Source: Dehalococcoidia bacterium (GTDB taxonomy: Bacteria > Chloroflexota > Dehalococcoidia > Plut-88900). From it: DNA of 64,000 bases. Position 1 is the stretch's first letter, and every line of letters starts with the position of its first letter. Shown here piece after piece: positions 1-64,000 of the stretch. The stretch is taken from assembly GCA_965207225.1 (NCBI GenBank), contig CBDBLV010000005.1, positions 224,001 to 288,000 of the forward strand. The letters are read 5' to 3'. The position numbers and the translations under genes are program-made. The notes beneath the pieces were generated by a model that saw only the letters and a list, made by a program, of their open reading frames with translations, was not told where the DNA came from and did not search any database.

Positions 1-418
<418 letters not shown>

Positions 419-492
419 TCAGTTCCTCCAAATGGTGGGCTATACGAGAATGTAACTCTTTGTCGAGCCTGGTTCTTCTAGTTCCGAAATCC

Positions 493-828
493 TTAGTCCT
501 TCATTGCCCTGGACGGTCGCCACTCCCATTTTCCTTCCCCGAACCGGCGCTTAATCTCATCCGCCAGGGTTGGGGTTTCACGCAAATGGTTGAACAAACC
601 CATCACCTCCGGGCTGTCGAAACCGTAGTAGTCTCTCCGTATGTGGTAGTGACAAGAATCGCACAGCCACGCCGCCGGGTACTTCTCGTCTCCTTCGTAC
701 CAATGCAGTTCATTTCCCCAGTAATAGGCTTCATCATGCCAACCAGTGACATTGACGCATTCGTACAGATGCAAGGCCTCCGGGATTGGAGCGGATTCCC
801 ACGGCCTGCGTTTTATGTTCTCGGTCAA
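493..828 (-). CDS. Hypothetical protein (Trp/Tyr-rich, one CxxC)
   Basis: 111-aa ORF co-oriented with eno/gap; WLCDSCH motif; no recognised family. Confidence 0.5.
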   Translation of the reverse strand: MTENIKRRPWESAPIPEALHLYECVNVTGWHDEAYYWGNELHWYEGDEKYPAAWLCDSCHYHIRRDYYGFDSPEVMGLFNHLRETPTLADEIKRRFGEGKWEWRPSRAMKD

Positions 829-844
829 GGTACACCAGCCTGAC

Positions 845-1015
845 CTACTGCCCTTCCAGCTTGGACAGGGCCCGACGGTTGTTCCACTCCTCGTTGTCGT
901 AGGTTGAGAGACCCTCGGCCCGGTTGAGGGCGTCCTTGTAGCAGGACATGCAGTAGACGTTGTACTCCCGACGGAGCCACCTTTCGACCTTCTTGCTGCA
1001 CACGCTGCAGTTCAT
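845..1015 (-). CDS. Small putative zinc-binding protein (56 aa, CxxC...CxxC)
   Basis: Not in ORF track; manual translation MNCSVCSKKVERWLRREYNVYCMSCYKDALNRAEG...; GGAGG RBS 7 nt upstream of ATG. Confidence 0.65.
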   Translation of the reverse strand: MNCSVCSKKVERWLRREYNVYCMSCYKDALNRAEGLSTYDNEEWNNRRALSKLEGQ

Positions 1016-1054
1016 GTTCACGCCTCCCGATACTGGAGCCGGCCGCCAGCACCA

Positions 1055-2908
<1,854 letters not shown>

Positions 2909-3034
2909 TTACTGCTCGACCCTTCGACTCCGCTCAGGAATGACGGGGCACGGGGGAGGGGATGCGCTCAGTACCAAGGATGTATTCCCGATCGGAGTCG
3001 GGTGTGGGGTGGGGATGAGAGTTCAGGAGTAATT

Positions 3035-3090
3035 CTACATTTGTTCTTGACTTCTAAAACAGAACGTATATACTGTTAGCAAATCTGTTC
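3035..3090 (+). promoter_or_regulatory. Sigma70-type promoter of the capsid operon, overlapped by LexA-like boxes
   Basis: TTGACT (3047-3052), 16 nt, TATACT (3069-3074); degenerate GAAC-N4-GTTC sites CTACATTTGTTC (3035-3046), GAACGTATATAC (3062-3073), GCAAATCTGTTC (3079-3090); AAGGAGG RBS before 3107. Confidence 0.6.
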
Positions 3091-3106
3091 AGCTAAGGAG
3101 GAATTT

Positions 3107-3535
3107 ATGTCCGAAGAACCTACAGCCCAGGGCCCCGATCCCGAGTCGTCACCGGACGACGTTGAAGCCCCGATACCCGAGGAATCACCCCCGGAGGAGT
3201 CGCCGGAGATAAAGCGCCTGAACCTTCTGATTGCCGAGAAGGACGCAGAGATCAAAGGGATCAAGCAGCAGGTCGAACTGGCCGTGGGTAGATACCGCAG
3301 CGTTCTGATAGCCGGATCCCCAGAGCTGCCGGAAGAACTGGTGCAAGGAAGCACCATCGAGGAGCTGGACCGCTCCGTGGAATCGGCGAAGAAGATCGTC
3401 GAGAAGGTGGTGTCCCGCATCGAGGCCTGGGCCCCGGAGGCCCGGGTGCCGTCGGGGGCGCCTGCCCGGCGACCCGCTGATGTCTTGGGTCTCAGCGCCC
3501 GGGAAAAGATCCTGTACGCAATCAACAAGAGCTAG
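3107..3535 (+). CDS. Putative phage capsid scaffolding protein
   Basis: Acidic/Pro-rich N-terminus, coiled-coil middle, C-terminal LSAREKI helix; strong RBS; directly upstream of capsid gene. Confidence 0.65.
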   Translation: MSEEPTAQGPDPESSPDDVEAPIPEESPPEESPEIKRLNLLIAEKDAEIKGIKQQVELAVGRYRSVLIAGSPELPEELVQGSTIEELDRSVESAKKIVEKVVSRIEAWAPEARVPSGAPARRPADVLGLSAREKILYAINKS

Positions 3536-3568
3536 CCATAGCACACGAATAGCAAGGAGGAAAAACAT

Positions 3569-4459
3569 ATGGCATTAACGCTTACTGAGTCCGCAAAGCT
3601 GTCCAACGACGTGCTCCTGTCGGGAGTGGTCGAGACCATAGTCAACGAGAGTCCGGTGCTCCAGCACCTGCCTTTCATCGAGATAGTCGGCAACTCCCTG
3701 ACCTACAACCGGGAGAACGCCGCCCCCACCGTAGCCTTCTACGACGTGGGTGATGCCTGGGCCGAGTCCACGCCCACATTCACCCAGGTAACCGCCACTC
3801 TGAAGATCCTCGGGGGCGACGCCGACGTGGACAACTACGTGGCGGCGACCCGCAGCAACATCCAGGACCTGGGGGCCGCGGTAGTCGAGCTGAAGGCCAA
3901 GGCCGTCCAGCAGAAGTTCGACGACACGTTCATCAACGGAGACACCGACGACAACGCCAAGGCATTCGACGGGATAGACAAGCTGACGCCGGAAAGCCAG
4001 ACGGTAAGCATGGGTGACAACGGAGCGACCCTGACGCTGGACAAGCTGGATGAGCTGATAGACAAAGTGAAGACCGGCAAGCCCGACATGCTGATCATGA
4101 GCCGGAGGACCCGGCGCAAGATGAACTCGCTGGTACGGGACTCCGGAAGCGGGTTCCTGCAGACGGACCGCAACATGCTCGGCCGGATGGTCCAGTACTA
4201 CGACGGCGTGCCCATCGGGATCAGCGACTGGGTGTCCGACGAGCAGAGGGCCGGGACCAGCCGGGACAGCTCCACGGTTTACGCTGTGCAATTCGGCGAG
4301 GAAGGGGTGTCGGGGCTGACGGGGTCCTCGGGGCTGCAGGTCGAGCGGGTCGGGAGCCTGGAGACCAAGGACGCCACCCGGACCCGGGTCAAATGGTACG
4401 TGGCCGTAGCCCTCTTCAGCACGGTGAAGCTGGCAAAGCTCACGGGAGTGCGGAACTAG
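3569..4459 (+). CDS. Phage major capsid protein (HK97-like fold)
   Basis: 296 aa; SPVLQHLPF-x-GNSLTYNRE, GGDADVDNY, FINGD...AFDGIDKL, LDKLDELID, YDGVPIG features typical of tailed-phage MCPs; AAGGAGG RBS. Confidence 0.85.
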   Translation: MALTLTESAKLSNDVLLSGVVETIVNESPVLQHLPFIEIVGNSLTYNRENAAPTVAFYDVGDAWAESTPTFTQVTATLKILGGDADVDNYVAATRSNIQDLGAAVVELKAKAVQQKFDDTFINGDTDDNAKAFDGIDKLTPESQTVSMGDNGATLTLDKLDELIDKVKTGKPDMLIMSRRTRRKMNSLVRDSGSGFLQTDRNMLGRMVQYYDGVPIGISDWVSDEQRAGTSRDSSTVYAVQFGEEGVSGLTGSSGLQVERVGSLETKDATRTRVKWYVAVALFSTVKLAKLTGVRN

Positions 4460-4491
4460 CCCGGGCCCCGGGAGCAAGAGGGAGGCAACCC

Positions 4492-5112
4492 ATGACAACG
4501 CTAACCGACATCCGGGCCCGCGTCCGCACTGACCTGCACGATGAAGACGCCGGGGAGTACCGCTGGGCCAGCGCAGAGCTGGACCGGCACGTCTCCCACG
4601 CCCTCCGGGAACTCAGCCTGGCCGTACCCGTTGAGAGCAAGGCGAACCTGGAGGTCCCCGCCGGGTCACGGGACATCTCCCTTTCTTCCCTGGCCGGCCT
4701 GGTGCTCGTCGATTCCGTCGAGTACCCGGCCCGTCAGTTCCCGCCGGCTTACGTCGAGTTCCGGGTCTGGGGAGACACCCTGACCCTACTCACGGAACAG
4801 ACCCCGAGCGAAGGAGAAGAGGCCGCTGTCTACTACGGCAAGCTCCACACGCTGAACTACACGTCTTCGACGGTTCCGGAAGCGCTGGAAGACGTGCTGG
4901 TGGCGGGGGCGTCGGGCTACGCGGCGCTCAGTATGTCCGGGTTCACGATAAACCGGATCAATGCCGGCGGCGACGCAGTGTGGAGGGACTACATGGCATG
5001 GGGTCGGGAGCGGATGAACGTCTTTCACCGGGCGTTGGCGAAGCACGGGCGCGGGGGCAGGCTCAGGGCCCGACAGCTTCGCCGCGCAATGCCTGCGGCA
5101 GGGAACCGATAG
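4492..5112 (+). CDS. Putative head-tail adaptor/connector protein
   Basis: MTTLTDIRARVRTDLHD...RWASAELDRHV N-terminal pattern like phage adaptor proteins; immediately after MCP; GGAGG RBS before ATG 4492. Confidence 0.6.
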   Translation: MTTLTDIRARVRTDLHDEDAGEYRWASAELDRHVSHALRELSLAVPVESKANLEVPAGSRDISLSSLAGLVLVDSVEYPARQFPPAYVEFRVWGDTLTLLTEQTPSEGEEAAVYYGKLHTLNYTSSTVPEALEDVLVAGASGYAALSMSGFTINRINAGGDAVWRDYMAWGRERMNVFHRALAKHGRGGRLRARQLRRAMPAAGNR

Positions 5113-5113
5113 C

Positions 5114-7105
5114 ATGAGAGCTTTGTCCGACGCTCTGTTAAAGGCGCAAAGATCGGCGTCGTCCCGTCCATGGGTCAGGGTGGAGGCGCTGGACCGGATG
5201 GCGGGTATAGCCCGCCTCCGGTTCCGGCGCCTCCATACCGGATCCGAGTCCGAGGGGCCTCACGCTCTGACGATCCCCGCCGACGGGAGCCTCGTCCGGG
5301 CCCGCATCGATCCATCAAATGGCCACATCCTCTACTACCAGCGGGTTGCCATCCCCTCTTCGGCCTCCGACTTCACGCGCTGGATCTCCTTAGGCGCCGT
5401 TTCCAGGGACGCAGAGGTGGCGCTGTGCTCCAGGGGGTCAGAAGTCTTGCTGTTCTCGGTATCCACCAACCGACGCACAATCTACGTCCGCACCAGCACC
5501 GACAGCGGAGCGACCTTTGGGCAACCCGTCTACGTCACCACCGCCTTTTCGACGGTTGCATCGCTGGCCGCTGCTTTCAAACCCGACGGCACGGCTCTGC
5601 TGCTTTACGTGATTGGGAACGGACTCTACGCAATTCGGCGCTCCGCCGGGAGCTGGGGATCGACCCGCATCTGGACAAACGCCCTGTCCCGCATTGACGG
5701 TGTGGCTGCCTACTTCAACAACGATTGGAACGTGGTGGTCACGGGTCGGGATGCCGGGAACAGCAAGAATGGGGTGTGGGGAACGATGCTCGGAGACGGA
5801 GCGGACCGGGCCGCAGGTACATGGTCGGGGTTAAAGGTCATCACGGAGTCGAGACCCGGTCAGGCCCTGGACTACAGCGCTCCTTCCCTTGACAGGCCGG
5901 ATGTGGACAGGCTTTTCTTCACCGAGCAGGTCACGGGGCAAGGCGGGCATAACAGACCCTTTTTCACCTTTACGACGCCCTCGACATCCTTTTCGGACAG
6001 CCTCTGGCGGGAGCCCGCAGCCTTTGAATTCGACTCGGCCTATGGCATGGCCCTGGCGCACACATCCGACCAGGCCTGGCTCTCGACGGCCAACGGCGTT
6101 TGGTCTGCGCCCATTAATCCCCCACCCCTGGACCTGAGTGAAAACATTGTCTCGGTGAACGGCAAGGAATCAACTAGGTCTGCCAGATGGCAAATCGAGC
6201 TGCGCAACGACGACGGACGGTATTCGAAACCAGGAGAAGGCAATTTGGAGCTCTTGGCCAAGGGTTCGGAGGTGAGGGTCGGGCTGGGTTACGTGACTGG
6301 GCAAGGCAGGCAGTCTTCTCCATGCTCTCCTGTCTGGATAGAAAGCCTGGAGCATCGCCGCGTTGGAGGAAGCTCCACCCTAGTAGTCCATGCTACGGGT
6401 GCCTGGGGGCTGCTGGACTGGCAGCAGGCGCGCCGGGAGCGAACGTGGGCCGTAGGAGATGCGACCGTATTCCAGATACTTAGGTCAGTCCTCGCCCGGG
6501 CGGGCTACGAATGCACGAGCCTGTCCTCCAACTTCCTGCTGGACAACCACCGGCCCGAATTCCTGGTCGAGGAGTCGGAGCCGCTGGACATGGTGGTCGA
6601 GCGGCTCATGGCCTACATGCCGGACGTGCTGCTGACAGCATCGAGAGGCGGCTTCACTCTACGAACACCCTCGGCCGACGAGGAGACGACATATATGTAC
6701 GGCTCTGGACATGGGATCCGGGAGGGGAACTACCTGGACCCGGTCCCGAGGCACAGCCGGGCAATAGTCTTTGGGTCGGGGCACACCAGTGATGTGCCGG
6801 ACTGGTCGGACTTCCCCGACCTCTTTGACAGGCCCATCCACGTCCACGACGAAAGCCTCGACACCCGGGAGAAGACCGACGCGCGGGCCTTTGCCGAGAC
6901 GCGGCGGATGGCAATCCACACCGCTAGGGGAAGCATCACCCTGCGCGTCAACGCCGGCCAGGAACTCTATGACGTGATAGAGGTGACGGACACGGCAGTC
7001 GGCCTCACTTTGGCCAACTACCGGGTGCTTGGGCTGGAGACGCGTTACGTAGCCGGGCCACGGGGGTCTCGGTACGACCAGGTGATCCGGTTGGGCGGGG
7101 TTTAG
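5114..7105 (+). CDS. Putative virion tail/nozzle-like protein (beta-propeller with Asp-box, hub-like C-terminus)
   Basis: 663 aa, beta-rich, Asp-box STDSGATF; starts 1 nt after adaptor stop; ELRNDDGRY and GQELYDVIEVTD segments resemble tail hub proteins. Confidence 0.5.
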   Translation: MRALSDALLKAQRSASSRPWVRVEALDRMAGIARLRFRRLHTGSESEGPHALTIPADGSLVRARIDPSNGHILYYQRVAIPSSASDFTRWISLGAVSRDAEVALCSRGSEVLLFSVSTNRRTIYVRTSTDSGATFGQPVYVTTAFSTVASLAAAFKPDGTALLLYVIGNGLYAIRRSAGSWGSTRIWTNALSRIDGVAAYFNNDWNVVVTGRDAGNSKNGVWGTMLGDGADRAAGTWSGLKVITESRPGQALDYSAPSLDRPDVDRLFFTEQVTGQGGHNRPFFTFTTPSTSFSDSLWREPAAFEFDSAYGMALAHTSDQAWLSTANGVWSAPINPPPLDLSENIVSVNGKESTRSARWQIELRNDDGRYSKPGEGNLELLAKGSEVRVGLGYVTGQGRQSSPCSPVWIESLEHRRVGGSSTLVVHATGAWGLLDWQQARRERTWAVGDATVFQILRSVLARAGYECTSLSSNFLLDNHRPEFLVEESEPLDMVVERLMAYMPDVLLTASRGGFTLRTPSADEETTYMYGSGHGIREGNYLDPVPRHSRAIVFGSGHTSDVPDWSDFPDLFDRPIHVHDESLDTREKTDARAFAETRRMAIHTARGSITLRVNAGQELYDVIEVTDTAVGLTLANYRVLGLETRYVAGPRGSRYDQVIRLGGV

Positions 7106-7164
7106 GCAGCCGGATCTGCGGCAGCCCAACCGAATACCTTCCATCGTATGCAGCCGATGTCCCT

Positions 7165-7701
7165 TTACTCAGACCCCAGAACGCCCCCCGTGATTATAAG
7201 AACGATTACGTACAGGACTACCCAGGGTATCGCCGAAACAATTACCACGAAGAAGGCCCGCAGAGTCGAGGTGTAGTCCAAGGCCTGTCGGACGCCCACT
7301 ACCATGGCAGCGACACTCCAGACGAAGGCCACCAGGACTATTAGGCCTCCTACGGCCGGGATGAAAGACAATACGTTGAACAGCCCCGGGGTCTGAGCGA
7401 AGCCCGTGCACCGGGCAAGCTGGCCCCAGTTGGCTTCCGTATCGGCCGTCTTGCATATGGTTGCTCCGATAACATATGTAACAAGAGCCCACAGGGCCCA
7501 GCCGATTACTCCCAAGACCACACCGGCAACCACCGACCGCACCACGTCGATTTCTTCGCCGCTCAGCAGCTCGCCAACCAGGCTGGCGATGGTTACCATG
7601 ACCACGATGGCGAGGGCCTGGAGGGTTGCGCCTCTATCCCTTTCTACATCCTCGTAGGTGTGGGAGTCCAATCGGGCGGCGCCTAACATTCTGGCTAACA
7701 T
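7165..7701 (-). CDS. Yip1-domain membrane protein
   Basis: MLARMLGAARLD..YEDVERD..ATLQA, GFAQTPG, VRQALDY; about 5 TM segments; likely start 7701. Confidence 0.8.
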   Translation of the reverse strand: MLARMLGAARLDSHTYEDVERDRGATLQALAIVVMVTIASLVGELLSGEEIDVVRSVVAGVVLGVIGWALWALVTYVIGATICKTADTEANWGQLARCTGFAQTPGLFNVLSFIPAVGGLIVLVAFVWSVAAMVVGVRQALDYTSTLRAFFVVIVSAIPWVVLYVIVLIITGGVLGSE

Positions 7702-7935
7702 TTCATCACCTCGATTCTGGGAGTGCGCACTTTTAACTTTCAGCCCAAGTTTGAACCTTGGAGGTTGGGCTGTGGGGCGACCAGCGGAAGGGCGCGAATG
7801 GGAATCATGTCTTAGACGGTAATGATAGCGGACTCGGGGGCCGGCGGGGAGGGGGTATGTTGACAGTGTAGGGAGTCGGGTGAAAAATAGCCTCCGCGCA
7901 GGACATCCCTTGAACCCTCTTTCACGCGGACTTGA

Positions 7936-9159
7936 TTGCAAACCACCCCTGAAAGCCCCCAACTCCGACGCTGGACAGTAGTTGCCTCCCTCACTTCCTG
8001 TGTAGGCACGTCCCTCAGCATCGTCTTCATCATCGGGATACTGCTTCCTGAAATCTCGGAAGAGTTGGACCTTTCGCCGCTGGCCCAGGGTTGGCTGGGG
8101 TCATCCGTCCTCATAGCCAACCTGATATTCTGCATCCCCGTTAACCTGGTCACATCCAGGTTCAGGCCGTGGCGGACGGTGACGCTGCTGTTTCTCGGGG
8201 TAACGGGCTCGGCGCTGCTGCAGAGCTGGACACCGGTGCTCGGGGCGCTGTTTATCGGTCGGGTGGGCTCCGGGCTCTTTTTCACCTCAACCCAGTCCCC
8301 CCGAGCCCTGCTCATCCAGCAATGGATCCCCGGACACCGCATCTCCTTCACCAACGGCCTGGCCTTTGCAGGCATAGACCTGATCATGGGCATTGGTTTC
8401 CTGGTCACGCCCCAGTTCCAGGCACTGGCCGGGGGATGGCGGGAGACGTTCTTCATCTGGTCGATGATCCTGCTGGGCCTGACGGTGGTCTGGATGATAG
8501 TCGGGGGGGAGAGGGTCACGGAGGAGTACGCGACCCGGGCCCGGGCCGAAACCTCGAGCCCCCTGAACGCCCTGCGCAACTACCGGCAGCTGTGGATCAT
8601 GGGGCTGGGGATGGGGGGCTCGATGGCGGCTCAGGCGGGGTTCCAGAACTTCTGGCCGACGCTGGCGGAGGATAAGCTGGGTTTCGGGGCGGGGTTCGTG
8701 GGGTTGGCCCTGGGAGCTACCACCTTCGCCGCCGCCCCGACCGATTTCCTGGCTAACGCCATTCCCGGCCTGATCAGGCGCCGCACCCTGGTCCTTTCGG
8801 TGTGCAGCATAGCATCGGTAATCTCCCTGACCGGCATGGTCTACGCCACCTCCGCACCCCTGGCCCTGGGTCTGGCCGTGTTGAAGGGGTTCTCCTTCGC
8901 CTTTTTCCCCGTGCTGATGATCATGGTGTTCCTGATCCCGGGCATCAGGCCGAGAGAGATAGGCATAGGAATGTCGTTCATGGAGACGTCGATCTGGGGA
9001 GGGTCGGCGATCGGGCCGCTGCTGGTCGGGGGTCTGCAGCAGGCGACGGGAGACCTTCAGACAGCCCTGTTCATCAACGGGCTTCTGCCGTCGATACTCC
9101 TAGTGTCGGCGGGGATGCTGTACGTGAGGGAGCGGAGGGCGGCTTTGCAGTCGGGATGA
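7936..9159 (+). CDS. MFS transporter
   Basis: 407 aa, about 12 hydrophobic segments, GWRETF, GPLLVGGL motifs. Confidence 0.9.
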   Translation: MQTTPESPQLRRWTVVASLTSCVGTSLSIVFIIGILLPEISEELDLSPLAQGWLGSSVLIANLIFCIPVNLVTSRFRPWRTVTLLFLGVTGSALLQSWTPVLGALFIGRVGSGLFFTSTQSPRALLIQQWIPGHRISFTNGLAFAGIDLIMGIGFLVTPQFQALAGGWRETFFIWSMILLGLTVVWMIVGGERVTEEYATRARAETSSPLNALRNYRQLWIMGLGMGGSMAAQAGFQNFWPTLAEDKLGFGAGFVGLALGATTFAAAPTDFLANAIPGLIRRRTLVLSVCSIASVISLTGMVYATSAPLALGLAVLKGFSFAFFPVLMIMVFLIPGIRPREIGIGMSFMETSIWGGSAIGPLLVGGLQQATGDLQTALFINGLLPSILLVSAGMLYVRERRAALQSG

Positions 9160-9225
9160 GGGTCGGATAACGGCTTGCGACGAGGAGAAGGCAACCCGGC
9201 AACAAAAGGAGCGAATGACCTGGCG

Positions 9226-9435
9226 CTAATTCAGCAGCACAGCCGTCGTCACCCCGCTGGCAACAGCCGCAAGGATCGACCCGATAATCCCAATGCTGAC
9301 CCACAGCAGCTTGTCCAGTTTGGATTCAAGCTTGTCAATCCGACCTTCCAGCCGGGTGAAACCACTTTCCAGTTGACGATGGCCCTCAATTAAGGCGCCA
9401 ATTGTTTGAGCAGTAGTAGTATCGACAGTAGTCAT
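9226..9435 (-). CDS. Small coiled-coil protein with C-terminal TM anchor
   Basis: RLEGRIDKLESKLDK followed by hydrophobic tail; AT-rich upstream region. Confidence 0.65.
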   Translation of the reverse strand: MTTVDTTTAQTIGALIEGHRQLESGFTRLEGRIDKLESKLDKLLWVSIGIIGSILAAVASGVTTAVLLN

Positions 9436-9648
9436 GTGTGTCAGTCTCTAGGTGGATTGCTCATAGAATAATCAAGTCAATACATTGTGTCAAATTGTTG
9501 TATTTATTGACCCATTCGAGACGAGGCATGATTTACTTGTAGGGGACTTTGGCATCCTCCCAGTCTTAAGGTCCTAAGCTCCCCATCCCCCATGCTACAA
9601 TTACCCCCGTTCCCGACTCGGCATTTATCGCACATTTCGGAGGCACAC

Positions 9649-10431
9649 TTGAGGCTTAAGGATAAGGTCGCGATTGTCACGGGGGCCACGGCGGGGATGG
9701 GTCGGGCGGCGGCGGAGCTTTTTGCCCGGGAAGGGGCCAGGGTGGTGATGTGCGGGCGCAGGAAGGAGTTGGGGCAGGAGATCATCGACCTGATAAAGGG
9801 GTGGGGTGGGGAGGCGACCTTTGTTACAGCGGATGTGGCCCGGGCCGAGGACGTGAAGCGCGTCGTCGACACCGCAGTCTCGACATACGGCAGGCTGGAC
9901 GTGCTGTTCAACAACGCCGGCATCAACGAGCACACCGAGGGCGACCCCGACAAGGAGCCCGTCGAAATCTGGGACAGGATCATCGACGTCAACCTGAAAG
10001 GCACGTTCCTCGGCATGAAGTACGCCATCCCGGAGATGCGCAAGGCCGGGGGCGGTTCCATAATCAACAACTCCTCGGTCAACGACTCCCAAGCCGACAT
10101 GGTGTCCATGTCCTCCTACCACGCCTCCAAGGGCGGGGTCACGGCCCTTACCAAGAAGGCCGCCGTGGAGTATGCCTCCGACAACATCCGGGTCAACGCG
10201 GTGAACCCGGGGCCCATCGCTACGGAAATGGTGGACATACCCTGGGACAAGCTTACCGACCCGGACATCGTCGCCGAGCGCAAGACCAAGCAGCCCCTGA
10301 ACCGGATGGGCCACCCCATGGACGTAGCCTACGCAGCGCTCTATTTCGCCTGCGAGGAGTCGGCGTTTGTGACGGGGGCGACATTGCTGATAGACGGCGG
10401 GCAGTCGGCGGCATACCGGGACCCGGTGTAG
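9649..10431 (+). CDS. Short-chain dehydrogenase/reductase (SDR) paralog 1
   Basis: TGATAGMG, NNAG, YHASK, IRVNAVNPG; TTG start at 9649 after GGAGG gives 260 aa like its paralogs. Confidence 0.95.
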   Translation: MRLKDKVAIVTGATAGMGRAAAELFAREGARVVMCGRRKELGQEIIDLIKGWGGEATFVTADVARAEDVKRVVDTAVSTYGRLDVLFNNAGINEHTEGDPDKEPVEIWDRIIDVNLKGTFLGMKYAIPEMRKAGGGSIINNSSVNDSQADMVSMSSYHASKGGVTALTKKAAVEYASDNIRVNAVNPGPIATEMVDIPWDKLTDPDIVAERKTKQPLNRMGHPMDVAYAALYFACEESAFVTGATLLIDGGQSAAYRDPV

Positions 10432-10456
10432 CAGAGAAAAGTAACCGGAGAAGAAC

Positions 10457-11239
10457 ATGAGGCTGGATGGAAAAGTTGCCATAGTCACAGGGGCCACCGC
10501 CGGGATGGGCAGGGCTGCCGCAGAGCTGTTCGCAGAGGAAGGGGCCAAGGTGGTGATGTGCGGGCGCCGGGAGTCGCTGGGACAGGAGGTTGTGGACGTG
10601 ATCAAGGGGAAGGGTGGGGAGGCCACCTTCGTCAAGGCCAATGTGGCCAGCGAAGAAGACGTGCAGAAGGTGGTGGACACGGCGGTCGGGAGCTACGGCA
10701 GGCTGGACGTGCTGTTCAACAACGCCGGCACGGACACCGGGTGGCTTGACGACCCCGCCCAGGAGGCCGAGGAGGACTGGGACCGGGTCATCGACGTAAA
10801 CCTGAAGGGCACGTTCATGTGCATGAAGTATGCTGTGCCGGAGATGCGCAAGGTCGGGGGTGGGTCCATCATCAACAACTCGTCGGTGTGGGACGTACAG
10901 GCGCCCCTGTCCTCCAGCCCCTCTTACCACGCTTCCAAGGGCGGGGTTACGGCCCTAACCAAGAAGGCCGCCGTGGTCTACGCAGCCGACAACATCCGCG
11001 TGAACGCAGTTAACCCGGGCGCTGTCGCAACGGAGATGGTCGACATCCCGTGGAACAAGCTGGACGACCCCGAGGTGATCGAGTCCCGCAAGAAGCTGCA
11101 ACCCCTGCCCCGCATGGGCCACCCCAGGGACGTGGCCTACGCCGCCCTCTACTTCGCCTGCGAGGAGTCGGCTTTCGTGACGGGGGCCACACTGCTCGTT
11201 GATGGTGGTCAGTCGTCGGCTTATCGAGATGTCGTCTGA
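10457..11239 (+). CDS. SDR paralog 2
   Basis: TGATAGMG, NNAG, YHASK. Confidence 0.95.
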   Translation: MRLDGKVAIVTGATAGMGRAAAELFAEEGAKVVMCGRRESLGQEVVDVIKGKGGEATFVKANVASEEDVQKVVDTAVGSYGRLDVLFNNAGTDTGWLDDPAQEAEEDWDRVIDVNLKGTFMCMKYAVPEMRKVGGGSIINNSSVWDVQAPLSSSPSYHASKGGVTALTKKAAVVYAADNIRVNAVNPGAVATEMVDIPWNKLDDPEVIESRKKLQPLPRMGHPRDVAYAALYFACEESAFVTGATLLVDGGQSSAYRDVV

Positions 11240-11284
11240 CGACAGCGATTCCTGATCAAATTCCACTACCGGGAGAAGCACATC

Positions 11285-12067
11285 ATGAGGCTTGAAGGTA
11301 AGGTCGCGATCGTGACGGGAGCCACTGCGGGTATGGGCAGAGCGGCGGCAGAGCTCTTTGCCCTGGAGGGTGCCAAGGTGGTGATGTGCGGCAGGCGTGA
11401 ATCGCTGGGTCAGGAAATCCTTGGTGTGATCAAGGGGCGGGGTGGGGAGGCGACTTTCGTCACGGCGGATGTGTCCAAGACAGAGGACGTGAAACGAGTA
11501 ATCAAAGCCGCTGTGGACACCTACGGAAGACTTGATGTCCTGTTCAACAACGCCGGCATTGACAGCGGTCTCATGGACGACCCAACCCAGGAGTCAGAGG
11601 AGGACTGGGACCGAGTCATAGACGTCAACCTGAAGGGAACGTTCCTGGGTATCAAGTACGCAGTGCCGGAGATGCGCAAGGTCGGGGGTGGGTCCATCAT
11701 CAACAACTCGTCCGTCAATGACACCCAGGCGGGGGTGGCCTCCACCATTTCCTATCACGCATCCAAGGGCGGCGTCACAGCCCTGACGAAGAAGGCCGCA
11801 GTGGTCCACGCCGCCGACAACATCCGGGTCAATGCCGTCAACCCCGGCCCGATCGCCACGGAAATGGTGGACATCCCCTGGGACAAGCTCACCGATCCCG
11901 ATACCATAGAGACACGCCTGAGGCTGCAACCCCTTCGTCGGATGGGCCACCCCATGGACGTCGCCTACGCAGCCCTATACTTTGCATCCGACGAGTCGGC
12001 CTTCGTGACTGGGGCCACGCTGATAATCGACGGTGGTCAGGCGGCGGCGTACCGGGACGTCGTATAG
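11285..12067 (+). CDS. SDR paralog 3
   Basis: TGATAGMG, NNAG, YHASK. Confidence 0.95.
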   Translation: MRLEGKVAIVTGATAGMGRAAAELFALEGAKVVMCGRRESLGQEILGVIKGRGGEATFVTADVSKTEDVKRVIKAAVDTYGRLDVLFNNAGIDSGLMDDPTQESEEDWDRVIDVNLKGTFLGIKYAVPEMRKVGGGSIINNSSVNDTQAGVASTISYHASKGGVTALTKKAAVVHAADNIRVNAVNPGPIATEMVDIPWDKLTDPDTIETRLRLQPLRRMGHPMDVAYAALYFASDESAFVTGATLIIDGGQAAAYRDVV

Positions 12068-12111
12068 CCGTCCGATCCTTCTATATTTACCTCATTCTTT
12101 AGGAGGAGCGC

Positions 12112-12897
12112 ATGAGACTTGCAGATAAGGTTGCCATAGTTACCGGGTCCACAGCGGGGATTGGAAGGGGCGCCGCGGAACTCTTCGCCAAGGAAGGGGC
12201 CAAGGTGGTGGTCTCGGGCAGGACTGTCGAGGCGGGAGAACGAGTTGCAGAAGGGATTCGGGCGGGGGGCGGGGAGGCAATTTTCGTCAAAGCCGACGTT
12301 TCACTCGCAGCCGACGTCCAGCGGATTGTGGAAGAGACAGTCGCCGCATACGGCAAGCTGGACGTGCTCTTCAACAACGCGGGCACTGGGAGCAAGGGCC
12401 TGACTGCCGACGAGTCGGAGGAGAGTTGGGACCGCTGTATTACGATCAACCTGAAAAGCGTCTTCTTGGGCATAAAGTATGCCGTGCCGGAGATGATCAA
12501 AAACGGCGGCGGCTCCATAGTCAGCAACGCCTCCATGTGGGGTGTCACCGCCAGCCATCGGTGCGCCGGCTCCTACGTCGCTTCCAAGGCGGCGATCATA
12601 GGGCTCACCAAGAAGGCGGCGCTGGACTATGCGAAGCAGAGGATACGGGTGAACTGCATCTCCCCCGGCGACATCGGGTTTGTGGGCATGGAAAATGACG
12701 AGGACTACTGGACTCGACCCGACATTGTCGAAGACTTCGAGACCCGCCAGCCCTACCCCCACATGGGCACCCCCGAAGACTGCGCCTACGCCGTTCTCTA
12801 TCTCGCCAGCGATGAGTCGGCATTCGTCACGGGGACCAACCTTGTGCTGGACGGCGGCATGACCATTGCGGAGATCCTGGCGGGGGGTCGGGGGTGA
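12112..12897 (+). CDS. SDR paralog 4 (more divergent)
   Basis: TGSTAGIG, NNAG, YVASK. Confidence 0.95.
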   Translation: MRLADKVAIVTGSTAGIGRGAAELFAKEGAKVVVSGRTVEAGERVAEGIRAGGGEAIFVKADVSLAADVQRIVEETVAAYGKLDVLFNNAGTGSKGLTADESEESWDRCITINLKSVFLGIKYAVPEMIKNGGGSIVSNASMWGVTASHRCAGSYVASKAAIIGLTKKAALDYAKQRIRVNCISPGDIGFVGMENDEDYWTRPDIVEDFETRQPYPHMGTPEDCAYAVLYLASDESAFVTGTNLVLDGGMTIAEILAGGRG

Positions 12898-13071
12898 AGG
12901 GCCGAGGTCCTGCCAATAGTGTCTAAGCGGCAACTACCGACCCTCGTCCAACATCCCATCTAACAAAGCGAGTTGGAACAAACCTGACTCTCTTTACGTC
13001 TCCACTAGCGTGACCTGAGGCCATGGCGCGCTGTTTTGCCGGTGCGACGCAGGCAATCGTATACTGCCCGA

Positions 13072-13683
13072 ATGTCGCCTCCCGGTAGGACAGCGGAGCC
13101 GGAAGAGGTCCTCGTGGCCCGCAGCCGGGACGGGGATGTCGACGCCTTCAACCGGATCGTGGATATGTACCAGAGGCCGATGTACAACCTGGCGCTCCGA
13201 ATGCTGGGCGACGCCCCCGCTGCAGAGGATGCCACCCAGGACGCTTTCATCTCGGCCTTCCGCAACATTGGCCGGTTCAAGGACGGGAGCCTGAAGTCCT
13301 GGCTCTTCACCATTGCGGCAAACCGGTGCCGGGACATGCTCCGGGCCCGCAGCGTCCGCCCGGCCGAGTCCCTGGACTCGGAGGAGACCACCCTCGACCC
13401 CCCATCCCGCACAGAGTCCCCCGAAGACTACGCCGTCAGGCGAGAGATGGGCCGAAGCATTCAGCAGGCCCTTGCTACTCTCCCTCACGACCAGCGCCTG
13501 GCCGTAGTGTTGATCGACGTGCAGGGCCTGGCCTACGAGGAAGCTGCAGAGGTCATAGGAATTAACGTAGGCACTGTGAAGTCGCGGCTGAGCCGGGGTC
13601 GGGGGCGGATCAGAGATTTGCTGAGGGAGAAGCCGGGGATTCTGCCAGCCCGGTATGGGAGCCAGGACCGAGAGCGTGATTGA
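13072..13683 (+). CDS. ECF RNA polymerase sigma factor
   Basis: [56 protein letters not shown]; TATACT 6 nt before ATG suggests leaderless mRNA. Confidence 0.95.
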
Positions 13684-14641
13684 GTTGCTAAAAAGCTTTT
13701 TCGACAGGGGGCACGGGCGCTTCCTGGGGATGCTGTCGGACTTCATCGATGGCGAACTGGAACCCGGGGCCCGGGCGGCGCTGGAAGAGCACCTGGTCGC
13801 CTGTTCGGCCTGCAGCGAGGAGCTGGAGTCGCTGCGGGCGACGGTGCTGATGCTCCGCCGGATGCCGGAAGTCGAGGCGCCGCGCTCGTTCAGGCTGGCA
13901 CCGGCATCCGTGAGCGAAATCTCACCTCCTCCCGAGAAGCCGGTCTTCCAGTGGGCGATGCGGGTGTCGACGGCCGTAGCTGTGGTGGCCTTCACGGTTA
14001 TGGTGGCGGGCAACGTATCAGGGCTTTGGGATGGGGGAGGGTTGAGTGAGGAGGGTCCAGCCGCGTCGGCCTTCGATGCGGAGATGGCTTCTGATTCGCC
14101 GGACTTCATACCGACTTCCACACCCGCAGCTATGATGGATGAACCCGAAGAAATGATGGCCCCCGAGCCGGACATGCCGCCCCGCTCCACGCCCGTGATG
14201 GAGCGGGCAGCCCCCGAGCCCACCGCAATGCCAGAGGCTACGATGGACGAAATGGAAGAAGCAGCCGCGGACGAACCCGCGCTGGACGCGGCAGCAGCTA
14301 TTGCTGAGGACGATAGCCTCGTTGCCGAGGCTGCACCCGAACCCACCGGCACTCCCATGCCCGCGCCTGCAACTGCTCCCATTCCGACTCCTCTACCCAG
14401 CCCAACCCCGACACCCGCGCCTACGGCCACTCCGACCCCAACGCCCGAACCGACACCGGCGCCTACTGCAACACCGGCACCCGAGCCTACACCCTTGCCC
14501 TGGACAAGCACCGATATAGAAGTGGACGATGAGGGAAGAGAGGTGATAACGGGGTTGACTATCGGGTTGGGGATATTGGCTGGTGCGCTGGGCATCGGGA
14601 CGATTTACCTGACGCTGAGGAGGCGTCGGGGGGTGGGGTAG
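13676..14641 (+). CDS. Zinc-binding (zf-HC2) membrane anti-sigma factor
   Basis: HLVACSAC (HxxxCxxC), TM helix, Pro/Glu/Thr-rich extracellular part, second C-terminal TM followed by RRRR; overlaps sigma gene. Confidence 0.9.
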
Positions 14642-14693
14642 GGGGTGACACCAACGGAGAGAGACAAGGTGAGGCAGTAGGTTAGGATTCTCT

Positions 14694-15185
14694 CTAGTGA
14701 TGGTTCGGGGTTGAACTCTCGGCAGTGTCAAGGTCACGAAGAACTTCTTCGTAAGCCTCAACACGGGAGGAGTCCCCGGCTTTGCGCGCCTTGTCCAATT
14801 TTCCTCGTATGACGGCTCTGAGCTCCGCCCGTTCCTGGGCCCGACCCTCAGCCCGGCCCTCGGCCCGACCCTCAGCCCGACGTTCTTCCCGTACCCTTTG
14901 CAGCCATCTTTCGGTCAACACCATGATGACACTCCTTGCTTCTGCCGCAATCATGCTAATTGTAGCAGAGCCTATTGCCAGGGAACCCGCGTGGCCCAAA
15001 ACCGCTGTCAGAATTGCTAAGACAGAATTTCTTTGACTGACTCCCTCCAGGGACTCATTTGTCGCAGCTACCGACATTCCTGCGATGAACAGAAGGAAGA
15101 AGGCCGTGAAATAGAACCTCTTTGTGCGAGAGTCGACGGTCCATATGGACTCCCGCTCATTATTGGTGGTCACCTGTCCGTACAC
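14694..15185 (-). CDS. Hypothetical membrane protein with RAEG repeats
   Basis: Two hydrophobic segments then RAEGRAEGRAEGRAQERAE. Confidence 0.6.
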   Translation of the reverse strand: MYGQVTTNNERESIWTVDSRTKRFYFTAFFLLFIAGMSVAATNESLEGVSQRNSVLAILTAVLGHAGSLAIGSATISMIAAEARSVIMVLTERWLQRVREERRAEGRAEGRAEGRAQERAELRAVIRGKLDKARKAGDSSRVEAYEEVLRDLDTAESSTPNHH

Positions 15186-15472
15186 TAGTGCGGCCTCACG
15201 GTCCCAGGGTTAATGCAGTGTTCGACCCAGGCTTCACCGCAGCTTTGGGACTCCTCAGATTAAATGTCATGGGCTGGATAGTTAGACACCATCGTATTAC
15301 TTTCAGGGGCTAGAAGAATTCTTAGACACGAATACGTGGAAGAAACAGACCCTCAAGAGAAGCAATAATAGCACTCTAATGTAACATGCTCAAGCACATG
15401 CCAGGATTGTCCGATGACAATTTCCACAGAAATGTGGGATGGGGAACAAGCAGCTATCCTAAATATCACCTT

Positions 15473-16768
15473 TCACTGAGAGGAAGTCGGGGAGGGGGCC
15501 TCTTCCTTGACGAGGGTGAGTTCGCGGTCCGGGTCCTGGATGCCGAGGTTGGACATGGCGCGGCGGCGGCTGTGGATGCCAGAGCGGACGAGGGTCTCCT
15601 CGTCCTGGACTAGGCGGCTGCGGTCCTGGGGAAGGATGGGGCCCCAGAGGACTTTCGGGCGGACGGGGCCGAAGTCGAGGCCCTGGTATCGCTCAAGGAC
15701 CTGGAGGATCATGCGGGCCCGACGCTCGTAGGCGGAGGTGCGGATGAGGCGCTTGCGGCGGACCTTCTGGACGAGGGGGTTCAGCTCTATGTCCAGGGCC
15801 ACACCGGAAAGGCCACGGGCATTGTCGCCGAAGCTGGGTCTCGGGGATTCGGAGAGGTCATGGAGGGCGCGATAGACGAGGTCGATGAACTCGGTGTGGA
15901 GGCGGACGCCGCCGCCCTGGAGCAGGTCCAGGAGGTAGGCGCGGGAGCTTTCGGGGACCTCCCACACGGCCCCGGGCTGCACGGTGATGTCGCTGGCGTC
16001 CTCTATGTTTTCGAGCACGGCTATGGGGTTGCCGGACAACTCGAGGATCATCGAAAGCTGGGAGAAGGCGCGGTTCAGCTCCCGGGCGGGCTCCATGATG
16101 GCAGGCACGTCGGATGCGCCCCAGAAGCGCTTGGGCTCCCGGATGTTGGGGAAGACGACGAAGGGGATGAAGCCGTAGGGGTTGGCCCGACTCTCCTGCA
16201 TGGCGTTGTCTATCCAGATTTCGAAGGTGTCTGCGGTCCAGACTTCTACGATGGTGGAGTCGGGGCGGTTGCCGCCGGCGGAGGAGGCATGGGCCCCTGA
16301 ACCGTAAAGAAGCTCGACCTCGTCGGCGGAGAGCTTGTAGCGGCTGGCGATGCGCCATACGCGGTTGACGTCGTCGCCGACCCACCAGGCGAAGATTCCC
16401 TGCACGTCGGGGGCGGAGACGCGGACACGCTCTTCTTCGGCATCCCAGGTGACCTTGTAGGCGGCGTCGCCGAGGACAGCGGCGTCGAGTTCGGTGTCGA
16501 AATCGAGCTGCTGCAGGTCGTTGTCGGCGTAGACGGCGGCGAGGGCCCGGCTCGCTTCCTCGGCCCTGCGGGCGGCTTCATCGGAAGAGTCGAAAGGCTC
16601 GACCGTGAAGCCGATGTCGGCCATGAGGTAGGAAGTTATCTTGTCGATGAAGGAGCGGGCGTAGTTGAAGGTGAGGCGTCGCTCCTTGCGGCGGGAGTGG
16701 TCGAGCCACTGTCCGCCGGAGTAGAAGTCGAGGTTTTCGGAGTAGGAGCGGAGGCGGTCGGGGTCCAT
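15473..16768 (-). CDS. Phage portal protein (SPP1 gp6-like)
   Basis: LDFYSGGQW, LTFNYARSFIDK, NPYGFIPFVVFPN, GASDV..I, SGVALDI motifs; start may be further upstream (in-frame ATT at 16804). Confidence 0.88.
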   Translation of the reverse strand: MDPDRLRSYSENLDFYSGGQWLDHSRRKERRLTFNYARSFIDKITSYLMADIGFTVEPFDSSDEAARRAEEASRALAAVYADNDLQQLDFDTELDAAVLGDAAYKVTWDAEEERVRVSAPDVQGIFAWWVGDDVNRVWRIASRYKLSADEVELLYGSGAHASSAGGNRPDSTIVEVWTADTFEIWIDNAMQESRANPYGFIPFVVFPNIREPKRFWGASDVPAIMEPARELNRAFSQLSMILELSGNPIAVLENIEDASDITVQPGAVWEVPESSRAYLLDLLQGGGVRLHTEFIDLVYRALHDLSESPRPSFGDNARGLSGVALDIELNPLVQKVRRKRLIRTSAYERRARMILQVLERYQGLDFGPVRPKVLWGPILPQDRSRLVQDEETLVRSGIHSRRRAMSNLGIQDPDRELTLVKEEAPSPTSSQ

Positions 16769-16861
16769 GCGTTCGATTTGCTGGGGGATTGTCAGGTTTG
16801 TAATGGTTTTCTCTCTTTCTGTGTTTTTGTGAGCAAATGAGGTCTTTTGATTATTGTTTCA

Positions 16862-17250
16862 CCCTCACCCCAGCCCTCTCCCTTAGGGCCTTTAAGGGAG
16901 AGGGGGAGAAATAAACAGAGGCATACGCCTGCGCCTCGGCGCAGGCGTATGCCTCTAGTTTGGTACTGGGGGGAACGGGGGAGGGCCACTCCACCCACTG
17001 AAACGATTGGTGTGTCGGAAGATGCGGTGCACTATTCGATATACCTTTCCCTGCGGGGAAGGGAACCCTCACCCCCTTGATCCCCCTCTCCCTTAGGGCC
17101 ATTAAGGGAGAGGGGGAGAAAAGAACAGAGGCAGACGTTGGCGCTTCAGCGCCAACGTCTGCCTCTAGTTCAATACTGGGGGGAAGGGGGAGGGGGAGCC
17201 AGAGGCCACCCCTGGCTGCCCCAGATTCCTCGCGGGGCATCGGAATGACA
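16862..17250. repeat. Two ~204-bp composite palindromic units between terminase and portal
   Basis: CCCTCACCC..CCCTCTCCCTTAGGGC..TTAAGGGAGAGGGGG at 16862 and 17066, each followed by a long hairpin (GAGGCATACGCCTGCGCC-TC-GGCGCAGGCGTATGCCTC; GAGGCAGACGTTGGCGC-TTCA-GCGCCAACGTCTGCCTC). Confidence 0.85.
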
Positions 17251-17268
17251 TGATGAGGGGTGGTTGTT

Positions 17269-18663
17269 TTATTCATAACCTTGGCGGAGGCGGCCGGTGG
17301 CGCGGCGGGGGATGTAGTGGGAGGCGTGGACGAGGAGGGCCAGGGAGGTGAGGAAGTCGTCGTGGCCCTGGGAGGGGTCTACGAAGAAGTTGATGGTCTG
17401 GTTGGGCCTGACTACGCTCCTTGCTTTCGAGATCTGGGACCAGAACTCGGTGGATTCGGGGGAGCCGTCGGGCTTGTAGGCGTGGAGCCTGCCGGAGTTG
17501 ATGGCGGCGAGGAGGTCGAAGCCGAGGTCCGACTTGCTGCGGGCGGTGAAGTTGAAGGGTTTGACGATGGAGGTTCCCAGAGATTTACGCAGGAAGGCGG
17601 CGACGCCAGCGCCAACGCCTGTGGCGTCGACGACTACCCTGCGGCATTTCCACACGTTTTTGAGAAGGTGAACGAGGGTCGAGTAGATCTCCGTGTGGGG
17701 TTTCCCAGTCCACCAGTGGTGCTCGACCACACTGAGGGAGGGGTTTTTCGATCCGAGGCCGTCGTCGGCGAGGCGAAGCTCGGCGATGGTAAGGACGGTG
17801 GAATCGCTTAAGGTCCGGGTGGCCGAAGTCCCGGTATGGCCAGAGGATTCTACATCGCCGGCGAGGTCTATGCCGGCGACGTAGGTTTGCCCCTGTAGGG
17901 GGGCTTTTGTGCGGCTGTGGTTGCCCTGAAGGAGGGCGAGCCGCGTATTGTCCAGGAACCTTCCATCGTCGGAAACGGGGGTAAGGCAGTACTGGGAGAG
18001 GAACAGGGGATGATCGCTGCCGAGGCGCTGCTGTTCGGCCTCGACGAAGCGCTGGTATTGAGGGTTGTGTTTAGCTACGGCCTGCCAGTCGAACTCGAAG
18101 TGGCGTTGAATGCCATCGGAGCGTTGAAGCTCGAGGTTGGACTGCTTGACCTGCTCAAGCAGCGAGTTTTCTTGCCAGGCGGTGCCGTAGTGGACGGTGG
18201 TGACGTTGGTGGAAGCGCCCATAGGCATGAAGTCGCGGTTGAACTTGTCGGGAGAAACGTCCTGGGACTCGTCGATTTCGAGGAGGATATCGGCGGTGTT
18301 GCCGACGACGTTGCTGGTGGGATGGGCGCTGAGGAAGAGCTGGCGGGCATGGCCGACGCGCAGACAACGGCCATTTTCGATGAGGTAGCAGCGGGAGAGG
18401 CCGGCATGGTCGAAGGTCTGCCGGAGGCGGCGGAAGCTGATGTGGGCCTGGGGGTGGAAGGTGGGGGCGGCCTTCACGGCGGCGCCGCCGGTGGGGGCGT
18501 AGGCGAAGAGGGCGGCGGTCTCGACGTGGGCGGACAACTCGTTCTTGCCGCCCTGGCGGGCGATCATGACGGAGAAGGATAAGCCCTTACTATCGCGGAC
18601 ACTCTCGATGATGGCGCGCCCGATCTCGATCTGGTAGGGCCAGAGGTAGTTGAGGTCTACCAA
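17269..18663 (-). CDS. Phage terminase large subunit
   Basis: Walker A-like ARQGGKNE, Walker B LLEIDESQD, RNase H-like nuclease motifs YVAGIDLAG, VVDATGVG, HDDFLTSLAL. Confidence 0.88.
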   Translation of the reverse strand: MVDLNYLWPYQIEIGRAIIESVRDSKGLSFSVMIARQGGKNELSAHVETAALFAYAPTGGAAVKAAPTFHPQAHISFRRLRQTFDHAGLSRCYLIENGRCLRVGHARQLFLSAHPTSNVVGNTADILLEIDESQDVSPDKFNRDFMPMGASTNVTTVHYGTAWQENSLLEQVKQSNLELQRSDGIQRHFEFDWQAVAKHNPQYQRFVEAEQQRLGSDHPLFLSQYCLTPVSDDGRFLDNTRLALLQGNHSRTKAPLQGQTYVAGIDLAGDVESSGHTGTSATRTLSDSTVLTIAELRLADDGLGSKNPSLSVVEHHWWTGKPHTEIYSTLVHLLKNVWKCRRVVVDATGVGAGVAAFLRKSLGTSIVKPFNFTARSKSDLGFDLLAAINSGRLHAYKPDGSPESTEFWSQISKARSVVRPNQTINFFVDPSQGHDDFLTSLALLVHASHYIPRRATGRLRQGYE

Positions 18664-18881
18664 GGGGTGACCTCGGCGATGCCGAAGACGAACTGGAGCA
18701 TGGCGGCGATCATGACGAAGAAGAAGAGGGTGTTGATGCGACCCTTAATCTCGGCGACCTGCCGCTGGAGCTCTGCGAGGCGCATTTCGAGGACGGCGTC
18801 GAAGGTGGACTCGGGCTTGATAGCCGGAGGCGCGGGGGCGGGGGGCTTGCGGTTGAAGATGTTTATGGGGTTCTTAAGCAT
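18657..18881 (-). CDS. Small coiled-coil plus C-terminal TM protein (holin/XhlA-like candidate)
   Basis: LEMRLAELQRQVAEIKGRIN followed by one TM helix; overlaps both neighbours in the terminase operon. Confidence 0.6.
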   Translation of the reverse strand: MLKNPINIFNRKPPAPAPPAIKPESTFDAVLEMRLAELQRQVAEIKGRINTLFFFVMIAAMLQFVFGIAEVTPW

Positions 18882-19287
18882 TGGTCTTTCCAGGAATCAG
18901 GTCCATGCCGAGCTCCAGGGAGATGTCTTTGATGACGGTGGCGATGCCTTCCGCGGCATCTTCAGGGGAGTCCTTGGAGACGCGGTTCTTGGCGGCGTAG
19001 GCGCGGACGATGAGCTCGATGGTCTTGAGTATGCGGGGTGTGTTGTCGCAGTTCTTATCCGTGAGTTCCTCATGCAGGAGGTCCTTGAGGCGCATCCTGA
19101 GGATGCCGATCTCCGGGTCGGGGTGTTGGATCTCCTGAGCGCTGACAAGCTTCTTCCTTGCAGCTGAGGTGAATACAGGGAAGTAGAAGGAGACACCCGG
19201 GGCGGCGGGCTTTTGGGCCTGGTCGCCCCGGGGCTCCTTAGACACGGGCGACGGGTCGGGTTGGGGGTTGCGCGGGCGGTTGGTCAT
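18874..19287 (-). CDS. Putative terminase small subunit
   Basis: 137-aa helical protein, first gene of terL-portal operon (EIGILRMRLKDLL); positional inference. Confidence 0.5.
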   Translation of the reverse strand: MTNRPRNPQPDPSPVSKEPRGDQAQKPAAPGVSFYFPVFTSAARKKLVSAQEIQHPDPEIGILRMRLKDLLHEELTDKNCDNTPRILKTIELIVRAYAAKNRVSKDSPEDAAEGIATVIKDISLELGMDLIPGKTNA

Positions 19288-19371
19288 TCGGCAGTCCTTT
19301 CAGCCAGTTCGGCAGTTCAATTTTTTCGGCGATGCAACGGGTCCGACGGGTCGGGGCCCGGGTCGGTAGGT

Positions 19372-19401
19372 ATGATAGGACTAATGTACGCAGTGTGTCA
19401 A
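19372..19401 (-). promoter_or_regulatory. Sigma70-type promoter of the terminase/portal operon with LexA-like box in the spacer
   Basis: Minus strand TTGACA (19396-19401), 18 nt, TATCAT (19372-19377); GTAC-ATTA-GTCC (19378-19389) lies between them. Confidence 0.6.
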
Positions 19402-19602
19402 GGGTTATTTGGAGGGAATTTTGGGGGATTTGAGGGGTCGGGGCCGGGGTCGGGGGAGATTATAGAATGCGGGTGCTAGGAAGTCAAATGTTCTGGGAGG
19501 GGGATTGGGGGGGTGGGGAAGATGTCATATTTGGGGAATAGGGTATGTGCTAAGGTAGAAGAGTTAGCAAGGATACCGTGAGCGCCGAGGAGGTGATTTG
19601 TA

Positions 19603-21016
19603 ATGCCAGGCGCGAGGTTCTCCACTCCCTCCAGAGATAGAGGTTCCAAAAGATCTTACCCCTGGACACTGTTGCGGTTGGCCCTGGTGTGCGGGCTGCT
19701 TGGTCTGGCGGCGGCATTGGTCGGGGCCTGCTCCAACGAGCCCGGGCCTGCGTCCACGGCAGTAGCAGAGCCGACGGCTAATCCGACGCCGGTGCCCACG
19801 GCAATGCCAACTCCCGTGCCGACGCCGGTGCCCACGGCAATGCCAACTCCCGTGCCGACACCGGTGCCCACGGCAATGCCAACTTCCGTGCCGACACCGG
19901 CGCCCACGGCAATGCCAACTTCCGTGCCGACACCGGCGCCCACGCCTCTGCCAGCCTCCACCCCGACTCCAGCTCCAACTGCCACCCCCACACCTACCTC
20001 GACGCCTATCCCCACTGCAACGCCAGTGCCCGAACCCACCCTTGATGAGCTACAGCAATACATGCTCAGCCTCATCAACGAAGCCAGAGTTGACAGGGGT
20101 CTGAGGCCGCTGGGCATGGGTTCCAATGGGGCGGCACAAGCCCATGCCGATGACATGATCAACAATTGCTACTCTAGTCATTGGAACCTGCAGGGGCTAA
20201 CTCCGGGTACCCGTTACGCCTTCGCCGACGGTTTTCAGTGGAATCAGGAGATCGTCACTGGAACTGATTACTGCACTCAAGGTGGTGTGCGGAACGCCAC
20301 TTTGCCCGAGCGGGTAAGGAGGGTATTGAAAAGCTGGGAAGGCAGCCCTGGCCATTGGAGTATTGCCATGAATCCAAAGTTCAGCTACACCAACATCGGG
20401 CTCGCTTGGGATACGGGCAACTTCTTTGCCGCCGTGCAATTTGAAGGCGACTTCATTCGATTCAACGGCATACCTACACTTGAAGGGGGTATGTTGAAGG
20501 TAGAGGGCTCTCTGGTTAACGGGGCGGAGATGTACGGGAAGAAAGACCTCCACGTTTACCTCGAATATCGACCCGCCCCCACGAACCTAACACGGGGGCA
20601 GTTGTCGAGAGTGTACGGAATGGCCCTGCCCCTTTCGCGCTGTGAAGGTACGCACCCCACCGGCTCCCGGCAACAGCTACGCCTCCGACACTTACGCCCG
20701 GACACGGACGTATCCTCTGACTCCGCACGAGGTTGACCCGGAGGCCCATGCGCCGCGCTCGCATGGCGAAAGCAGTGCCTTTTGGGAGGAAGCAAAGATC
20801 AGGCCCGAAGTGGAGATAACGAACACCGTCCACTATGCCACCGCCGATGTGTGGGATACGAACTTGGAGACGGGGAAGTTCTTGGTGATTGCCGATGTTT
20901 CAGCCGGTCTCAGGGCCTACGGACCGGGCATCTACGAGCTGGTCATCTTTGCGCTCGTTGATGGAGAGCAGCAAATAGTGTCCGAGTATGCCTTTATTGA
21001 TGATGGGGTTTGGTAA
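19603..21016 (+). pseudogene. CAP/SCP-domain lipoprotein with Pro/Thr repeat linker, apparently frameshifted near 20630 (or sequencing error)
   Basis: Lipobox [33 protein letters not shown]; C-terminal part continues in another frame (20642-21016). Confidence 0.7.
19783..19945 (+). repeat. Coding tandem repeat, 36-bp/24-bp units ([12 protein letters not shown])
   Basis: CCGACGCCGGTGCCCACGGCAATGCCAACT repeated about 4 times. Confidence 0.85.
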
Positions 21017-21069
21017 TGAGACTAAAGCATTTATAGGGTTCAGCCTGCATTCTCTATCTCCTGATCCTG

Positions 21070-21345
21070 GTGTCGGCCCTCCTCGGATACATAGGCTGGT
21101 GGCTGATAGGGGTGGCCATCCTAGCCCTTGCAACGTTAGGAATCTGGCGGACGGCGAGTCGAAAAAAAGAGGTTCCTAGAATGTGCCTGCTAGGCAACTT
21201 GTTGCGATTGATGGAATCTGAGGGGCATGAGGATGTGATTGAGTGTCCGGTGGCAGTCGCCAATCTTCCGGACCGGTGTAGCCCGGTGGGGCTGTGCGAG
21301 ATTCACAGATGTACACGCGAGGACTGTTACTGTCGGACCCGCTAG
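21070..21345 (+). CDS. Hypothetical small membrane protein with Cys-rich C-terminus
   Basis: N-terminal TM helix; C-x-C-rich tail. Confidence 0.4.
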   Translation: MSALLGYIGWWLIGVAILALATLGIWRTASRKKEVPRMCLLGNLLRLMESEGHEDVIECPVAVANLPDRCSPVGLCEIHRCTREDCYCRTR

Positions 21346-21601
21346 CGCAGGATGGATTTCGGCTCGGGGCCGGAATGACGGAGGGGGTGGGGATGATAGA
21401 GGCGATGAGTTGTAGGAGCGTGGGCTACCCCCCCCGCTCATACCCCTCGAGGGACTCGGGGCATGCTTAAGAAGACCTCAGCATGAGCGGCCCATCCCCG
21501 AGGACGGGATCACCCTCACCCTAGCCCTCTCCTCTCAAGGGAGAGGGGGTGGGACCGGGGTCGTGCTAAGATTTGAGAAATACCCTCTCCAGGAGAAAAT
21601 C

Positions 21602-21994
21602 ATGGACCGAAATGAGAAGCTCCAGAGCCTGACACCCCAGCAGTACTATGTGACCCAGGAGAAGGGCACGGAGATGCCTTTCAGCGGAGAGCATTGGAAC
21701 AATAAGGAGTCGGGGGTGTACAGGTGCGTGGTGTGCGATGCGGAGCTGTTCGACTCTGGGACGAAGTTTGAGTCGGGGACGGGGTGGCCGAGCTTCTACG
21801 ATGCGATGGACAAGTCGAAGCTGGCGACGGAGACGGACTACAGCCACGGGATGGTGAGGACGGAGGTGATGTGCGGGGCGTGCGAGGCGCACCTGGGTCA
21901 TATATTCCCGGACGGGCCTCGGCCCACGGGGTTGAGGTACTGTTTGAACTCGGCTTCGTTGAGGTTTGAGGGGAGGGGGGAGGGCGTGGGGTGA
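21602..21994 (+). CDS. msrB: Peptide methionine sulfoxide reductase MsrB
   Basis: [44 protein letters not shown]; AGGAG RBS before ATG 21602. Confidence 0.97.
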
Positions 21995-22170
21995 CTACCA
22001 CAGGGGAGTTGAGGGCGGAGATTGAGAGGACCCGCGTGGAATTAAGGGCAGATATTGCCGACTTGCAGGCCGAAATGGTAAGGCTTCACGTGAGGAATAT
22101 CAGGCTGATGGCGGTTTGCACGGCAGTATGGGTGGGCAGCTTTGCGGTCATATACAAGTTTCTCGGGTGA
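21991..22170 (+). CDS. Small coiled-coil plus TM protein (DUF1640/CCDC90-like, 59 aa)
   Basis: Manual translation [59 protein letters not shown]; GTG overlaps msrB stop; similar to next gene. Confidence 0.6.
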
Positions 22171-22234
22171 CTGGTGGCTTTATTGATTCATTGCTAGAAG
22201 GGACACCCTAGTGCTATAATGGCCGCATGGGTGT

Positions 22235-22492
22235 ATGGCTGTGACCACAGTGGAAGAGCGGCTAAGTCGTCTGGAAGGTGTGTATGAGCACCTCGCATCC
22301 AAGGCTGACGTTGCCCGGGTGGAGACGCAGGTTGCCAATCTTCGGACGGAGTTAAAGGGAGATATAGCCGCGCTTCGTGGGGAGATGCTGCGGTTGAATG
22401 CGGGCTTAATAAAGTGGGGAGTCGGGCTTATGGCGGGGTTCCTGGTGATCGGACTAGGAGCAGTCACGGCTATTTTCAGGTTACTGGGTTAA
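22235..22492 (+). CDS. DUF1640/CCDC90-like coiled-coil plus TM protein
   Basis: HLASKADV...LRTELKGDI...LIKWGVG plus TM tail; TATAAT upstream. Confidence 0.8.
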   Translation: MAVTTVEERLSRLEGVYEHLASKADVARVETQVANLRTELKGDIAALRGEMLRLNAGLIKWGVGLMAGFLVIGLGAVTAIFRLLG

Positions 22493-22520
22493 CCAGTTAT
22501 TTCCATTGGTGAGAAGAGGA

Positions 22521-22554
22521 GGGCGGTTGGCTCAGCCAATCGCCCGACCTTTTT
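22521..22554 (+). terminator. Intrinsic terminator
   Basis: GGGCGGTTGGC-TCA-GCCAATCGCCC hairpin followed by CTTTTT. Confidence 0.65.
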
Positions 22555-22625
22555 GCTTAGACAACCACATTGCAGAGCCTTATCCTTACTTTGACAAAAA
22601 GATTCTCTAGAAAGAACGATAGGGC

Positions 22626-22967
22626 ATGGACTGCATCTTTTGTAAGATTGTGGCGGGGGAGATACCTGCGGAGGTGCTGCACCGGGACGAGCAGGTCATC
22701 GTGATACGGGACATCAATCCCCAGGCCCCGACGCATCTGCTTGTTCTTCCCACCACTCACATCGCCTCCGTTCGGGAAATCGGCAGTGAAAACGCTTCCT
22801 TGTTCGGTCACATGACGGTGGTGGCGAATGATATGGCGCGCAGAGAAAGGGTGTTTGAGAAGGGGTACCGGCTGGTCGTGAACTGCGGAGACGAGGGCGG
22901 GCAGACGGTCGGGCATCTTCACATGCACGTTCTCGGGGGGCGGCAGCTGTCGGGGCAGCTGGGGTAG
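22626..22967 (+). CDS. Histidine triad (HIT/Hint) nucleotide-binding protein
   Basis: MDCIFCKIVAGEIP, DINPQAPTH, HLHMHVLGGR. Confidence 0.96.
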   Translation: MDCIFCKIVAGEIPAEVLHRDEQVIVIRDINPQAPTHLLVLPTTHIASVREIGSENASLFGHMTVVANDMARRERVFEKGYRLVVNCGDEGGQTVGHLHMHVLGGRQLSGQLG

Positions 22968-22984
22968 GACGGTTCTGGTGATCG

Positions 22985-23656
22985 TTGTATAAACCGGATA
23001 TGCGTCCTGGTGGTTTTCACCCTCACTCCCTCGAGGGACTCGGGACAGGCTCTAGCCCTCTCCCATCAAGGGAGAGGGGACTGGAAAATGTCTCCGACTC
23101 CACTATTGAGGAGATCAGGCGCGATGTCGGGCGGTTGTCCAGGGGACTTTGCGAGCACATTCTGAGGGTTGAGGAGATAGCGGTCGGGCTGGCGGAGAAG
23201 CATGGTGTCGATGTTGGGAAGGCGAGGGTCGGGGCGCTGCTTCACGATCTGGCCCGGGCCAAGCGCCCCGAGGAGCTGCTGGCATTGGCCAAGGGGTTCG
23301 GGATTGGGGTCGGGCCTCTGGAGGAGCGGATGCCGATATTTCTGCACGGGCCGGTGGCGGCGTGCCTGGCCCGCGAACGGTACGGGGTCGAGGACGCGGA
23401 GATACTGGAGGCGGTGAGGGTACACACCACGGGTCGGGCGGGGATGGGACTCGTGGCCCGGGTGGTGTTCCTGGCGGACAAGCTGGACCCGACGAAGGAC
23501 CTTCGGTACCCGTTCAACTCGGGGATCAGGGAGGTTGCCAGGAGCGACCTTGATCAGGCGATACGGCTGTTCCTGGACGGGGATATATCGGGGCACGTGG
23601 GGAGGGGCGGGGTGGTGCACCCGGGGTCGGTGGGGTTGAGGAACGAGTTGGTGTAG
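22985..23656 (+). CDS. yqeK: HD-domain Ap4A hydrolase YqeK-like (true start probably downstream, near 23090)
   Basis: EHILRV, LLHDLAR, LHGPVAA, HTTG, FLADKLDP; 5' region contains a palindromic repeat. Confidence 0.85.
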   Translation: MYKPDMRPGGFHPHSLEGLGTGSSPLPSRERGLENVSDSTIEEIRRDVGRLSRGLCEHILRVEEIAVGLAEKHGVDVGKARVGALLHDLARAKRPEELLALAKGFGIGVGPLEERMPIFLHGPVAACLARERYGVEDAEILEAVRVHTTGRAGMGLVARVVFLADKLDPTKDLRYPFNSGIREVARSDLDQAIRLFLDGDISGHVGRGGVVHPGSVGLRNELV

Positions 23657-23816
23657 CTCGTCTCTCGACGCTGGGGAGGGAGAGGAACCTTCTTTGCCTT
23701 CTGGGCGTACATGGTTCATCGCAAGTCGTGGTGAGACTTTGCCACCCCTAAATCGGGTTGACAGGGGTAACCATAAAGTGGGTATGGTCAAAGGGGAAGA
23801 CTCGATAAAGTATGCA

Positions 23817-24329
23817 ATGAGAATTGGACTGGGAATAGTCTGTATTGTCTTGGCGGCAACTCTCGCCTTTGCCTGCGAAGAGTCGTCACAGTGTCTTCCA
23901 TCGGAGGAGCAGGCTTACGTCGATGATCTCATGAGACTACGGGACAAGATCGTCGCTTTGGATCAGGCCCAAACGGATCATGTCGGAATGGTCACAATTG
24001 GCTTTGTGATAACCCAAGAGTGGCTAGACGAGGGAAGGGAATTTGCAGAAGAACTTCGAGACACAGGAGGCAGGTTGCGGGACAGGGCGGATACTCCGAT
24101 TCTGTCAACCCGAGAGAGACAAAGGTTCTTCGACCAGGCTCGCAAGCTACTGACTAGGGCTGGTGACCATATAGAGCACGGGATGGGTGAGGTCGCTAGG
24201 GCGCATGGCATGAAGGCAGATGAATTGGAGGGCGTGATGAGCGCGGGTTTTGACTCCTACTATGAAGGACTACGGCTCATGCGACTTCAGGACGATTTGT
24301 GGGAGGTTCTGCTCAAAGACTGTAATTAG
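23817..24329 (+). CDS. Hypothetical helical lipoprotein
   Basis: Signal peptide with lipobox LAFAC. Confidence 0.7.
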   Translation: MRIGLGIVCIVLAATLAFACEESSQCLPSEEQAYVDDLMRLRDKIVALDQAQTDHVGMVTIGFVITQEWLDEGREFAEELRDTGGRLRDRADTPILSTRERQRFFDQARKLLTRAGDHIEHGMGEVARAHGMKADELEGVMSAGFDSYYEGLRLMRLQDDLWEVLLKDCN

Positions 24330-24532
24330 CATGGGTGGAACCGTATATAATTCCCCTGGTTTGTTACCGAGGGGAAGGGACACCCCACCCATTCCGCTCT
24401 TGGACCCTTCGATTCGGCTCGGGGGCCGGAATGACGGAGGGGGTAGGGGATTATGCTACCGCTGTATACGGGTGAGATTGGGGGAATCAGGGGCAGATTG
24501 ACGGGTGTCGGAAGTGGGGATAAGGTGGGCCG

Positions 24533-25966
24533 ATGAAATTTGTGTCAGCGGCGGCGCTAGCCCTGATGGTTGCACTTGTGGGGTGTTCGGGCGGCGTAGA
24601 GGCCCCGACCCCTACGCAGGACTTAGAAGCCACCGTAGCTCAAGCCTTGCCGACTTCCGTTCCAACGGCGACGCCAGACGTCGATGCCACCATAGAAGCC
24701 GGGGTGACCGCGACTAGGACGGCTACTCCACCCACGCCTATCCCTGCGCCTACGCCTATTCCCGCGCCCGCGCCTACACCTACGCCCGTACCTCCCACCC
24801 CCACGCCTAGGCCGACTGAAACTCCCGTCCCTCCAACCCCCGACGCACCAGTCATAAGGTCGATATCGGAGTGGACGGCGGAGAGTCCCGCCACCTTCGA
24901 GGAGATCGAGGCGGAACTGGAGAAATATCGCGGTGAGACGCTCAATGTGACTTCCTGGGGCGGCGCATATCAGCCAGCTCAACGTGTGGCTTATTTCCGG
25001 CCGTTGCAGCAGAAGTTTGGGATCCAGATCATCGAAGACTACCCCGTGAATTTCTCCAGGCTGCGTTCCATGGTGGAATCCGGAAACGTGACCTGGGACG
25101 TGTTGGACTCGTCCACCCGGGACCTCTATCCGCTTGGTACAGAGGGCTTCCTTGAGGAGCTGACCCCGGCCATCCACAACCGCTATCTCCGCCACTTCCC
25201 GCAGGTGGCACAGACACCCTGGGGCGGCGGTGGCGGAGTGCTGTGGGCGACGGGGCTAGCCTACCGGCTTGACGGGGTAGAGACTTTGTGGGGGGGCAAG
25301 CGGCCGTCCGACTGGAAGGCATTCTGGGACACGGAGAACTATCCGGGCAGAAGGTGGTTGGGCGGAAGAGTGAGCGAGAACATCTTCTTTGCCCAGTTCG
25401 CCCTCAACCCCCAGGTTCTCGAAAGTGCCGAAGGCCGCGACAGTATAGCGAAGCTAACCCCTGAACAGGTGGACCAGTCCTTCGAGAAGCTGGCAGAGAT
25501 CGAGCCTCATATAGACTACTGGTGGTGGGGATCGCGTGACTGCATGTTCGGGCTTATGACCGACGACGTGGATATGTGTACGTCCTGGAATGCAGACACC
25601 TGGTATCTTCGGACGGAGCCGGAGGCCGAGGGTGTCCACTACTGCTACGAATGTGGACACGTTATTCAGGACAACCTGTTCTACATCCCGAAGGGGTCTC
25701 CGAACAGGAAGCTGGCCGAGCTATTCATCTCCTGGACGGCAGAACCCCACATCAACGTGAAAATATCCAACTACGTGCCATACGGCCCGCTGAACCGGCA
25801 AGCGCTGCCATTGGCAACTCCCGACCGCGTAAACCCGGAAGTCATACCCTACCTCCCCACCTCCCCGGCGGCACTTGAAAGGGCCGTGACGGTCGATGGG
25901 AAGTGGCTGGGCCCCAACCTGGATGCTCTGGCGGAGAGGATGGCGGCATTCCTGGCAGGCCATTGA
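24533..25966 (+). CDS. ABC transporter substrate-binding lipoprotein (PotD/PotF polyamine-like)
   Basis: Lipobox LVGC, PT linker, VTSWGGAYQ, VTWDV, DWKAFWD..YPGRR, IPKGSPN. Confidence 0.88.
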   Translation: MKFVSAAALALMVALVGCSGGVEAPTPTQDLEATVAQALPTSVPTATPDVDATIEAGVTATRTATPPTPIPAPTPIPAPAPTPTPVPPTPTPRPTETPVPPTPDAPVIRSISEWTAESPATFEEIEAELEKYRGETLNVTSWGGAYQPAQRVAYFRPLQQKFGIQIIEDYPVNFSRLRSMVESGNVTWDVLDSSTRDLYPLGTEGFLEELTPAIHNRYLRHFPQVAQTPWGGGGGVLWATGLAYRLDGVETLWGGKRPSDWKAFWDTENYPGRRWLGGRVSENIFFAQFALNPQVLESAEGRDSIAKLTPEQVDQSFEKLAEIEPHIDYWWWGSRDCMFGLMTDDVDMCTSWNADTWYLRTEPEAEGVHYCYECGHVIQDNLFYIPKGSPNRKLAELFISWTAEPHINVKISNYVPYGPLNRQALPLATPDRVNPEVIPYLPTSPAALERAVTVDGKWLGPNLDALAERMAAFLAGH

Positions 25967-26024
25967 TACAGTCGATGGGCAACCCCATGGCTTAAGAGCA
26001 GAGGGGAAGGGATAAGGTGAGCGG

Positions 26025-26966
26025 ATGAAACTCGTGGCTGTGGCTGCGCTAGTCCTTATGGCTGCACTTGCAGGGTGCTCCAGCAGCGTAGAGGTCCAAA
26101 CTCCTACGCGGGAAACAGAAGCTGCGGTCCAGACCCCCGTGGCGCAATTACCTCCCACCCCCAACCCCGTAGAGACACCAGGCATAAGCGCCACCGTAGA
26201 AGCAGGCATAGCAGCGACGATGCTCGCCATTCCGACTATACCTACACCCGAACCCGTGCCAACGCCCACACCTATTCTCTCGCCTACGCCTGTCCCAACT
26301 CTTAACCCTTCTCAGACACCAATGCCGACTCCCACTCCAGTCCCAACACCCACACCAGCGCCTACAGCCACCCCCAGACCGACCGCCACACCTATGCCGA
26401 CCTCAACACCACAGCCGCCATTGCCGCCAGCCCCTGTTGATCGCGGCTGGAACACTCTTGGGTCAGCTGAGGCGCCGATAACACTGGTGAAGTTCGGGGA
26501 TTTCCAATGTCCAGCCTGTCGGAGTTGGGCACGCGGACCGGGCCTGGAGCTCCGAGAGAGCTACATCGAGCGAGGTCAGGTCAGATTTATCTACCGCCAC
26601 TACATAATCTATGGCGATTACTCCGATTTGCAGGCCATGGGGACCGAATGCGCGGGTGAGCAGGATGCGTTCTGGCGGTTTTACGATCGCCTCTACCGTC
26701 TAGGGCCGGTAAACCGACAAAGGATGGCAACTCTGGCCGACAACATGGGGCTGGACGTGCCCCGCTTCACCGCCTGTCTCGACGAGCAGAGGTACCGGCA
26801 GGCCATAGAAGAAGATATCGAGTACGCACGTGCCTTGGATGTGTCAGCAGTGCCGACCATATTGATTGTGGGCGCGGGCGAGTATATCCAGGTCGGCGGT
26901 GGCTTCAGCATCTCAGACCTCGGGAAGAACTTCGACCGACTCCTGGCGCGTCTCGAAGACCAATGA
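26025..26966 (+). CDS. DsbA-family thioredoxin-fold lipoprotein
   Basis: Lipobox LAGC, PT linker, GSAEAPITLVKFGDFQCPAC, cis-Pro VPT. Confidence 0.9.
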   Translation: MKLVAVAALVLMAALAGCSSSVEVQTPTRETEAAVQTPVAQLPPTPNPVETPGISATVEAGIAATMLAIPTIPTPEPVPTPTPILSPTPVPTLNPSQTPMPTPTPVPTPTPAPTATPRPTATPMPTSTPQPPLPPAPVDRGWNTLGSAEAPITLVKFGDFQCPACRSWARGPGLELRESYIERGQVRFIYRHYIIYGDYSDLQAMGTECAGEQDAFWRFYDRLYRLGPVNRQRMATLADNMGLDVPRFTACLDEQRYRQAIEEDIEYARALDVSAVPTILIVGAGEYIQVGGGFSISDLGKNFDRLLARLEDQ

Positions 26967-27135
26967 GCCTATAGCTCTGCCACGCAGTGGAGGCCAGGAT
27001 GCCGGATACGATCAACGCCGTTCTGCTCATAGCGTGTGGGAGTTACGGTAAGGGATAGGGGTTTGTCGGAGTAAGAGACGGTGCCACCCGCACTGGGCAT
27101 GGATTCCCGGGTAGTCGGGGGATGTTAGAAATAGC

Positions 27136-27169
27136 AATCGGGCGGGTGGTTTAGGCCACCCGCCCGATT
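27136..27169. terminator. Long hairpin between convergent genes (bidirectional terminator candidate)
   Basis: AATCGGGCGGGTGG-TTTAGG-CCACCCGCCCGATT, 14-bp perfect stem. Confidence 0.7.
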
Positions 27170-27267
27170 TGGGTTCCTTAGAAAGGACTTTCACCCTCAC
27201 CCCCCGACCTCTCGGGGGCAGGCTCTTCGACTCTGCTCAGGGCGAGCGGGATGCCCCGCCCCGGGGA

Positions 27268-27296
27268 TGGATTCCCGACTACTCGGGAATGACGGA
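27268..27296. repeat. Intergenic palindrome family C (ATTCCC-N8-GGGAATGAC)
   Basis: ATTCCCGACTACTCGGGAATGACGG; variants at ~2983, ~17224, ~21354, ~24411, ~27101, ~30381, ~33340. Confidence 0.75.
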
Positions 27297-27305
27297 AGGT
27301 AGGGG

Positions 27306-28439
27306 TTAGAGGCCTATGGCGTCGGCGACTTTTTCCTTGTGGTAGTCGGCGTCTCCGAAGAAGAGCTCGGCCTGCTTGGCCCTCCGGAAGAAGAGCTGCA
27401 TGTCGTGCTCCTTGGTGAAGCCGATGCCGCCGTGGACCTGGTGGCCGAGGGCGGCTACCCGACGGCACGCCTCGCTGACCCAAGCCTTCGCCATCGAGAC
27501 CTCACGGTCGCATTCCAGACCCTCGCTGAGGCGCCAGGCGGCCTGGTAGGTGATGAAGCGGGAGCCGTCGACGTCGGTGGCCATGTTGGCGCAGTGGTGC
27601 TGGATGGCCTGGAAGCTGCCGATGGGCCGGCCGAACTGCACCCTGTTCTTGGCGTACTCGACGGCGATTTCGAGGACCTGCTGGGAGTTGCCGACCATCT
27701 CGGCGCACTTGCCTACCGCTCCTCGACGCAGGGCCTGCTCGACAATGGGCCAGCCTTCGTCGATGTTGCCGAGGGCGTTGGTCCTCGGGACCCGGACGTT
27801 GTCCAAGACGACCTCGCACTGCTTGTCGGAGGCGATGGTCTTGAGGACCTCGTAGCTGATGCCGGCGCTCTTGGCGTCGACGATGAAGGCCGTGATGCCG
27901 TCGTTGGGGTCGTCGGACTCCTTGGTGCGGGCGGTGACGATGAGGTAGTCGGAGACATGGGCGTCGGGCACGAATAGCTTGACGCCGTTGAGGATGAAGT
28001 CGTCGCCGTCGGCAACGCCGGTGACCGAAACGCCGCCTGCGTCCCAGCGGCCGCTGGGCTCGGTGTGGGCGAGGGTCATGATGGCCTCGCCGTTGGAGAT
28101 CTTGGAGAGGTACTCCTGCTTCTGCTCGTCGGTGCCGGCGTCGTTAATGGCCATACCGGCCACGACCACGGTGTAGAAATAGGGGCCCGGGACCAGGGCC
28201 CGGCCGAACTCTTCGACGAGGACCATGAGGTCCAGGAACTCGAATCCTGCGCCGCCGTAGTTTTCCGGGAAGGGCAGGCCCATGAAGCCCTGCTCCACCA
28301 GCTTCTGCCAGAGCTCGGGCGAGTAGCCCTTTTCGTCTTCTTCCATGTCCCGCACCAGGGTCTTGGGACACTCGGCTTCGAGCATCTCCCGTGCGGTGCG
28401 TTTGAGCATTTCCTGTTCTTCGCTAAGGCCCAGGTCCAT
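27306..28439 (-). CDS. Acyl-CoA dehydrogenase, beta-type (FadE27/FadE28-like) subunit
   Basis: RVQFGRPIGSFQAIQH, HQVHGGIGFTKEH; lacks the FER catalytic Glu motif. Confidence 0.92.
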   Translation of the reverse strand: MDLGLSEEQEMLKRTAREMLEAECPKTLVRDMEEDEKGYSPELWQKLVEQGFMGLPFPENYGGAGFEFLDLMVLVEEFGRALVPGPYFYTVVVAGMAINDAGTDEQKQEYLSKISNGEAIMTLAHTEPSGRWDAGGVSVTGVADGDDFILNGVKLFVPDAHVSDYLIVTARTKESDDPNDGITAFIVDAKSAGISYEVLKTIASDKQCEVVLDNVRVPRTNALGNIDEGWPIVEQALRRGAVGKCAEMVGNSQQVLEIAVEYAKNRVQFGRPIGSFQAIQHHCANMATDVDGSRFITYQAAWRLSEGLECDREVSMAKAWVSEACRRVAALGHQVHGGIGFTKEHDMQLFFRRAKQAELFFGDADYHKEKVADAIGL

Positions 28440-28532
28440 CTTGCTTCCTCCTTGCCAGTTATGGACGTTTCGGTTTATGCGGACTTGTATTTTATCTTTG
28501 GATTCCTGTCTTTGCAGGAGTGTTGTCGCGTT

Positions 28533-28916
28533 TTATTTTTGGGCGAGGGTTTCTGCGTCCCGGATGAAGTCGGCGGTCTCGTGGATTAGGCGCTCGGTGC
28601 CGGGCATTGGACAATACTCGTGGTAGAAACATTGGCCATGAAGGCTCTCTTGCCTGTTGAAGTACCTAAGGCGAAGAGCATACACGGCGGGGTCGGTATC
28701 GGAGATGCTGATGAGGCTCCTGCTGGCATCAGGCGACTTACGAGGCTCCTGTCCGGTGCGAGCGAGGACGAGGGCCTCAATAGCGCGGAGGGTGGCGCAC
28801 CAGGCTTTTTCGGCGGCGTCCCGGATGTCGTCGTCGGCCATGCGAGCCAGCGCGGCGCCGTGCATGCGTCGGGCGTCGTCGAATATTGCAGAAGGGCTGG
28901 CTTCGGTGGTGGTCAT
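28533..28916 (-). CDS. PaREP1/HEPN-like protein
   Basis: DIRDAAEKAWCA, RQESLH (RxxxxH), CFYH. Confidence 0.75.
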   Translation of the reverse strand: MTTTEASPSAIFDDARRMHGAALARMADDDIRDAAEKAWCATLRAIEALVLARTGQEPRKSPDASRSLISISDTDPAVYALRLRYFNRQESLHGQCFYHEYCPMPGTERLIHETADFIRDAETLAQK

Positions 28917-28929
28917 GTCTTTTTTGTTT

Positions 28930-30108
28930 CTAGGCACCCCTGGGGAGGCCGAGGCCGCGGGTGGCGATTATGTTTCGCTGAACGTCGGCGGTGCCACCGG
29001 CTATATTAACACCAATGGTCTCAAGATACATGTGCCTCATGCCGCCTTCCAGGGCGACGTACTTAGAATCGGCCCGCAGCTGGCCGGTGAGGCCCATGAC
29101 CTGCATGCCGGCTTCGCTGAAGCGCCTGAGCATGGCGGTGCTGTAGACCTTGGCGATGGAGCCTGCGGAGTCGGGGGCGTGGCCATTGGCGGCGAGCCAC
29201 GCGACCCGGTAGCAGAGCATCCGTGAGACCTCGATGTCGATGGCGGCGTCGGCGAGCTTGCTGCGGACCCGTGGATCGTCGATTAGCCGGGCGCCGTTGA
29301 CCTTGGTGTCGCGGGCGTAGTCGACGAGTTCCTCCAAGGCCCGACGTGCGGCTGCGGGCCATTCGACGGTGGAGCGTTCGAAGCCGAGAAGGGTCATGGC
29401 GACGTACCACCCCCGGTTCACCTCCCCGACGATGTCGCGCTTGTTGACCCGGACGTTGTCGAAAAAGACCTCGTTGAAGGAGTGGCGGCCGGTGGCGCTG
29501 ACGATGGGCCGGACCTCGACGCCGGGGTCTTTCATGTCGCCCATGAAAAAGGTGATGCCGCGGTGCTTGGGGGCGTCGGGGTCGGTGCGGGCCAGCATGA
29601 AGAAGCGGTCGGCGTGGTGGGCGCCGCTGGTCCAGATCTTCTGGCCGGTGATCACGTAGTCGTCACCATCCTCGACGGCGCGGGTCTGGAGGGATGCGAG
29701 GTCGGAGCCGGAGCCGGGCTCGCTGAAGCCCTGGCACCAGTTGATGCGGCCCTCGGCGATGGCGGGGAGATACTTGCGCTTCTGCTCCTCGGTGCCGTGC
29801 ATCATGAGCGCGGGCCCGAGCATACCTATGCCGAAGGCGTCCTTGCCGGGTGAGCGGTGGTAGGCCATCTCCTCGTTGAAGACGAGCTGGGTGATGGGCG
29901 AGGCGCCCTGGCCTCCATACTCTTTGGGCCAGCCGAGGGTGAGCCAGCCGCGGTCGGCGAGCTTGCGGCGCATCTTCCTTGCCAGGTCGGAGTCCTCGTC
30001 TGCGGTCTCGATGAGGCCGTAGCGCCACTTGCGCGGCAGTTCCTCTTTCAGGAATGTGCGAAGTTCTTCCCGGAAGGCGTCTTCTTCTCTGGTGAATTTG
30101 TATTGCAT
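28930..30108 (-). CDS. Acyl-CoA dehydrogenase, alpha-type (FadE26/FadE29-like)
   Basis: WCQGFSEPGSGSDLASL, GQKIWTS, LGFER, IAGGTADVQRNIIATRGLGLPR. Confidence 0.95.
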   Translation of the reverse strand: MQYKFTREEDAFREELRTFLKEELPRKWRYGLIETADEDSDLARKMRRKLADRGWLTLGWPKEYGGQGASPITQLVFNEEMAYHRSPGKDAFGIGMLGPALMMHGTEEQKRKYLPAIAEGRINWCQGFSEPGSGSDLASLQTRAVEDGDDYVITGQKIWTSGAHHADRFFMLARTDPDAPKHRGITFFMGDMKDPGVEVRPIVSATGRHSFNEVFFDNVRVNKRDIVGEVNRGWYVAMTLLGFERSTVEWPAAARRALEELVDYARDTKVNGARLIDDPRVRSKLADAAIDIEVSRMLCYRVAWLAANGHAPDSAGSIAKVYSTAMLRRFSEAGMQVMGLTGQLRADSKYVALEGGMRHMYLETIGVNIAGGTADVQRNIIATRGLGLPRGA

Positions 30109-30252
30109 GGCTACCCTTGCCCTCTGTGTCCCCCTTTCCCTTCCTAAGGGAGAGGGGGAATATATAAGTTCTGGGGGGTGTCCCCCCAGTCCCCCCTACC
30201 AAAGGGGCAGAGCCCCTCTGGACTCCCCGTCAGTGAGATTCTATTCAGGGGA

Positions 30253-30321
30253 TTACGTACCTCTCGGGAGCCCGAGGCCCCGGGTGGCAATTATATTACG
30301 TTGCACCTCGGAGGTGCCGCC
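30253..30321 (-). pseudogene. 3'-terminal remnant of an acyl-CoA dehydrogenase gene
   Basis: Translates to GGTSEVQRNIIATRGLGLPRGT* with no upstream gene body; abuts a palindromic repeat. Confidence 0.85.
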
Positions 30322-30417
30322 TCTCCCCCCGCTCATAATTCGACGGGGCTTGGTGGGAGCGGCCCCACCCCACGGGAGATGGAATCCCGATCGAGGTCGG
30401 GAATGACTGGAAGGGGG

Positions 30418-30837
30418 TTAGGGTGGGGGTGGAGTGCGCTCCAGGGCCGACAGGAATCTAGGTGCGTTGAGGATACTGGCGCCGTGATGTTCCTCCAGGG
30501 GCATTAGATGTTTTCGGTCGCCGGTGACCAGGTATTGGGCATTTGCGGACGACACACATTCCAGGATTCGGTTGTCGGGGTGGCCGTCCTGGACCACATC
30601 TGGGCGCCGCTGAGGTTCAATGATGCGAGCGGCGTTCCGCAGTGCGCTGAGAGCCTGAGCCGAACGTTCTTCGGCCCAACCGAACTTGCGCTCGAGCACC
30701 CCCGAGACCTCGTCCAGGATGAAGGTGGATAGGCACAGTTCAAAACGTCCCCTGAGGGCCAGTTCGAGAACTAGGCGCTCGTTGCCCGGGAAGTTCAAGC
30801 CCGAGACTATGACGTTGGTGTCGAGGACGACTCTCAC
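30418..30837 (-). CDS. PIN-domain toxin (VapC-like), copy 1
   Basis: MRVVLDTNVIVSG, DNRILECV, YLVTGDRKHL; GTG start overlaps antitoxin stop. Confidence 0.92.
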   Translation of the reverse strand: MRVVLDTNVIVSGLNFPGNERLVLELALRGRFELCLSTFILDEVSGVLERKFGWAEERSAQALSALRNAARIIEPQRRPDVVQDGHPDNRILECVSSANAQYLVTGDRKHLMPLEEHHGASILNAPRFLSALERTPPPP

Positions 30838-31091
30838 GTACGGGAGGAGGCGACTTCGGTCCGGTACTCTTCCACGAGGCGGGCCACGTCCTCGGGGCCC
30901 AGGCCTTTCTCCCTGGCCCGCTCTTCTCCGTACCGGAGCAGTTGCCTCCACTCGCATTCCTCGATGTAGCGGAGCACGGCCTCCCGGAGGAACTCGCTCC
31001 TGGAGCGTCTCTGTTGCTTCATGGCCTCGTCCACGCGTTTGGCCATGTCTGGGGGGAGGGAGAAGGTGATGGTCTTTGTACTTCGCGGCAC
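30834..31091 (-). CDS. Ribbon-helix-helix (CopG) antitoxin, copy 1
   Basis: ITFSLPPDMAKRVD...RSRSEFLREAVLRY. Confidence 0.92.
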   Translation of the reverse strand: MPRSTKTITFSLPPDMAKRVDEAMKQQRRSRSEFLREAVLRYIEECEWRQLLRYGEERAREKGLGPEDVARLVEEYRTEVASSRT

Positions 31092-31236
31092 GTTCTTCTC
31101 TACTTACCGAGTCTTACCAAGATAATGCAAGATGACAATCTATGTGTCAAGCAGGGTAGGTTCATCCCCACCCCCCCTGCTCATACTTCGACTACGCTCA
31201 GCATGAGCCGCCCCACCCCAGAGTTGCTGACCCTCC

Positions 31237-32406
31237 CTAAGTTCCCCTCGGGAGGCCGAGGCCGCGTGTGGCGATTATGTTGCGTTGCACCTCGGAGGTG
31301 CCGCCGCCTATTGCCTCGCTGATGCTCCAGAGGTAGAGCTTACGGAACCTGCCTCGGAGGGGGGCCCATTTAGAGTCCTCAACCAGCTGGCCCATGAGGC
31401 CGAGTACCTGCATCCCGGTGTTGGCGACCCGTAGCAGTAGCTCGGTGCTGAAGAGCTTGGATATGGAGGCCTCCTGCTGGGGCTCGAGGCCGTGGTCTGC
31501 CATCCAGGCGATTCGGTAGGCGAGAAGGCGGCTCACCTCAGTCTCCACAAGCCTGTCGGCGAGACGGTGGCGAAGGGTGGGGGAGAGTGCGTTGTCAGCA
31601 CCGTCAGTTTTGAGAAGGTCGATTAGCAGGTCCAGGGGCTTTCGGGCCTTGGCGGTGTAGGTAGTGCCGTCCCGTTCGAAGTTGAGGGTGGTCATGGCGA
31701 CGTACCAGCCCCGGTTGACTTCCCCGATGACGTTTTCGCTCGGGACACGGACGTTGTCAAAGTACTCCTCGTTGAAGTGGTGGTCGCCGACCATGTTGAT
31801 GATGGGGCGGATGGTGATGCCCGGGGTCTTGAGGTCGACGAGGAAGAAAGTGATGCCGCGGTGCTTAGGGGCGTCGGGGTCCGTGCGGGCGAGGAGGAAC
31901 ATCCAGTCGGAGCGGTGGGCCTCGCTGGACCATATCTTCTGGCCGGTGATGAGGTAGTCGTCGCCGTCCTTGACTGCTCGGGTCTGAAGGGAGGCGAGGT
32001 CGGAGCCCGACTCGGGCTCGCTGAACCCCTGGCACCAGGTCGTCTCCCCTCGGGCGATGGGCGGGAGGTATTTGCGCTTCTGGTCGGGGGTGCCGTGCTG
32101 CATGATGGCCGGAGCAAGCATCCCAATGCCCCAGTTGTCATTGCCGGGGGCCTCGTGGTAGGCCATCTCCTCGGCAAAGATCGCCGATTTCACGTTGGAG
32201 GCGTCCTGACCGCCGTACTGTCGGGGCCAGGCCATGGTGAGCCAGTTCCTGTCGATGAGTCCCTGGCGGATATGCCGTTCAAGCTCGACGTCGTCGGTGC
32301 GGCCATCTTCGTCGGCGCCCTTCCAGTCGGGGGGGAGTTCGGCCTTGAGGAAGGAGCGGAGGTCTCCTTGGAAGGCGGATTCGTCGGGTGTGAAGGTGAA
32401 GTGCAT
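31237..32406 (-). CDS. Acyl-CoA dehydrogenase, alpha-type
   Basis: WCQGFSEPESGSDLASL, LNFER, GGTSEVQRNIIATRGLGLPR. Confidence 0.95.
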   Translation of the reverse strand: MHFTFTPDESAFQGDLRSFLKAELPPDWKGADEDGRTDDVELERHIRQGLIDRNWLTMAWPRQYGGQDASNVKSAIFAEEMAYHEAPGNDNWGIGMLAPAIMQHGTPDQKRKYLPPIARGETTWCQGFSEPESGSDLASLQTRAVKDGDDYLITGQKIWSSEAHRSDWMFLLARTDPDAPKHRGITFFLVDLKTPGITIRPIINMVGDHHFNEEYFDNVRVPSENVIGEVNRGWYVAMTTLNFERDGTTYTAKARKPLDLLIDLLKTDGADNALSPTLRHRLADRLVETEVSRLLAYRIAWMADHGLEPQQEASISKLFSTELLLRVANTGMQVLGLMGQLVEDSKWAPLRGRFRKLYLWSISEAIGGGTSEVQRNIIATRGLGLPRGT

Positions 32407-32506
32407 GGGTAGTTCGGCCACTATTCTAATGCCCCCACGCTCATACTTCGACTACGCTCAGCATGAGCGGCCCCGCACCGCCGGGGATGGAATGATTGAG
32501 GGAGAG

Positions 32507-32926
32507 TTAGGATGGAGGTGGGGTACGTTCCAAGGCTGACAGGAATCGGGGGGCGTTTAGGATACTGGCGCCGTGGTGTTCCCCAAGGGGCATAAGGTGT
32601 CTTCGGTCGCCGGTGACCAGGTATTGGGCATTTGCGGACGACACACATTCCAGGATTCGGTTGTCGGGGTGGCCGGGCTGGACCACGTCCGGGCGCTTCT
32701 CGGGTTCGATGATGCTGGCCGCGTTCCGCAGTGTGCTGATAGCCTGAGACGAGCGTTCTTCAGTCCAACCGAACTTGCGATCAAGCACCCCCGCGACCTC
32801 GTCCAGGATGAAGGTGGAGAGGCATAGATCGAACCGTCCCCTGAGGGCCAGTTCAAGGACGAGGCGCTCGTTGCCGGGGAAGTTCAGGCCCGAGACGATG
32901 ACGTTGGTGTCGAGGACGACTCTCAC
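32507..32926 (-). CDS. PIN-domain toxin, copy 2
   Basis: Near-identical to 30418-30837. Confidence 0.92.
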   Translation of the reverse strand: MRVVLDTNVIVSGLNFPGNERLVLELALRGRFDLCLSTFILDEVAGVLDRKFGWTEERSSQAISTLRNAASIIEPEKRPDVVQPGHPDNRILECVSSANAQYLVTGDRRHLMPLGEHHGASILNAPRFLSALERTPPPS

Positions 32927-33180
32927 GTACGGGAGGAGGCGACTTCGGAGCGGTATTCTTCAACAAGACGGGCCACGTCCTCAGGACCCAGGCCCTTCTC
33001 CCTGGCCCGCTCTTCCCCGTATCGGAGCAGTTGTCTCCACTCACATTCTTCGATGTAGCGAAGAACCGCCTCCCGGAGGAACTCGCTCCTGGAGCGTCCC
33101 TGTTGCTTCATGGCCTGATCCACCCGTTTGGCCATGTCGGGGGGGAGGGAGAAGGTGATTGTCTTGGTGGTCCGCGGCAC
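32923..33180 (-). CDS. Ribbon-helix-helix antitoxin, copy 2
   Basis: Near-identical to 30834-31091. Confidence 0.92.
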   Translation of the reverse strand: MPRTTKTITFSLPPDMAKRVDQAMKQQGRSRSEFLREAVLRYIEECEWRQLLRYGEERAREKGLGPEDVARLVEEYRSEVASSRT

Positions 33181-33363
33181 GTTCGTTTCCTGTTACCGAG
33201 TCTTACTGAGATATTGCTAGATAAGGTCGGGTGTGTCAAGGCGGTGGGTTCACCCCCGCTCCCGCTCATACTTCGACTACGCTCAGCATGAGCGGCCCCC
33301 CGCCAAGGATGGATTCACGCCATAGGCGCATCTTCGACCGGCTCGGGGGCCGGAATGACGGGG

Positions 33364-34542
33364 CTAAGTGCCCCTCGGAAGCCCCAGCCCCCTAGTCGCG
33401 ATGATATTCCGCTGGATCTCGGAGGTGCCGCCGCCTATGGGCTCGCTGATGCTCCAGAGGTACATGCGGTGGAACTTGCCCTTGAGTCGGGCGTACTTGG
33501 AGTCCTTGGCGAGCTGGCCCATCATGCCGAGGACCTGCATTCCCGTGTTGGCGACCCGCATCAAGAGCTCACTGCTGATTAGCTTGGATATGGAGGCTTC
33601 GTGCTGGGGCTCGAGGCCCTGGTCGACCATCCAGGCGATACGGTAGGCGAGAATCCTGCTCACCTCCGTCTCCAGGACACGGTCGGCCAGCCGGTGGCGC
33701 AGGGCAGGGGTCAACTCCAGCCCGTTGCCGTTGGCCCGACTCTCCTTCAGCAGTGAAATCAGCATGTCCAGGGGTTTGCGCGCCCGAGCAGTATAGGTCG
33801 TACCTTCCCGCTCAAAGTTAAGGGTGGTCATGGCAACGTACCAGCCCCGGTTCACCTCCCCGATAATGTTCTCGGCCGGGACCCGGACGTTGTCAAAATA
33901 CTCCTCGTTGAAATGGTGGTCGCCGACCATGTTGATGATGGGCCGGACGGTGATGCCGGGGGTCTTCATGTCGACTAGGAAATAGGTGATGCCGCGGTGT
34001 TTCGGGGCGTCGGGGTCGGTGCGGGCGAGGACGAACATCCAGTCGGCGAGGTGGGCGCCGCTGGACCAGATCTTCTGGCCGGTTATCAGGTAGTCGTCGC
34101 CGTCTCTCACGGCCCGGGTCTGGAGCGACGCCAGGTCGGAGCCCGACTCCGGTTCGCTGAATCCCTGGGCCCACGTAACTTCTCCACGGGAGATGGGTGG
34201 CAGGTACTTGGCCTTCTGTTCAGGGGTGCCGTGTCGCATGACCGCCGGGGCCAGGAGACCGACGCCCGAGCTGTCCTTGCCGGGGGCCTCGTGGTACATC
34301 ATCTCCTCGGCGAAGATGGCCATCTTCACGTTGGAGGCATCCTGGCCGCCGTACTCTCGGGGCCAGGCCATGGTCAGCCAGCCCCGGTCGATGAGGCGCT
34401 GCCGCATGTACCTCTCGAACTCCACGTCATCGGAGCGGCCGTACTCGTCTGCGCCCTTGTAGCCGGGAGGGATTTCGGCCTTGAGGAAGTCTCGGAGGTC
34501 TTTCTGGAACGCGGCCTCTTCGGGTGTGAAGGTGAAGTGCAT
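33364..34542 (-). CDS. Acyl-CoA dehydrogenase, alpha-type (close paralog of 31237-32406)
   Basis: Same motifs; MHFTFTP start shared with 31237-32406. Confidence 0.95.
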   Translation of the reverse strand: MHFTFTPEEAAFQKDLRDFLKAEIPPGYKGADEYGRSDDVEFERYMRQRLIDRGWLTMAWPREYGGQDASNVKMAIFAEEMMYHEAPGKDSSGVGLLAPAVMRHGTPEQKAKYLPPISRGEVTWAQGFSEPESGSDLASLQTRAVRDGDDYLITGQKIWSSGAHLADWMFVLARTDPDAPKHRGITYFLVDMKTPGITVRPIINMVGDHHFNEEYFDNVRVPAENIIGEVNRGWYVAMTTLNFEREGTTYTARARKPLDMLISLLKESRANGNGLELTPALRHRLADRVLETEVSRILAYRIAWMVDQGLEPQHEASISKLISSELLMRVANTGMQVLGMMGQLAKDSKYARLKGKFHRMYLWSISEPIGGGTSEIQRNIIATRGLGLPRGT

Positions 34543-34614
34543 GGGCGTATTCCCGGGGCTTATGATTATGGGGCGTCGTCATTATAGCCGAGCCATTGAA
34601 CAGTCGAGGTCTCC

Positions 34615-35229
34615 ATGAAAGTAATCGTATTCGGGGCCACGGGGAAGACGGGGATACACGTTTGCTGGCAGGCGCTGGAGCAGGGCCACAAGGTAACCGC
34701 ATTCGCCCGCTCGGTGGGAAAGGTTGAAGGAAAGGGTCTACGACTCCAGGTTGCCCAGGGGAATGTCACGGACGCCGACTCCGTGGCGGCGTCCGTGGCC
34801 GGCCATGATGCAGCGATTGTTGCCCTGGGCAGCAACGGGCTGCGAGACAGGACGACGCTGAGGGTCGGGACCCGGAACGTGGTGGAGGGGATGACAAAGC
34901 ATGGGATCGGGCGGCTGGTGGTGTTGTCGGCGGCGGGGGTGGGCGAGAGCTGGGGGCAGGTGCCCTTGATTGCCAAGATCATGTTCCGCACGCTGCTGCG
35001 CAACATCTACGCCGACCACGTGGCGCAGGAGAAGGTGATCATGGAAAGCTCCCTGGACTGGACGATAGTCCGGGCGGCTATTCTGAAAGACGGGTCGGCC
35101 ACCGGGGAATGCAGGGCGGGCAATGAGGGGAAGGTCGGGAAGATAAACCGGGCGGACGTGGCTCGGTTCCTGGTCCGGCAGGTGGATGATGCGGGCTATA
35201 GCAGGCAGGCGATTTCGGTTACGGGGTGA
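34615..35229 (+). CDS. NAD(P)H-binding oxidoreductase (BVR-B/flavin reductase-like atypical SDR)
   Basis: VFGATGKTG, LDWTIVR, INRADVARF. Confidence 0.9.
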   Translation: MKVIVFGATGKTGIHVCWQALEQGHKVTAFARSVGKVEGKGLRLQVAQGNVTDADSVAASVAGHDAAIVALGSNGLRDRTTLRVGTRNVVEGMTKHGIGRLVVLSAAGVGESWGQVPLIAKIMFRTLLRNIYADHVAQEKVIMESSLDWTIVRAAILKDGSATGECRAGNEGKVGKINRADVARFLVRQVDDAGYSRQAISVTG

Positions 35230-35296
35230 GGGGTGGGGTCGATGGGGGGAAGTGGGGTGGTGGTTAGTCAGGGGGGATCTTTAGTCTTAAGTCAGA

Positions 35297-35686
35297 TCAG
35301 TCAGAAGTGTTGGATGACTCCAACTCGGCTAGTATTGCCTTTTGTACGGATTCAGGATTCGTTAAGACTTGATTGTTCCAGAACCTCAATACCCTGAATC
35401 CTCCCTCCATCAGTCCCCTAGTCCTCATTTCGTCATGGCCTGACTGTTCTTGATGATGTCCACCGTCTACTTCAATCACTAACTTTGCTTCGAAGCAGAC
35501 GAAGTCGACGATGTAATTTCGGAGTGGGATCTGTCTGCGGAACTTGTAGCTGCTTAGCTGACGATTGCGGAGGATGCTCCACAGTTTTCTCTCGGCGTCC
35601 GTGGATGCTTTTCTTAGACGTTGGGCTGCGTTTTTTTGCTCAACCGGCTTGCGTAGTCGAGCGAGTTCTTGTGAGTTTCGTTTCAC
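35297..35686 (-). CDS. DUF559 (Vsr-like) endonuclease
   Basis: TDAERKLWSILR, FRRQIP, YIVDFVC, IEVDGGHH, VLRFWNNQV; likely GTG start at 35686. Confidence 0.9.
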   Translation of the reverse strand: MKRNSQELARLRKPVEQKNAAQRLRKASTDAERKLWSILRNRQLSSYKFRRQIPLRNYIVDFVCFEAKLVIEVDGGHHQEQSGHDEMRTRGLMEGGFRVLRFWNNQVLTNPESVQKAILAELESSNTSD

Positions 35687-36010
35687 CCTCACCCTAGCCC
35701 TCTCCCATCGAGGGAGAGGGGACAGGACCCCCACTCCACTGCTCTGTGTCAAGTGTTGGGCTTTGGGCCTTTTGGTCAACCGGGTTGCGTAGTCGAGCGC
35801 GTTCTTGTGAGTCACGTTTCACCCTCACCCTAGCCCTCTCCCATCGAGGGAGAGGGGACTGGGCCCCCTACCCACTGCCCTGTGTCGGGTGTTGAGCTTT
35901 GGGCCTTCAGATCAACCGGGTTGCGTAGTCGAGCGGGTTCTTGTGAGTTTCGTTTCACCCTCACCCTAGCCCTCTCCCATCGAGGGAGAGGGGACTGGGG
36001 CCCCCTACCC
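35640..36010. repeat. Three tandem 136-bp units containing the CCCTCACCC/GGGAGAGGG palindrome and the DUF559 5' end
   Basis: Units start at 35640, 35776, 35912; TTTCACCCTCACCCTAGCCCTCTCCCATCGAGGGAGAGGGGAC at 35681, 35817, 35953. Confidence 0.92.
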
Positions 36011-36032
36011 CAGTTCCCCGGAATGGCGGGAG

Positions 36033-37208
36033 TTATGCCCCCCTCGGGAGGCCGAGGCCGCGGGTGGCGATGATGTTGCGCTGGACCTCGCTGGTGCCGC
36101 CGGCTATGGTGCGGCTGATGGCGTTCAGGTAGGTCCTTTCGACGTAGCCCTTGAAGGGTGCCCACTTGGAGTCTTCCGTCAGCTGCCCCGACATGCCCAG
36201 TATCTGCATGGCCAGGTTGACGCACTCCTGTACCATTTCAGCCCCGTAGGCCTTGGCCACGGACGCTTCGTAGTTGGGCACCTGGCCGACACTCTGCAGC
36301 CACATAACCCGGTAGGAGAGCATCCGCGAAATCTCGGCGTTGATGCGCATCTCGGCGAGCTTGCCCTTGGTGCCCGGTTCGTCGGCCATGACGCCGCCGT
36401 TCCAGGGCGTGTCTTTGACGTACTGGAGCAGGTCGTCGATCATTCGCCGGGTGTCGGCGGAGTTCTCGATGCCCGTGCGTTCGAAGTCGAGGGTCGACAT
36501 GGCGGCGTACCAGCCCCGGTTCACCTCGCCAATCACGTTCTCCTTGGGCACCCGGACGTTGTCGAGGAAAATCTCGTTGAAGCGGTGGTGGCCCGTGAGG
36601 TCGGTGATGCCGCGCACCTCGACGCCGGGGGTCTTCATGTCGATGAGGAAGTAGGTGATGCCTCGGTGCTTGGGGGCGTCGGGGTCCGTGCGGGCGAGGA
36701 GATGGCACCAGTCCGACACGTGGGCGCCGCTGGACCATATCTTCTGGCCGGTAATAACGAAGTCGTCGCCGTCCTCCACTGCCCTCGTCGAAAGCGAGGC
36801 GAGGTCGGAGCCCGACTCCGGTTCGCTGAACCCCTGGCACCAGTTGACACTCCCATCGGATATGGGCCGCAGGTGCTCGAGCTTCTGCTGTTCCGTGCCG
36901 TGGATCATGAGGCAGGGGCCTATGAACCCGACACCCTGGATGTCCTTGCCCGGGGCCCGGTGATAGGCCATCTCCTCGCTGTAGATCATCGACTGTCCCG
37001 GCGAAGCGTCCGATCCCCCGTACTCCTTGGGCCAGGAGATCGCCAGCCAGCCCTTTTCTCCCAGCTTCTTCCTCATCTCCAGGGTGAAGGGCCACACGCT
37101 CTCATCGTAGGCCTCTTCGCCCCACCAGTTGTCGGGCAGCTGGTCCTGGAGGAAGGTGGTGAGGTCGCTCCTGAACTGCCTGTCTTCCTCGCTGAAAGTG
37201 AACTCCAT
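36033..37208 (-). CDS. Acyl-CoA dehydrogenase, alpha-type
   Basis: WCQGFSEP, LDFER, IAGGTSEVQRNIIATRGLGLPR. Confidence 0.95.
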   Translation of the reverse strand: MEFTFSEEDRQFRSDLTTFLQDQLPDNWWGEEAYDESVWPFTLEMRKKLGEKGWLAISWPKEYGGSDASPGQSMIYSEEMAYHRAPGKDIQGVGFIGPCLMIHGTEQQKLEHLRPISDGSVNWCQGFSEPESGSDLASLSTRAVEDGDDFVITGQKIWSSGAHVSDWCHLLARTDPDAPKHRGITYFLIDMKTPGVEVRGITDLTGHHRFNEIFLDNVRVPKENVIGEVNRGWYAAMSTLDFERTGIENSADTRRMIDDLLQYVKDTPWNGGVMADEPGTKGKLAEMRINAEISRMLSYRVMWLQSVGQVPNYEASVAKAYGAEMVQECVNLAMQILGMSGQLTEDSKWAPFKGYVERTYLNAISRTIAGGTSEVQRNIIATRGLGLPRGA

Positions 37209-37217
37209 CGGATGCTC

Positions 37218-38312
37218 CTATGCCATGCTCGATAGACCCGAGACCAGGGTCCGGTGTACTTCGGAAGTGCCGAGATAAATGGATGCGGCGGATGACTCCA
37301 AATAAAGGCGCTGCACGGGCCCCTGGAGACCTTGTCCCTGGAGGCCGATTGCGTTGAATGCCGTCTCCGCGACTCTCTGAAAGACCTCTGAACTGAAGAG
37401 TTTGGCCATTGATGCCCGACGCCTGGACTGCTCACTCCCTCGTTCGGGCCGAAGGCTGCGATAGGATAGCAGACGGGCAACTTCGATGTCCACAGAAGCC
37501 TCGGCGAGGCGGGCCCTTCGACCCGTGCTGACTGCCCCGTGATCTATGGTGAAATCCAGCATTCGTCGGGCCCAACCGATGTGCTCGAAGCCGGCGCGGG
37601 CCTCGGTGAGGAACTCTTCCACGATCTCCCACCCCCGACCCCTCTCCCCAAGGATGGCCGACTCCGGGACGACGACGTCATCGAGAAATATCTCCGAGAA
37701 GATTCGACCCGTTGTGTACTCGGTGGGGTTCAGGAAGATGCCGGGCGTCGACATGTCCAGGAGGAACCATGTCAGTCCCTCGCGCCCCGATGAACCCTCG
37801 TCTGTCCGGGCCAGCAGGTGACACCACCCCGAGTTTTGGGCCCACTCGCCGTAGTCCTTCTGCCCGTTCAGGATGAAGCCGCAGTCTTGCTTCCTGGCCC
37901 GGGTCCTGATGTTGGCGAGGTCGGTGCCGGCCAGGGGCTCGGTGAACCCGACACACCACCACTCCCGGCCATCCGCCAACGGTCCGAGGTGATCTTGCTG
38001 CTGTTCTCGGGTGCCGTGCCTCAGGAGGAGGGGCCCGGCGAGGTCGGTGCCGTGGTCGTTGGCCCGGGGCACGAGGTGATAGGCCAACTCCTCCCACAGC
38101 ATCGCAGCTTTGACCGGGGAAGCCTCCCCGTAGGGCGGCACCCACCCGAGGGTCAGCCACCCCCTCTCCCCCAACCCCTCCCTGACCACCCGGGCGCGGG
38201 CCTGGTACTCCTCGTCGTCTCGGGGCATGTCCCAGCCGGCGGTGACATCGGCCAAATAGGCACGGGCGTCGGACTGGAAGGCGAGTTCCTCGGGGGAGGG
38301 GTGGAAGTTCAT
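37218..38312 (-). CDS. Acyl-CoA dehydrogenase, divergent alpha-type
   Basis: WCVGFTEPLAGTDLA, IYLGTSEVHR; FER motif replaced by EAR. Confidence 0.85.
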   Translation of the reverse strand: MNFHPSPEELAFQSDARAYLADVTAGWDMPRDDEEYQARARVVREGLGERGWLTLGWVPPYGEASPVKAAMLWEELAYHLVPRANDHGTDLAGPLLLRHGTREQQQDHLGPLADGREWWCVGFTEPLAGTDLANIRTRARKQDCGFILNGQKDYGEWAQNSGWCHLLARTDEGSSGREGLTWFLLDMSTPGIFLNPTEYTTGRIFSEIFLDDVVVPESAILGERGRGWEIVEEFLTEARAGFEHIGWARRMLDFTIDHGAVSTGRRARLAEASVDIEVARLLSYRSLRPERGSEQSRRRASMAKLFSSEVFQRVAETAFNAIGLQGQGLQGPVQRLYLESSAASIYLGTSEVHRTLVSGLSSMA

Positions 38313-38354
38313 GGGGAGAGGCGCAAGACGCCCTTGTTCAGGCGCTGTAACGAC

Positions 38355-38834
38355 TCAAAACCAGGCTTTACGGCCCTTGACGTAGGTGGCTTCGAATTCG
38401 GCGTCGGGCTTGGTGAGGTAGATGATGCCCTCGACCAGGGCGATTATGCCTATCACCAGCAATACGATGAGCCCGATGCCGAACACAAATAACAGCGCAA
38501 TCCCGAGAATGAACAGAACCAGCATCAAGGCCCCCTGCCCCGAGTAGCCCAGGTAGAACTTGTGCGCCCCGAGGGTCCCGAACAGGATGGCGAGTATTCC
38601 CGCCACCACCTTGTTCTTTTCGCTAGGGGCGGTCGCCGGTGCTTCTTCGCGGACGAGATAGATGCTTACCGCCTGGTCGGTGTCGGCGGCGACCTGGAAG
38701 TCAACGTGGACGCCCTGGACGGGCAGGTCCTGCTCCCTCCATTGGGGGCCCTCAAAAGTGTAGCGCCGACCATCGTCGCCGGAGATGACGCCTGCGTTGT
38801 CCTGGACGGAGTAGCTGAGGACTCGGCCTTTCAA
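38355..38834 (-). CDS. TM2-domain membrane protein with N-terminal cold-shock/OB-like domain
   Basis: GVISGDDGRRYTF...VDFQ, then KNKVVAGILAILFGTLGAHKFYLG. Confidence 0.88.
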   Translation of the reverse strand: MKGRVLSYSVQDNAGVISGDDGRRYTFEGPQWREQDLPVQGVHVDFQVAADTDQAVSIYLVREEAPATAPSEKNKVVAGILAILFGTLGAHKFYLGYSGQGALMLVLFILGIALLFVFGIGLIVLLVIGIIALVEGIIYLTKPDAEFEATYVKGRKAWF

Positions 38835-38846
38835 GGTTGGACCCTC

Positions 38847-40022
38847 CTACGTCCCCCGAGGCAGCCCCAGCCCCCGACGCGCGATGATCCCCCTCTGCAC
38901 TTCCGAGGTGCCGGAGTAGATAGCCCCGGCCACGACGTTCAGGTAGAAGTTGGGAACGACACCCTCCAGGGCGGCGTACTTGGACCCTTCGTGGAGCTGA
39001 CTCCCGAGACCCAGGATGTGGGTGAAGGTGTTCGCCACCTGGATCCACATCTCCGACCCGTACAGCTTGCCTATCGAGGCCTCGTGGTTGGGCACGAGAC
39101 CTGCGCCCTGCATCCAGGCGATGCGGTAGCACAGCAGCCGGCTGACTTCGATGTCGATGGCGGCCTCGGATAGTTTGCCCTTTACGCTTGGATCATCGAT
39201 GAGGGTTTTGCCGTTGACCCTGGTTTCCTCGGCGTAGCGCTTGACGTCTTCATAGACCCGTCGGGCGCGGGCCGGGTACTCGATGCCCGACCTCTCGAAG
39301 TCCAGCGCCGACATCGCCGCATACCAACCCCGGTTCTTTTCGCCGAGCATGTTCTTCTTGGGCACCCGGACGTTGTCGAAGGTGACCTCGTTGAAGTGGT
39401 GACTTCCCGCCATGGTTATCAGGGGCCGGATGGAGATGCCTGGGGTGGTCATGTCCAGAAGGAAGTAGGTGATGCCCCGGTGCTTGGGGGCATCGGGGTC
39501 CGTGCGGGTCAGAATGTGCATCCACGTGGCCAGGTGGGCGAAGCTGGTCCATATCTTGCGGCCGTTGATAACGTAGTCGTCTCCGTCCTCCACGGCCCGG
39601 GTCTGGAGGCCCGCCAGGTCGGAACCGGCCTCGGGTTCACTGAAACCCTGGCACCAGAAGGCCTCGCCCCTTGAGATACGGCTCAGGTGCTCCTTCTTCT
39701 GCTCCTCCGTACCGTGGATGATGATGGTCGGGCCTACGAAGTCGATACCTTGGTCCTCGATCTTGGTGGCGCCGCGGTAGCTGATCATCTCCTTGTAGAT
39801 GAGTTGCATGACAGGCGATGCGCCGCCCCCGCCGTACTCCTTGGGCCAGGCCATGGTGCGCCAGCCCTTCTCGCCGAACTTGCGGCGCATCTCCATCTCC
39901 TGCCTGCCGACGGCGTAGATGTCGGGCTGAGGCTCGTCCCAGTCCTCGGGCATCTCGGTGTCCAGGAACTCGGTGAGCTCCTTCTGAAAGGCCTTTTCCT
40001 CGGTGGTAAGTGCGAAATCCAT
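38847..40022 (-). CDS. Acyl-CoA dehydrogenase, alpha-type
   Basis: WCQGFSEPEAGSDLA, LDFER, IYSGTSEVQR. Confidence 0.95.
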   Translation of the reverse strand: MDFALTTEEKAFQKELTEFLDTEMPEDWDEPQPDIYAVGRQEMEMRRKFGEKGWRTMAWPKEYGGGGASPVMQLIYKEMISYRGATKIEDQGIDFVGPTIIIHGTEEQKKEHLSRISRGEAFWCQGFSEPEAGSDLAGLQTRAVEDGDDYVINGRKIWTSFAHLATWMHILTRTDPDAPKHRGITYFLLDMTTPGISIRPLITMAGSHHFNEVTFDNVRVPKKNMLGEKNRGWYAAMSALDFERSGIEYPARARRVYEDVKRYAEETRVNGKTLIDDPSVKGKLSEAAIDIEVSRLLCYRIAWMQGAGLVPNHEASIGKLYGSEMWIQVANTFTHILGLGSQLHEGSKYAALEGVVPNFYLNVVAGAIYSGTSEVQRGIIARRGLGLPRGT

Positions 40023-40172
40023 GACGGCTCCTTTACAGGGTGCGCGGGTATGGGGCTATTGTATTCGGGCGGGGGGTGGGGGGCAAACGGGGGGAGTTGA
40101 CAGGCTAAACTGAGATTACGTAGTCTGATTGCTCAAAGGTGCACCCTGCCGTGGGCCTGGGAGGGCTAGAGA

Positions 40173-40379
40173 ATGAAACTGAATGTCACCATCGATCGAG
40201 ATGAAGACGGCGTCTGGATTGTCGAGTGCCCGTCGATTCCCGGTTGCGTTAGCCAAGGGGCCACGAAAGACGAAGCCCTGGTCAACATTCGGGAAGCCAT
40301 TGCCCTTTGCATCGAAGTGCGCGCTGAACAGGGATTGCCGTTAGCCGTTGAGACGCAGCAGGTGGAAGTTACCCTTTAA
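40173..40379 (+). CDS. hicB: HicB-family antitoxin (short form)
   Basis: DEDGVWIVECPSIPGCVSQGATKDEALVNIREAI. Confidence 0.9.
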   Translation: MKLNVTIDRDEDGVWIVECPSIPGCVSQGATKDEALVNIREAIALCIEVRAEQGLPLAVETQQVEVTL

Positions 40380-40437
40380 TGCCTCGGCTGCAGGTTGGGA
40401 GGGACCCCGGACGGAAGCGGTGGGGTGAGGAAGAAGC

Positions 40438-40899
40438 CTAAAGGCCTCGGAGGTGGGCGAAGTTTACGGCGGTATCCGGAGCCTGAGCCCAAGCGGCTAG
40501 GTACAGATCTAGGTCAACTGTCACTAGGGGTGTGGCGGACGATAGGGTCTGCAGGAGAGCTGCGTCAGTAAGCCCCAGTCTAGTGAACGCGTCGTTGGAT
40601 GATGCCTCGGTGCTAGTGATGACGATTTCCCGACTGGTTTCGATAACGTGGCGGAGCATATCAAAAAAGCGGGACCGGTCGGGTTCCCTATGTTGAGCGA
40701 GCAGGTTCGAAGTTTCCGTGAGGGTGTTGGGAGTGACGAATACCTGATCAACTGTTGTCAGCAGATCATTCAACGCATCGTAGTCTTCGACCGTAAATGC
40801 CTGCAACCGTCTGTGTCTCTGGATGAGATGTCGGCCCACATTTCCGACTACCAGAAGCACCAACAGGTTGCTGTCGACGAAATATCCAGTCGGAGGCAA
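40438..40899 (-). CDS. PIN-domain protein
   Basis: FVDSNLLVL, TPNTLTETSNL, LGLTDAALL, LVTVDLDL. Confidence 0.85.
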   Translation of the reverse strand: MPPTGYFVDSNLLVLLVVGNVGRHLIQRHRRLQAFTVEDYDALNDLLTTVDQVFVTPNTLTETSNLLAQHREPDRSRFFDMLRHVIETSREIVITSTEASSNDAFTRLGLTDAALLQTLSSATPLVTVDLDLYLAAWAQAPDTAVNFAHLRGL

Positions 40900-40903
40900 A
40901 GAG

Positions 40904-41188
40904 TCAGTCCCGCGTGACCAGGATGCGGTCTTTCAGGGACTCGACTTTGCCGCTCTGGTCGTCGACCTGGACTACCTTATAGGAGCGCTCAAACGGGCTG
41001 GCTAATTTTTCCGCGGCGGTCTGGGGGTTTCTTCGGTGCCAGGGTCTCGAAAAACCTATAGTGATCTTCCAAGTGCCCGACTCATCTTCGTAGACGACTT
41101 CCTCCAAGCCGACATTGGCAGTAGACTCGCTTTCGAATATCTCCGAAACATATTGCTTGGCAATTTGTACGGCTTGTTTCACGTCCAT
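40904..41188 (-). CDS. Hypothetical protein, likely partner of downstream PIN protein
   Basis: MDVKQAVQIAKQY...LEEV...WKITIGF...RSYKVV; 4 nt from PIN gene. Confidence 0.8.
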   Translation of the reverse strand: MDVKQAVQIAKQYVSEIFESESTANVGLEEVVYEDESGTWKITIGFSRPWHRRNPQTAAEKLASPFERSYKVVQVDDQSGKVESLKDRILVTRD

Positions 41189-41232
41189 CTTGTCACCCCG
41201 ATGTGGTGTTACAAGATTAGATTATAGCCCCC

Positions 41233-42411
41233 CTAAGCCCCCCTCGGCAGCCCCAGCCCCCGAGTCGCGACCACGTTGCGTTGGATCTCCTGGGAGCCCG
41301 ACTCTATGGTGTAGGGCACCGCGAACAGGTACTGGTTCGAGATGAACCCCTGCAGTTCAGCATATTTGGAGCCCGCTTCCAGCTGACCCTTCAGCCCCAT
41401 CACTTCCATCCCCACCCGGGCCAGCTTCTGCGACGTCTGGGTGCTCAGCAGCCTCAGCAGCGATGCTTCCATGTTCGGGACTATGCCCTCGGCCTGCATC
41501 CAGGCGATTCGGTAGGCCATCATGCGGGAGGTCTCCAGGTCGACGGCCACTTCGGCGAGCTTGTGGCGGACTATCGCGTCTTGGGCCAGGGTATGGCCGT
41601 TGACCGTGGTATCGTTGGCGTATCCGATTAGCAGGTCGAGGATGCGCTTGCCACCGGCGGGGTGGGTGATGCCCGTGCGCTCGAAGTCCAGCAGGGTCAT
41701 GGCGACGTACCAGCCCCGGTTCACCTCGCCCAGCACGTTATTCTTCGGGACCCGGACGTTGTCGAAGAACTCCTCGTTGAAGGAGCTCTCGCCGCTCATC
41801 TCCTGGATGGGCCGGACGGTGATGCCCGGCGTGTCCATGTCCAGCAGGAAGAAGGTGATGCCCCGGTGCTTGACGGCCTCGGTGTCCGTGCGGGCCAGCA
41901 GGAACATGTGGTCGGCGAACTGGGCGTAGCTGGACCAGATCTTCTGCCCGTTGATCACGTAGTCGTCGCCGTCCAGCACCGCCCGAGTCTGCAACGAAGC
42001 AAGGTCGGAGCCCGACTCCGGCTCGCTGAACCCCTGGCACCACACTGCTTCACCTCTCGCTATCGCGCCGAGATACGCCCTCTTTTGCTCTTCCGTGCCA
42101 TGGTGCATGAGGGTCGGGCCCAGGAGGTTGAGTCCGAAGGTGTCGATTCCCGGGGCCCCGCGGTACTCCCACTCCTCCTGGAAGATGAGCTGGGATATAG
42201 CGGATGCGCCCTGGCCGCCGTACTCCTCGGGCCAGCCCATGGTGTTCCAGCCCTTCTCGGCGAGCATCTTCCGCCACTTCATCTCCGTTTCCTTGTCGAC
42301 GTGGGCGAAGGATATGGGGCCGCCAATCCAGTCGGAGGGTAGGTTTTCGTCTAGGAAGTCCCTCACCTCCTGGCGAAATGCGGTCTGCTCTTCGGTCAGG
42401 TGCAAGTCCAT
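41233..42411 (-). CDS. Acyl-CoA dehydrogenase, alpha-type
   Basis: WCQGFSEP, LDFER, IESGSQEIQRNVVATRGLGLPR; AAGGAG RBS before ATG 42411. Confidence 0.95.
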   Translation of the reverse strand: MDLHLTEEQTAFRQEVRDFLDENLPSDWIGGPISFAHVDKETEMKWRKMLAEKGWNTMGWPEEYGGQGASAISQLIFQEEWEYRGAPGIDTFGLNLLGPTLMHHGTEEQKRAYLGAIARGEAVWCQGFSEPESGSDLASLQTRAVLDGDDYVINGQKIWSSYAQFADHMFLLARTDTEAVKHRGITFFLLDMDTPGITVRPIQEMSGESSFNEEFFDNVRVPKNNVLGEVNRGWYVAMTLLDFERTGITHPAGGKRILDLLIGYANDTTVNGHTLAQDAIVRHKLAEVAVDLETSRMMAYRIAWMQAEGIVPNMEASLLRLLSTQTSQKLARVGMEVMGLKGQLEAGSKYAELQGFISNQYLFAVPYTIESGSQEIQRNVVATRGLGLPRGA

Positions 42412-42488
42412 CTGTTCACTCCTTGTTGAGCGGGAATGGGGCAAAGCCCAGGGTCATGATGTCGGGCGGGGTGGGCCGGGTGTCGGGG

Positions 42489-42728
42489 CTAGGGGAGGGA
42501 CACGGCGAGACAGGTCACGGTCTTCACCACGCTGCCCACGGCGTGGATCTTGTTGGTCACCAGCTCTCCGATGGTGTTCACGTCCTGGGCCTCCAGGACG
42601 GCTATCACGTCGTAGGGCCCGACCACGGCGTCCACGGAGGCCACCCCCTCCACTGCTCTCAGGTTGTTTACGACGGTGTTGGTGGTCCCAACTGCGGTCT
42701 CGATGAGAACGAAGGCCTTGTTTGCCAT
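42489..42728 (-). CDS. Stand-alone Lrp/AsnC ligand-binding (RAM) domain protein
   Basis: KAFVLIET..G, VVGPYDVIA, VKTVTC. Confidence 0.9.
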   Translation of the reverse strand: MANKAFVLIETAVGTTNTVVNNLRAVEGVASVDAVVGPYDVIAVLEAQDVNTIGELVTNKIHAVGSVVKTVTCLAVSLP

Positions 42729-42870
42729 TTATTCCTCCCCGGTAGCCTGCTCCCCGACGCCTCTGTCGGTGACCGCATTCTAAGTCGGGCGGAAAAATGG
42801 TGTCAAACGTGGTTTATGCCTGCAGGGAAACGCGAAACCAATGCCCTAGCGTGTCCGAAGGCCATATTGT

Positions 42871-44257
42871 ATGGTGGCGACCAACGAAAGCAGGGGAGAG
42901 GGTTTTGGCTTGAAGAACCAGGCATGTAGATATGGGAGGTGGCTCGGGGTCCTGGCTGCCCTGGCCGTTGTCGTATTGGTATTGGCATGCGGCGGGGCAC
43001 AGTCGACCATGGAGACTCCAACCTCTGATCCTACCCCCACCGTCCCACCAGCTCCTCCTACTCCCACCCCAACCCCCATCCCCACGTCGATAGCCCCTTC
43101 AGTCCCGGTTTCAGCCACTCAGATAGACGACGATACCACCTGGCAGGAGCTTTTCGACGATTTCACGCCCCGCCGAGCAGGACTGCATTCGCACGGAGGT
43201 CGGGAGTGAGCTGGAGTCGGTTCTGGGCGAACCAGTCATGACGGACGACGACCTGACGGACTGGCAGGTATCCCTCTTCGAGTGCCTGTCCCCCGAGACG
43301 GCCCGTTCCATATACGCTTCCTTGCTGGTTGCGGGGATGGTGAGTGATGAAACTTATGACGTGTCCGAGCAGGAAATTCAATGTGTGAGCGCGTGGGTGG
43401 CGGGCGCCGATGTACACTGGATTATCAGGGGCACGGCCGAAGAGGACCTGACCGTCATGGGCGAGATGTTGTCGGGGGTAGTTCCCTGCCTGCTGGATTT
43501 CTTCATGCCGGAGTTCCTTGCGGAGGTGGGCATTGACGCCGACACCCTGACGGATGATGAGCTGACCTGCCTGAACGAGTGGATGGTGGGATATGACTGG
43601 TCTAACTTAATTACGGGCTTGTTGGAAGACGACCTGGGCGTGATGGGCGAATTCCTTCCCGGCTTGATAAGCTGCGCCCCGGGTCCCTTCCTGGCGTTGA
43701 TGTTCGAAGACTTTGGGATCGACGTGGAAGCGCTGACTGATGAAGAGAAGAAATGCCTGGAAGATTGGCTGATAGACTTTGATTGGGACGCTGTCCTAGC
43801 CGCGATGACTGCTGTGGCTTTCGCGGATGAAGACGAGGCATACACCATCCTCGCCGAGGCCTTTGGCCTCCTGACCTGCGTTCCCGATCTATCCTTGTAT
43901 GAAAACGTCGGCTCCGGCGGTCCTGATGACCACGGTGACAGCATTACAGACGCCTCTCATATCGGCGTCGGGGAATCCATCGAGGGCGCCATCGACTACG
44001 AGTACGACGTAGACCTGTTCGAGCTAACGGCGGATGCAGGTCAGGTCTACCAGATCGACGTTTCCCTGGGCACCCTGGAAGACTCCGTGCTTGCCATCTA
44101 TGATGCCGACGGTTGGGAAGTCGCATACAACGACGATTACGGTGAAGGGTTGGCCTCACGCATTGTATGGGAGCCGGATGCCACCGGGGTCTACTACGTC
44201 GAGGTGTCAGGGCTTTTCTCCACGGGTTCATATGCGCTGACCATCATGGGCCAGTAG
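42871..44257 (+). pseudogene. Acidic lipoprotein with C-terminal PPC-like domain, apparently frameshifted at ~43170 (or sequencing error)
   Basis: Lipobox VLACGG and PT linker; removing one C from ACGCCCCGCC restores DDFTPAEQDCIRTEVG..., joining 43238-44257; DSVLAIYDADG..AYNDD. Confidence 0.7.
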
Positions 44258-44451
44258 AGGGCGAGCCGGGTGTCGGGCGGAGACTAGCCGAGCTAGCGAC
44301 TTAAACAGGACTACCCCCCGCTCATACTTCGACTAAGCTCAGCACGAGCGGCCCCGCGTGTTCTTCCTGGACACCGCCAAGGTCCACCTTGTGAAGCCCG
44401 ACCCCCTGATATACGATGCACCCGACCAACCTGAACTGGAGGAAACCCGAT

Positions 44452-44847
44452 ATGGCACTGACCCTGGACGAGTCAATCAAGCTGTGTGAAGCCGCCATAG
44501 CTAAGGCAAACGAGCTGGGAATCAAGATAAGTGTAGCCGTCTGTGACCCGGGCGGAAAACTGAAAGCCTTCGCCAGGATGGATGGGGCTATCTGGGCCAG
44601 CGTCTACGGCTCCCAGGGCAAGGCCACGACGTCCGTCGGGTTCGGCAGGCCCAGCGTGATGCTCCAGGAGAGAGCAGACCACCCGACCATCAAGGGAATC
44701 ATCGCCGCTTCGGGAAGCAACATGATCCCGGGCCAGGGTGCTATACCCGTCATCAGGAACGGTGTCGTGGAGGGGGCCTGCGGGGTGGGCGGGGGCACGG
44801 GTGAGGAAGACGAGATCTGCGCCCAGGCGGCCGTGGACTCTTTATAA
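44452..44847 (+). CDS. GlcG/HbpS-family heme-binding protein
   Basis: ISVAVCDPGG, ARMDGA, KATTS, GAIPV..GVVEGACGVGG..EEDEICA. Confidence 0.92.
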   Translation: MALTLDESIKLCEAAIAKANELGIKISVAVCDPGGKLKAFARMDGAIWASVYGSQGKATTSVGFGRPSVMLQERADHPTIKGIIAASGSNMIPGQGAIPVIRNGVVEGACGVGGGTGEEDEICAQAAVDSL

Positions 44848-44944
44848 CTTTACCTCCCCCCCGCTCGCACTCCTTGGGGGACTCGGGGCTGGCTTAAGAG
44901 AGCCTCAGCACGAGCGGCCTAACCCCCCGACACCGCCGCAAGGC

Positions 44945-46453
44945 TTAGTCCGACCGGTAGTACTCCATGCCCAGGTGGGTGATCTGCTCTTCGCCCATCA
45001 GCCAGCGTAGGGTGTTCTTCAGCTTGGTCTGCTGGATGAAAAGGTCGTGCTCCGGGTATACAGATGGCGCGTGCTGGGGGCTCTTGAAGTAGAAGGATAG
45101 CCACTCCTGGATGCCCGCCAGCCCCGACCTCTGCGCCAGGTCCATGAACAGCACGAGGTCCAGCACCAGCGGCGCCGCCAGGATGGAGTCCGAGCACAGG
45201 AAATTGACCTTTAGCTGCATCCGCTTCCCCAGCCACCCAAAGAGGTCGATGTTGTCCCAGCCCTCCTTGTTGTCGCCTCTCGGGGGATAGTAGTTGATGC
45301 GCACCTTGTGGTAGGCGTCCGAGTAAAGCTCGGGGTACAGTTCGGGTTGCAGGATGTACTCCAGCACCCCCAGCTTAGACTCCTCTTTCGTCCTGAAGTT
45401 CTCGGGTTCGTCCAGCACCTCGCCGTCCCGGTTCCCGAGGATGTTCGTCGAGAACCAGCCGTCCATGCCCAGCATCCGGGCCTTGAGCATCGGGCCGATG
45501 ACCGTCTTGACCAGGGTCTGGCCGGTCTTGAAATCCTTGCCGCATACGGGCACGCCATTGTCTCGGGCCAGCTTCTCCAGCGCGGGGATGTCGACGGTCA
45601 GGTTGGGAGCGCCGTTGGCAAAGGGCACGCCCTCCATCAGCGCGGCGTAGGCGTATATCATCGAGGGGGCGATCTTCTCATCGTTGTCATGCAGTGCCCC
45701 AACGAAATCTTCGATACCCTGGTGCACCTCGTTTTCCGTAACGAATTTTTCGGTCGAGGCGCACCAGACCATGACCAGGCGGTCGCAGCCGTTTTCCTCT
45801 TTGAAACGACGGATGTCGCTGCGGATGGCATCAACGGCGGCCAGCTTGGAGTCCATCGACTTGACGTTCACGCCATCGATGCGCTTCACGTAGTCCTGGT
45901 CGAATACGGCCGGCATGGGCTCGATGGACTTCAGGAAGTCGGCGATGGGTTCCACCTGGTCGTATCGGTCCAGGACCCCGGCCTTTGAGGCTGCCTGGTA
46001 GGCGTTGTCGGGTATCGGGTCCCAGGCCCCGAAGACCAACTGGTCCAGGTCGGCCAAGGGCACGAAGTCCTTTATGAGCGGGGTCCGGCCGTCGGGCCTT
46101 TTGCCCAGGCGGATCGTAGCCATCTGGGACACCGACCCCACCGGGCTCCCCGTGCCCCGACGTATGTGCTCCACGCCCGCGATGAAGGTGGATGACACCG
46201 CCCCCAGCCCCACCAGCAGCACCCCGAGCTTGCCGTCGGCGGGTTGGATGTCGGGGGCGCCGGGCGCCACGAAGTCCTTGGGTTCCAGGGCTATACCCTG
46301 CTGGTAAGCAAGTTCCAAGAGCTTTTCGTGCCACTGGGCCGGGATCCGGGCCGTCCTCACCCAGTGCTGCACCGTGCTCTGTCGCTTGCCCAGCAGTGCT
46401 GCCAGCGCTGACTGCCCACCGAATCGTTCGATTATCTGCTTTGCGTTATTCAT
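44945..46453 (-). CDS. ino1: Inositol-3-phosphate synthase with N-terminal Cro-like HTH fusion
   Basis: GLGAVSST, GKDFKTGQT, WFSTNILGNRDG, YYPPRGDNKEGWD, DSILAAPLVLDL; extra N-terminal ~62 aa FGGQSALAALLG..QSTVQHW...RIP. Confidence 0.92.
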   Translation of the reverse strand: MNNAKQIIERFGGQSALAALLGKRQSTVQHWVRTARIPAQWHEKLLELAYQQGIALEPKDFVAPGAPDIQPADGKLGVLLVGLGAVSSTFIAGVEHIRRGTGSPVGSVSQMATIRLGKRPDGRTPLIKDFVPLADLDQLVFGAWDPIPDNAYQAASKAGVLDRYDQVEPIADFLKSIEPMPAVFDQDYVKRIDGVNVKSMDSKLAAVDAIRSDIRRFKEENGCDRLVMVWCASTEKFVTENEVHQGIEDFVGALHDNDEKIAPSMIYAYAALMEGVPFANGAPNLTVDIPALEKLARDNGVPVCGKDFKTGQTLVKTVIGPMLKARMLGMDGWFSTNILGNRDGEVLDEPENFRTKEESKLGVLEYILQPELYPELYSDAYHKVRINYYPPRGDNKEGWDNIDLFGWLGKRMQLKVNFLCSDSILAAPLVLDLVLFMDLAQRSGLAGIQEWLSFYFKSPQHAPSVYPEHDLFIQQTKLKNTLRWLMGEEQITHLGMEYYRSD

Positions 46454-46461
46454 AATTGGCA

Positions 46462-46490
46462 ATTGTAACGATATTTTCGTTATCAGTCAA
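46462..46490 (-). promoter_or_regulatory. Sigma70 promoter of ino1 with palindromic operator
   Basis: TTGACT, 17 nt, TACAAT, then ATG 8 nt later; inverted repeat TAACGA-N5-TCGTTA (46466-46482) in the spacer. Confidence 0.75.
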
Positions 46491-46547
46491 TCTTGAACCA
46501 GCAGTACCAGACAAGGTGAGATACAATCTGCCCACGAGAGAAACCTT

Positions 46548-46931
46548 GTGACTACCAGTGAAACCAACCCCGACCTCATATTCGCCGACGCCCGCCGAAT
46601 GTATTCTTCGGCCATGCACCGCATGGACGCCGACGACATCCGTGATGCCGCAGAAAAGGCTTGGTGCGCCACCCTCCGCGCCACCGAGGCCCTGGTCCTG
46701 GCCCGGACCGGCCAGTCTCCCGCCACATCTACCGCCGCCGGTAGAAGGCTGCGCTTGCTAGTAGAGACTAATCCTTCATTGGAAGCCCTCTCGCTCCGGT
46801 ACTCCGATCGCCTAGTAGTCCTCCGCGACGAATGCCTCCGCCATGAATACTGCCAGCCCGTCGTGACCGAGCGGCTCATTCGCGAGACTCCTGACTACAT
46901 CCGGGACGCCGAAGCCCTGTCCCACAACTAG
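46548..46931 (+). CDS. PaREP1/HEPN-like protein (paralog of 28533-28916)
   Basis: DDIRDAAEKAWCATLRA...TERLIRET.DYIRDAE. Confidence 0.75.
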   Translation: MTTSETNPDLIFADARRMYSSAMHRMDADDIRDAAEKAWCATLRATEALVLARTGQSPATSTAAGRRLRLLVETNPSLEALSLRYSDRLVVLRDECLRHEYCQPVVTERLIRETPDYIRDAEALSHN

Positions 46932-47043
46932 CCCAACCCCATCCCCTGCAGGGGCAATCCCTCGTGGCTGTCCTAGGCCGCTACCTACCCTACCCCCGTC
47001 CCTTTGGCCCCACCCCCTGCCCTGCCCGTATAATGACCTCATC

Positions 47044-47679
47044 ATGGTTAGTGGAATCAATCCCGAAAACGTCAGCGGGGTGGCCCTGGCCGGGGGAATG
47101 AGCAGGAGGCTCGGGAGGAACAAGGCCGTCGAGGAGATAGGTGGCGAGCGGCTTATCGAGCGGGTCATCAACAGGCTGTCCGAGGTTAGCTCCGAGACGG
47201 TCGTCGTGGTGGCGGAGGAGTCCCGGGCCCAGGCCCTCGACCTGCCCGACGGGGTACGCACCGCCGCCGACATCTATCCGGGCCACGGGTCCCTGGGCGG
47301 CATCTTCACCGGTCTCTCCGCCGCCCGCGGAGACTGCGGCATAGTCGTGGCTTGCGACATGCCCTTTCTCAATACCGGCCTGCTCCAGTTCATGGTCGAC
47401 CTCGCACCCGATTTCGACGTGGTAGTCCCGAGGGTCGACGGCAGGCCCGAGCCCCTGCACGCCATATATTCGAAAAGCTGCCTCGAACCGATAGAGAGCA
47501 GGTTGAAGCGGCAGGACCTGAAGATCGCCCTCTTTTTCGAGGAGGTCAGAGTCGCTTATGTGGACGAGGATGACATAGACCTCTTCGACCCGGAGCGGCT
47601 GAGCTTCTTCAACGTCAACACCCAGGAAGACCTGGACAAGGCCCTGGCCCTTGAGGCACAGGGCTATTCCGACGAGTAG
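47044..47679 (+). CDS. mobA: Molybdenum cofactor guanylyltransferase
   Basis: LAGGMSRRLGRNKA, GSLGGI, VACDMPF, EPLHAIY, FFNVNTQED. Confidence 0.95.
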   Translation: MVSGINPENVSGVALAGGMSRRLGRNKAVEEIGGERLIERVINRLSEVSSETVVVVAEESRAQALDLPDGVRTAADIYPGHGSLGGIFTGLSAARGDCGIVVACDMPFLNTGLLQFMVDLAPDFDVVVPRVDGRPEPLHAIYSKSCLEPIESRLKRQDLKIALFFEEVRVAYVDEDDIDLFDPERLSFFNVNTQEDLDKALALEAQGYSDE

Positions 47680-47687
47680 CAGTCCTC

Positions 47688-49475
47688 ATGCACGCGTATT
47701 GCGGCCAGGTCCTGGTCATCGACCTTCCCAGCGGAGCGTCTACGTTCGAGCCCCTCACGCCCGAGGAGCAGGTCTCCTTCATCGGTGGGGCGGGGCTGGG
47801 GGCATGGTTGCTCTACAGGCACTGCCCTCCGGGGGTCGACCCCCTCTCTCCAGAGTCCCCGTTAATCTTCGCCTGGGGCCCGTTCTTCGGGGCGGGGGTG
47901 CCGGGCTCGGCGAAGATGGCCGTGGCGTGCAAGTCGCCGCTCACGGGATTCGTCGGCGACTCCCTGTCCTCTGGACCCGTGGCAGAAGAGCTGTCCCGGA
48001 TGCCTTTCGATGCACTGGTCATCAAGGGCCGGGCGTCGGGACCCGCGGTGCTGCACATTGATGGTGAGTCGGTCAAAGTGCTGGATGCCGGAGAGTTGGC
48101 AGGTCTGTCGGCACAGGAAACCGCCACAAAGATGAACTCCATTGCCGGCTTTAGTGAGGCCCAGGTCGCGGTCATTGGCCCGGCCGGCGAGGCCCTGGTC
48201 AGCTTTGCCTGCATCAGCAACGGGGGTCGGCAGGCAGGAAGAACCGGCGCGGGCGCGGTGATGGGCTCGAAGAACCTGAAGGCCATAGCCATGCACGGCA
48301 ATGCAACTCTCCCAACCCCCCACCCCGATCTCGCTAACTTGAATGTAAGGCTCGGACGGGCCATGGAATCCAAGTCCACTGCCAAGTACCGGGGCCCGGG
48401 CACCGTGGGCAACCTGGCCAAGTTGAACGCGGCGGGCGCCCTCCCCGCATATAACTTCCGCCAGTACACCTTTGACGGCGCAGATAGGCTGAGCGTCGAG
48501 AGCTTGGAAAAGAGACGAGGCCAAGGCTCGGGTGGGATGTCCCGGGAGTGGGAGCATGTCTACTCGGCCAGGGGGCGCAGGGGAAGGACCCGGCTGGAGT
48601 ACGAGAGCCTCTTCGCCTTCGGCCCGATGTGCGGAATCAGCGACCCCGACATCGTAATCCGGGCGGCGGGTCTGTGCGATGACCTGGGCATCGACACCAT
48701 AAGCACCGGCGGCACCATTGCCTGGGCCATGGAGTCCTTTGAACGCGGACTCCTCACAATTGCCGACACAGGTGGCCTGGACCTGCGCTTTGGCAACGGG
48801 GATGCGCTGCTTGCGGCCATCGAGTCGATAGGGCATAGGGAGGGTATCGGGGAGCTTTTGTCGCAGGGCAGCCGAGGGGCAGCGGCCCAACTCGGCGGCG
48901 TCTCCGAGGCATGGGCCATGCACGTCAAGGGGCTGGAGATGCCTGGCTACCATCCCGGCAACCTTCGGCACCTGGCCCTCGCCCTTGCAGTCAGCCCCCG
49001 GGGCGCGTGCCATAACCGGGCCTCGGCCTACGATTTCGACCTCAGCGACGAGGATGCGTACCATGCCGACGCCTCGCAGATTGGCTTGGCCGTCGCCGAT
49101 GCCGAAGACTTCGCCGCCGTACTGGACTCTCTTGTCCTCTCCAAATTCGTGCGCCGTGCCCTGCGAGACTTCTTCCCTGAAGCTGCCCGGGTCTACCGCC
49201 TCGCCACGGGCCATGATATCGGCCCGGAAGATTTGCGGGCCTCGGGGGAGCGGATAAACCTGGTCCGCAAAGCTTTTAACGTCCGGGAGGGTTGGAGTCG
49301 AGAAGATGACACCCTCCCACCCCGCATCTTCGAGGGTGGTGTGGTGTCGGAGGCTGGCCTGGAAGAAATGATCGGGGCGTATTACGGCGCCCGGGGGTGG
49401 GGCAGGGAGGGGTTGCCAAGTCGGGACTCGCTCCGCGCTCTAGGCCTGAACATGCCGTCTGAAACACCTGTATAA
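47688..49475 (+). CDS. Aldehyde:ferredoxin oxidoreductase (AOR) family protein
   Basis: KSPLTG, IGPAGE, AGRTGAGAVMGSKNLKA, EYES, CDDLGIDTISTG, HVKGLE, RGACH, DDTLPPR. Confidence 0.92.
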   Translation: MHAYCGQVLVIDLPSGASTFEPLTPEEQVSFIGGAGLGAWLLYRHCPPGVDPLSPESPLIFAWGPFFGAGVPGSAKMAVACKSPLTGFVGDSLSSGPVAEELSRMPFDALVIKGRASGPAVLHIDGESVKVLDAGELAGLSAQETATKMNSIAGFSEAQVAVIGPAGEALVSFACISNGGRQAGRTGAGAVMGSKNLKAIAMHGNATLPTPHPDLANLNVRLGRAMESKSTAKYRGPGTVGNLAKLNAAGALPAYNFRQYTFDGADRLSVESLEKRRGQGSGGMSREWEHVYSARGRRGRTRLEYESLFAFGPMCGISDPDIVIRAAGLCDDLGIDTISTGGTIAWAMESFERGLLTIADTGGLDLRFGNGDALLAAIESIGHREGIGELLSQGSRGAAAQLGGVSEAWAMHVKGLEMPGYHPGNLRHLALALAVSPRGACHNRASAYDFDLSDEDAYHADASQIGLAVADAEDFAAVLDSLVLSKFVRRALRDFFPEAARVYRLATGHDIGPEDLRASGERINLVRKAFNVREGWSREDDTLPPRIFEGGVVSEAGLEEMIGAYYGARGWGREGLPSRDSLRALGLNMPSETPV

Positions 49476-49503
49476 TCTGCGCCACTCCCTGCTTGGAGGA
49501 GCC

Positions 49504-49977
49504 TTGGACAGGGAACATATCAAAGAGGTGCTCGGCGGCTTTCCGCGTCACAGGACCCACCTGCTTCCCGCTTTGCGCGCCGTCCAGGAGGAGCTGCACT
49601 GGCTCCCGACCTGGGCCATGGAGGAGATCGGCGCCTACCTGCGGGTCCCGAAGAGCGAGGTTCACGGCGTCGCATCGTCCTTCCCTGAGCTCCGGCTGAA
49701 GGAGCCCGGCCGATTCGTTCTGAGGGTATGCACGGGCCTGGCCTGCTACCTGCAAGGCAGCGCCGAAATCCTGAAGGCCGTGAGTGGGGACCTGGGCATA
49801 GGGGTCGGGGAGACCACCGACGACGGCGCCATAACCCTGGAAGAGGCCCCCTGCCTGTTCGTGTGCGCCATGGCCCCGGCCATGGAACTGGGCGGTGGCC
49901 CCTTCGGCAGGCTCACCCCCGAGGACGCCGTGGCCCGACTCCAGGCCATCCCCCGGTTCCCCCCACCCCAGCCATGA
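49504..49977 (+). CDS. NuoE-like [2Fe-2S] subunit (formate dehydrogenase gamma)
   Basis: VCTGLAC and PCLFVCAMAP ligands. Confidence 0.9.
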   Translation: MDREHIKEVLGGFPRHRTHLLPALRAVQEELHWLPTWAMEEIGAYLRVPKSEVHGVASSFPELRLKEPGRFVLRVCTGLACYLQGSAEILKAVSGDLGIGVGETTDDGAITLEEAPCLFVCAMAPAMELGGGPFGRLTPEDAVARLQAIPRFPPPQP

Positions 49978-51578
49978 CCTATCCTGAGTTAAAATCGAAG
50001 GCCGACTGCGAGGCCCAGGCTCGCTTCCCCAGGGCCCTGGTGCAGCTTGGCGGCTGCACGCGCACCGTCGGGGCGGGGGCGGTACTGCAGCTGCTCCAGG
50101 CCGCTGTAGCCAAGAAAGGCCTGATGTCTCCCGTGCTGGTGGCCGGATGCGACGGCGCCTGCCACGACGCCCCGGTCGTCATCATCGAGATGGCCGAGGG
50201 CCTCACCTTCCGGCTGACCCACGTCGGCCCCGCGGACGTGAACGAGATACTGAGTTTCTGGCTCGCCGGTCAAGCGGAATCCTCGTCGACCTGGAAGGGC
50301 ACGCCAGCGGCGTGGCCTTTGTCGGGTGATGAGTCGGGGTTCTGGGGTCGACAGGAGCGTCGGGTGATGAGGGATATTGGATACATCGACCCCCACAGCA
50401 TCGACGACTACATCTCCAAGGGCGGCTACTCCACCCTGAATAGCGTTCTCAACTCCATGACTCCCGACCAGGTGGTCGACGAGGTGGTCAGGCTGGAACT
50501 GCGAGGGCGGGGCGGGGCCTATTTCCCAGCGGGGATCAAGTGGCGCGGGGCCCGGGCCACGGGGCGCTCGCCCCGATACCTGGTAGTCAACGCAGAGGAG
50601 GGGGAGCCGGGCATATACAAAGACCGACACATCATGGAGGGCAACCCCTTCATGCTTCTTGAGGGGCTAGCTATCGCCGCGTACGCTATCGGGGCGGACA
50701 AGACCTACCTGTACGTCAACGGGGAAGCCGACGAGGCCGCGGGTCGGGTGGAGGATGCCCTGGACCTCGCCCGGGACCTGGGCTTGGCCGGCGATAACGT
50801 CCTGGGCGCCGACTTCAACCTGGACATCGAGGTGAGGCGGGGCGGCGGGGGATACGTGCTTGGGGAAGAGAGCGCCCTGATGAACAGCATCGAAGGGCAG
50901 AGGAACGTGCCCCGCACCAAGCCGCCCTTCCCGGTGGAGTCGGGGCTTTGGGGCCAGCCGACGGTGATAAACAACGTCGAGACCCTGTGCAACCTCCCCC
51001 TGCTCCTCTCCACCCCCGGCGCAGACCCATCGCCCGGGACCAAGCTGATATCACTGAGCGGTCGGGTCCAGAGGCCCGGCCTGGTGGAAGTGCCCATGGG
51101 AACCACAGTGAGGGACATCGTCTACGAGGTCGGGGGTGGGCCGCCGGATGGCTACGAAGTGACGGGTGTGGTGGCGGGGGGGCCGTCGGGTGGGCTTTTG
51201 AACGAGTCGATGCTGGACGTCGCCATCGGCCCCGGTATGCTCGACCCCGAGGGCGCGGTCCTTGGGTCGGGGGGTATCACGGTATTCGACACCAGCGTCT
51301 CGCCGGTGGAGGTTGTGAGACGGCTGGCGGCGTACAACGCGGCGGAGTCGTGCTCCAAGTGCACCCCTTGCCGTGAGGGAACGAAGCGGATGCTGGACCT
51401 GCTGGGCGCAGTGCAGAGGGGTGAGGAGGGGAGGTCGGGGCTGGAGAAGCTGGCCTACCTCAACGACGTGGTCGGGTTCGGCTCCCTGTGCGGCCTGGGA
51501 CAGATGGCCCCGGGCCCCGTGCGGTCGGGGCTGGCGCACTTCCGGGAAGCCTTTGAGGGGGCGGCGGATTCGAGTTAA
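49974..51578 (+). CDS. NuoF-like FMN/NADH-binding subunit (formate dehydrogenase beta)
   Basis: LRGRGGAYFPAGIKW, NAEEGEPG, GEESALMNSIEG, ESCSKCTPCREG, SLCGLG; ATG 49974 overlaps upstream stop. Confidence 0.92.
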   Translation: MTYPELKSKADCEAQARFPRALVQLGGCTRTVGAGAVLQLLQAAVAKKGLMSPVLVAGCDGACHDAPVVIIEMAEGLTFRLTHVGPADVNEILSFWLAGQAESSSTWKGTPAAWPLSGDESGFWGRQERRVMRDIGYIDPHSIDDYISKGGYSTLNSVLNSMTPDQVVDEVVRLELRGRGGAYFPAGIKWRGARATGRSPRYLVVNAEEGEPGIYKDRHIMEGNPFMLLEGLAIAAYAIGADKTYLYVNGEADEAAGRVEDALDLARDLGLAGDNVLGADFNLDIEVRRGGGGYVLGEESALMNSIEGQRNVPRTKPPFPVESGLWGQPTVINNVETLCNLPLLLSTPGADPSPGTKLISLSGRVQRPGLVEVPMGTTVRDIVYEVGGGPPDGYEVTGVVAGGPSGGLLNESMLDVAIGPGMLDPEGAVLGSGGITVFDTSVSPVEVVRRLAAYNAAESCSKCTPCREGTKRMLDLLGAVQRGEEGRSGLEKLAYLNDVVGFGSLCGLGQMAPGPVRSGLAHFREAFEGAADSS

Positions 51579-51672
51579 AGGCCGCTCAAGGTGAGCGGGT
51601 TGGGTGAGGCATGGGTCTCACGGGTGTAGAATAGGCACTAACTCAGTCTCATGGCGGCACGGAGACAACGCA

Positions 51673-54420
51673 GTGACCATCAACCTCACAATTGACGGCA
51701 TGCCTATCGAGGCGCGGGAGGGGAGTTCCATCCTGGAGGCGATTAACGCCTCCGGGACGTACATCCCCCAGCTGTGCAAGGACCCGGCCATGCCCGCCAT
51801 CGGGGCATGCAGGACTTGCCTCGTGCAGGTCGAGGGCCGACGCGGCTTCCCCGCCTCTTGTCACACCCCCGTCTCCGATGGCATGGTCGTACAGACCAAC
51901 AGCCCCGAGGTGCGGCGCATCCGCCAGGGCATCCTCGACCTCACCCTCGGCATGCTCCCCACCGAGACCCCCGGCCAGCCCCTCGCTGAGCACAAGGAAC
52001 TGAAGACCGCCTCCCGGTTCCACGACCTTCTCACCACCGGCTACGAGACCCGGGCCCGGGACCACACCGACTCCAGCAATCCCTTCTTCTCCGTGGAAAT
52101 GGATGACTGCATCCTCTGCGGACGCTGCGTCGAGGCCTGCCAGGACCTTCAGCAGATCGGGGCCATTGCGATTCTGGGGCGGGGGCAGGATGCGTTTATC
52201 GGGACGTATGGCGATGACCCCATCGCCGATTCTATATGCACGTCCTGCGGCTCCTGCGTAGCCGCCTGCCCGACCGGCGCCATCGAGCCGAAGATCAATC
52301 CAGCCAACGCCGTGAAGCAGACCTCCACAGTCTGCCCCTACTGCGGGGTGGGGTGCGGGATCGTGCTGAACACCGACAAGAACGGCAAGGTTCTGTGGGT
52401 GGACGACGACCCGGAGAACCAGTCGAGCCTCGGGAAGCTGTGCGTGAAGGGCCGGTTTGGCGTGACCTTCGTGAACCACGGCGACCGGCTGACCACCCCC
52501 CTCATCCGCAAGAACGGCGTTTTCACTGAGGCATCGTGGGACGAGGCCCTGGACTACACCGCCGGCAAGCTGGTAGAGCACCGGGGGGCAACTGCCGCTC
52601 TCGCCTCTGCCAAGGCCACAAACGAGGACGGCTACGTCCTCCAGAAGTTCATGCGCCTCGCCCTGGGCACCAACAGCATCGACCACTGCACCCGGCTGTG
52701 CCACTCGCCGTCGGTGGAGGCCATGCTCAGGTCCCTCGGGAGCGGGGCGACCAGCAACTCCTACCTCGACTACGAAAAGGCCGGGTGCCTGATAATCGCC
52801 GGCTGTGACCCGAGCGCCAACCACCCCGTGGCCGCGACCCGCTTTCGCAAGGCCGTCGACCTGTACGGCGCCCAGCTTATAGTCATCAACCCCAAGCGCA
52901 TCGAGTTGTGCGACTACGCCTACCTCTGGCTTCGAGAAAAACCCGGAACCGACGTCGCCCTATTCAACGGCATGGCCAAGGTCATCCTCGACGAGGGCCT
53001 GGCCGACGAGCAGTTCGTCGCCGAACGCACCGAGGGTTTCGAGGAGTGGAAGGCGTCTCTTGCCCAGTACACCCCCGACTTCGTAGAGTCGATAACCGGC
53101 GTCCCAAAGGAGCAGATGATCGAGGCGGCCCGCATCTACGCCCGACCCCCCTTCAGCGGCTCGTGCTTCGTGTGGGGCATGGGCCTGACGCAGCACACCA
53201 ACGGCACCGCCAACTGCCACGCCGTGCTTAACCTGGCGCTGGTGTCGGGGCAGATGGGGCGTCGGGGCAACGGCATATCGCCGCTGCGGGGACAAAACAA
53301 CGTCCAGGGTTGCGGCGACGCCGGCTGCACGCCGAGCAACCTGCCCGGTTACCAGGACCTCGACCCCGAGTCCCTGGAGAAGTTCGCCCGGGCCTGGGGC
53401 GGCCGTCTGCCGGAGGAGTCGGGATTCGTGGTCACCGACATGATGAGGGAGGCTGAGGAAGGTCGGCTGGAGGCCATGTACGTGGTCGGGGAGAACCCGC
53501 TGCTCAGCGAGCCCGACCTCCGCCACGCCCGCGAGGCCATCGAAAACCTGAAATTCCTGGTAGTCCAGGACATCTTCCTCAGCGAGACCGCAGAGATCGC
53601 CGACGTGGTGCTCCCCGCAACCAGCTTCGCCGAGAAGGACGGGACGTTCACCAACAGCGAACGTCGGGTGCAGCGGGTTCGCAAGGCCATAGAGCCCGTC
53701 GGCCAGAGCAGGCCCGACTGGGATATCACCTCGGACCTGGCGCGTCGGGTGTGCCGGAGGCTCGGCATGGACGAGTCCCAGTTTGACTACGGCCACCCGA
53801 AGGAGATCTTCGACGAGATGGCCGCTCTCACGCCCATAATTGCAGGTATTACCTACGACCGGCTGGACGCGGAGGGCGGTATCCAGTGGCCCTGCCCCAC
53901 CCCCGACCACCCAGGCACCCCCATACTCTACGAGGACAGCTTCCCGAGGGGTCTCGGCAAGTTCGTGCCCGTCGAGCAGACCGAGCCTGCTGCCGAGCTT
54001 CCCAACCGCCGCTTCCCGTTGATCCTGAACACGGGCCGGACGCTATACCACTGGCATGGCGGCACCATTACCCGTCGGGTGGAGGGCCTGGTTGCCCGGG
54101 CCCCGGAACTGATCGTGACGATCCACCCCAAGGACGCCAATAGGGCGGGGATTTCGGACAAGGAAGAGGTGAGGGTGGAATCGAGGAGGGGGGAGCTGGA
54201 GGGCCGGGCGTCGGTCACCGACGCCGTGAGGGAAGGCGAGATATTCGTGCCCTTCGTGAAGCTCAAGGAGTCGGCGGCAAACTTCCTGACCAACCGGGCC
54301 TTTGACCCCGCCTCCAAGATCCCGGAATTCAAGGTCTGCGCCGTCCGCGTCGAGCCCAAGTCCTCCCCGAGGAAGGTGAGGAAAGGGCCCCGCCCCATGA
54401 CCGCCGTCATGCGGCCTTAG
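51673..54420 (+). CDS. fdhF: Formate dehydrogenase alpha subunit (Mo/W-bisPGD, Cys-type)
   Basis: N-terminal 2Fe-2S and 4Fe-4S motifs (CILCGRCVEAC, CTSCGSCVAACP), CPYCGVGC, catalytic CTRLCH, PLRGQNNVQG, TNSERRVQ; GTG at 51673 after GGAG. Confidence 0.93.
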   Translation: MTINLTIDGMPIEAREGSSILEAINASGTYIPQLCKDPAMPAIGACRTCLVQVEGRRGFPASCHTPVSDGMVVQTNSPEVRRIRQGILDLTLGMLPTETPGQPLAEHKELKTASRFHDLLTTGYETRARDHTDSSNPFFSVEMDDCILCGRCVEACQDLQQIGAIAILGRGQDAFIGTYGDDPIADSICTSCGSCVAACPTGAIEPKINPANAVKQTSTVCPYCGVGCGIVLNTDKNGKVLWVDDDPENQSSLGKLCVKGRFGVTFVNHGDRLTTPLIRKNGVFTEASWDEALDYTAGKLVEHRGATAALASAKATNEDGYVLQKFMRLALGTNSIDHCTRLCHSPSVEAMLRSLGSGATSNSYLDYEKAGCLIIAGCDPSANHPVAATRFRKAVDLYGAQLIVINPKRIELCDYAYLWLREKPGTDVALFNGMAKVILDEGLADEQFVAERTEGFEEWKASLAQYTPDFVESITGVPKEQMIEAARIYARPPFSGSCFVWGMGLTQHTNGTANCHAVLNLALVSGQMGRRGNGISPLRGQNNVQGCGDAGCTPSNLPGYQDLDPESLEKFARAWGGRLPEESGFVVTDMMREAEEGRLEAMYVVGENPLLSEPDLRHAREAIENLKFLVVQDIFLSETAEIADVVLPATSFAEKDGTFTNSERRVQRVRKAIEPVGQSRPDWDITSDLARRVCRRLGMDESQFDYGHPKEIFDEMAALTPIIAGITYDRLDAEGGIQWPCPTPDHPGTPILYEDSFPRGLGKFVPVEQTEPAAELPNRRFPLILNTGRTLYHWHGGTITRRVEGLVARAPELIVTIHPKDANRAGISDKEEVRVESRRGELEGRASVTDAVREGEIFVPFVKLKESAANFLTNRAFDPASKIPEFKVCAVRVEPKSSPRKVRKGPRPMTAVMRP

Positions 54421-54494
54421 GCGGCTTAACCCGGAGCGTGCCTGGGCCATTACGGGCCTTGTGGGGGCCTCTGTGTGGTATGTTTAACCTGCCC

Positions 54495-55081
54495 ATGAGC
54501 AAAGCAGGTTGGCCCATCGACGTTGAAAAGGAGCCACCATCGCTACGCTTCAAGCAGCCTCCTGGGACCCGACGCCCAGATACCGCCCGTATCGGCCTGC
54601 CGGCTTAACAAGGGAACCGGAACAGCGCGAGAAAAAGCATGGCAAGTGTCGATGCTGCTGCAACTGCGTCGTCAAACTCCTGTGTCTTGGGATATTGGTT
54701 GTCGCAGTAATCCTCGCCTACAACCTGGTGCAGCCGGAAGTGAAACCATGTTCGGCCAACTCCCCGGAGATCCCGCCACCGGGAATATTAACCTCGGCCC
54801 TCGATCTGTTCCTGGAGGAATGCGCAAGGGTTATTGGGGAGGTAAGTGGCAAGGATTCCGAAGGGTTGATAATCGGGGTTGACCGGGGAGAGTACCGGCA
54901 AACCGTGAAGGTAATCTACCCGGAGGACCTGAAATCGGGAATTCCGCTCCTCGAAGAGGTGCATATCACCGGAAGAATCCGGGAGCACGAGCACTGGGGA
55001 TACGCCGTCTACTTTGGCGAGGACCTCGGGTGGTGGGACAACCTCCGGAAGAATCTGCCGGGAGATGTCCTCGACCCCTAG
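54495..55081 (+). CDS. Hypothetical membrane-anchored protein, possibly frameshifted near 54527
   Basis: Frame of the 54695-55081 ORF is open back to 54527 (…RCCCNCVVKLLCLGILVVAV); nearest plausible ATG (54495) is one base out of frame at an A run. Confidence 0.45.
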
Positions 55082-55194
55082 CCGCTCCTAAAGCCGTGGG
55101 GAGGGGCCGCTCGTGCTGAGGCCCTCGAAGTATGAGCGAGGGGTGGGGGAGGTGCGTTATAGCGGCCACCTCCACTTAGGCTTAGAATGACCCC

Positions 55195-56094
55195 ATGCCC
55201 CGCAACCTCAAGCGCAGCAAGACTTCCTCCTTCGGCACCGTGTCCCGAGAGGGCCACGACTCCCGATCCTTCTACTCCAAGCGCCTCTACGAAGGTCGGC
55301 GGAACGGTGCCCGGGAATCGACGGAGTACGTCGAGAACACCCCCGACCACCTCGATGTCATCCACTGCGCCGACGCCCTGGACATGCACCACCTCCCCGA
55401 CAACTCCGTCCACCTGATGATCACCTCGCCCCCGTACAACGTCGGCAAGGACTATGACGACGACCTCTCCCTCTCCGAGTACCGGGCCCTGCTTTCCGAC
55501 GTGCTGGGCGAGACGTACCGGGTGCTGGTGGAGGGGGGTCGGGCGTGCGTGAACATCGCCAACGTCGGGCGGACACCCTACATACCCCTGCACGTCGACA
55601 TCATGGACATCGCCCGTGAGTGCGGCTTCCATATGCGCGGCGAGATAATCTGGGACAAGGGCGCCAGTGCGGGCACGTCCTGCGCCTGGGGCAGCTGGAG
55701 GTCGGCGAGCAATCCGGTCTTAAGGGACGTCCACGAATACATCCTGGTCTTCTGCAAGGATGCCTACAAGCGTCGGGTCACGGGGGAGAACAGTGTGGGC
55801 CGGGACGAGTTCCTGGAGTACACCAAGAGCATCTGGCGCTTCCCCGCCGCCAGCGCCCGGAAGGCCAACCACCCCGCCCCCTTCCCCCTGGAGCTGCCGC
55901 TCCGTTTGATCAACCTTTACTCATTCAAGGGCGACGTGGTCCTGGACCCGTTCATGGGGTCGGGCACGACGGCTGAGGCGGCAGTCCAAGCCAACCGACA
56001 CTACGTGGGCTACGAAATCAACCCCGTCTACGTAGACCATGCCCGAGCCAGGCTAGGCCAGATGTCGGGGCTGCCGATGAAGCTAGTGGACTGA
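55195..56094 (+). CDS. Site-specific DNA methyltransferase (N4-cytosine/N6-adenine, beta class)
   Basis: TSPPYN catalytic motif before VLDPFMGSGTT SAM-binding motif; HPAPFP. Confidence 0.93.
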   Translation: MPRNLKRSKTSSFGTVSREGHDSRSFYSKRLYEGRRNGARESTEYVENTPDHLDVIHCADALDMHHLPDNSVHLMITSPPYNVGKDYDDDLSLSEYRALLSDVLGETYRVLVEGGRACVNIANVGRTPYIPLHVDIMDIARECGFHMRGEIIWDKGASAGTSCAWGSWRSASNPVLRDVHEYILVFCKDAYKRRVTGENSVGRDEFLEYTKSIWRFPAASARKANHPAPFPLELPLRLINLYSFKGDVVLDPFMGSGTTAEAAVQANRHYVGYEINPVYVDHARARLGQMSGLPMKLVD

Positions 56095-56115
56095 AGCGTC
56101 CGCTCGACCCTTCGA

Positions 56116-56934
56116 CTAAGCTGAGGGCGAGTGGTGTTCGTGGTCTGTTACCCCCATCACCTCCCCAAGCTCTGCGCTCAGCACTTCATCAACCCCCAGC
56201 CCCTCCCCCCGGGGCCTGAACCTCAGCTCCCGACCTTTCCACGAAAGCACGTAATCGTCGCCGGACCCGACATGCAGGAGCCCGTTCCCCGAGGTTGCGC
56301 CCGTTATGGCCTGCAGGGCGTCGTTGATACTGCCGTCGGGGCCCCAGGTGACCTTCAGGTCGGGGTCCTTCTTGGCGATGCCCCAGTGATGGATCGCATG
56401 GTCCACCATCCTAGCCCCGAGGGCCGCGCCCATGCACCGCTTCCCGTGGAAGTTCTCCGCCTCGAACACCATGTCCCGCAGGAACGACTCCCGGTTCCGA
56501 CCCCCCGGGTGCTCCGTGTCCCGGGCCGTCCTCGCCGAGAATATCGAGTCCCAGCCCGGAGAGTAACGCTTGATGTCGACTACCGGCGTGCCGTCGATCA
56601 TGTCCAGCCTGTCCAGCTTTACCACCCGGCCCTCGACCCCCAGCACACGCGCCGAGGTTAGCCCCACGGGGTTCGGCCTGTCCGGCGACCTCATCCCGAA
56701 CACGCCCCTCTCCGGGCCCCCGTGCCTCGACGCCGTCAACCTCTCCCTGTCCGCCCTGTGGAACCACCCCAGGATGATCAGGTGCGTATTCGACTCGATA
56801 CCAGCCAACCCGGCCTCGTACTCCGGGAACACCTCGATGGATGCGGACACCCCATCGATAGGCATCTCATCCCCCTCCCCGACACTTGAAACAACTCTCC
56901 CGATCGACTTGATCTCGTACGTTTCGCCGCTCAT
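56116..56934 (-). CDS. TrmO/TsaA-family SAM-binding methyltransferase with C-terminal FmdE-like domain
   Basis: GVFGMRSPDRPNPVGLT, LDMIDGTPVVDIK; then NFHGKRCMGAALGARM...DALQAITGATSGN. Confidence 0.85.
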   Translation of the reverse strand: MSGETYEIKSIGRVVSSVGEGDEMPIDGVSASIEVFPEYEAGLAGIESNTHLIILGWFHRADRERLTASRHGGPERGVFGMRSPDRPNPVGLTSARVLGVEGRVVKLDRLDMIDGTPVVDIKRYSPGWDSIFSARTARDTEHPGGRNRESFLRDMVFEAENFHGKRCMGAALGARMVDHAIHHWGIAKKDPDLKVTWGPDGSINDALQAITGATSGNGLLHVGSGDDYVLSWKGRELRFRPRGEGLGVDEVLSAELGEVMGVTDHEHHSPSA

Positions 56935-56937
56935 CCC

Positions 56938-58098
56938 CTATTGCCCCTTCCAGAAGATGCGATAGATCGCACCGCTCCCGTGATCGGCCACCAGCAATGA
57001 CCCGTCCGACGCCTGCGCTATGTCCAACGGCCTGTCTATTCCAAAGGCAAAGTCCGACACCTCCGCCCGGTAGCCCTCCCCATCCCGTTCCAGCCGCACC
57101 CGCACCACCTTCCGTCCCGTGTCCCGGAGGTGCGACCCCCACTGCACGACGAACAGGTCGTTGCGATACTCCTCTGGTAACATGCCGCCTGTATAGAAGA
57201 GTAGCCCGTTCGCCGAGGAGCGTTCCTCCATCTCTGCGACGGGCGGGAGCGTGTCTTCGCAGTTGGAGCCCTGCCCGTCGCCCCAGCAGTCGGGCCAGCC
57301 GTAGCCGCCACCGTCGACCAGCAGGTTAAGCTCCTCCGGGACGTGCAGATCAAGCTCGTCCCTCCCGTTGTCGGCGCCAAACAGCGTTCCGTCCTCGGGG
57401 TGGAAGGCTATGTCGTACATGTTGCGCAGCCCCGAGGAGAAGACCCGCATATCCGAACCATCCGGGTTGAGCTGGAGCACCGACGCGCTTAGCTCGTTCC
57501 TCTCCCGGCACGCGTTGCACGTCGACCCCAAGGTCAGGTACATCTTCCCGTCGGGCCCGAGGGCCAGACCGTTGTTCTGGTGTATCCCTACCGGCAGGTC
57601 CGACACGATCGTCTCAATCTCATCCACCTGTCCGTCCCCGTACGAGTCGATCAGTGCCGTAACCGACCCGCGATGAGATACGTAAAGCCTATCCTCGTGG
57701 TGCAGCAGGCCAAGGGGCGCGACAAAGCCTCGGGCGTAAAGCTCCGCCGAGTCCGCCGTCCCGTCGGAGTCGTCATCCGACAGTACGGCAATGTCCCCGT
57801 CCTGCTCGCTGACGAACACCCTCCCGTCCCCCGACACCGCAATGCCGGTCGGGTTTGAAAGCCCAAGAAAGTACACATTGGCCCCAAACCCCGGCGGCAC
57901 CACCAGCCCCGCACCCCCCGCCACCAGGCCCCCAACCTCGCTTTCAACTGACACGTCAATAGCCGATGCCACTTCGGTCGGCTCCGGGATAGGTGTCGGT
58001 GTTTCCGTGCCGCACCCTGCCACGCCCACCCCCACCATTAACAGAAGGGAGATAGCCGCATACCACCGACATTTTGTAGTGAGGATCTTTGCCGCCAA
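56938..58098 (-). CDS. PQQ-dependent glucose/sorbosone dehydrogenase-family lipoprotein
   Basis: Lipobox VAGC, GPDGKMYLTLGSTCN, GLRNMYD, DNGRD, YGWPDC, RPLDI. Confidence 0.9.
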   Translation of the reverse strand: MAAKILTTKCRWYAAISLLLMVGVGVAGCGTETPTPIPEPTEVASAIDVSVESEVGGLVAGGAGLVVPPGFGANVYFLGLSNPTGIAVSGDGRVFVSEQDGDIAVLSDDDSDGTADSAELYARGFVAPLGLLHHEDRLYVSHRGSVTALIDSYGDGQVDEIETIVSDLPVGIHQNNGLALGPDGKMYLTLGSTCNACRERNELSASVLQLNPDGSDMRVFSSGLRNMYDIAFHPEDGTLFGADNGRDELDLHVPEELNLLVDGGGYGWPDCWGDGQGSNCEDTLPPVAEMEERSSANGLLFYTGGMLPEEYRNDLFVVQWGSHLRDTGRKVVRVRLERDGEGYRAEVSDFAFGIDRPLDIAQASDGSLLVADHGSGAIYRIFWKGQ

Positions 58099-58132
58099 TA
58101 CACACCTCGGGTGCTACGCACCCAAGGCTATT

Positions 58133-58756
58133 CTACCAATCGGCGGGTTTCGTGAAGTTGCCCTGGGCGTCGGAGAGAGTGTCGGGGAAAAGGCTTGCAC
58201 TCAAGGGGCCTCGGCGTAAGGGCCTGTACCAGGAGGCTGCTTTACGCAGCTCGAAGCTTGTCCTCCTGCTCGGATCAATGACCCCGACCTGCTTACCCAA
58301 CCTCGTACGCGTCATTTCGATGGGCAGCTTAAGGTCGGAATCGTTGGAAATTACTACCGCCATTTCATAGTCATCCTCGAAACCATCTATCAACAGGTAG
58401 GTGGCGAGATTGACGTCCGAACCCTTCTCCTCAGTGTTGAGCACCTCAACGGTGCGCGGACCGATTTGTGGTTCCTGAACCAAGGGTCGAAGCCTGGGTT
58501 TGGTTAGAAAATGCCCATAGTGCATGGTCAGGTTTGGAATAGTCCGCAGGGCACGAAGATAGGTCTGCTGACGCTGCGGCTGGGTCGGGTTTCCAGGGCG
58601 ACTGTCTACAAGAGCGGTGAAATACCGTATCTGAGCTATCTCATGCTTGGGAAGCAAAAGCGACGCAAGTCTACCGACATCCAGCCAGCGATGTGGAGTG
58701 CCTTTCAGGGCTCGATAGTAGAGATTAAAGCCGTCTATATAGACGTTGGTACGGAT
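58133..58756 (-). CDS. NYN (LabA/DUF88, PIN-like) domain ribonuclease
   Basis: Frame extends beyond the ORF-track start to (I)RTNVYIDGFNLYY; EEKGSDVNLA, VISNDSDL; only an ATC codon at the expected start. Confidence 0.88.
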   Translation of the reverse strand: MRTNVYIDGFNLYYRALKGTPHRWLDVGRLASLLLPKHEIAQIRYFTALVDSRPGNPTQPQRQQTYLRALRTIPNLTMHYGHFLTKPRLRPLVQEPQIGPRTVEVLNTEEKGSDVNLATYLLIDGFEDDYEMAVVISNDSDLKLPIEMTRTRLGKQVGVIDPSRRTSFELRKAASWYRPLRRGPLSASLFPDTLSDAQGNFTKPADW

Positions 58757-58769
58757 GAGAAGCTGCTTC

Positions 58770-58836
58770 CCAAGAAAAAGCTAAGGCTGCCGAAAGGCAG
58801 CCTTGCGCCCTGCCGCCGAAGCGAACAGGGGGGGTA
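58770..58836 (-). ncRNA. Candidate structured leader/small RNA upstream of NYN gene
   Basis: Promoter TTGACA (58865-58870), 17 nt, TATAGT (58842-58847); hairpin CCCTGTTCGC-TTCG-GCGGCAGGG; terminator AAGGCTGCC-TTTC-GGCAGCCTT-AGCTTTTT. Confidence 0.55.
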
Positions 58837-58919
58837 CATGAACTATATGACAGGCCCATCTGTCTGTCAACCCCATTTTCTAAAGAACTTGTGGAATCTG
58901 ACGGCCGCTCGACCTTTCC

Positions 58920-61900
58920 CTACTCCCCAGCAACCGGCTCCGGTGCTCCGGCAACCTCTGGACTCGTCCTGTGAAACAGTCGGTTCAACAGCCTCGGGAT
59001 GCTGTCGTTGAAGAGCATGTAGACGATCGGCAGCACTACCAGCGTCAGGGCCGTGGAGCTTATCAGCCCCCCGATTACTACCGTGGCCAACTCCGCGCTG
59101 ATTATCCCGCCGCTCCCCTCCGACGCCACGGCCAGGGGTAGCAGCGCAAAGCTGGTGGTCAGCGCGGTCATCAGGATGGGCCGCAGCCTCACCCGGGCCC
59201 CGGATATCAGGGCGTCGTAGACCGCCAACCCTCGGGCCCTCTGCTGCTCCACGAACGCGATCAGCACTATGGCGTTGGTCACCACTATCCCGATTAGCAG
59301 CAGCACCCCCATCATGGCTGCCAGGCCAAGCGACCGGTCCGTCACCGTAAGCGCCAGCATCACCCCGACCAGGGCCAGTGGCAGGGTCAGGATGATAACG
59401 AAGGGGTTCCTCAGGCTCCCCAGGGCTGCAACCATAACCAGGTAGACCAGCACTATCCCGACCGCCATGGCCGTGAAGATGGCCTGGAATCCCTCCTCTA
59501 TGTCGGCGAAGATTCCGCCGCTGTTCACCTCGACCCCCGGGGGCAGGTCCAGGGCGTCAATCTTCTCGTCCACGATTACGCCCACCGCTTGCGTGTCGTC
59601 GGCGATTATGTCCGCCTCGATGCTCGCCGACCTCCGGCCGTCAGTCCGGCTTATGGACACGGGCCCTTCCCGCAGTACGGGCTCGGCCAGCTCACCCAGG
59701 GGCGCCGACCCCAGGGGCCCGACTATCATCAAAGAACTAAGCTGGTCGACACCCCCTACGGCCCGGGGATCACCCGTAAGGACCACGTCCACCGCCTCCC
59801 CGTCCACGTTGATGGAGGTTACCCTCTGCCCAATGGTGTACTGGCTTAGCTGGATCCCCACCTGCCTCGTGGTCAGGCCGATTTGCCCCGCCTTCTCCGG
59901 GTCAACCTCCACCGCCACCTCTGCGCGGGCTTCGGCCACGTCGCTTTCCAGGTTCACCACGCCGTCGATGGTTGCGATGGAGGCGGCAAGCTCTTCGGTC
60001 ACCTCGGCAATGTCATCGTAGTCGGGGCCCGTGACGAAGATCTCGATCCCGCCCGTCGGCGGCCCGTCCGATATCTCCGAAATTCGCAGCGTCTGGCCCG
60101 GCTTTTCGAACTCACCCCTAAGAGTCTCTGCGATCCCATCCGGTGCGTCGTCGGAGAGCCGCACGAAGAAGCTGGCCTGCTGCAGCCCTGCCGTGGGATC
60201 GTCCCCCGTCCCGGGTCCTGCAAAGTCGCTGCCGCCGATGCTCACGGTGTATACGTCAGACAGCTCGTCGACCCTCGACTCCACTTCGGCTACGGCTTCC
60301 ACCGTGCGCTCCACCCCCGAGCCGGGCGGTACGCTTAACTCGATGCTCAGGAAACGGTCGCCGCTGCCTCCGAACAGGTTGACAGGGATGTTGGCCAGGA
60401 GTCCCAGGCTCCCGACGGTGATCAGTGCCGCTGCCCCCAGCGTCACGATCCGATGCCCCAGCGCCCACTTAAGGATGACCAGGTAGGTCCGCTGCAGCCA
60501 GGTCTCCTGCATCGGGATGTCTCCCTCGTCACCTGCGCCCTCGGGCAGGTCCCCGGGGCGCAGCAGGAAGGCCCCGAGCACCGGCACCGCGGTCAACGCC
60601 ACCAGCAGCGATGCCACCAGCGCGAAGCTCACCGTCAGGGCAAAGGGCAGGAAGAATGCCCCGACCAGCCCTTCTATGAAGCCCAGGGGCACGAACACCA
60701 CCACCGTGGTCATCGTCGATGCGAAGATGGCGGGCCCGACCTCCTTCGTCGCATCAAATGCCGCCCGCCACCGTTCTCGACCACCCTGGATGTGCCGGTA
60801 TACGTTCTCCAGTACCACGATCGAGTCGTCCACCACCCGGCCCACCGATATGGCCAACCCACCCAGAGTCATGAAGTTCAGAGTCATGTCCTGCCAGTTC
60901 ATCAGCAGGATGCCCGTGAACACGCTCAGGGGTATTGACAGTGCAATGACCACCGTTGGGCGCAGGGTGTTGAAGAACCCCTTCACGAAGGTTGGGCGGA
61001 TGGTCAGCATGAAGGCGAACACCACCGTCACCGCAAACAGGAACCCGAACGTCGCCTCCCGCAGCAGGTTGTCTATCTGTTGCTGGATCTCGGGGCCCTG
61101 GTCCGTCACGACGATGATGTCAATGTCCCCGGGAATGCCTTGAACTCCATCGGTAAAGTCGGTCACACCGCCGGTGACGTCCACGGTGTTGGCCTCGGGC
61201 TCCTTGGTCACGCTCACAAAGAGCCCCGGCTTCCCATTGGTGCGCGATATGCTGGACGGCGCCCCCGTCCCGAACGACACCTCCGCCACGTCCGACAGCC
61301 GCACGGGCCCCGACCCGTTCGACCCTACCACCAGGCTCTCCAGCTCCTCCACCGATCCCAGGGTGTGGGTCGTTTTGGCAATCACCGCTTGGCCTCCGTC
61401 AAAGAGCAGGCCAGCGGGAAGGGTCACGTTGTTCTCCCGAAGGGCCGACGACACCTGGAACATCGAGACGCCCTGCGCCGACATCTTCTCCAGGTCCGCA
61501 GTCACGATGAAGTTGCGGTCCACGTCCCCCACCAGCTGGACGTCCGCCACCCCCTCGATCTTCTCGATCTCCGGGATGATGATGTCCTGCACTACTTCCT
61601 GCACTTCTATGAGCGGCCTGTCCGACACCACGCCGAACTGGATTACCGGGAACGCGTCGGGGTTGAAGCGGCCGACCTCCGGGTCTTCCGCTGCAGGCGG
61701 GAATGTCACGCCATTAAGGGCGTTCTCCACGTATGCCTCGGCCTCGGCCATGTCCGTGCCGTATTGGAATGTGCCGAGCACTATCACCCGACCCTCCGAA
61801 GAAGAAGACTGAACCGTCTCCAGACCATCCGCCCCCGAGATCGCTCGCTCGATGGGTTCGGTGACGTCCCGGACTACGGCCTCGGGGTCGGCGGACGGGT

Positions 61901-62054
61901 ACGACGCTATGACTGTGACCAGGGGAAACTCGATCTGTGGGAACAGTTCCACCTGCATCGCCCGGTAGGAGAACACCCCGCCGGCCAAAACAAGAATGAT
62001 GGTCAGAAGCGTAACTGTCGGGCGGCGCAGCGCGAAGGAAGTAAGAAAGGTCAA
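58920..62054 (-). CDS. RND efflux permease (AcrB/SwrC-like)
   Basis: 1044 aa; VGRVVDDSIVVLENVYRH, GIVVTNAIVL, RLRPILMTALTT. Confidence 0.96.
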   Translation of the reverse strand: MTFLTSFALRRPTVTLLTIILVLAGGVFSYRAMQVELFPQIEFPLVTVIASYPSADPEAVVRDVTEPIERAISGADGLETVQSSSSEGRVIVLGTFQYGTDMAEAEAYVENALNGVTFPPAAEDPEVGRFNPDAFPVIQFGVVSDRPLIEVQEVVQDIIIPEIEKIEGVADVQLVGDVDRNFIVTADLEKMSAQGVSMFQVSSALRENNVTLPAGLLFDGGQAVIAKTTHTLGSVEELESLVVGSNGSGPVRLSDVAEVSFGTGAPSSISRTNGKPGLFVSVTKEPEANTVDVTGGVTDFTDGVQGIPGDIDIIVVTDQGPEIQQQIDNLLREATFGFLFAVTVVFAFMLTIRPTFVKGFFNTLRPTVVIALSIPLSVFTGILLMNWQDMTLNFMTLGGLAISVGRVVDDSIVVLENVYRHIQGGRERWRAAFDATKEVGPAIFASTMTTVVVFVPLGFIEGLVGAFFLPFALTVSFALVASLLVALTAVPVLGAFLLRPGDLPEGAGDEGDIPMQETWLQRTYLVILKWALGHRIVTLGAAALITVGSLGLLANIPVNLFGGSGDRFLSIELSVPPGSGVERTVEAVAEVESRVDELSDVYTVSIGGSDFAGPGTGDDPTAGLQQASFFVRLSDDAPDGIAETLRGEFEKPGQTLRISEISDGPPTGGIEIFVTGPDYDDIAEVTEELAASIATIDGVVNLESDVAEARAEVAVEVDPEKAGQIGLTTRQVGIQLSQYTIGQRVTSINVDGEAVDVVLTGDPRAVGGVDQLSSLMIVGPLGSAPLGELAEPVLREGPVSISRTDGRRSASIEADIIADDTQAVGVIVDEKIDALDLPPGVEVNSGGIFADIEEGFQAIFTAMAVGIVLVYLVMVAALGSLRNPFVIILTLPLALVGVMLALTVTDRSLGLAAMMGVLLLIGIVVTNAIVLIAFVEQQRARGLAVYDALISGARVRLRPILMTALTTSFALLPLAVASEGSGGIISAELATVVIGGLISSTALTLVVLPIVYMLFNDSIPRLLNRLFHRTSPEVAGAPEPVAGE

Positions 62055-62200
62055 CTGGGCTCTCCTGGGTTAAGGGGGACTGGGGAATGACTGACAGGCA
62101 TTTGTGAAAACCTTATCAATAGTTTAGCACGTTGGTGTCGACATGGCGGGGCCTTCTCCAACGACCATCCCCAGCGTCGACAAAATCAGTGAGCAAGCGC

Positions 62201-63607
62201 TTATGTGACTGCACGCTCTTTGCCGGAACGCTCATCCACGGGGTCGGCGGATGGCAACTCGAAGATGAAGGCGCTGCCCCGGCCAAGCTCACTCTCCGTC
62301 CAGATCCGACCGCCTTGCGATTCTATAAGCTGCTTTGCAATGGTGAGCCCCAGCCCCGCTCCCCCCGTGACCCGAGACCTCGAAGGGTCGACCCGGTAGA
62401 ATCGCTCGAACACCGACTCCAGGGCCTCCCCATCTATCCCCTCGCCCGTGTCCCTCACCGACACCCGGACATAACCGGGCCTGCCGCCGGCAACCGCAAG
62501 TGTCACCGAGCCGCCTTCAGGCGTGTGTTTCACCGCATTGTCCACCAGGTTGTACATGACTTGCTCCACCCGCCCCCGGTCCATCGACGCCAACGGAACG
62601 TCGGTGGCGGTTTCGCACCGAATGGACACCCCCTTCGCCGAGGCCCGCGGCCCGAAGGCCTCCGACACCCTTTCCATCAGTTCGTCCATCCTCCTCAGTT
62701 GCACGTCGAGCCTGAGTTCCCCTGTCTCGGCCAGCGTCAGCAGCCGCAGGTCCTCAACAAGACGGGTGAGCTGTGCGACCTGTTGCCGAACGATCTCGAG
62801 AGTGTCCGCGCTGGGCTCGGCCAGTCCGTCGCGCATCGCTTCAACGTAGCCCCCGATGTTGCTGAGGGGTGTCCGCAGCTCGTGGGCCACGTCGGCGAGG
62901 AGGGCCCGACGCTGCCGCTCCGCCGTCTCCAGGTCCTCCGCCATGCGGTTGAACGCATGACCCAGGCGTCCAATCTCATCCTGGGAGGAGGGTTTCACCC
63001 GTTGGGCCAGGTCGCCCCGGCCAAGCTTTTCCGCCGCCGCCGAAAGGGCCCGCACGGGAGACAGCGCCCGCCGGGACATGACCCCCACGGCGATTATGCC
63101 CACGCCCCCCGCCGCCAGCCCTGCCCAGAGCAGGGCCTCGCTCACATGGTCCGCCAGGTCCGAGTCCACCGGCTCGCGGAGTTCTTCCAAAATGAATCGA
63201 TGGATAGGCATGAGGGCCACGCTGCCCAGTGCCTCCCCACCCTCCGTATAGAGCGTCGCGCCCCAGGCGGCTCCATCTTGGTCCACCGCCCCGGGACCCA
63301 ACCACCAGTGGGAGTCGCCAATCAGCTTACCCCCGTCATCCCACAACACGACCCTCACGCCCAGCAGTCTCCCCAGCCTTTCAACGTTGGGCTGAATGTC
63401 CGCCCACCCCCGGCCCTCGGCCAAGTGTTCGTCCAGGGCCGCTCGGACCCGCTCCACACGGACTTCCATTCTCTGCTCTTCGCTGCGCTCCGCCTCCCGC
63501 TCCGACTCCCCGCTCACGTACCAGCCTACCGAAAGCAATGCCGCGGACAGCACCACCGCAAATCCCGCCACCAGGCGGACCTGGAGACTGGACAGCAGCC
63601 TACGCAT
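62201..63607 (-). CDS. Two-component sensor histidine kinase (BaeS-like, HAMP)
   Basis: DEIGRL..AFNRMA, ADVAHELRTPL, NLVDNAVKHT, GAGLGLTIAK; start MRRLLSS at 63607. Confidence 0.96.
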   Translation of the reverse strand: MRRLLSSLQVRLVAGFAVVLSAALLSVGWYVSGESEREAERSEEQRMEVRVERVRAALDEHLAEGRGWADIQPNVERLGRLLGVRVVLWDDGGKLIGDSHWWLGPGAVDQDGAAWGATLYTEGGEALGSVALMPIHRFILEELREPVDSDLADHVSEALLWAGLAAGGVGIIAVGVMSRRALSPVRALSAAAEKLGRGDLAQRVKPSSQDEIGRLGHAFNRMAEDLETAERQRRALLADVAHELRTPLSNIGGYVEAMRDGLAEPSADTLEIVRQQVAQLTRLVEDLRLLTLAETGELRLDVQLRRMDELMERVSEAFGPRASAKGVSIRCETATDVPLASMDRGRVEQVMYNLVDNAVKHTPEGGSVTLAVAGGRPGYVRVSVRDTGEGIDGEALESVFERFYRVDPSRSRVTGGAGLGLTIAKQLIESQGGRIWTESELGRGSAFIFELPSADPVDERSGKERAVT

Positions 63608-64000
63608 ATTCGAACCGGTAGCCCTGGCCGTAGACCGTGCGTATGTACCCCTTGCCGCTCGGCCCTTTCCCCAGCTTCCGCCGCAGGTTGTAGATCTGGG
63701 AGTCGACCGCCCTGTCAAAGCCATCGAAGTCGTAGCCGTACACCGCGTCGATTATTCGGTCCCGGGAGAGTATGCGCCCGGGCTCCCGCATAAACATCAC
63801 CAGCAGGCGGAACTCCGTCCGGGTGAGATCTATGGCCCGTCCACCGACCCAGGCGGCGTATTCGCGTACGTCGACCCTTATGCCCCCGGCAGTGAGGTCG
63901 CCGGGGCCCCGGTCAAGGGCGTCGCGGGCCGTGCGCCGGAGGACGGCCCGGACCCGGGCGGCCAGCTCCCGGGGGCTGAAGGGCTTCGTTATGTAGTCGT
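63600..64000 (-). CDS. OmpR-family response regulator (partial, runs off window end)
   Basis: DYITKPFSPRELAARVRAVLRR, LTRTEFRLL, DRAVDSQIYNLRRKL, IRTVYGQGYRF. Confidence 0.95.
   Translation of the reverse strand, partial: DYITKPFSPRELAARVRAVLRRTARDALDRGPGDLTAGGIRVDVREYAAWVGGRAIDLTRTEFRLLVMFMREPGRILSRDRIIDAVYGYDFDGFDRAVDSQIYNLRRKLGKGPSGKGYIRTVYGQGYRFEYA

Follow-up and report, generated by a model that had tools for sequence, protein, structure and literature searches.

A chromosomally inherited phage head gene set in Dehalococcoidia as a strong candidate for a gene transfer agent

The genome of a Dehalococcoidia bacterium (G000) carries a set of phage head and packaging genes that, judging from sequence, has been inherited with the chromosome across the class and preserved by selection, and is a strong candidate for a gene transfer agent (GTA). 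We consider it fairly probable that the set is what remains of the morphogenesis module of a tailed phage, now fixed and inherited with the chromosome, and that its likeliest use is GTA-like transfer or release of host DNA. The genes form two modules in the window, that is, the whole 64,000-nucleotide stretch analysed. The modules lie on opposite strands with about 8.4 kb of host genes between them, and all open reading frames named in a preliminary description of this DNA exist and are open.

Head genes and tail hub of module A

Four genes make up module A (3107-7105, plus strand), for a scaffold, a major capsid protein of the epsilon15 type, an adaptor of the SU10 type and a tail hub of 663 aa.

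3047..3074, plus strand: sigma-70-like promoter ahead of the scaffold operon, TTGACT-16-TATACT, 10/12 matches
3107..3535, plus strand: scaffold-like coiled-coil protein, 142 aa, cluster c5 (homologue matches, position)
3569..4459, plus strand: major capsid protein, epsilon15 gp7 type, 296 aa (phrog_212, PF05065, PF20911, NF045672)
4492..5112, reading frame readable from 4393, plus strand: head-to-tail adaptor, SU10 type, 206 aa (PF24175)
5114..7105, plus strand: tail hub, gp27/Mu gp44/VgrG-like fold, 663 aa, six-bladed beta-propeller inserted at about residues 28-337 (AlphaFold, Foldseek)

The capsid protein matched phrog_212 (5.7e-75), PF05065 (1.8e-11), PF20911 and NF045672 (MCP_gp7_epsi_15; 1e-62, scoring 212 bits where the cut-off is 75), and its gene is the sole PF05065 match genome-wide. 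The adaptor matched PF24175 (SU10_adaptor) in two scans (6.9e-7; 4.5e-7 over residues 2-145); it probably starts at 4492 rather than 4393, with GAGGGAGG 5' of the later start and adaptor relatives of about 210 aa. The scaffold-like protein itself matched no Pfam or PHROGs family. A homologue from locus L077 showed weak matches to head-scaffolding PHROGs (phrog_233, 4e-4; phrog_1793) and to coiled-coil families, and the gene lies immediately 5' of the capsid gene in 64/99 related loci. The −35 word of the operon promoter, TTGACTTC, is common to promoter P1 of both terS cassettes of the genome.

The protein previously described only as tail-like is, on the basis of its predicted structure, a hub of the gp27/Mu gp44 type into which a propeller resembling lectins or sialidases is inserted. 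The AlphaFold model (pLDDT 92.7, pTM 0.88) matched baseplate hubs in a Foldseek search of the PDB (E 9e-16 to 1e-12), and its matches in BFVD were tail proteins, protein D and Mu gpP. VIA-align matched known hubs across model residues 3-663 (Z 24-26) and, for the propeller, fucose lectins (Z 26) and sialidases (Z 24-25). Outside the propeller, the predicted fold resembles the hubs gp27 of T4, gp44 of Mu, gpD of P2 and VgrG; unlike these, the protein carries its six-bladed propeller near the N-terminus and has no tube, sheath or tape-measure genes alongside.

Packaging genes of module B

The products of module B (15473-19287, minus strand) are a TerS-like protein, TerL, a portal of the SPP1 type and a small membrane protein.

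19372..19487, minus strand: two tandem sigma-70-like promoters ahead of terS, 11/12 matches each
18874..19287, minus strand: TerS-like protein, 137 aa; N-terminus variable, basic and rich in proline, helical core conserved (position, homologue matches, alignment)
18657..18881, minus strand: B2, 74 aa, C-terminal hydrophobic/transmembrane helix, translationally coupled between terS and terL
17269..18663, minus strand: large terminase TerL, 464 aa, TTG start (fold match)
16871..17260, no strand: interspersed hairpin repeat in two copies, its 19-bp stems terminator-like, where relatives have gene c10
15473..16768, minus strand: portal protein, SPP1 gp6 type, 431 aa (PF05133 2.7e-17, phrog_64 2.6e-30)

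TerL matched nothing in Pfam and reached 7.5e-5 at best in PHROGs. The best Foldseek matches of its predicted model (pLDDT 71.9) were all large terminases, among them HK97 (6z6d, 7e-13), Sf6 gp2, T4 gp17, D6E and the G20c nuclease. The motifs RQGGKNE and LLE(V/I)DESQD, which we take to be Walker A and Walker B, are kept in the alignment. The TerS-like protein itself matched no family, and a homologue matched terS PHROGs weakly (phrog_1889, 5.8e-5). B2 found no family in Pfam, PHROGs or a further profile search, and homologues of identical layout occur in other families. Strong ribosome-binding sites or tight overlaps had been claimed throughout; this holds for scaffold and capsid, each preceded by AAGGAGG, and for B2 and terL, which overlap the gene upstream, but the portal gene has no evident ribosome-binding site.

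The promoter pair ahead of terS recurs in front of a second terS-terL cassette (G000:C1:232745-232984). Genomes of the genus hold two to four swappable cassettes with very divergent terS, and the TerL tree within the genus does not match the species tree. In the sister genus, the promoter box GTGACAY-N7-TTGAC occurs three times in genome G010, and two of these sites start the element's two operons.

Host surroundings and phage genes not found

The neighbouring eno and gap genes and the host genes described earlier between the modules were all confirmed.

2-418, minus strand: gap, left flank
1055-2812, minus strand: eno, left flank
7165..15185, no strand: host genes outside the system, namely Yip1, MFS, four SDRs, ECF sigma, zf-HC2 anti-sigma and a 163-aa membrane/coiled-coil protein (Pfam, synteny in colinear relatives)
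13036-13683, plus strand: ECF sigma factor, in the gap 7106-15472
13655-14641, plus strand: zf-HC2 anti-sigma factor, in the same gap

The sigma/anti-sigma pair is convergent with the portal operon and conserved at this place within the family only. Two open reading frames were rejected as genes: a 533-aa frame (12994-14595, minus strand) is a shadow of this pair, and a 141-aa frame between terL and portal (16851-17276) consists of the two hairpin repeat copies. The GC content of the modules (0.632 and 0.627) is host-like, as stated earlier (genome 0.606; standard deviation of 4-kb windows 0.029), and so is their GC3.

Pfam scans of 67 window reading frames returned no family of integrases, repressors, replication proteins, tail tubes, tape measures or lysins, as the preliminary description had reported for these functions. 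Across the G000 genome, a second capsid gene, a tape measure of family PF10145 and a tube of family PF04630 were all absent, and its five tyrosine recombinase matches all lie at least about 640 kb away or on other contigs. The position 3' of the hub holds no tube gene. The system showed no identifiable tail tube, fibre, lysis or internal protein gene, so release and DNA delivery are not accounted for.

Distribution and inheritance

Among 401 Dehalococcoidia genomes of at least 90% completeness, the capsid gene was present in 227, covering 126/207 genera, and not found in 174. Nearly all positives, which include one unpublished genome (G569), had one match, as expected from the single-copy spread proposed earlier. 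Presence followed family lines, whole families carrying or lacking the gene (f1 9/9, f6 21/23, f16 31/34; f22 0/34, f24 0/11, f29 0/10). In a set of 41 relatives, the capsid gene was found in 30, the portal in 34, TerL in 33 and the hub, in one copy, in 31; all four occurred together in 27 and none in 6.

Capsid identity to G000 follows RpoB identity down to species level (capsid/RpoB, G008 97/98, G007 96/95, G005 94/94 and G001 90/90%; G010 74/75 and G011 73/74% further out; 51-74/57-64% in other families). Capsid plus portal and RpoB trees of 23 genomes were largely congruent, with 11/20 splits in common, whereas 2000 label shuffles gave 0.18 on average and never more than 3. Element and RpoB distances correlated with a Mantel r of 0.88, reached by 0/5000 permutations, and a careful capsid plus portal tree retained both genus and family with 100/100 support. 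With family f1 cut to one genome (14 genomes), r fell to 0.17, reached by 1243/5000 permutations, so the deep congruence rests on just four common splits.

This pattern bears on the possibility that the genes belong to a family of ordinary temperate phages or mobile satellites infecting Dehalococcoidia and integrating repeatedly, the window being an assembly chimera or a newly split prophage. The proteins are typical of phage heads, and 18 related loci are listed as viral contigs in IMG/VR, 16 of them no longer than 7.7 kb. Nonetheless, we regard this explanation as highly improbable, given the single copy and congruent trees, flanks syntenic within families, housekeeping genes such as plsY inside the cluster, and the lack of integrase or replication genes. 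Four genomes have the inverted arrangement, of which three are closed assemblies of one contig, and the element shares a 2.08-Mb contig with rpoB. Chloroflexota copies of capsid and portal are much closer to each other than to those of the nearest cultured phages (capsid at most 42.5% identity, portal at most 25%).

Selection on the set was purifying. Between G000 and G007, dS was 0.45 for capsid, 0.79 for portal and 1.06 for hub, of about the same order as in host genes (rpoB 0.81, MFS 0.82, eno 0.57). The dN/dS values of capsid (0.04-0.15), portal (0.05-0.19) and hub (0.13-0.20) lie well below 1, as had been anticipated, against 0.03-0.08 for rpoB. Values were 0.16-0.36 for scaffold, 0.16-0.51 for adaptor, 0.23-0.37 for TerL, 0.18-0.39 for B2 and, within the genus, 0.8-0.97 for the TerS-like protein.

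Inheritance and selection would look the same if the set were domesticated and selected for another role, such as DNA release into the matrix, competitor killing, or phage defence or decoy, or if helper-phage tails completed the heads, as in capsid-forming satellites; this evidence is silent on what a particle would do. The lack of tube, fibre and lysis genes fits such a role, and several terS-terL cassettes per genome are reminiscent of satellites redirecting packaging. On the other hand, a predicted glycan-binding or -cleaving hub kept with the head genes in most relatives fits an adsorption device of the system's own better than tail stealing, PADLOC defence models were matched by 0/11 scanned proteins, and integrase, primase and excision genes are not linked. 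We give another role a small but appreciable probability.

Rearrangement and decay of the locus

The split in G000 is a young inversion of the block from scaffold to the SDRs, common to four of eight genus genomes (G000, G005, G007, G008). In the colinear genomes G002, G004 and G006, the portal-scaffold interval contains nothing but the sigma pair plus the 163-aa gene, and MFS and the SDRs lie 3' of the hub. Splitting by inversion, raised earlier as a sign of an ordinary prophage, did take place, but what was split was no ordinary prophage. Other lineages show insertions of HcyBio, ferredoxin, GT2 and PlsY genes between portal and scaffold, or of luciferase-like, aminotransferase and PALP genes between scaffold and capsid.

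These rearrangements raise the question of whether the set is a defective prophage remnant decaying in G000, its frames intact since a regulator and a spike gene were lost too recently. Besides the inversion itself, several features agree with decay. The Cys-rich HTH gene c10, 5' of portal in 12 relatives, is absent from G000, G005 and G008; comparison indicates that G000 lost it, with the two hairpin repeats in its place. These repeats (about 105-135 bp; 366 blastn matches genome-wide, with each repeat core matching more than 120 times) bring terminator-like sites between terL and portal (17167-17126 and 16957-16916, minus strand). The approximately 70-aa gene c6, found after the hub in 43/99 loci, is also absent. 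Additionally, the closest pair, G000-G008, showed dN/dS above that of the remaining pairs (capsid 0.12, hub 0.20, scaffold 0.36, adaptor 0.51; rpoB 0.05). Elsewhere, capsid, portal and hub of G014 are broken up by stops, terL and portal of G010 are each interrupted by a single in-frame stop, and the G017 hub is split into five pieces; the closed genome G011 yielded no hub match.

Against decay, all eight genes are open in each of the four genomes with the inversion, and dN/dS of capsid, portal and hub is still 0.12-0.20 in the youngest pair (0.04-0.19 in G000-G007 and G000-G005). Strong promoter-like sites and ribosome-binding sites are kept in both modules, and class-level conservation of the set equals that of RpoB. 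We judge decay in G000 improbable; distribution, congruence, dN/dS and the lack of a linked integrase support the earlier proposal of a domesticated, maintained set rather than a decaying prophage.

Comparison with known systems and proposed function

RcGTA-type GTAs (Rhodobacter capsulatus GTA, Caulobacter CcGTA) comprise structure and packaging genes without integration or replication genes, show vertical inheritance throughout a clade of class rank, purifying selection and parts dispersed in the chromosome, and have a TerS with no recognisable DNA-binding domain. The Dehalococcoidia system is similar in all these respects, including its TerS. It differs in its independent origin, its phylum, its epsilon15-type capsid protein with scaffold and SU10-type adaptor, and, in one genus, the several terS-terL cassettes of each genome; tail tube, tape-measure, terminator and fibre genes were not found, the hub follows directly after the adaptor, and a GTA function is putative here. 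RcGTA-type GTAs of Alphaproteobacteria are treated in PMC5721377, PMC11841831 and PMC9632790.

Capsid and adaptor match the families (NF045672, PF24175) of epsilon15-, BPP-1- and SU10-like podoviruses and Ab18/PaMx11-like siphoviruses, the above limit on capsid identity applying to Clostridium phage FA70 and Pseudomonas phage Ab18, but the remaining phage genome is missing here. Ab18 has the same gene order, terS-terL-portal-scaffold-capsid-adaptor, and continues with head closure, neck, terminator, tube, chaperone and tape-measure genes, none of which lies 3' here. Capsid-forming phage-inducible chromosomal islands (cf-PICIs) likewise bring terminase, portal, capsid and connector genes of their own, with no tail. 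They are mobile islands of patchy distribution with integrase, regulation and replication modules, whereas the present locus is vertically inherited, has no such linked genes and encodes a hub.

On the GTA-like reading, the module would have become endogenous before most Dehalococcoidia radiated and been maintained under purifying selection since, while host genes and rearrangements repeatedly broke up the cluster. We infer that the encoded proteins still act together. Scaffold and capsid protein would build a procapsid on the portal, which would be filled with DNA by headful through one of several TerS/TerL cassettes and closed by the adaptor. The trimeric hub may then dock onto the adaptor without a tail tube, giving a short-tailed particle whose propeller could bind or cleave an envelope glycan of the recipient cell. 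Such a particle would be unable to propagate itself, and its likeliest use would be to transfer or release host DNA, as in a GTA. If it is a GTA, it would be of a new, unusually minimal kind.

Head and packaging genes in the window

The source genome (G000; 4.03 Mb, five contigs; window at C5:224001-288000) carries phage-like genes in two modules on opposite strands of the window, module A forward and module B reverse. The preliminary description had read these two operons as together encoding a phage head, with a terminase bearing Walker motifs, and this reading was borne out by profile matches for capsid protein, adaptor and portal and by fold for TerL.

Genes of the two modules and of the interval between them
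3107-3535, +, coiled-coil scaffold-like protein, 142 aa (position, composition, weak PHROG matches of homologues)
3569-4459, +, major capsid protein, 296 aa (phrog_212, 5.7e-75; NF045672)
4492-5112, +, adaptor, ORF also readable from 4393 (PF24175, SU10 adaptor)
5114-7105, +, hub, 663 aa (fold model)
between modules A and B, Yip1, MFS, four SDRs and a 163-aa unknown protein
13036-13683, +, ECF sigma factor, between modules
13655-14641, +, zf-HC2 anti-sigma factor, between modules
15473-16768, -, portal (PF05133, SPP1 gp6 type)
17269-18663, -, TerL (fold match to large terminases)
18657-18881, -, B2, 74 aa, membrane helix at C-terminus
18874-19287, -, TerS-like protein, 137 aa (position, composition, weak PHROG matches of homologues)

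The capsid protein scored 212.4 bits against NF045672 (epsilon15 gp7 type; curated cut-off 75) over residues 4-294, and the portal scored 63.3 bits against PF05133 (gathering cut-off 25.5) over residues 24-424. Sequence searches with TerL returned nothing from Pfam and, from PDB sequences, terminase nuclease domains at E 0.27 at best. A TerL model built on 14 homologues (pLDDT 71.9) was read through a PDB fold search, in which the top matches were all large terminases with E values from 7e-13 to 1e-9 (HK97 first, then Sf6, T4, D6E and G20c). P-loop-like and DE motifs were conserved in the alignment, and the protein is predicted to have the N-terminal ATPase and C-terminal RNase H-like nuclease fold of large terminases. 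The TerS-like protein is weakly assigned, and a PDB sequence search with it gave nothing meaningful. PADLOC defence models had no matches among 11 proteins scanned.

The 5114-7105 product, previously described as tail-like, can be narrowed to a hub. Its model, built from 39 homologues (pLDDT 92.7, pTM 0.88), predicts across the whole domain outside residues ~28-337 the central baseplate hub fold of T4 gp27, Mu gp44, gpD and the MuSo2 43-kDa protein, a fold that likewise resembles VgrG-like proteins of contractile injection systems. Foldseek matched the hub to baseplate hubs at E 9e-16 to 1e-12, and VIA-align aligned 301-319 residues with Z 24-26 and rmsd 2.8-3.5; matches in BFVD were named "tail protein", "protein D" and "Mu gpP". 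Residues ~28-337 form an inserted six-bladed propeller resembling fucose-binding lectins (Z 26, rmsd 2.7, 258 residues; VIA-align) and sialidases (Z 24-25).

Genomic surroundings and missing phage functions

The modules lie in a host setting, with gap and eno to the left, a CAP-domain protein to the right, and metabolism and transport genes over the other 44 kb of the window. Their GC and GC3 are host-like, as had been stated for GC before computation. None of the 22 sequencing runs listed as containing this stretch is an RNA run. The reported lack of integrase, replication, tube, tape-measure and lysin genes in the 64 kb was upheld by a Pfam search of 67 window ORFs, which found none of these families and no repressor. 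Genome-wide, G000 holds one PF05065 capsid gene, lacks PF10145 and PF04630 (the two families covered by the genome-wide search for tail genes), and has five tyrosine recombinase matches; the nearest on the same contig lies ~640 kb from the element, so that no integrase is linked to it. Tube, tape-measure, distal tail and megatron genes were absent from the families conserved around the capsid gene in 99 loci. Integrase and att sites, repressor, replication, lysis and complete tail genes, all expected of an intact or inducible prophage, were not found beside the head genes.

A 533-aa ORF at 12994-14595 (-) was rejected as a gene, as it is the shadow of the sigma/anti-sigma pair. The pair was set aside as regulator of the system: it lies between portal and scaffold in family f1, that of the source genome, only, and unrelated host genes take this place elsewhere. 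Other features of the window were recorded separately. Eight acyl-CoA dehydrogenase paralogues occur within 15 kb (27306-42444, -), and among them are PIN_3 genes (30418-30957, 32507-32926), a DUF559 endonuclease-like gene (35297-35815) and a TM2-domain gene. The longest reading of the enolase ORF (1055-2812, -) is 585 aa with Enolase_N beginning at residue 160; the real start is probably downstream, the alternative being an unusual N-terminal extension. The myo-inositol-1-phosphate synthase ORF (44945-46462, -) has a weak YdaS-like HTH match at residues 8-43, below the Pfam cut-off.

Gene order and break-up of the cluster

ORF clustering of 99 capsid loci gave a recurrent order of terS, B2, terL, c10 (a Cys-rich HTH gene), portal, scaffold, capsid, lineage-specific small genes, adaptor, a small gene in some lineages, hub and c6 (a gene of ~70 aa). 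Many of these loci are short, and the gene counts are capsid 99, adaptor 83, hub 65, scaffold 64, c6 43, portal 38, c10 23, terL 14 and terS 14. Host genes sit inside the cluster at points that differ by lineage. In family f1 these are the sigma/anti-sigma pair. Three loci have HcyBio, NIL-ferredoxin, GT2 and PlsY between portal and scaffold, and in L040, L048, L058 and L065 scaffold and capsid are separated by genes for a luciferase-like oxidoreductase, an aminotransferase and a PALP enzyme. In L042 the luciferase-like, aminotransferase and PALP genes lie upstream of the capsid gene.

Capsid and portal share a contig in 21 genomes. They are within 5.1 kb on one strand in 13 of these, 10-11 kb apart on opposite strands in four (G000, G005, G007, G008) and at least 31 kb apart in four (G001, G016, G017, G037). 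Three genomes of the genus (G002, G004, G006) are colinear, running from terS to portal, then the 163-aa gene, anti-sigma and sigma on the other strand, scaffold to hub, MFS and SDRs. A single inversion of the block from scaffold to SDRs would turn this arrangement into that of G000; no repeats were found at the block borders (2780-3130, 12880-13060). All 7 sampled genomes of another genus, g35, are closed (1.7-2.1 Mb) and carry c10-portal-scaffold-capsid-adaptor-hub-c6. The preliminary description had named an inversion that split an ordinary prophage as an explanation to be weighed against its own. The inversion part of that explanation stands, from comparison with the colinear relatives, and the ordinary prophage part falls, as no integrase or replication genes were found beside the head genes.

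Other arrangements were seen in single lineages. Four MAGs titled Dehalococcoidaceae or Dehalococcoidales (L076, L077, L084, L088) have three added genes between capsid and adaptor, encoding 154 aa, a 226-aa Laminin_G_3 lectin-like virion protein (phrog_8510, 3.6e-19) and 76 aa, as well as a 106-aa gene before the hub; with these extra genes in view, the G000 version is the most reduced seen. Capsid, portal and hub are fragmented with stops at G014:C23:183390-188379, an example of decay; a single in-frame stop occurs in terL and another in portal at G010:C1:890839-893977; and the hub is in five pieces at G017:C1:1909909-1913564. Sequencing errors are possible in all three.

Distribution across the class and phylum

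Among 41 relatives including G000 (matches at E <= 0.001), capsid was matched in 30, portal in 34, TerL in 33 and the hub profile in 31. All four were present in 27 genomes and none in six (G026, G027, G029, G032, G034, G039; completeness 71-98%). The remaining eight were mixed, and six of these are assemblies of 50-340 contigs. The G003 contig stops inside terL, at the expected portal position, and the hub had no match in the closed genome G011.

In an even sample of the class (completeness >= 90%, capsid at E <= 1e-30), the capsid gene was found in 227/401 genomes and 126/207 genera, one positive (G569) being an unpublished genome. Nearly all positives had a single match, and presence followed families: f1 9/9, f6 21/23, f16 31/34 and f103 21/34, with near-absence from f22 (0/34), f24 (0/11), f29 (0/10) and f35 (1/11). 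This pattern agrees with the single-copy presence across Dehalococcoidia that had been proposed as a check. A scan of named genome records gave 99 relatives; with three exceptions, titled Chloroflexia, Anaerolineaceae and Thermoflexus, the best 80 of the 99 were MAGs titled Dehalococcoidia, Dehalococcoidales, Dehalococcoidaceae, Chloroflexota or Chloroflexi. The nearest cultured phages are far, with capsid identity of at most 42.5% (293 records) and portal identity of at most 25% (13 records).

A sample of the phylum had capsid matches in 49/401 genomes, 23 of them outside the class (20 at 46-54% identity, three weak). Three loci outside the class were read, each in host context and in another order.

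Loci read outside the class
scaffold-portal-capsid between GNAT/ABC and type ISP restriction genes
terL-portal-adaptor-scaffold-capsid
lone capsid gene near dnaK

Loci L162 (G192:C1:1632600-1652599), L163, L164 and L165 lie outside the class, with capsid homologues 46-54% identical. Domestication may be older than the class, or may have occurred more than once.

Vertical inheritance and purifying selection

Capsid, portal and rpoB sequences were taken from the 25 of 41 genomes with near full-length matches for all three; G021 (no rpoB match) and G009, G013, G014 and G023 (partial genes) were left out before trees were built. A coverage filter (>0.85) removed G017 (portal) and G022 (capsid), leaving 23 genomes. 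Percent identities of capsid/RpoB to G000 were 97/98, 96/95, 94/94, 90/90, 90/88, 89/88 and 90/88 in the genus, 74/75 and 73/74 in the family, and 51-74/57-64 beyond it. In quick ML trees, capsid plus portal and RpoB had 11/20 splits in common (2000 label shuffles: mean 0.18, maximum 3), among them those of the genus and of its two subclades, that of the family, and four that define deep pairs or groups. A careful tree supported genus and family at 100/100 and the pair (G024,G025) at 94/98. Distances of the element and RpoB correlated over the 23 genomes (Mantel r 0.88, reached in 0/5000 permutations); with one genome kept for family f1 (14 genomes) r was 0.17, reached in 1243/5000, because the families are about equally distant from each other. 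Pair by pair, element genes and host genes have dS values of similar order, and element copies are therefore as old as the species splits. The case for long-term vertical inheritance is strong for the family; for the class it comes from presence and absence by family and from the four deep splits, not from the distance correlation. The agreement of gene and species trees that had been asked of the element is largely seen, its deep part consisting of four splits.

Nei-Gojobori dN/dS was computed for 8 pairs among 7 genomes of the genus, leaving out G003.

Range of dN/dS in the genus
capsid, 0.04-0.15
portal, 0.05-0.19
hub, 0.13-0.20
adaptor, 0.16-0.51
scaffold, 0.16-0.36
TerL, 0.23-0.37
B2, 0.18-0.39
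TerS, 0.8-0.97
rpoB (host), 0.03-0.08
eno (host), 0.06-0.17
MFS (host), 0.05-0.12

The structural genes are under purifying selection, TerS excepted, and the expected values well below 1 are clearest for capsid, portal and hub (0.04-0.20). The closest pair, G000-G008, shows somewhat higher dN/dS for the structural genes. A satellite of the cf-PICI kind would also carry head genes, and differs from the element in having an integrase, a regulator and a replication module and in being mobile and patchily distributed; the distribution here is vertical and family-wise. Because such modules are absent from the 67 ORFs scanned and the element is not mobile, it is neither a prophage nor a cf-PICI-like satellite.

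Additional terminase cassettes and terL-derived repeats

G000 has a second terS-B2-terL set at C1:233071-235072 (locus L110, 10072-12076), with 77% (TerL), 81% (B2) and 32% (TerS) identity to module B. It is flanked by PEPCK/UbiA and PQQ-propeller/YidC/Jag genes, with no other phage genes near it. Genomes of the genus carry one to four full-length terL copies, mostly two or more, and every additional copy retrieved comes with a divergent terS of its own (30-54% identity; further copies in G001-G008, L167-L178). These stand-alone cassettes sit among housekeeping genes. The TerL tree matches neither the species tree nor portal linkage, and the portal-linked TerL proteins of G000 and G008 fall in different groups while the other genes of this pair are 95-98% identical; it follows that paralogous cassettes have replaced one another on the portal side.

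Non-coding composite repeats likewise contain pieces of terL (residues ~200-375), with translated identity of up to 61%. Copies of the hairpin repeat described below flank the terL stretch, which in some of the composite repeats is duplicated in tandem. Other genomes of the genus hold 8-31 terL matches of all kinds each.

Composite repeats derived from terL in G000
C4:456243-457418
C5:1617003-1618472
C2:254359-255789
C3:315299-316774
C5:1894624-1896294
C5:1307607-1309421
C4:332434-334116

Gene losses and promoter elements

In 12 relatives (G001, G002, G004, G006, G007, G010, G011, G016, G017, G025, G030, G037), c10 lies between terL and portal. Its product of ~110 aa has a C-terminal helix-turn-helix and the motif Y-x-D-x-G-C-x5-C-L-x-C-P-x4-C; the late transcriptional activator family phrog_836 matches it at 6e-6, and Sigma70_r4_2 matches weakly. 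Searches of G000, G005 and G008 gave no c10. At the corresponding position, G000 and G008 have copies of a hairpin repeat whose 19-bp stems resemble terminators and whose tails are T-rich. This palindromic interspersed repeat of ~105-135 bp has more than 120 copies in G000, of which those at 16871-16995 and 17051-17260 fill the terL-portal spacer. When translated it yields spurious ORFs such as ...SPSPLKALRERGIKGVRV, and a 141-aa ORF between terL and portal was rejected as a gene, being repeat DNA. The c6 gene follows the hub in 43 loci and was not found in G000, nor beside the hub in the seven loci of the genus. Read from its sequence, it may be a gpV/gp5-type spike OB-fold (weak PDB match 4jiw_D, E 0.074; PF18352 in 2/20 members, E 0.12). 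The loss of c10 and c6, the repeats and the raised G000-G008 dN/dS leave room for relaxed function in this sub-lineage.

Both G000 modules start with sigma-70-like sites, one before scaffold (10/12 positions) and two in tandem before terS (11/12 each); the tandem pair recurs before the C1 cassette. Where c10 is present in the genus, AAAGTGACAY-N7-TTGAC-N17-TATTAT or TATATT stands at the start of both the terS and the scaffold operon. In the sister genera the box is rare, with three copies each in G010 and G011. In G010 two of the three mark the starts of the element's two operons, and in G011 one precedes the scaffold gene; this rarity and placement suggest common control of the modules. Within the genus the box has spread on a multi-copy promoter-bearing repeat of 15-67 copies per genome: GTGACAY-N7-TTGAC was counted 40 times in G001, 67 in G002, 59 in G003, 42 in G004, 64 in G006 and 15 in G007, against 1 in G000 and 0 in both G005 and G008, which lack c10 (reversed-pattern control, 0-1). 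The pattern matches c10 presence, G003 aside, whose contig ends in terL, but the c10-less genomes are one clade and the box is carried by a repeat. A variant reading GCCGCACATTTGCTCTTGAC stands at 18 places in G000 (for example C5:701035 and C4:508398), and the repeat takes the form AAAGTGACAY-N7-TTGAC...TATTAT in six genomes and AAAGCCGCACATTTGCTCTTGACAC...CTATCAT in G000. A private c10 regulon is no more than a lead from this c10-box association.

Relation to gene transfer agents and implications

Phage-derived structural and packaging genes stand in the chromosome without integration, replication or lysogeny genes, a mark of gene transfer agents (GTAs), and to judge from the sequences the evolutionary behaviour of the element matches theirs. 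It is not a member of the RcGTA family, as its capsid type differs, a scaffold is used and siphovirus tail genes are absent. In the literature searched, neither a GTA nor a conserved cluster of head genes is described for Dehalococcoidia or Chloroflexota. The preprint 10.64898/2026.09.15.751708 describes IME1, a different, filamentous element without tailed-phage genes, and PMC12507015 cites a GTA paper with no more on the subject.

From established family roles, scaffold and capsid protein would build a procapsid on the portal, TerS/TerL would fill it with DNA by headful packaging, and the adaptor would close the head and be bound by a trimeric hub. Since tube, tape-measure, terminator and sheath genes are not conserved with the set, the particle may end in a tube-less, podovirus-like stub whose propeller would bind or trim surface glycan. 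Cultivated Dehalococcoides are not known to have peptidoglycan, and a lack of it would lessen the need for a long tail and lysin. That membrane-anchored B2 helps particle release is speculation.

Given its parts list, inheritance and selection, we regard the element as a candidate GTA, with particle assembly as family roles would predict. A far more specific picture, which we consider improbable as a whole, is an ancient class-wide, perhaps phylum-wide, Chloroflexota GTA of new minimal architecture. Here the portal adaptor would directly carry a hub with a glycan-binding propeller, without tail tube or tape measure; in one genus several exchangeable terminase cassettes would feed it, with hypervariable TerS choosing different DNA, and terL-derived repeats would act as extra packaging start sites across the chromosome. 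Both the tube-less hub and the multiplicity of terminase cassettes are odd in structure and mechanism, in ways that can be tested. Virus-prediction pipelines are misled by the element, of which IMG/VR lists 18 loci.

A capsid protein as conserved as RpoB, in genomes down to ~1-2 Mb, argues for a real cellular role. Known GTAs comprise a handful of lineages, and Dehalococcoidia include organohalide respirers of use in bioremediation, abundant marine SAR202-like groups and sponge symbionts. If true, an independent GTA fixed across Dehalococcoidia would add a new phylum for GTAs and would point to a route of gene exchange in hard-to-grow organisms without genetic tools.

Follow-up and report, generated by a model that had tools for sequence, protein, structure and literature searches.

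The window, that is, the whole 64-kb stretch of DNA analysed here, carries on its minus strand, at 44945..46462, a single open frame encoding a Cro-type helix-turn-helix (HTH) domain followed by myo-inositol-3-phosphate synthase (MIPS). The ATG at position 46453 is also the start position of 23 aligned relatives (alignment A1), and an in-frame TTG upstream of it, at 46462, falls within the -10 hexamer of the promoter; the gene was therefore assigned to 44945-46453 on the minus strand. An earlier note on this DNA had proposed that a Cro-type HTH is fused in frame to an intact MIPS, and had named a stop codon or frameshift between the two as grounds for refutation. The ORF listing shows neither between the two domains, both of which are recognised by Pfam and NCBIfam models, and the fusion was confirmed. 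The features of the locus are listed below.

44945..46453, minus strand: whole gene, Cro-like HTH domain fused to MIPS, 502 codons plus stop (Pfam, NCBIfam)
46268..46453, minus strand: residues 1-62, Cro-family helix-turn-helix domain, NF046037 'carph-isopro' (NCBIfam, profile, AlphaFold2, Foldseek, pN/pS)
46352..46381, minus strand: residues 25-34 (QSTVQHWVRT), third helix of the model, presumed recognition helix (model and conservation)
46229..46267, minus strand: residues 63-75, interdomain linker (alignment A1 and models)
44948..46228, minus strand: residues 76-502, predicted complete MIPS catalytic unit with NAD-binding and catalytic domains (PF07994, PF01658, 7nwr)
46485..46490, minus strand: -35 hexamer TTGACT (promoter scan and 32 aligned promoters)
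46462..46467, minus strand: -10 hexamer TACAAT, with the ATG 8 nt after it (promoter scan)
46466..46482, no strand assigned: 17-bp palindrome TAACGA-N5-TCGTTA, presumed operator, which occupies the spacer and extends over the first two bases of the -10 hexamer (repeat finder and pattern search)

The enzyme part was matched by PF07994 at residues 79-486 over the whole of the profile (1-321 of 321; E 1.6e-96, 324 bits against a cutoff of 25) and by PF01658 at residues 314-426 (E 7.9e-32, 110 bits against a cutoff of 27), and residues 67-493 aligned to PDB entry 7nwr, BT_1526 (E 9.9e-159). Compared with 29 unfused enzymes from other phyla (alignment A3), the catalytic part shows 65-73% identity. 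TIGR03450, the model for the actinobacterial mycothiol-type INO1, gave 27.2 bits against a cutoff of 638. As judged from these matches, the enzyme is of the longer MIPS type represented by BT_1526 and not of the short actinobacterial mycothiol type. Residues 76-502 are predicted to form a complete MIPS that, as expected from its family, would convert glucose-6-phosphate to inositol-3-phosphate. BT_1526 of Bacteroides thetaiotaomicron is described in PMC9246714 as a tetrameric MIPS active on glucose-6-phosphate; it belongs to the same enzyme family but is without an HTH domain. Among the fused relatives, one jgi protein name reads 'myo-inositol-1-phosphate synthase'.

The N-terminal domain scored above the cutoff of the NCBIfam model NF046037, 'carph-isopro domain', at residues 8-59 (64.6 bits against 38), a term that was not found in a literature search. 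The Pfam models YdaS (residues 8-43, 26.7 bits, cutoff 30) and P22_Cro (N-terminal residues, 18.6 bits, cutoff 30.2) gave matches below their cutoffs. With residues 1-65 as query, 502 proteins at E <= 0.001, 109 of them at E <= 1e-10, were retrieved from a set of 1.84 billion representative proteins. When a profile built from 47 domain sequences was compared with the PDB, it matched Xfaso 1 Cro (3bd1, E 3.7e-8), an Xfaso/Pfl6 hybrid (E 1.1e-7) and P22 Cro (E 1.9e-4). An AlphaFold2 model of the domain, calculated from the same 47-domain alignment, had a mean pLDDT of 86.5 and placed helices at residues 3-10, 14-21, 25-34 and 39-52. The best-ranked PDB entries in a Foldseek search with this model were 3bd1, 5w8y, 6on0, 2hin and 1rzs (TM 0.55-0.68), which comprise Xfaso 1 Cro, the hybrid, N15 Cro (including the operator complex 6on0) and P22 Cro; none of the Foldseek E-values was better than 0.04, a weak result that the small size of the domain (60 residues) explains. 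The model thus has the all-helical Cro fold with a helix-turn-helix, and by model, profile and fold the domain is a member of the Cro family. Alignment with Cro suggests that residues 25-34 are the recognition helix. Within this helix Q25, S26, Q29 and W31 are invariant among 24 fused proteins, and T27 and H30 are at least 90% conserved.

Between the two domains, linker residues 63-75 are variable (columns 95-107 of alignment A1), and they lack regular structure and have lower pLDDT in both the N-domain model and a model of the full-length protein. The full-length AlphaFold2 model, built from the 24-row alignment A1, had a mean pLDDT of 58, with the catalytic half below 50, and its quality is too low for the HTH domains to be positioned in an oligomer. 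Docking of the N-terminal domain (alignment A2) onto the MIPS domain (alignment A3) scored 0.00, a result that carries no verdict and is evidence neither way. In 20 comparisons, pN of the N-terminal domain was 0.03-0.24 against a pS of 0.40-0.87, the same range as for enzyme codons 76-200. The domain is therefore under purifying selection and as constrained as the enzyme part, which shows that it is translated and functional.

A tblastn search located free-standing relatives of the domain in four records, two from phages and two from plasmids. The one in Paracoccus phage vB_PsuS_Psul1 bears the annotation 'Cro-like protein' and is divergently oriented to a 'CI-like repressor'; the one on an Azospirillum plasmid, a 'carph-isopro domain-containing protein' by annotation, lies divergent to an HTH regulator, with a CII-family gene after it. 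Both free-standing relatives inspected (n=2) thus occupy the cro position. The domain is also fused to other small-molecule enzymes, namely a DHBP synthase (P0225), a rhodanese (P0157) and an MBL-fold hydrolase (P0261). An HMM search of the window and 80 related loci gave 33 matches to the domain, and no copy beyond those in the fused genes. Since all of the matches are fused genes, a split form, in which the domain is encoded beside an unfused MIPS, was not seen within 5 kb, and the fused domain is the only visible candidate binder in the DNA examined.

To judge how widespread the fusion is, protein relatives and species genomes were both surveyed. Each of the 120 protein relatives listed, which are 486-543 residues long and 80-98% identical to the query, aligns over 96-100% of it and is therefore fused; two of them, of 486 residues, begin 16 residues in. 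A survey with one genome per species gave 571 stretches with a relative, of which the best 80 were kept. A locus was called fused when the match began at query residue 1-4, or at residue 22 in the case of locus L032, which lies at a contig end. Among these best 80 of 571 loci, 32 carry the fused form and 48 an unfused one. The fused loci are labelled Dehalococcoidia, Dehalococcoidales or SAR202 (23), 'Chloroflexota' (2), Ktedonobacterales (2), Chloroflexia (1) and Thermomicrobiales (2), which brings Chloroflexota to 30/32; the remaining two are one Candidatus Dormiibacterota and one contig labelled Acidobacteriota. In the 48 unfused loci, from Acidobacteriota, Gemmatimonadota, Actinomycetota and others, the match begins at query residue 21-74 and the HMM search found no N-terminal domain. 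The locus closest to the window among the best 80 of 571, L001, is on a Dehalococcoidia chromosome and has 97% protein identity, although about 40-45% of synonymous sites differ between the two.

The fusion is the standard form of MIPS in this Chloroflexota lineage. The earlier note had described it as unusual, a view that does not hold for a form shared by every listed relative and that is the local norm; its comparison with Actinobacteria was likewise off target, as the closest genomes are Dehalococcoidia. No description of an HTH-MIPS fusion was found in a literature search.

Exactly one sigma-70-like site was found between 44700 and 47100, on the minus strand at 46490..46462: TTGACT, 17 nt, TACAAT. 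The site matches 10/12 positions (mean in shuffles, 0.6). An alignment of 32 promoter regions was anchored by coordinates, and hexamer and spacing counts were read from it by eye. At the -35 position TTG is present in 27/32 of the aligned promoters and TTGAC in 18/32; the -10 has the form TAnnnT in all 32, with T38, A39 and T43 invariant. In most of the other promoters the equivalent spacer measures 17 or 18 nt. The distance from the -10 to an in-frame start codon (ATG or GTG) is 6 nt in 8 promoters, 7 nt in 13, 8 nt in 7 and 9 nt in 2, which makes 30 of the 32. A start 6-9 nt after the -10 leaves no room for a ribosome-binding site, and the mRNA is therefore probably leaderless. This layout is not universal, because in L002 and L027 a good promoter-palindrome lies about 110 nt from the start codon, with a decayed copy near the gene. 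An Rfam scan of the window and of loci L023, L031 and L034 gave no family, so that the conservation of the upstream DNA is not accounted for by a known RNA element.

The palindrome TAACGA-N5-TCGTTA has its only exact match in the 64-kb window within this promoter. A palindrome of 6+6 positions is weak evidence when taken alone, and is raised above chance here because it is conserved in related loci. In the 32 promoters it always lies between -35 and -10, and its last two bases are the TA of the -10. The invariant columns are A24, C26, G36, T38, A39 and T43. A24 and C26 stand at positions two and four of the left half-site, G36, T38 and A39 are the G and TA of the right half-site, and T43 is the last T of the -10. 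The centre of the palindrome is variable and A/T-rich throughout.

The palindrome was sought in the 64 kb of the window and about 10 kb per locus, with 12 specified positions, up to two mismatches and a span of 400 nt upstream of the gene at every locus; L032, which is without upstream DNA, was left out of the fused count. The results for the two sets were as follows.

Fused loci: match within 400 nt upstream in 29/31; elsewhere, 10 matches in 314,963 nt
Unfused loci: match within 400 nt upstream in 0/48; elsewhere, 6 matches in 491,307 nt

The 16 matches elsewhere in both sets (806,270 nt) give a background rate that predicts about 0.25 matches in the 31 fused upstream regions, where 31 were observed. 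The two fused loci with no match at this threshold, L002 and L011, have three-mismatch versions at the expected place. The palindrome is strictly associated with the fused form, a co-occurrence that is confounded with ancestry because the two forms come from different phyla. The promoter claims of the earlier note were borne out by these results: it had described a near-consensus, apparently leaderless promoter, had located the inverted repeat TAACGA-TATTT-TCGTTA inside it, and had set beforehand the check that the palindrome should occur only with fused orthologs.

Little else is shared between the loci. The window and L001 have only about 45 nt of upstream DNA in common before the ATG, and flanking DNA is unrelated between loci. 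Among 30 neighbouring ORFs from 22 fused loci no constant partner was found. A link to inositol-phosphate or inositol-lipid metabolism is plausible only for HAD hydrolases (L002, L017 and L027), FBPase-type phosphatases (L003, L005 and L030) and lipid-A-type acyltransferases (L021 and L029). In the 64-kb window the gene stands alone among unrelated genes, and no phage context was found among its neighbours. Promoter, putative operator and gene travel as one unit.

Taken with the layout of the locus, these observations make it likely that MIPS uses its fused Cro domain to repress the promoter of its own gene, a case of negative autoregulation. This reading, which the earlier note had put forward, is the best one because the palindrome tracks the fused form. 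We infer that the domain binds the palindrome, that the outcome is repression rather than activation, and that the HTH domains are paired through the oligomer. Because MIPS enzymes are tetramers, the fusion protein would by analogy present its HTH domains in pairs. The paired domains would bind the 17-bp palindrome in the spacer of the gene's own promoter, and the bound palindrome, overlapping the -10, would shut out RNA polymerase, so that the enzyme would limit its own synthesis. Control would act at transcription initiation only, because the transcript would start at or next to the ATG.

The main rival to self-repression is that a separate, lineage-specific regulator owns the palindrome, while the fused HTH serves for contacts with proteins, for binding elsewhere on DNA or for anchoring the enzyme to the nucleoid. 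The contrast between fused and unfused loci does coincide with phylum boundaries, the link between domain and site is drawn by sequence comparison, and the gene for such a regulator, or the further sites of a larger regulon, could lie beyond the 64 kb and the roughly 10 kb per locus that were scanned. We nevertheless regard this explanation as unlikely. Between the window and L001 the palindrome has stayed with the gene though the DNA beyond about 45 nt upstream has been replaced, the neighbouring genes vary by locus, and there is no other copy of the N-terminal domain in the DNA examined. A Cro-type domain beside a 17-bp palindrome in its own promoter is, moreover, the classic self-regulating layout, which the free-standing relatives display too. 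It is more improbable still that the fused domain is an activator, or that no protein binds the palindrome, which would then be an intrinsic element of promoter or hairpin type. MerR-type regulators bind between -35 and -10 and activate, and the A/T-rich centre of the palindrome would suit an intrinsic element, but no activator is needed at a promoter that in the window combines an optimal 17-nt spacer with near-consensus hexamers, and the spacing is 17 or 18 nt in most of the others. The symmetrical conservation of both outer half-sites around a variable centre fits a dimeric protein rather than an intrinsic element, and the palindrome is not an RNA hairpin because the site is upstream of the likely transcript start.

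Self-repression may also be only part of the control. In a full trigger enzyme, ligands (glucose-6-phosphate, NAD+/NADH or inositol-3-phosphate) would switch DNA binding, and transcription would follow substrate or product; such a reading extends self-repression and does not replace it. Enzyme and DNA-binding domain are indeed found in one polypeptide, and this single chain occurs across deep Chloroflexota lineages with both parts under purifying selection. The presence of the same domain on DHBP synthase, rhodanese and MBL-fold hydrolase, and the precedent of BirA, PutA and NadR, point the same way. There is no sign of coupling in the sequence, however; the short linker varies in sequence and has no structure in the models, and plain concentration-dependent autorepression explains the data equally well. 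We therefore hold ligand switching to be possible but on balance doubtful. More tentative again is a joint reading, in which a phage cro gene and its leaderless, operator-bearing promoter would have been captured as one cassette in front of a MIPS gene early in Chloroflexota evolution. The product would now be a metabolite-responsive self-repressor whose affinity for DNA is set by glucose-6-phosphate, NAD+/NADH or inositol-3-phosphate, and the same portable Cro module on the three other enzymes might represent a general means of enzyme self-control.

Dedicated transcriptional control of a MIPS gene, putative here, has a parallel in Corynebacterium and Mycobacterium, where PMC3899939 describes IpsA, of the LacI type, as the regulator of ino1. 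IpsA belongs to another family and is a protein in its own right, whereas the putative regulator here is part of the enzyme. The genomic setting differs from that of Bacteroidetes, where according to PMC9246714 MIPS is most commonly clustered with other inositol-lipid genes, while the window gene has no such company. Xfaso 1 Cro (3bd1), P22 Cro (1rzs) and N15 Cro (2hin, 6on0) resemble the present case in profile match, four-helix fold and a 17-bp palindromic site in the promoter. They differ from it in that the domain here is the N-terminus of a 502-residue chromosomal housekeeping enzyme, and the half-site sequence is its own. BirA, PutA and NadR are bifunctional enzyme-repressors, or trigger enzymes, which are defined by ligand control; PutA represses its own gene. 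They share with the fusion a DNA-binding domain at the N-terminus of a metabolic enzyme in one chain and an operator, putative in the fusion, that overlaps the pathway's own promoter. The enzyme here is MIPS, by contrast, the DNA-binding fold is of the all-helical Cro type, and the target is apparently only the enzyme's own monocistronic, leaderless gene.

MIPS catalyses the committed step of all inositol synthesis, and how it is controlled is a classic question in yeast and actinobacteria, which use separate regulators. A major, mostly uncultured bacterial phylum seems instead to have the regulator built into the enzyme itself. With one protein and one 17-bp site, the locus offers a compact test system for how an oligomeric enzyme couples its amount, or metabolic state, to transcription. 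The operator-promoter cassette of about 45 bp is small and strongly conserved, and could therefore be of use as a genetic part in organisms for which tools are lacking. The findings also flag a family of similar Cro-enzyme fusions, and suggest that a phage Cro domain and promoter have been reused for housekeeping control.

The MIPS protein of the window and its relative at locus L001 are 97% identical, yet upstream of the ATG the two loci have only about 45 nt in common. This shared DNA stops just past the -35 element, and beyond that point the sequences are unrelated. Judged from this comparison, the promoter-operator is a compact cassette that travels with the MIPS gene. Among other loci encoding MIPS relatives, the unit comprising the palindrome and the -10 form TAnnnT was found in duplicate at L023 and L024, and displaced from the gene at L002 and L027, where it is present beside the gene only as a decayed copy.

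Window 46454-46500 and L001 4955-5000: shared upstream stretch (sequence comparison)
L023 3740-3787: palindrome-plus-TAnnnT unit present twice in tandem, at a distance of about 30 nt
L024 4929-4974: two tandem units, likewise about 30 nt apart
L002 about 4874-4890: good palindrome-promoter unit about 110 nt upstream
L027 4875-4891: good palindrome-promoter unit, also about 110 nt upstream

A pattern search of the 64 kb for the palindrome (TAACGA-N5-TCGTTA) returned, besides the presumed operator itself, only two matches, both within the MIPS gene some 700-750 nt from its start and offset from each other by 39 nt:

45700-45716: palindrome-like match, 2 mismatches
45739-45755: palindrome-like match, 2 mismatches

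The match at 45739-45755 was found again by palindrome scan at the same codons (+695/698) in 7 of the 31 fused loci. Glu-x-Phe-Val codons underlie both matches, and the GAA...TTC of these codons is inherently palindromic. On sequence, the intragenic matches may be a coincidence of coding or may constitute an auxiliary operator.

The genes flanking the MIPS gene are unrelated to inositol. The ORF divergent from it was without a match in Pfam or NCBIfam, and it is missing upstream of the MIPS gene in L001.

36033-42444: four acyl-CoA dehydrogenase paralogues, on one side of the MIPS gene
46511-46549: inverted repeat, 7-nt arms 25 nt apart, spanning the start of the divergent ORF
46548-46931 (+): divergent ORF of 127 codons
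47044-54420: MobA-like transferase, aldehyde:ferredoxin oxidoreductase, NuoF-like flavoprotein and molybdopterin oxidoreductase, on the other side

At L034 (2160-3813), on a contig labelled Acidobacteriota, the promoter and the DNA further upstream are closely similar to those of the Ktedonobacterales loci L031 and L023. The L034 reading frame is broken, with the ORF ending at 3083 while the match extends to 3813. Probably the contig carrying L034 is mis-binned or contains errors, and does not represent a genuine Acidobacteriota fusion. Ahead of the promoter, some 90-130 nt before the start codon, these three loci have in common a roughly 35-nt block, for which an Rfam scan gave no family match.

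Free-standing relatives of the N-terminal domain lie beside repeat-rich intergenic regions in a Paracoccus phage (L081 2433-2503) and an Azospirillum plasmid (L082 2417-2503). Because the L082 promoter (TTGATG-17-TACAGT) lies only 6 nt ahead of the ATG, the leaderless layout may have been inherited along with the cro gene. A protein search with the N-terminal domain of the MIPS fusion also found it fused to many other partners:

P0225: DHBP synthase (RibB)
P0157: rhodanese
P0261: MBL-fold hydrolase
P0140, P0144, P0192: MEDS sensor domains
P0145, P0182, P0211: P63C
P0222, P0249, P0255: RhuM
P0218, P0267: IalB
P0256: Mrr-type nuclease

NF046037 scored above cutoff in all five members rescanned (the RibB, rhodanese and MBL fusions, one MEDS fusion and one free-standing protein). 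The fusions of this domain to enzymes other than MIPS may represent further self-regulated enzymes.
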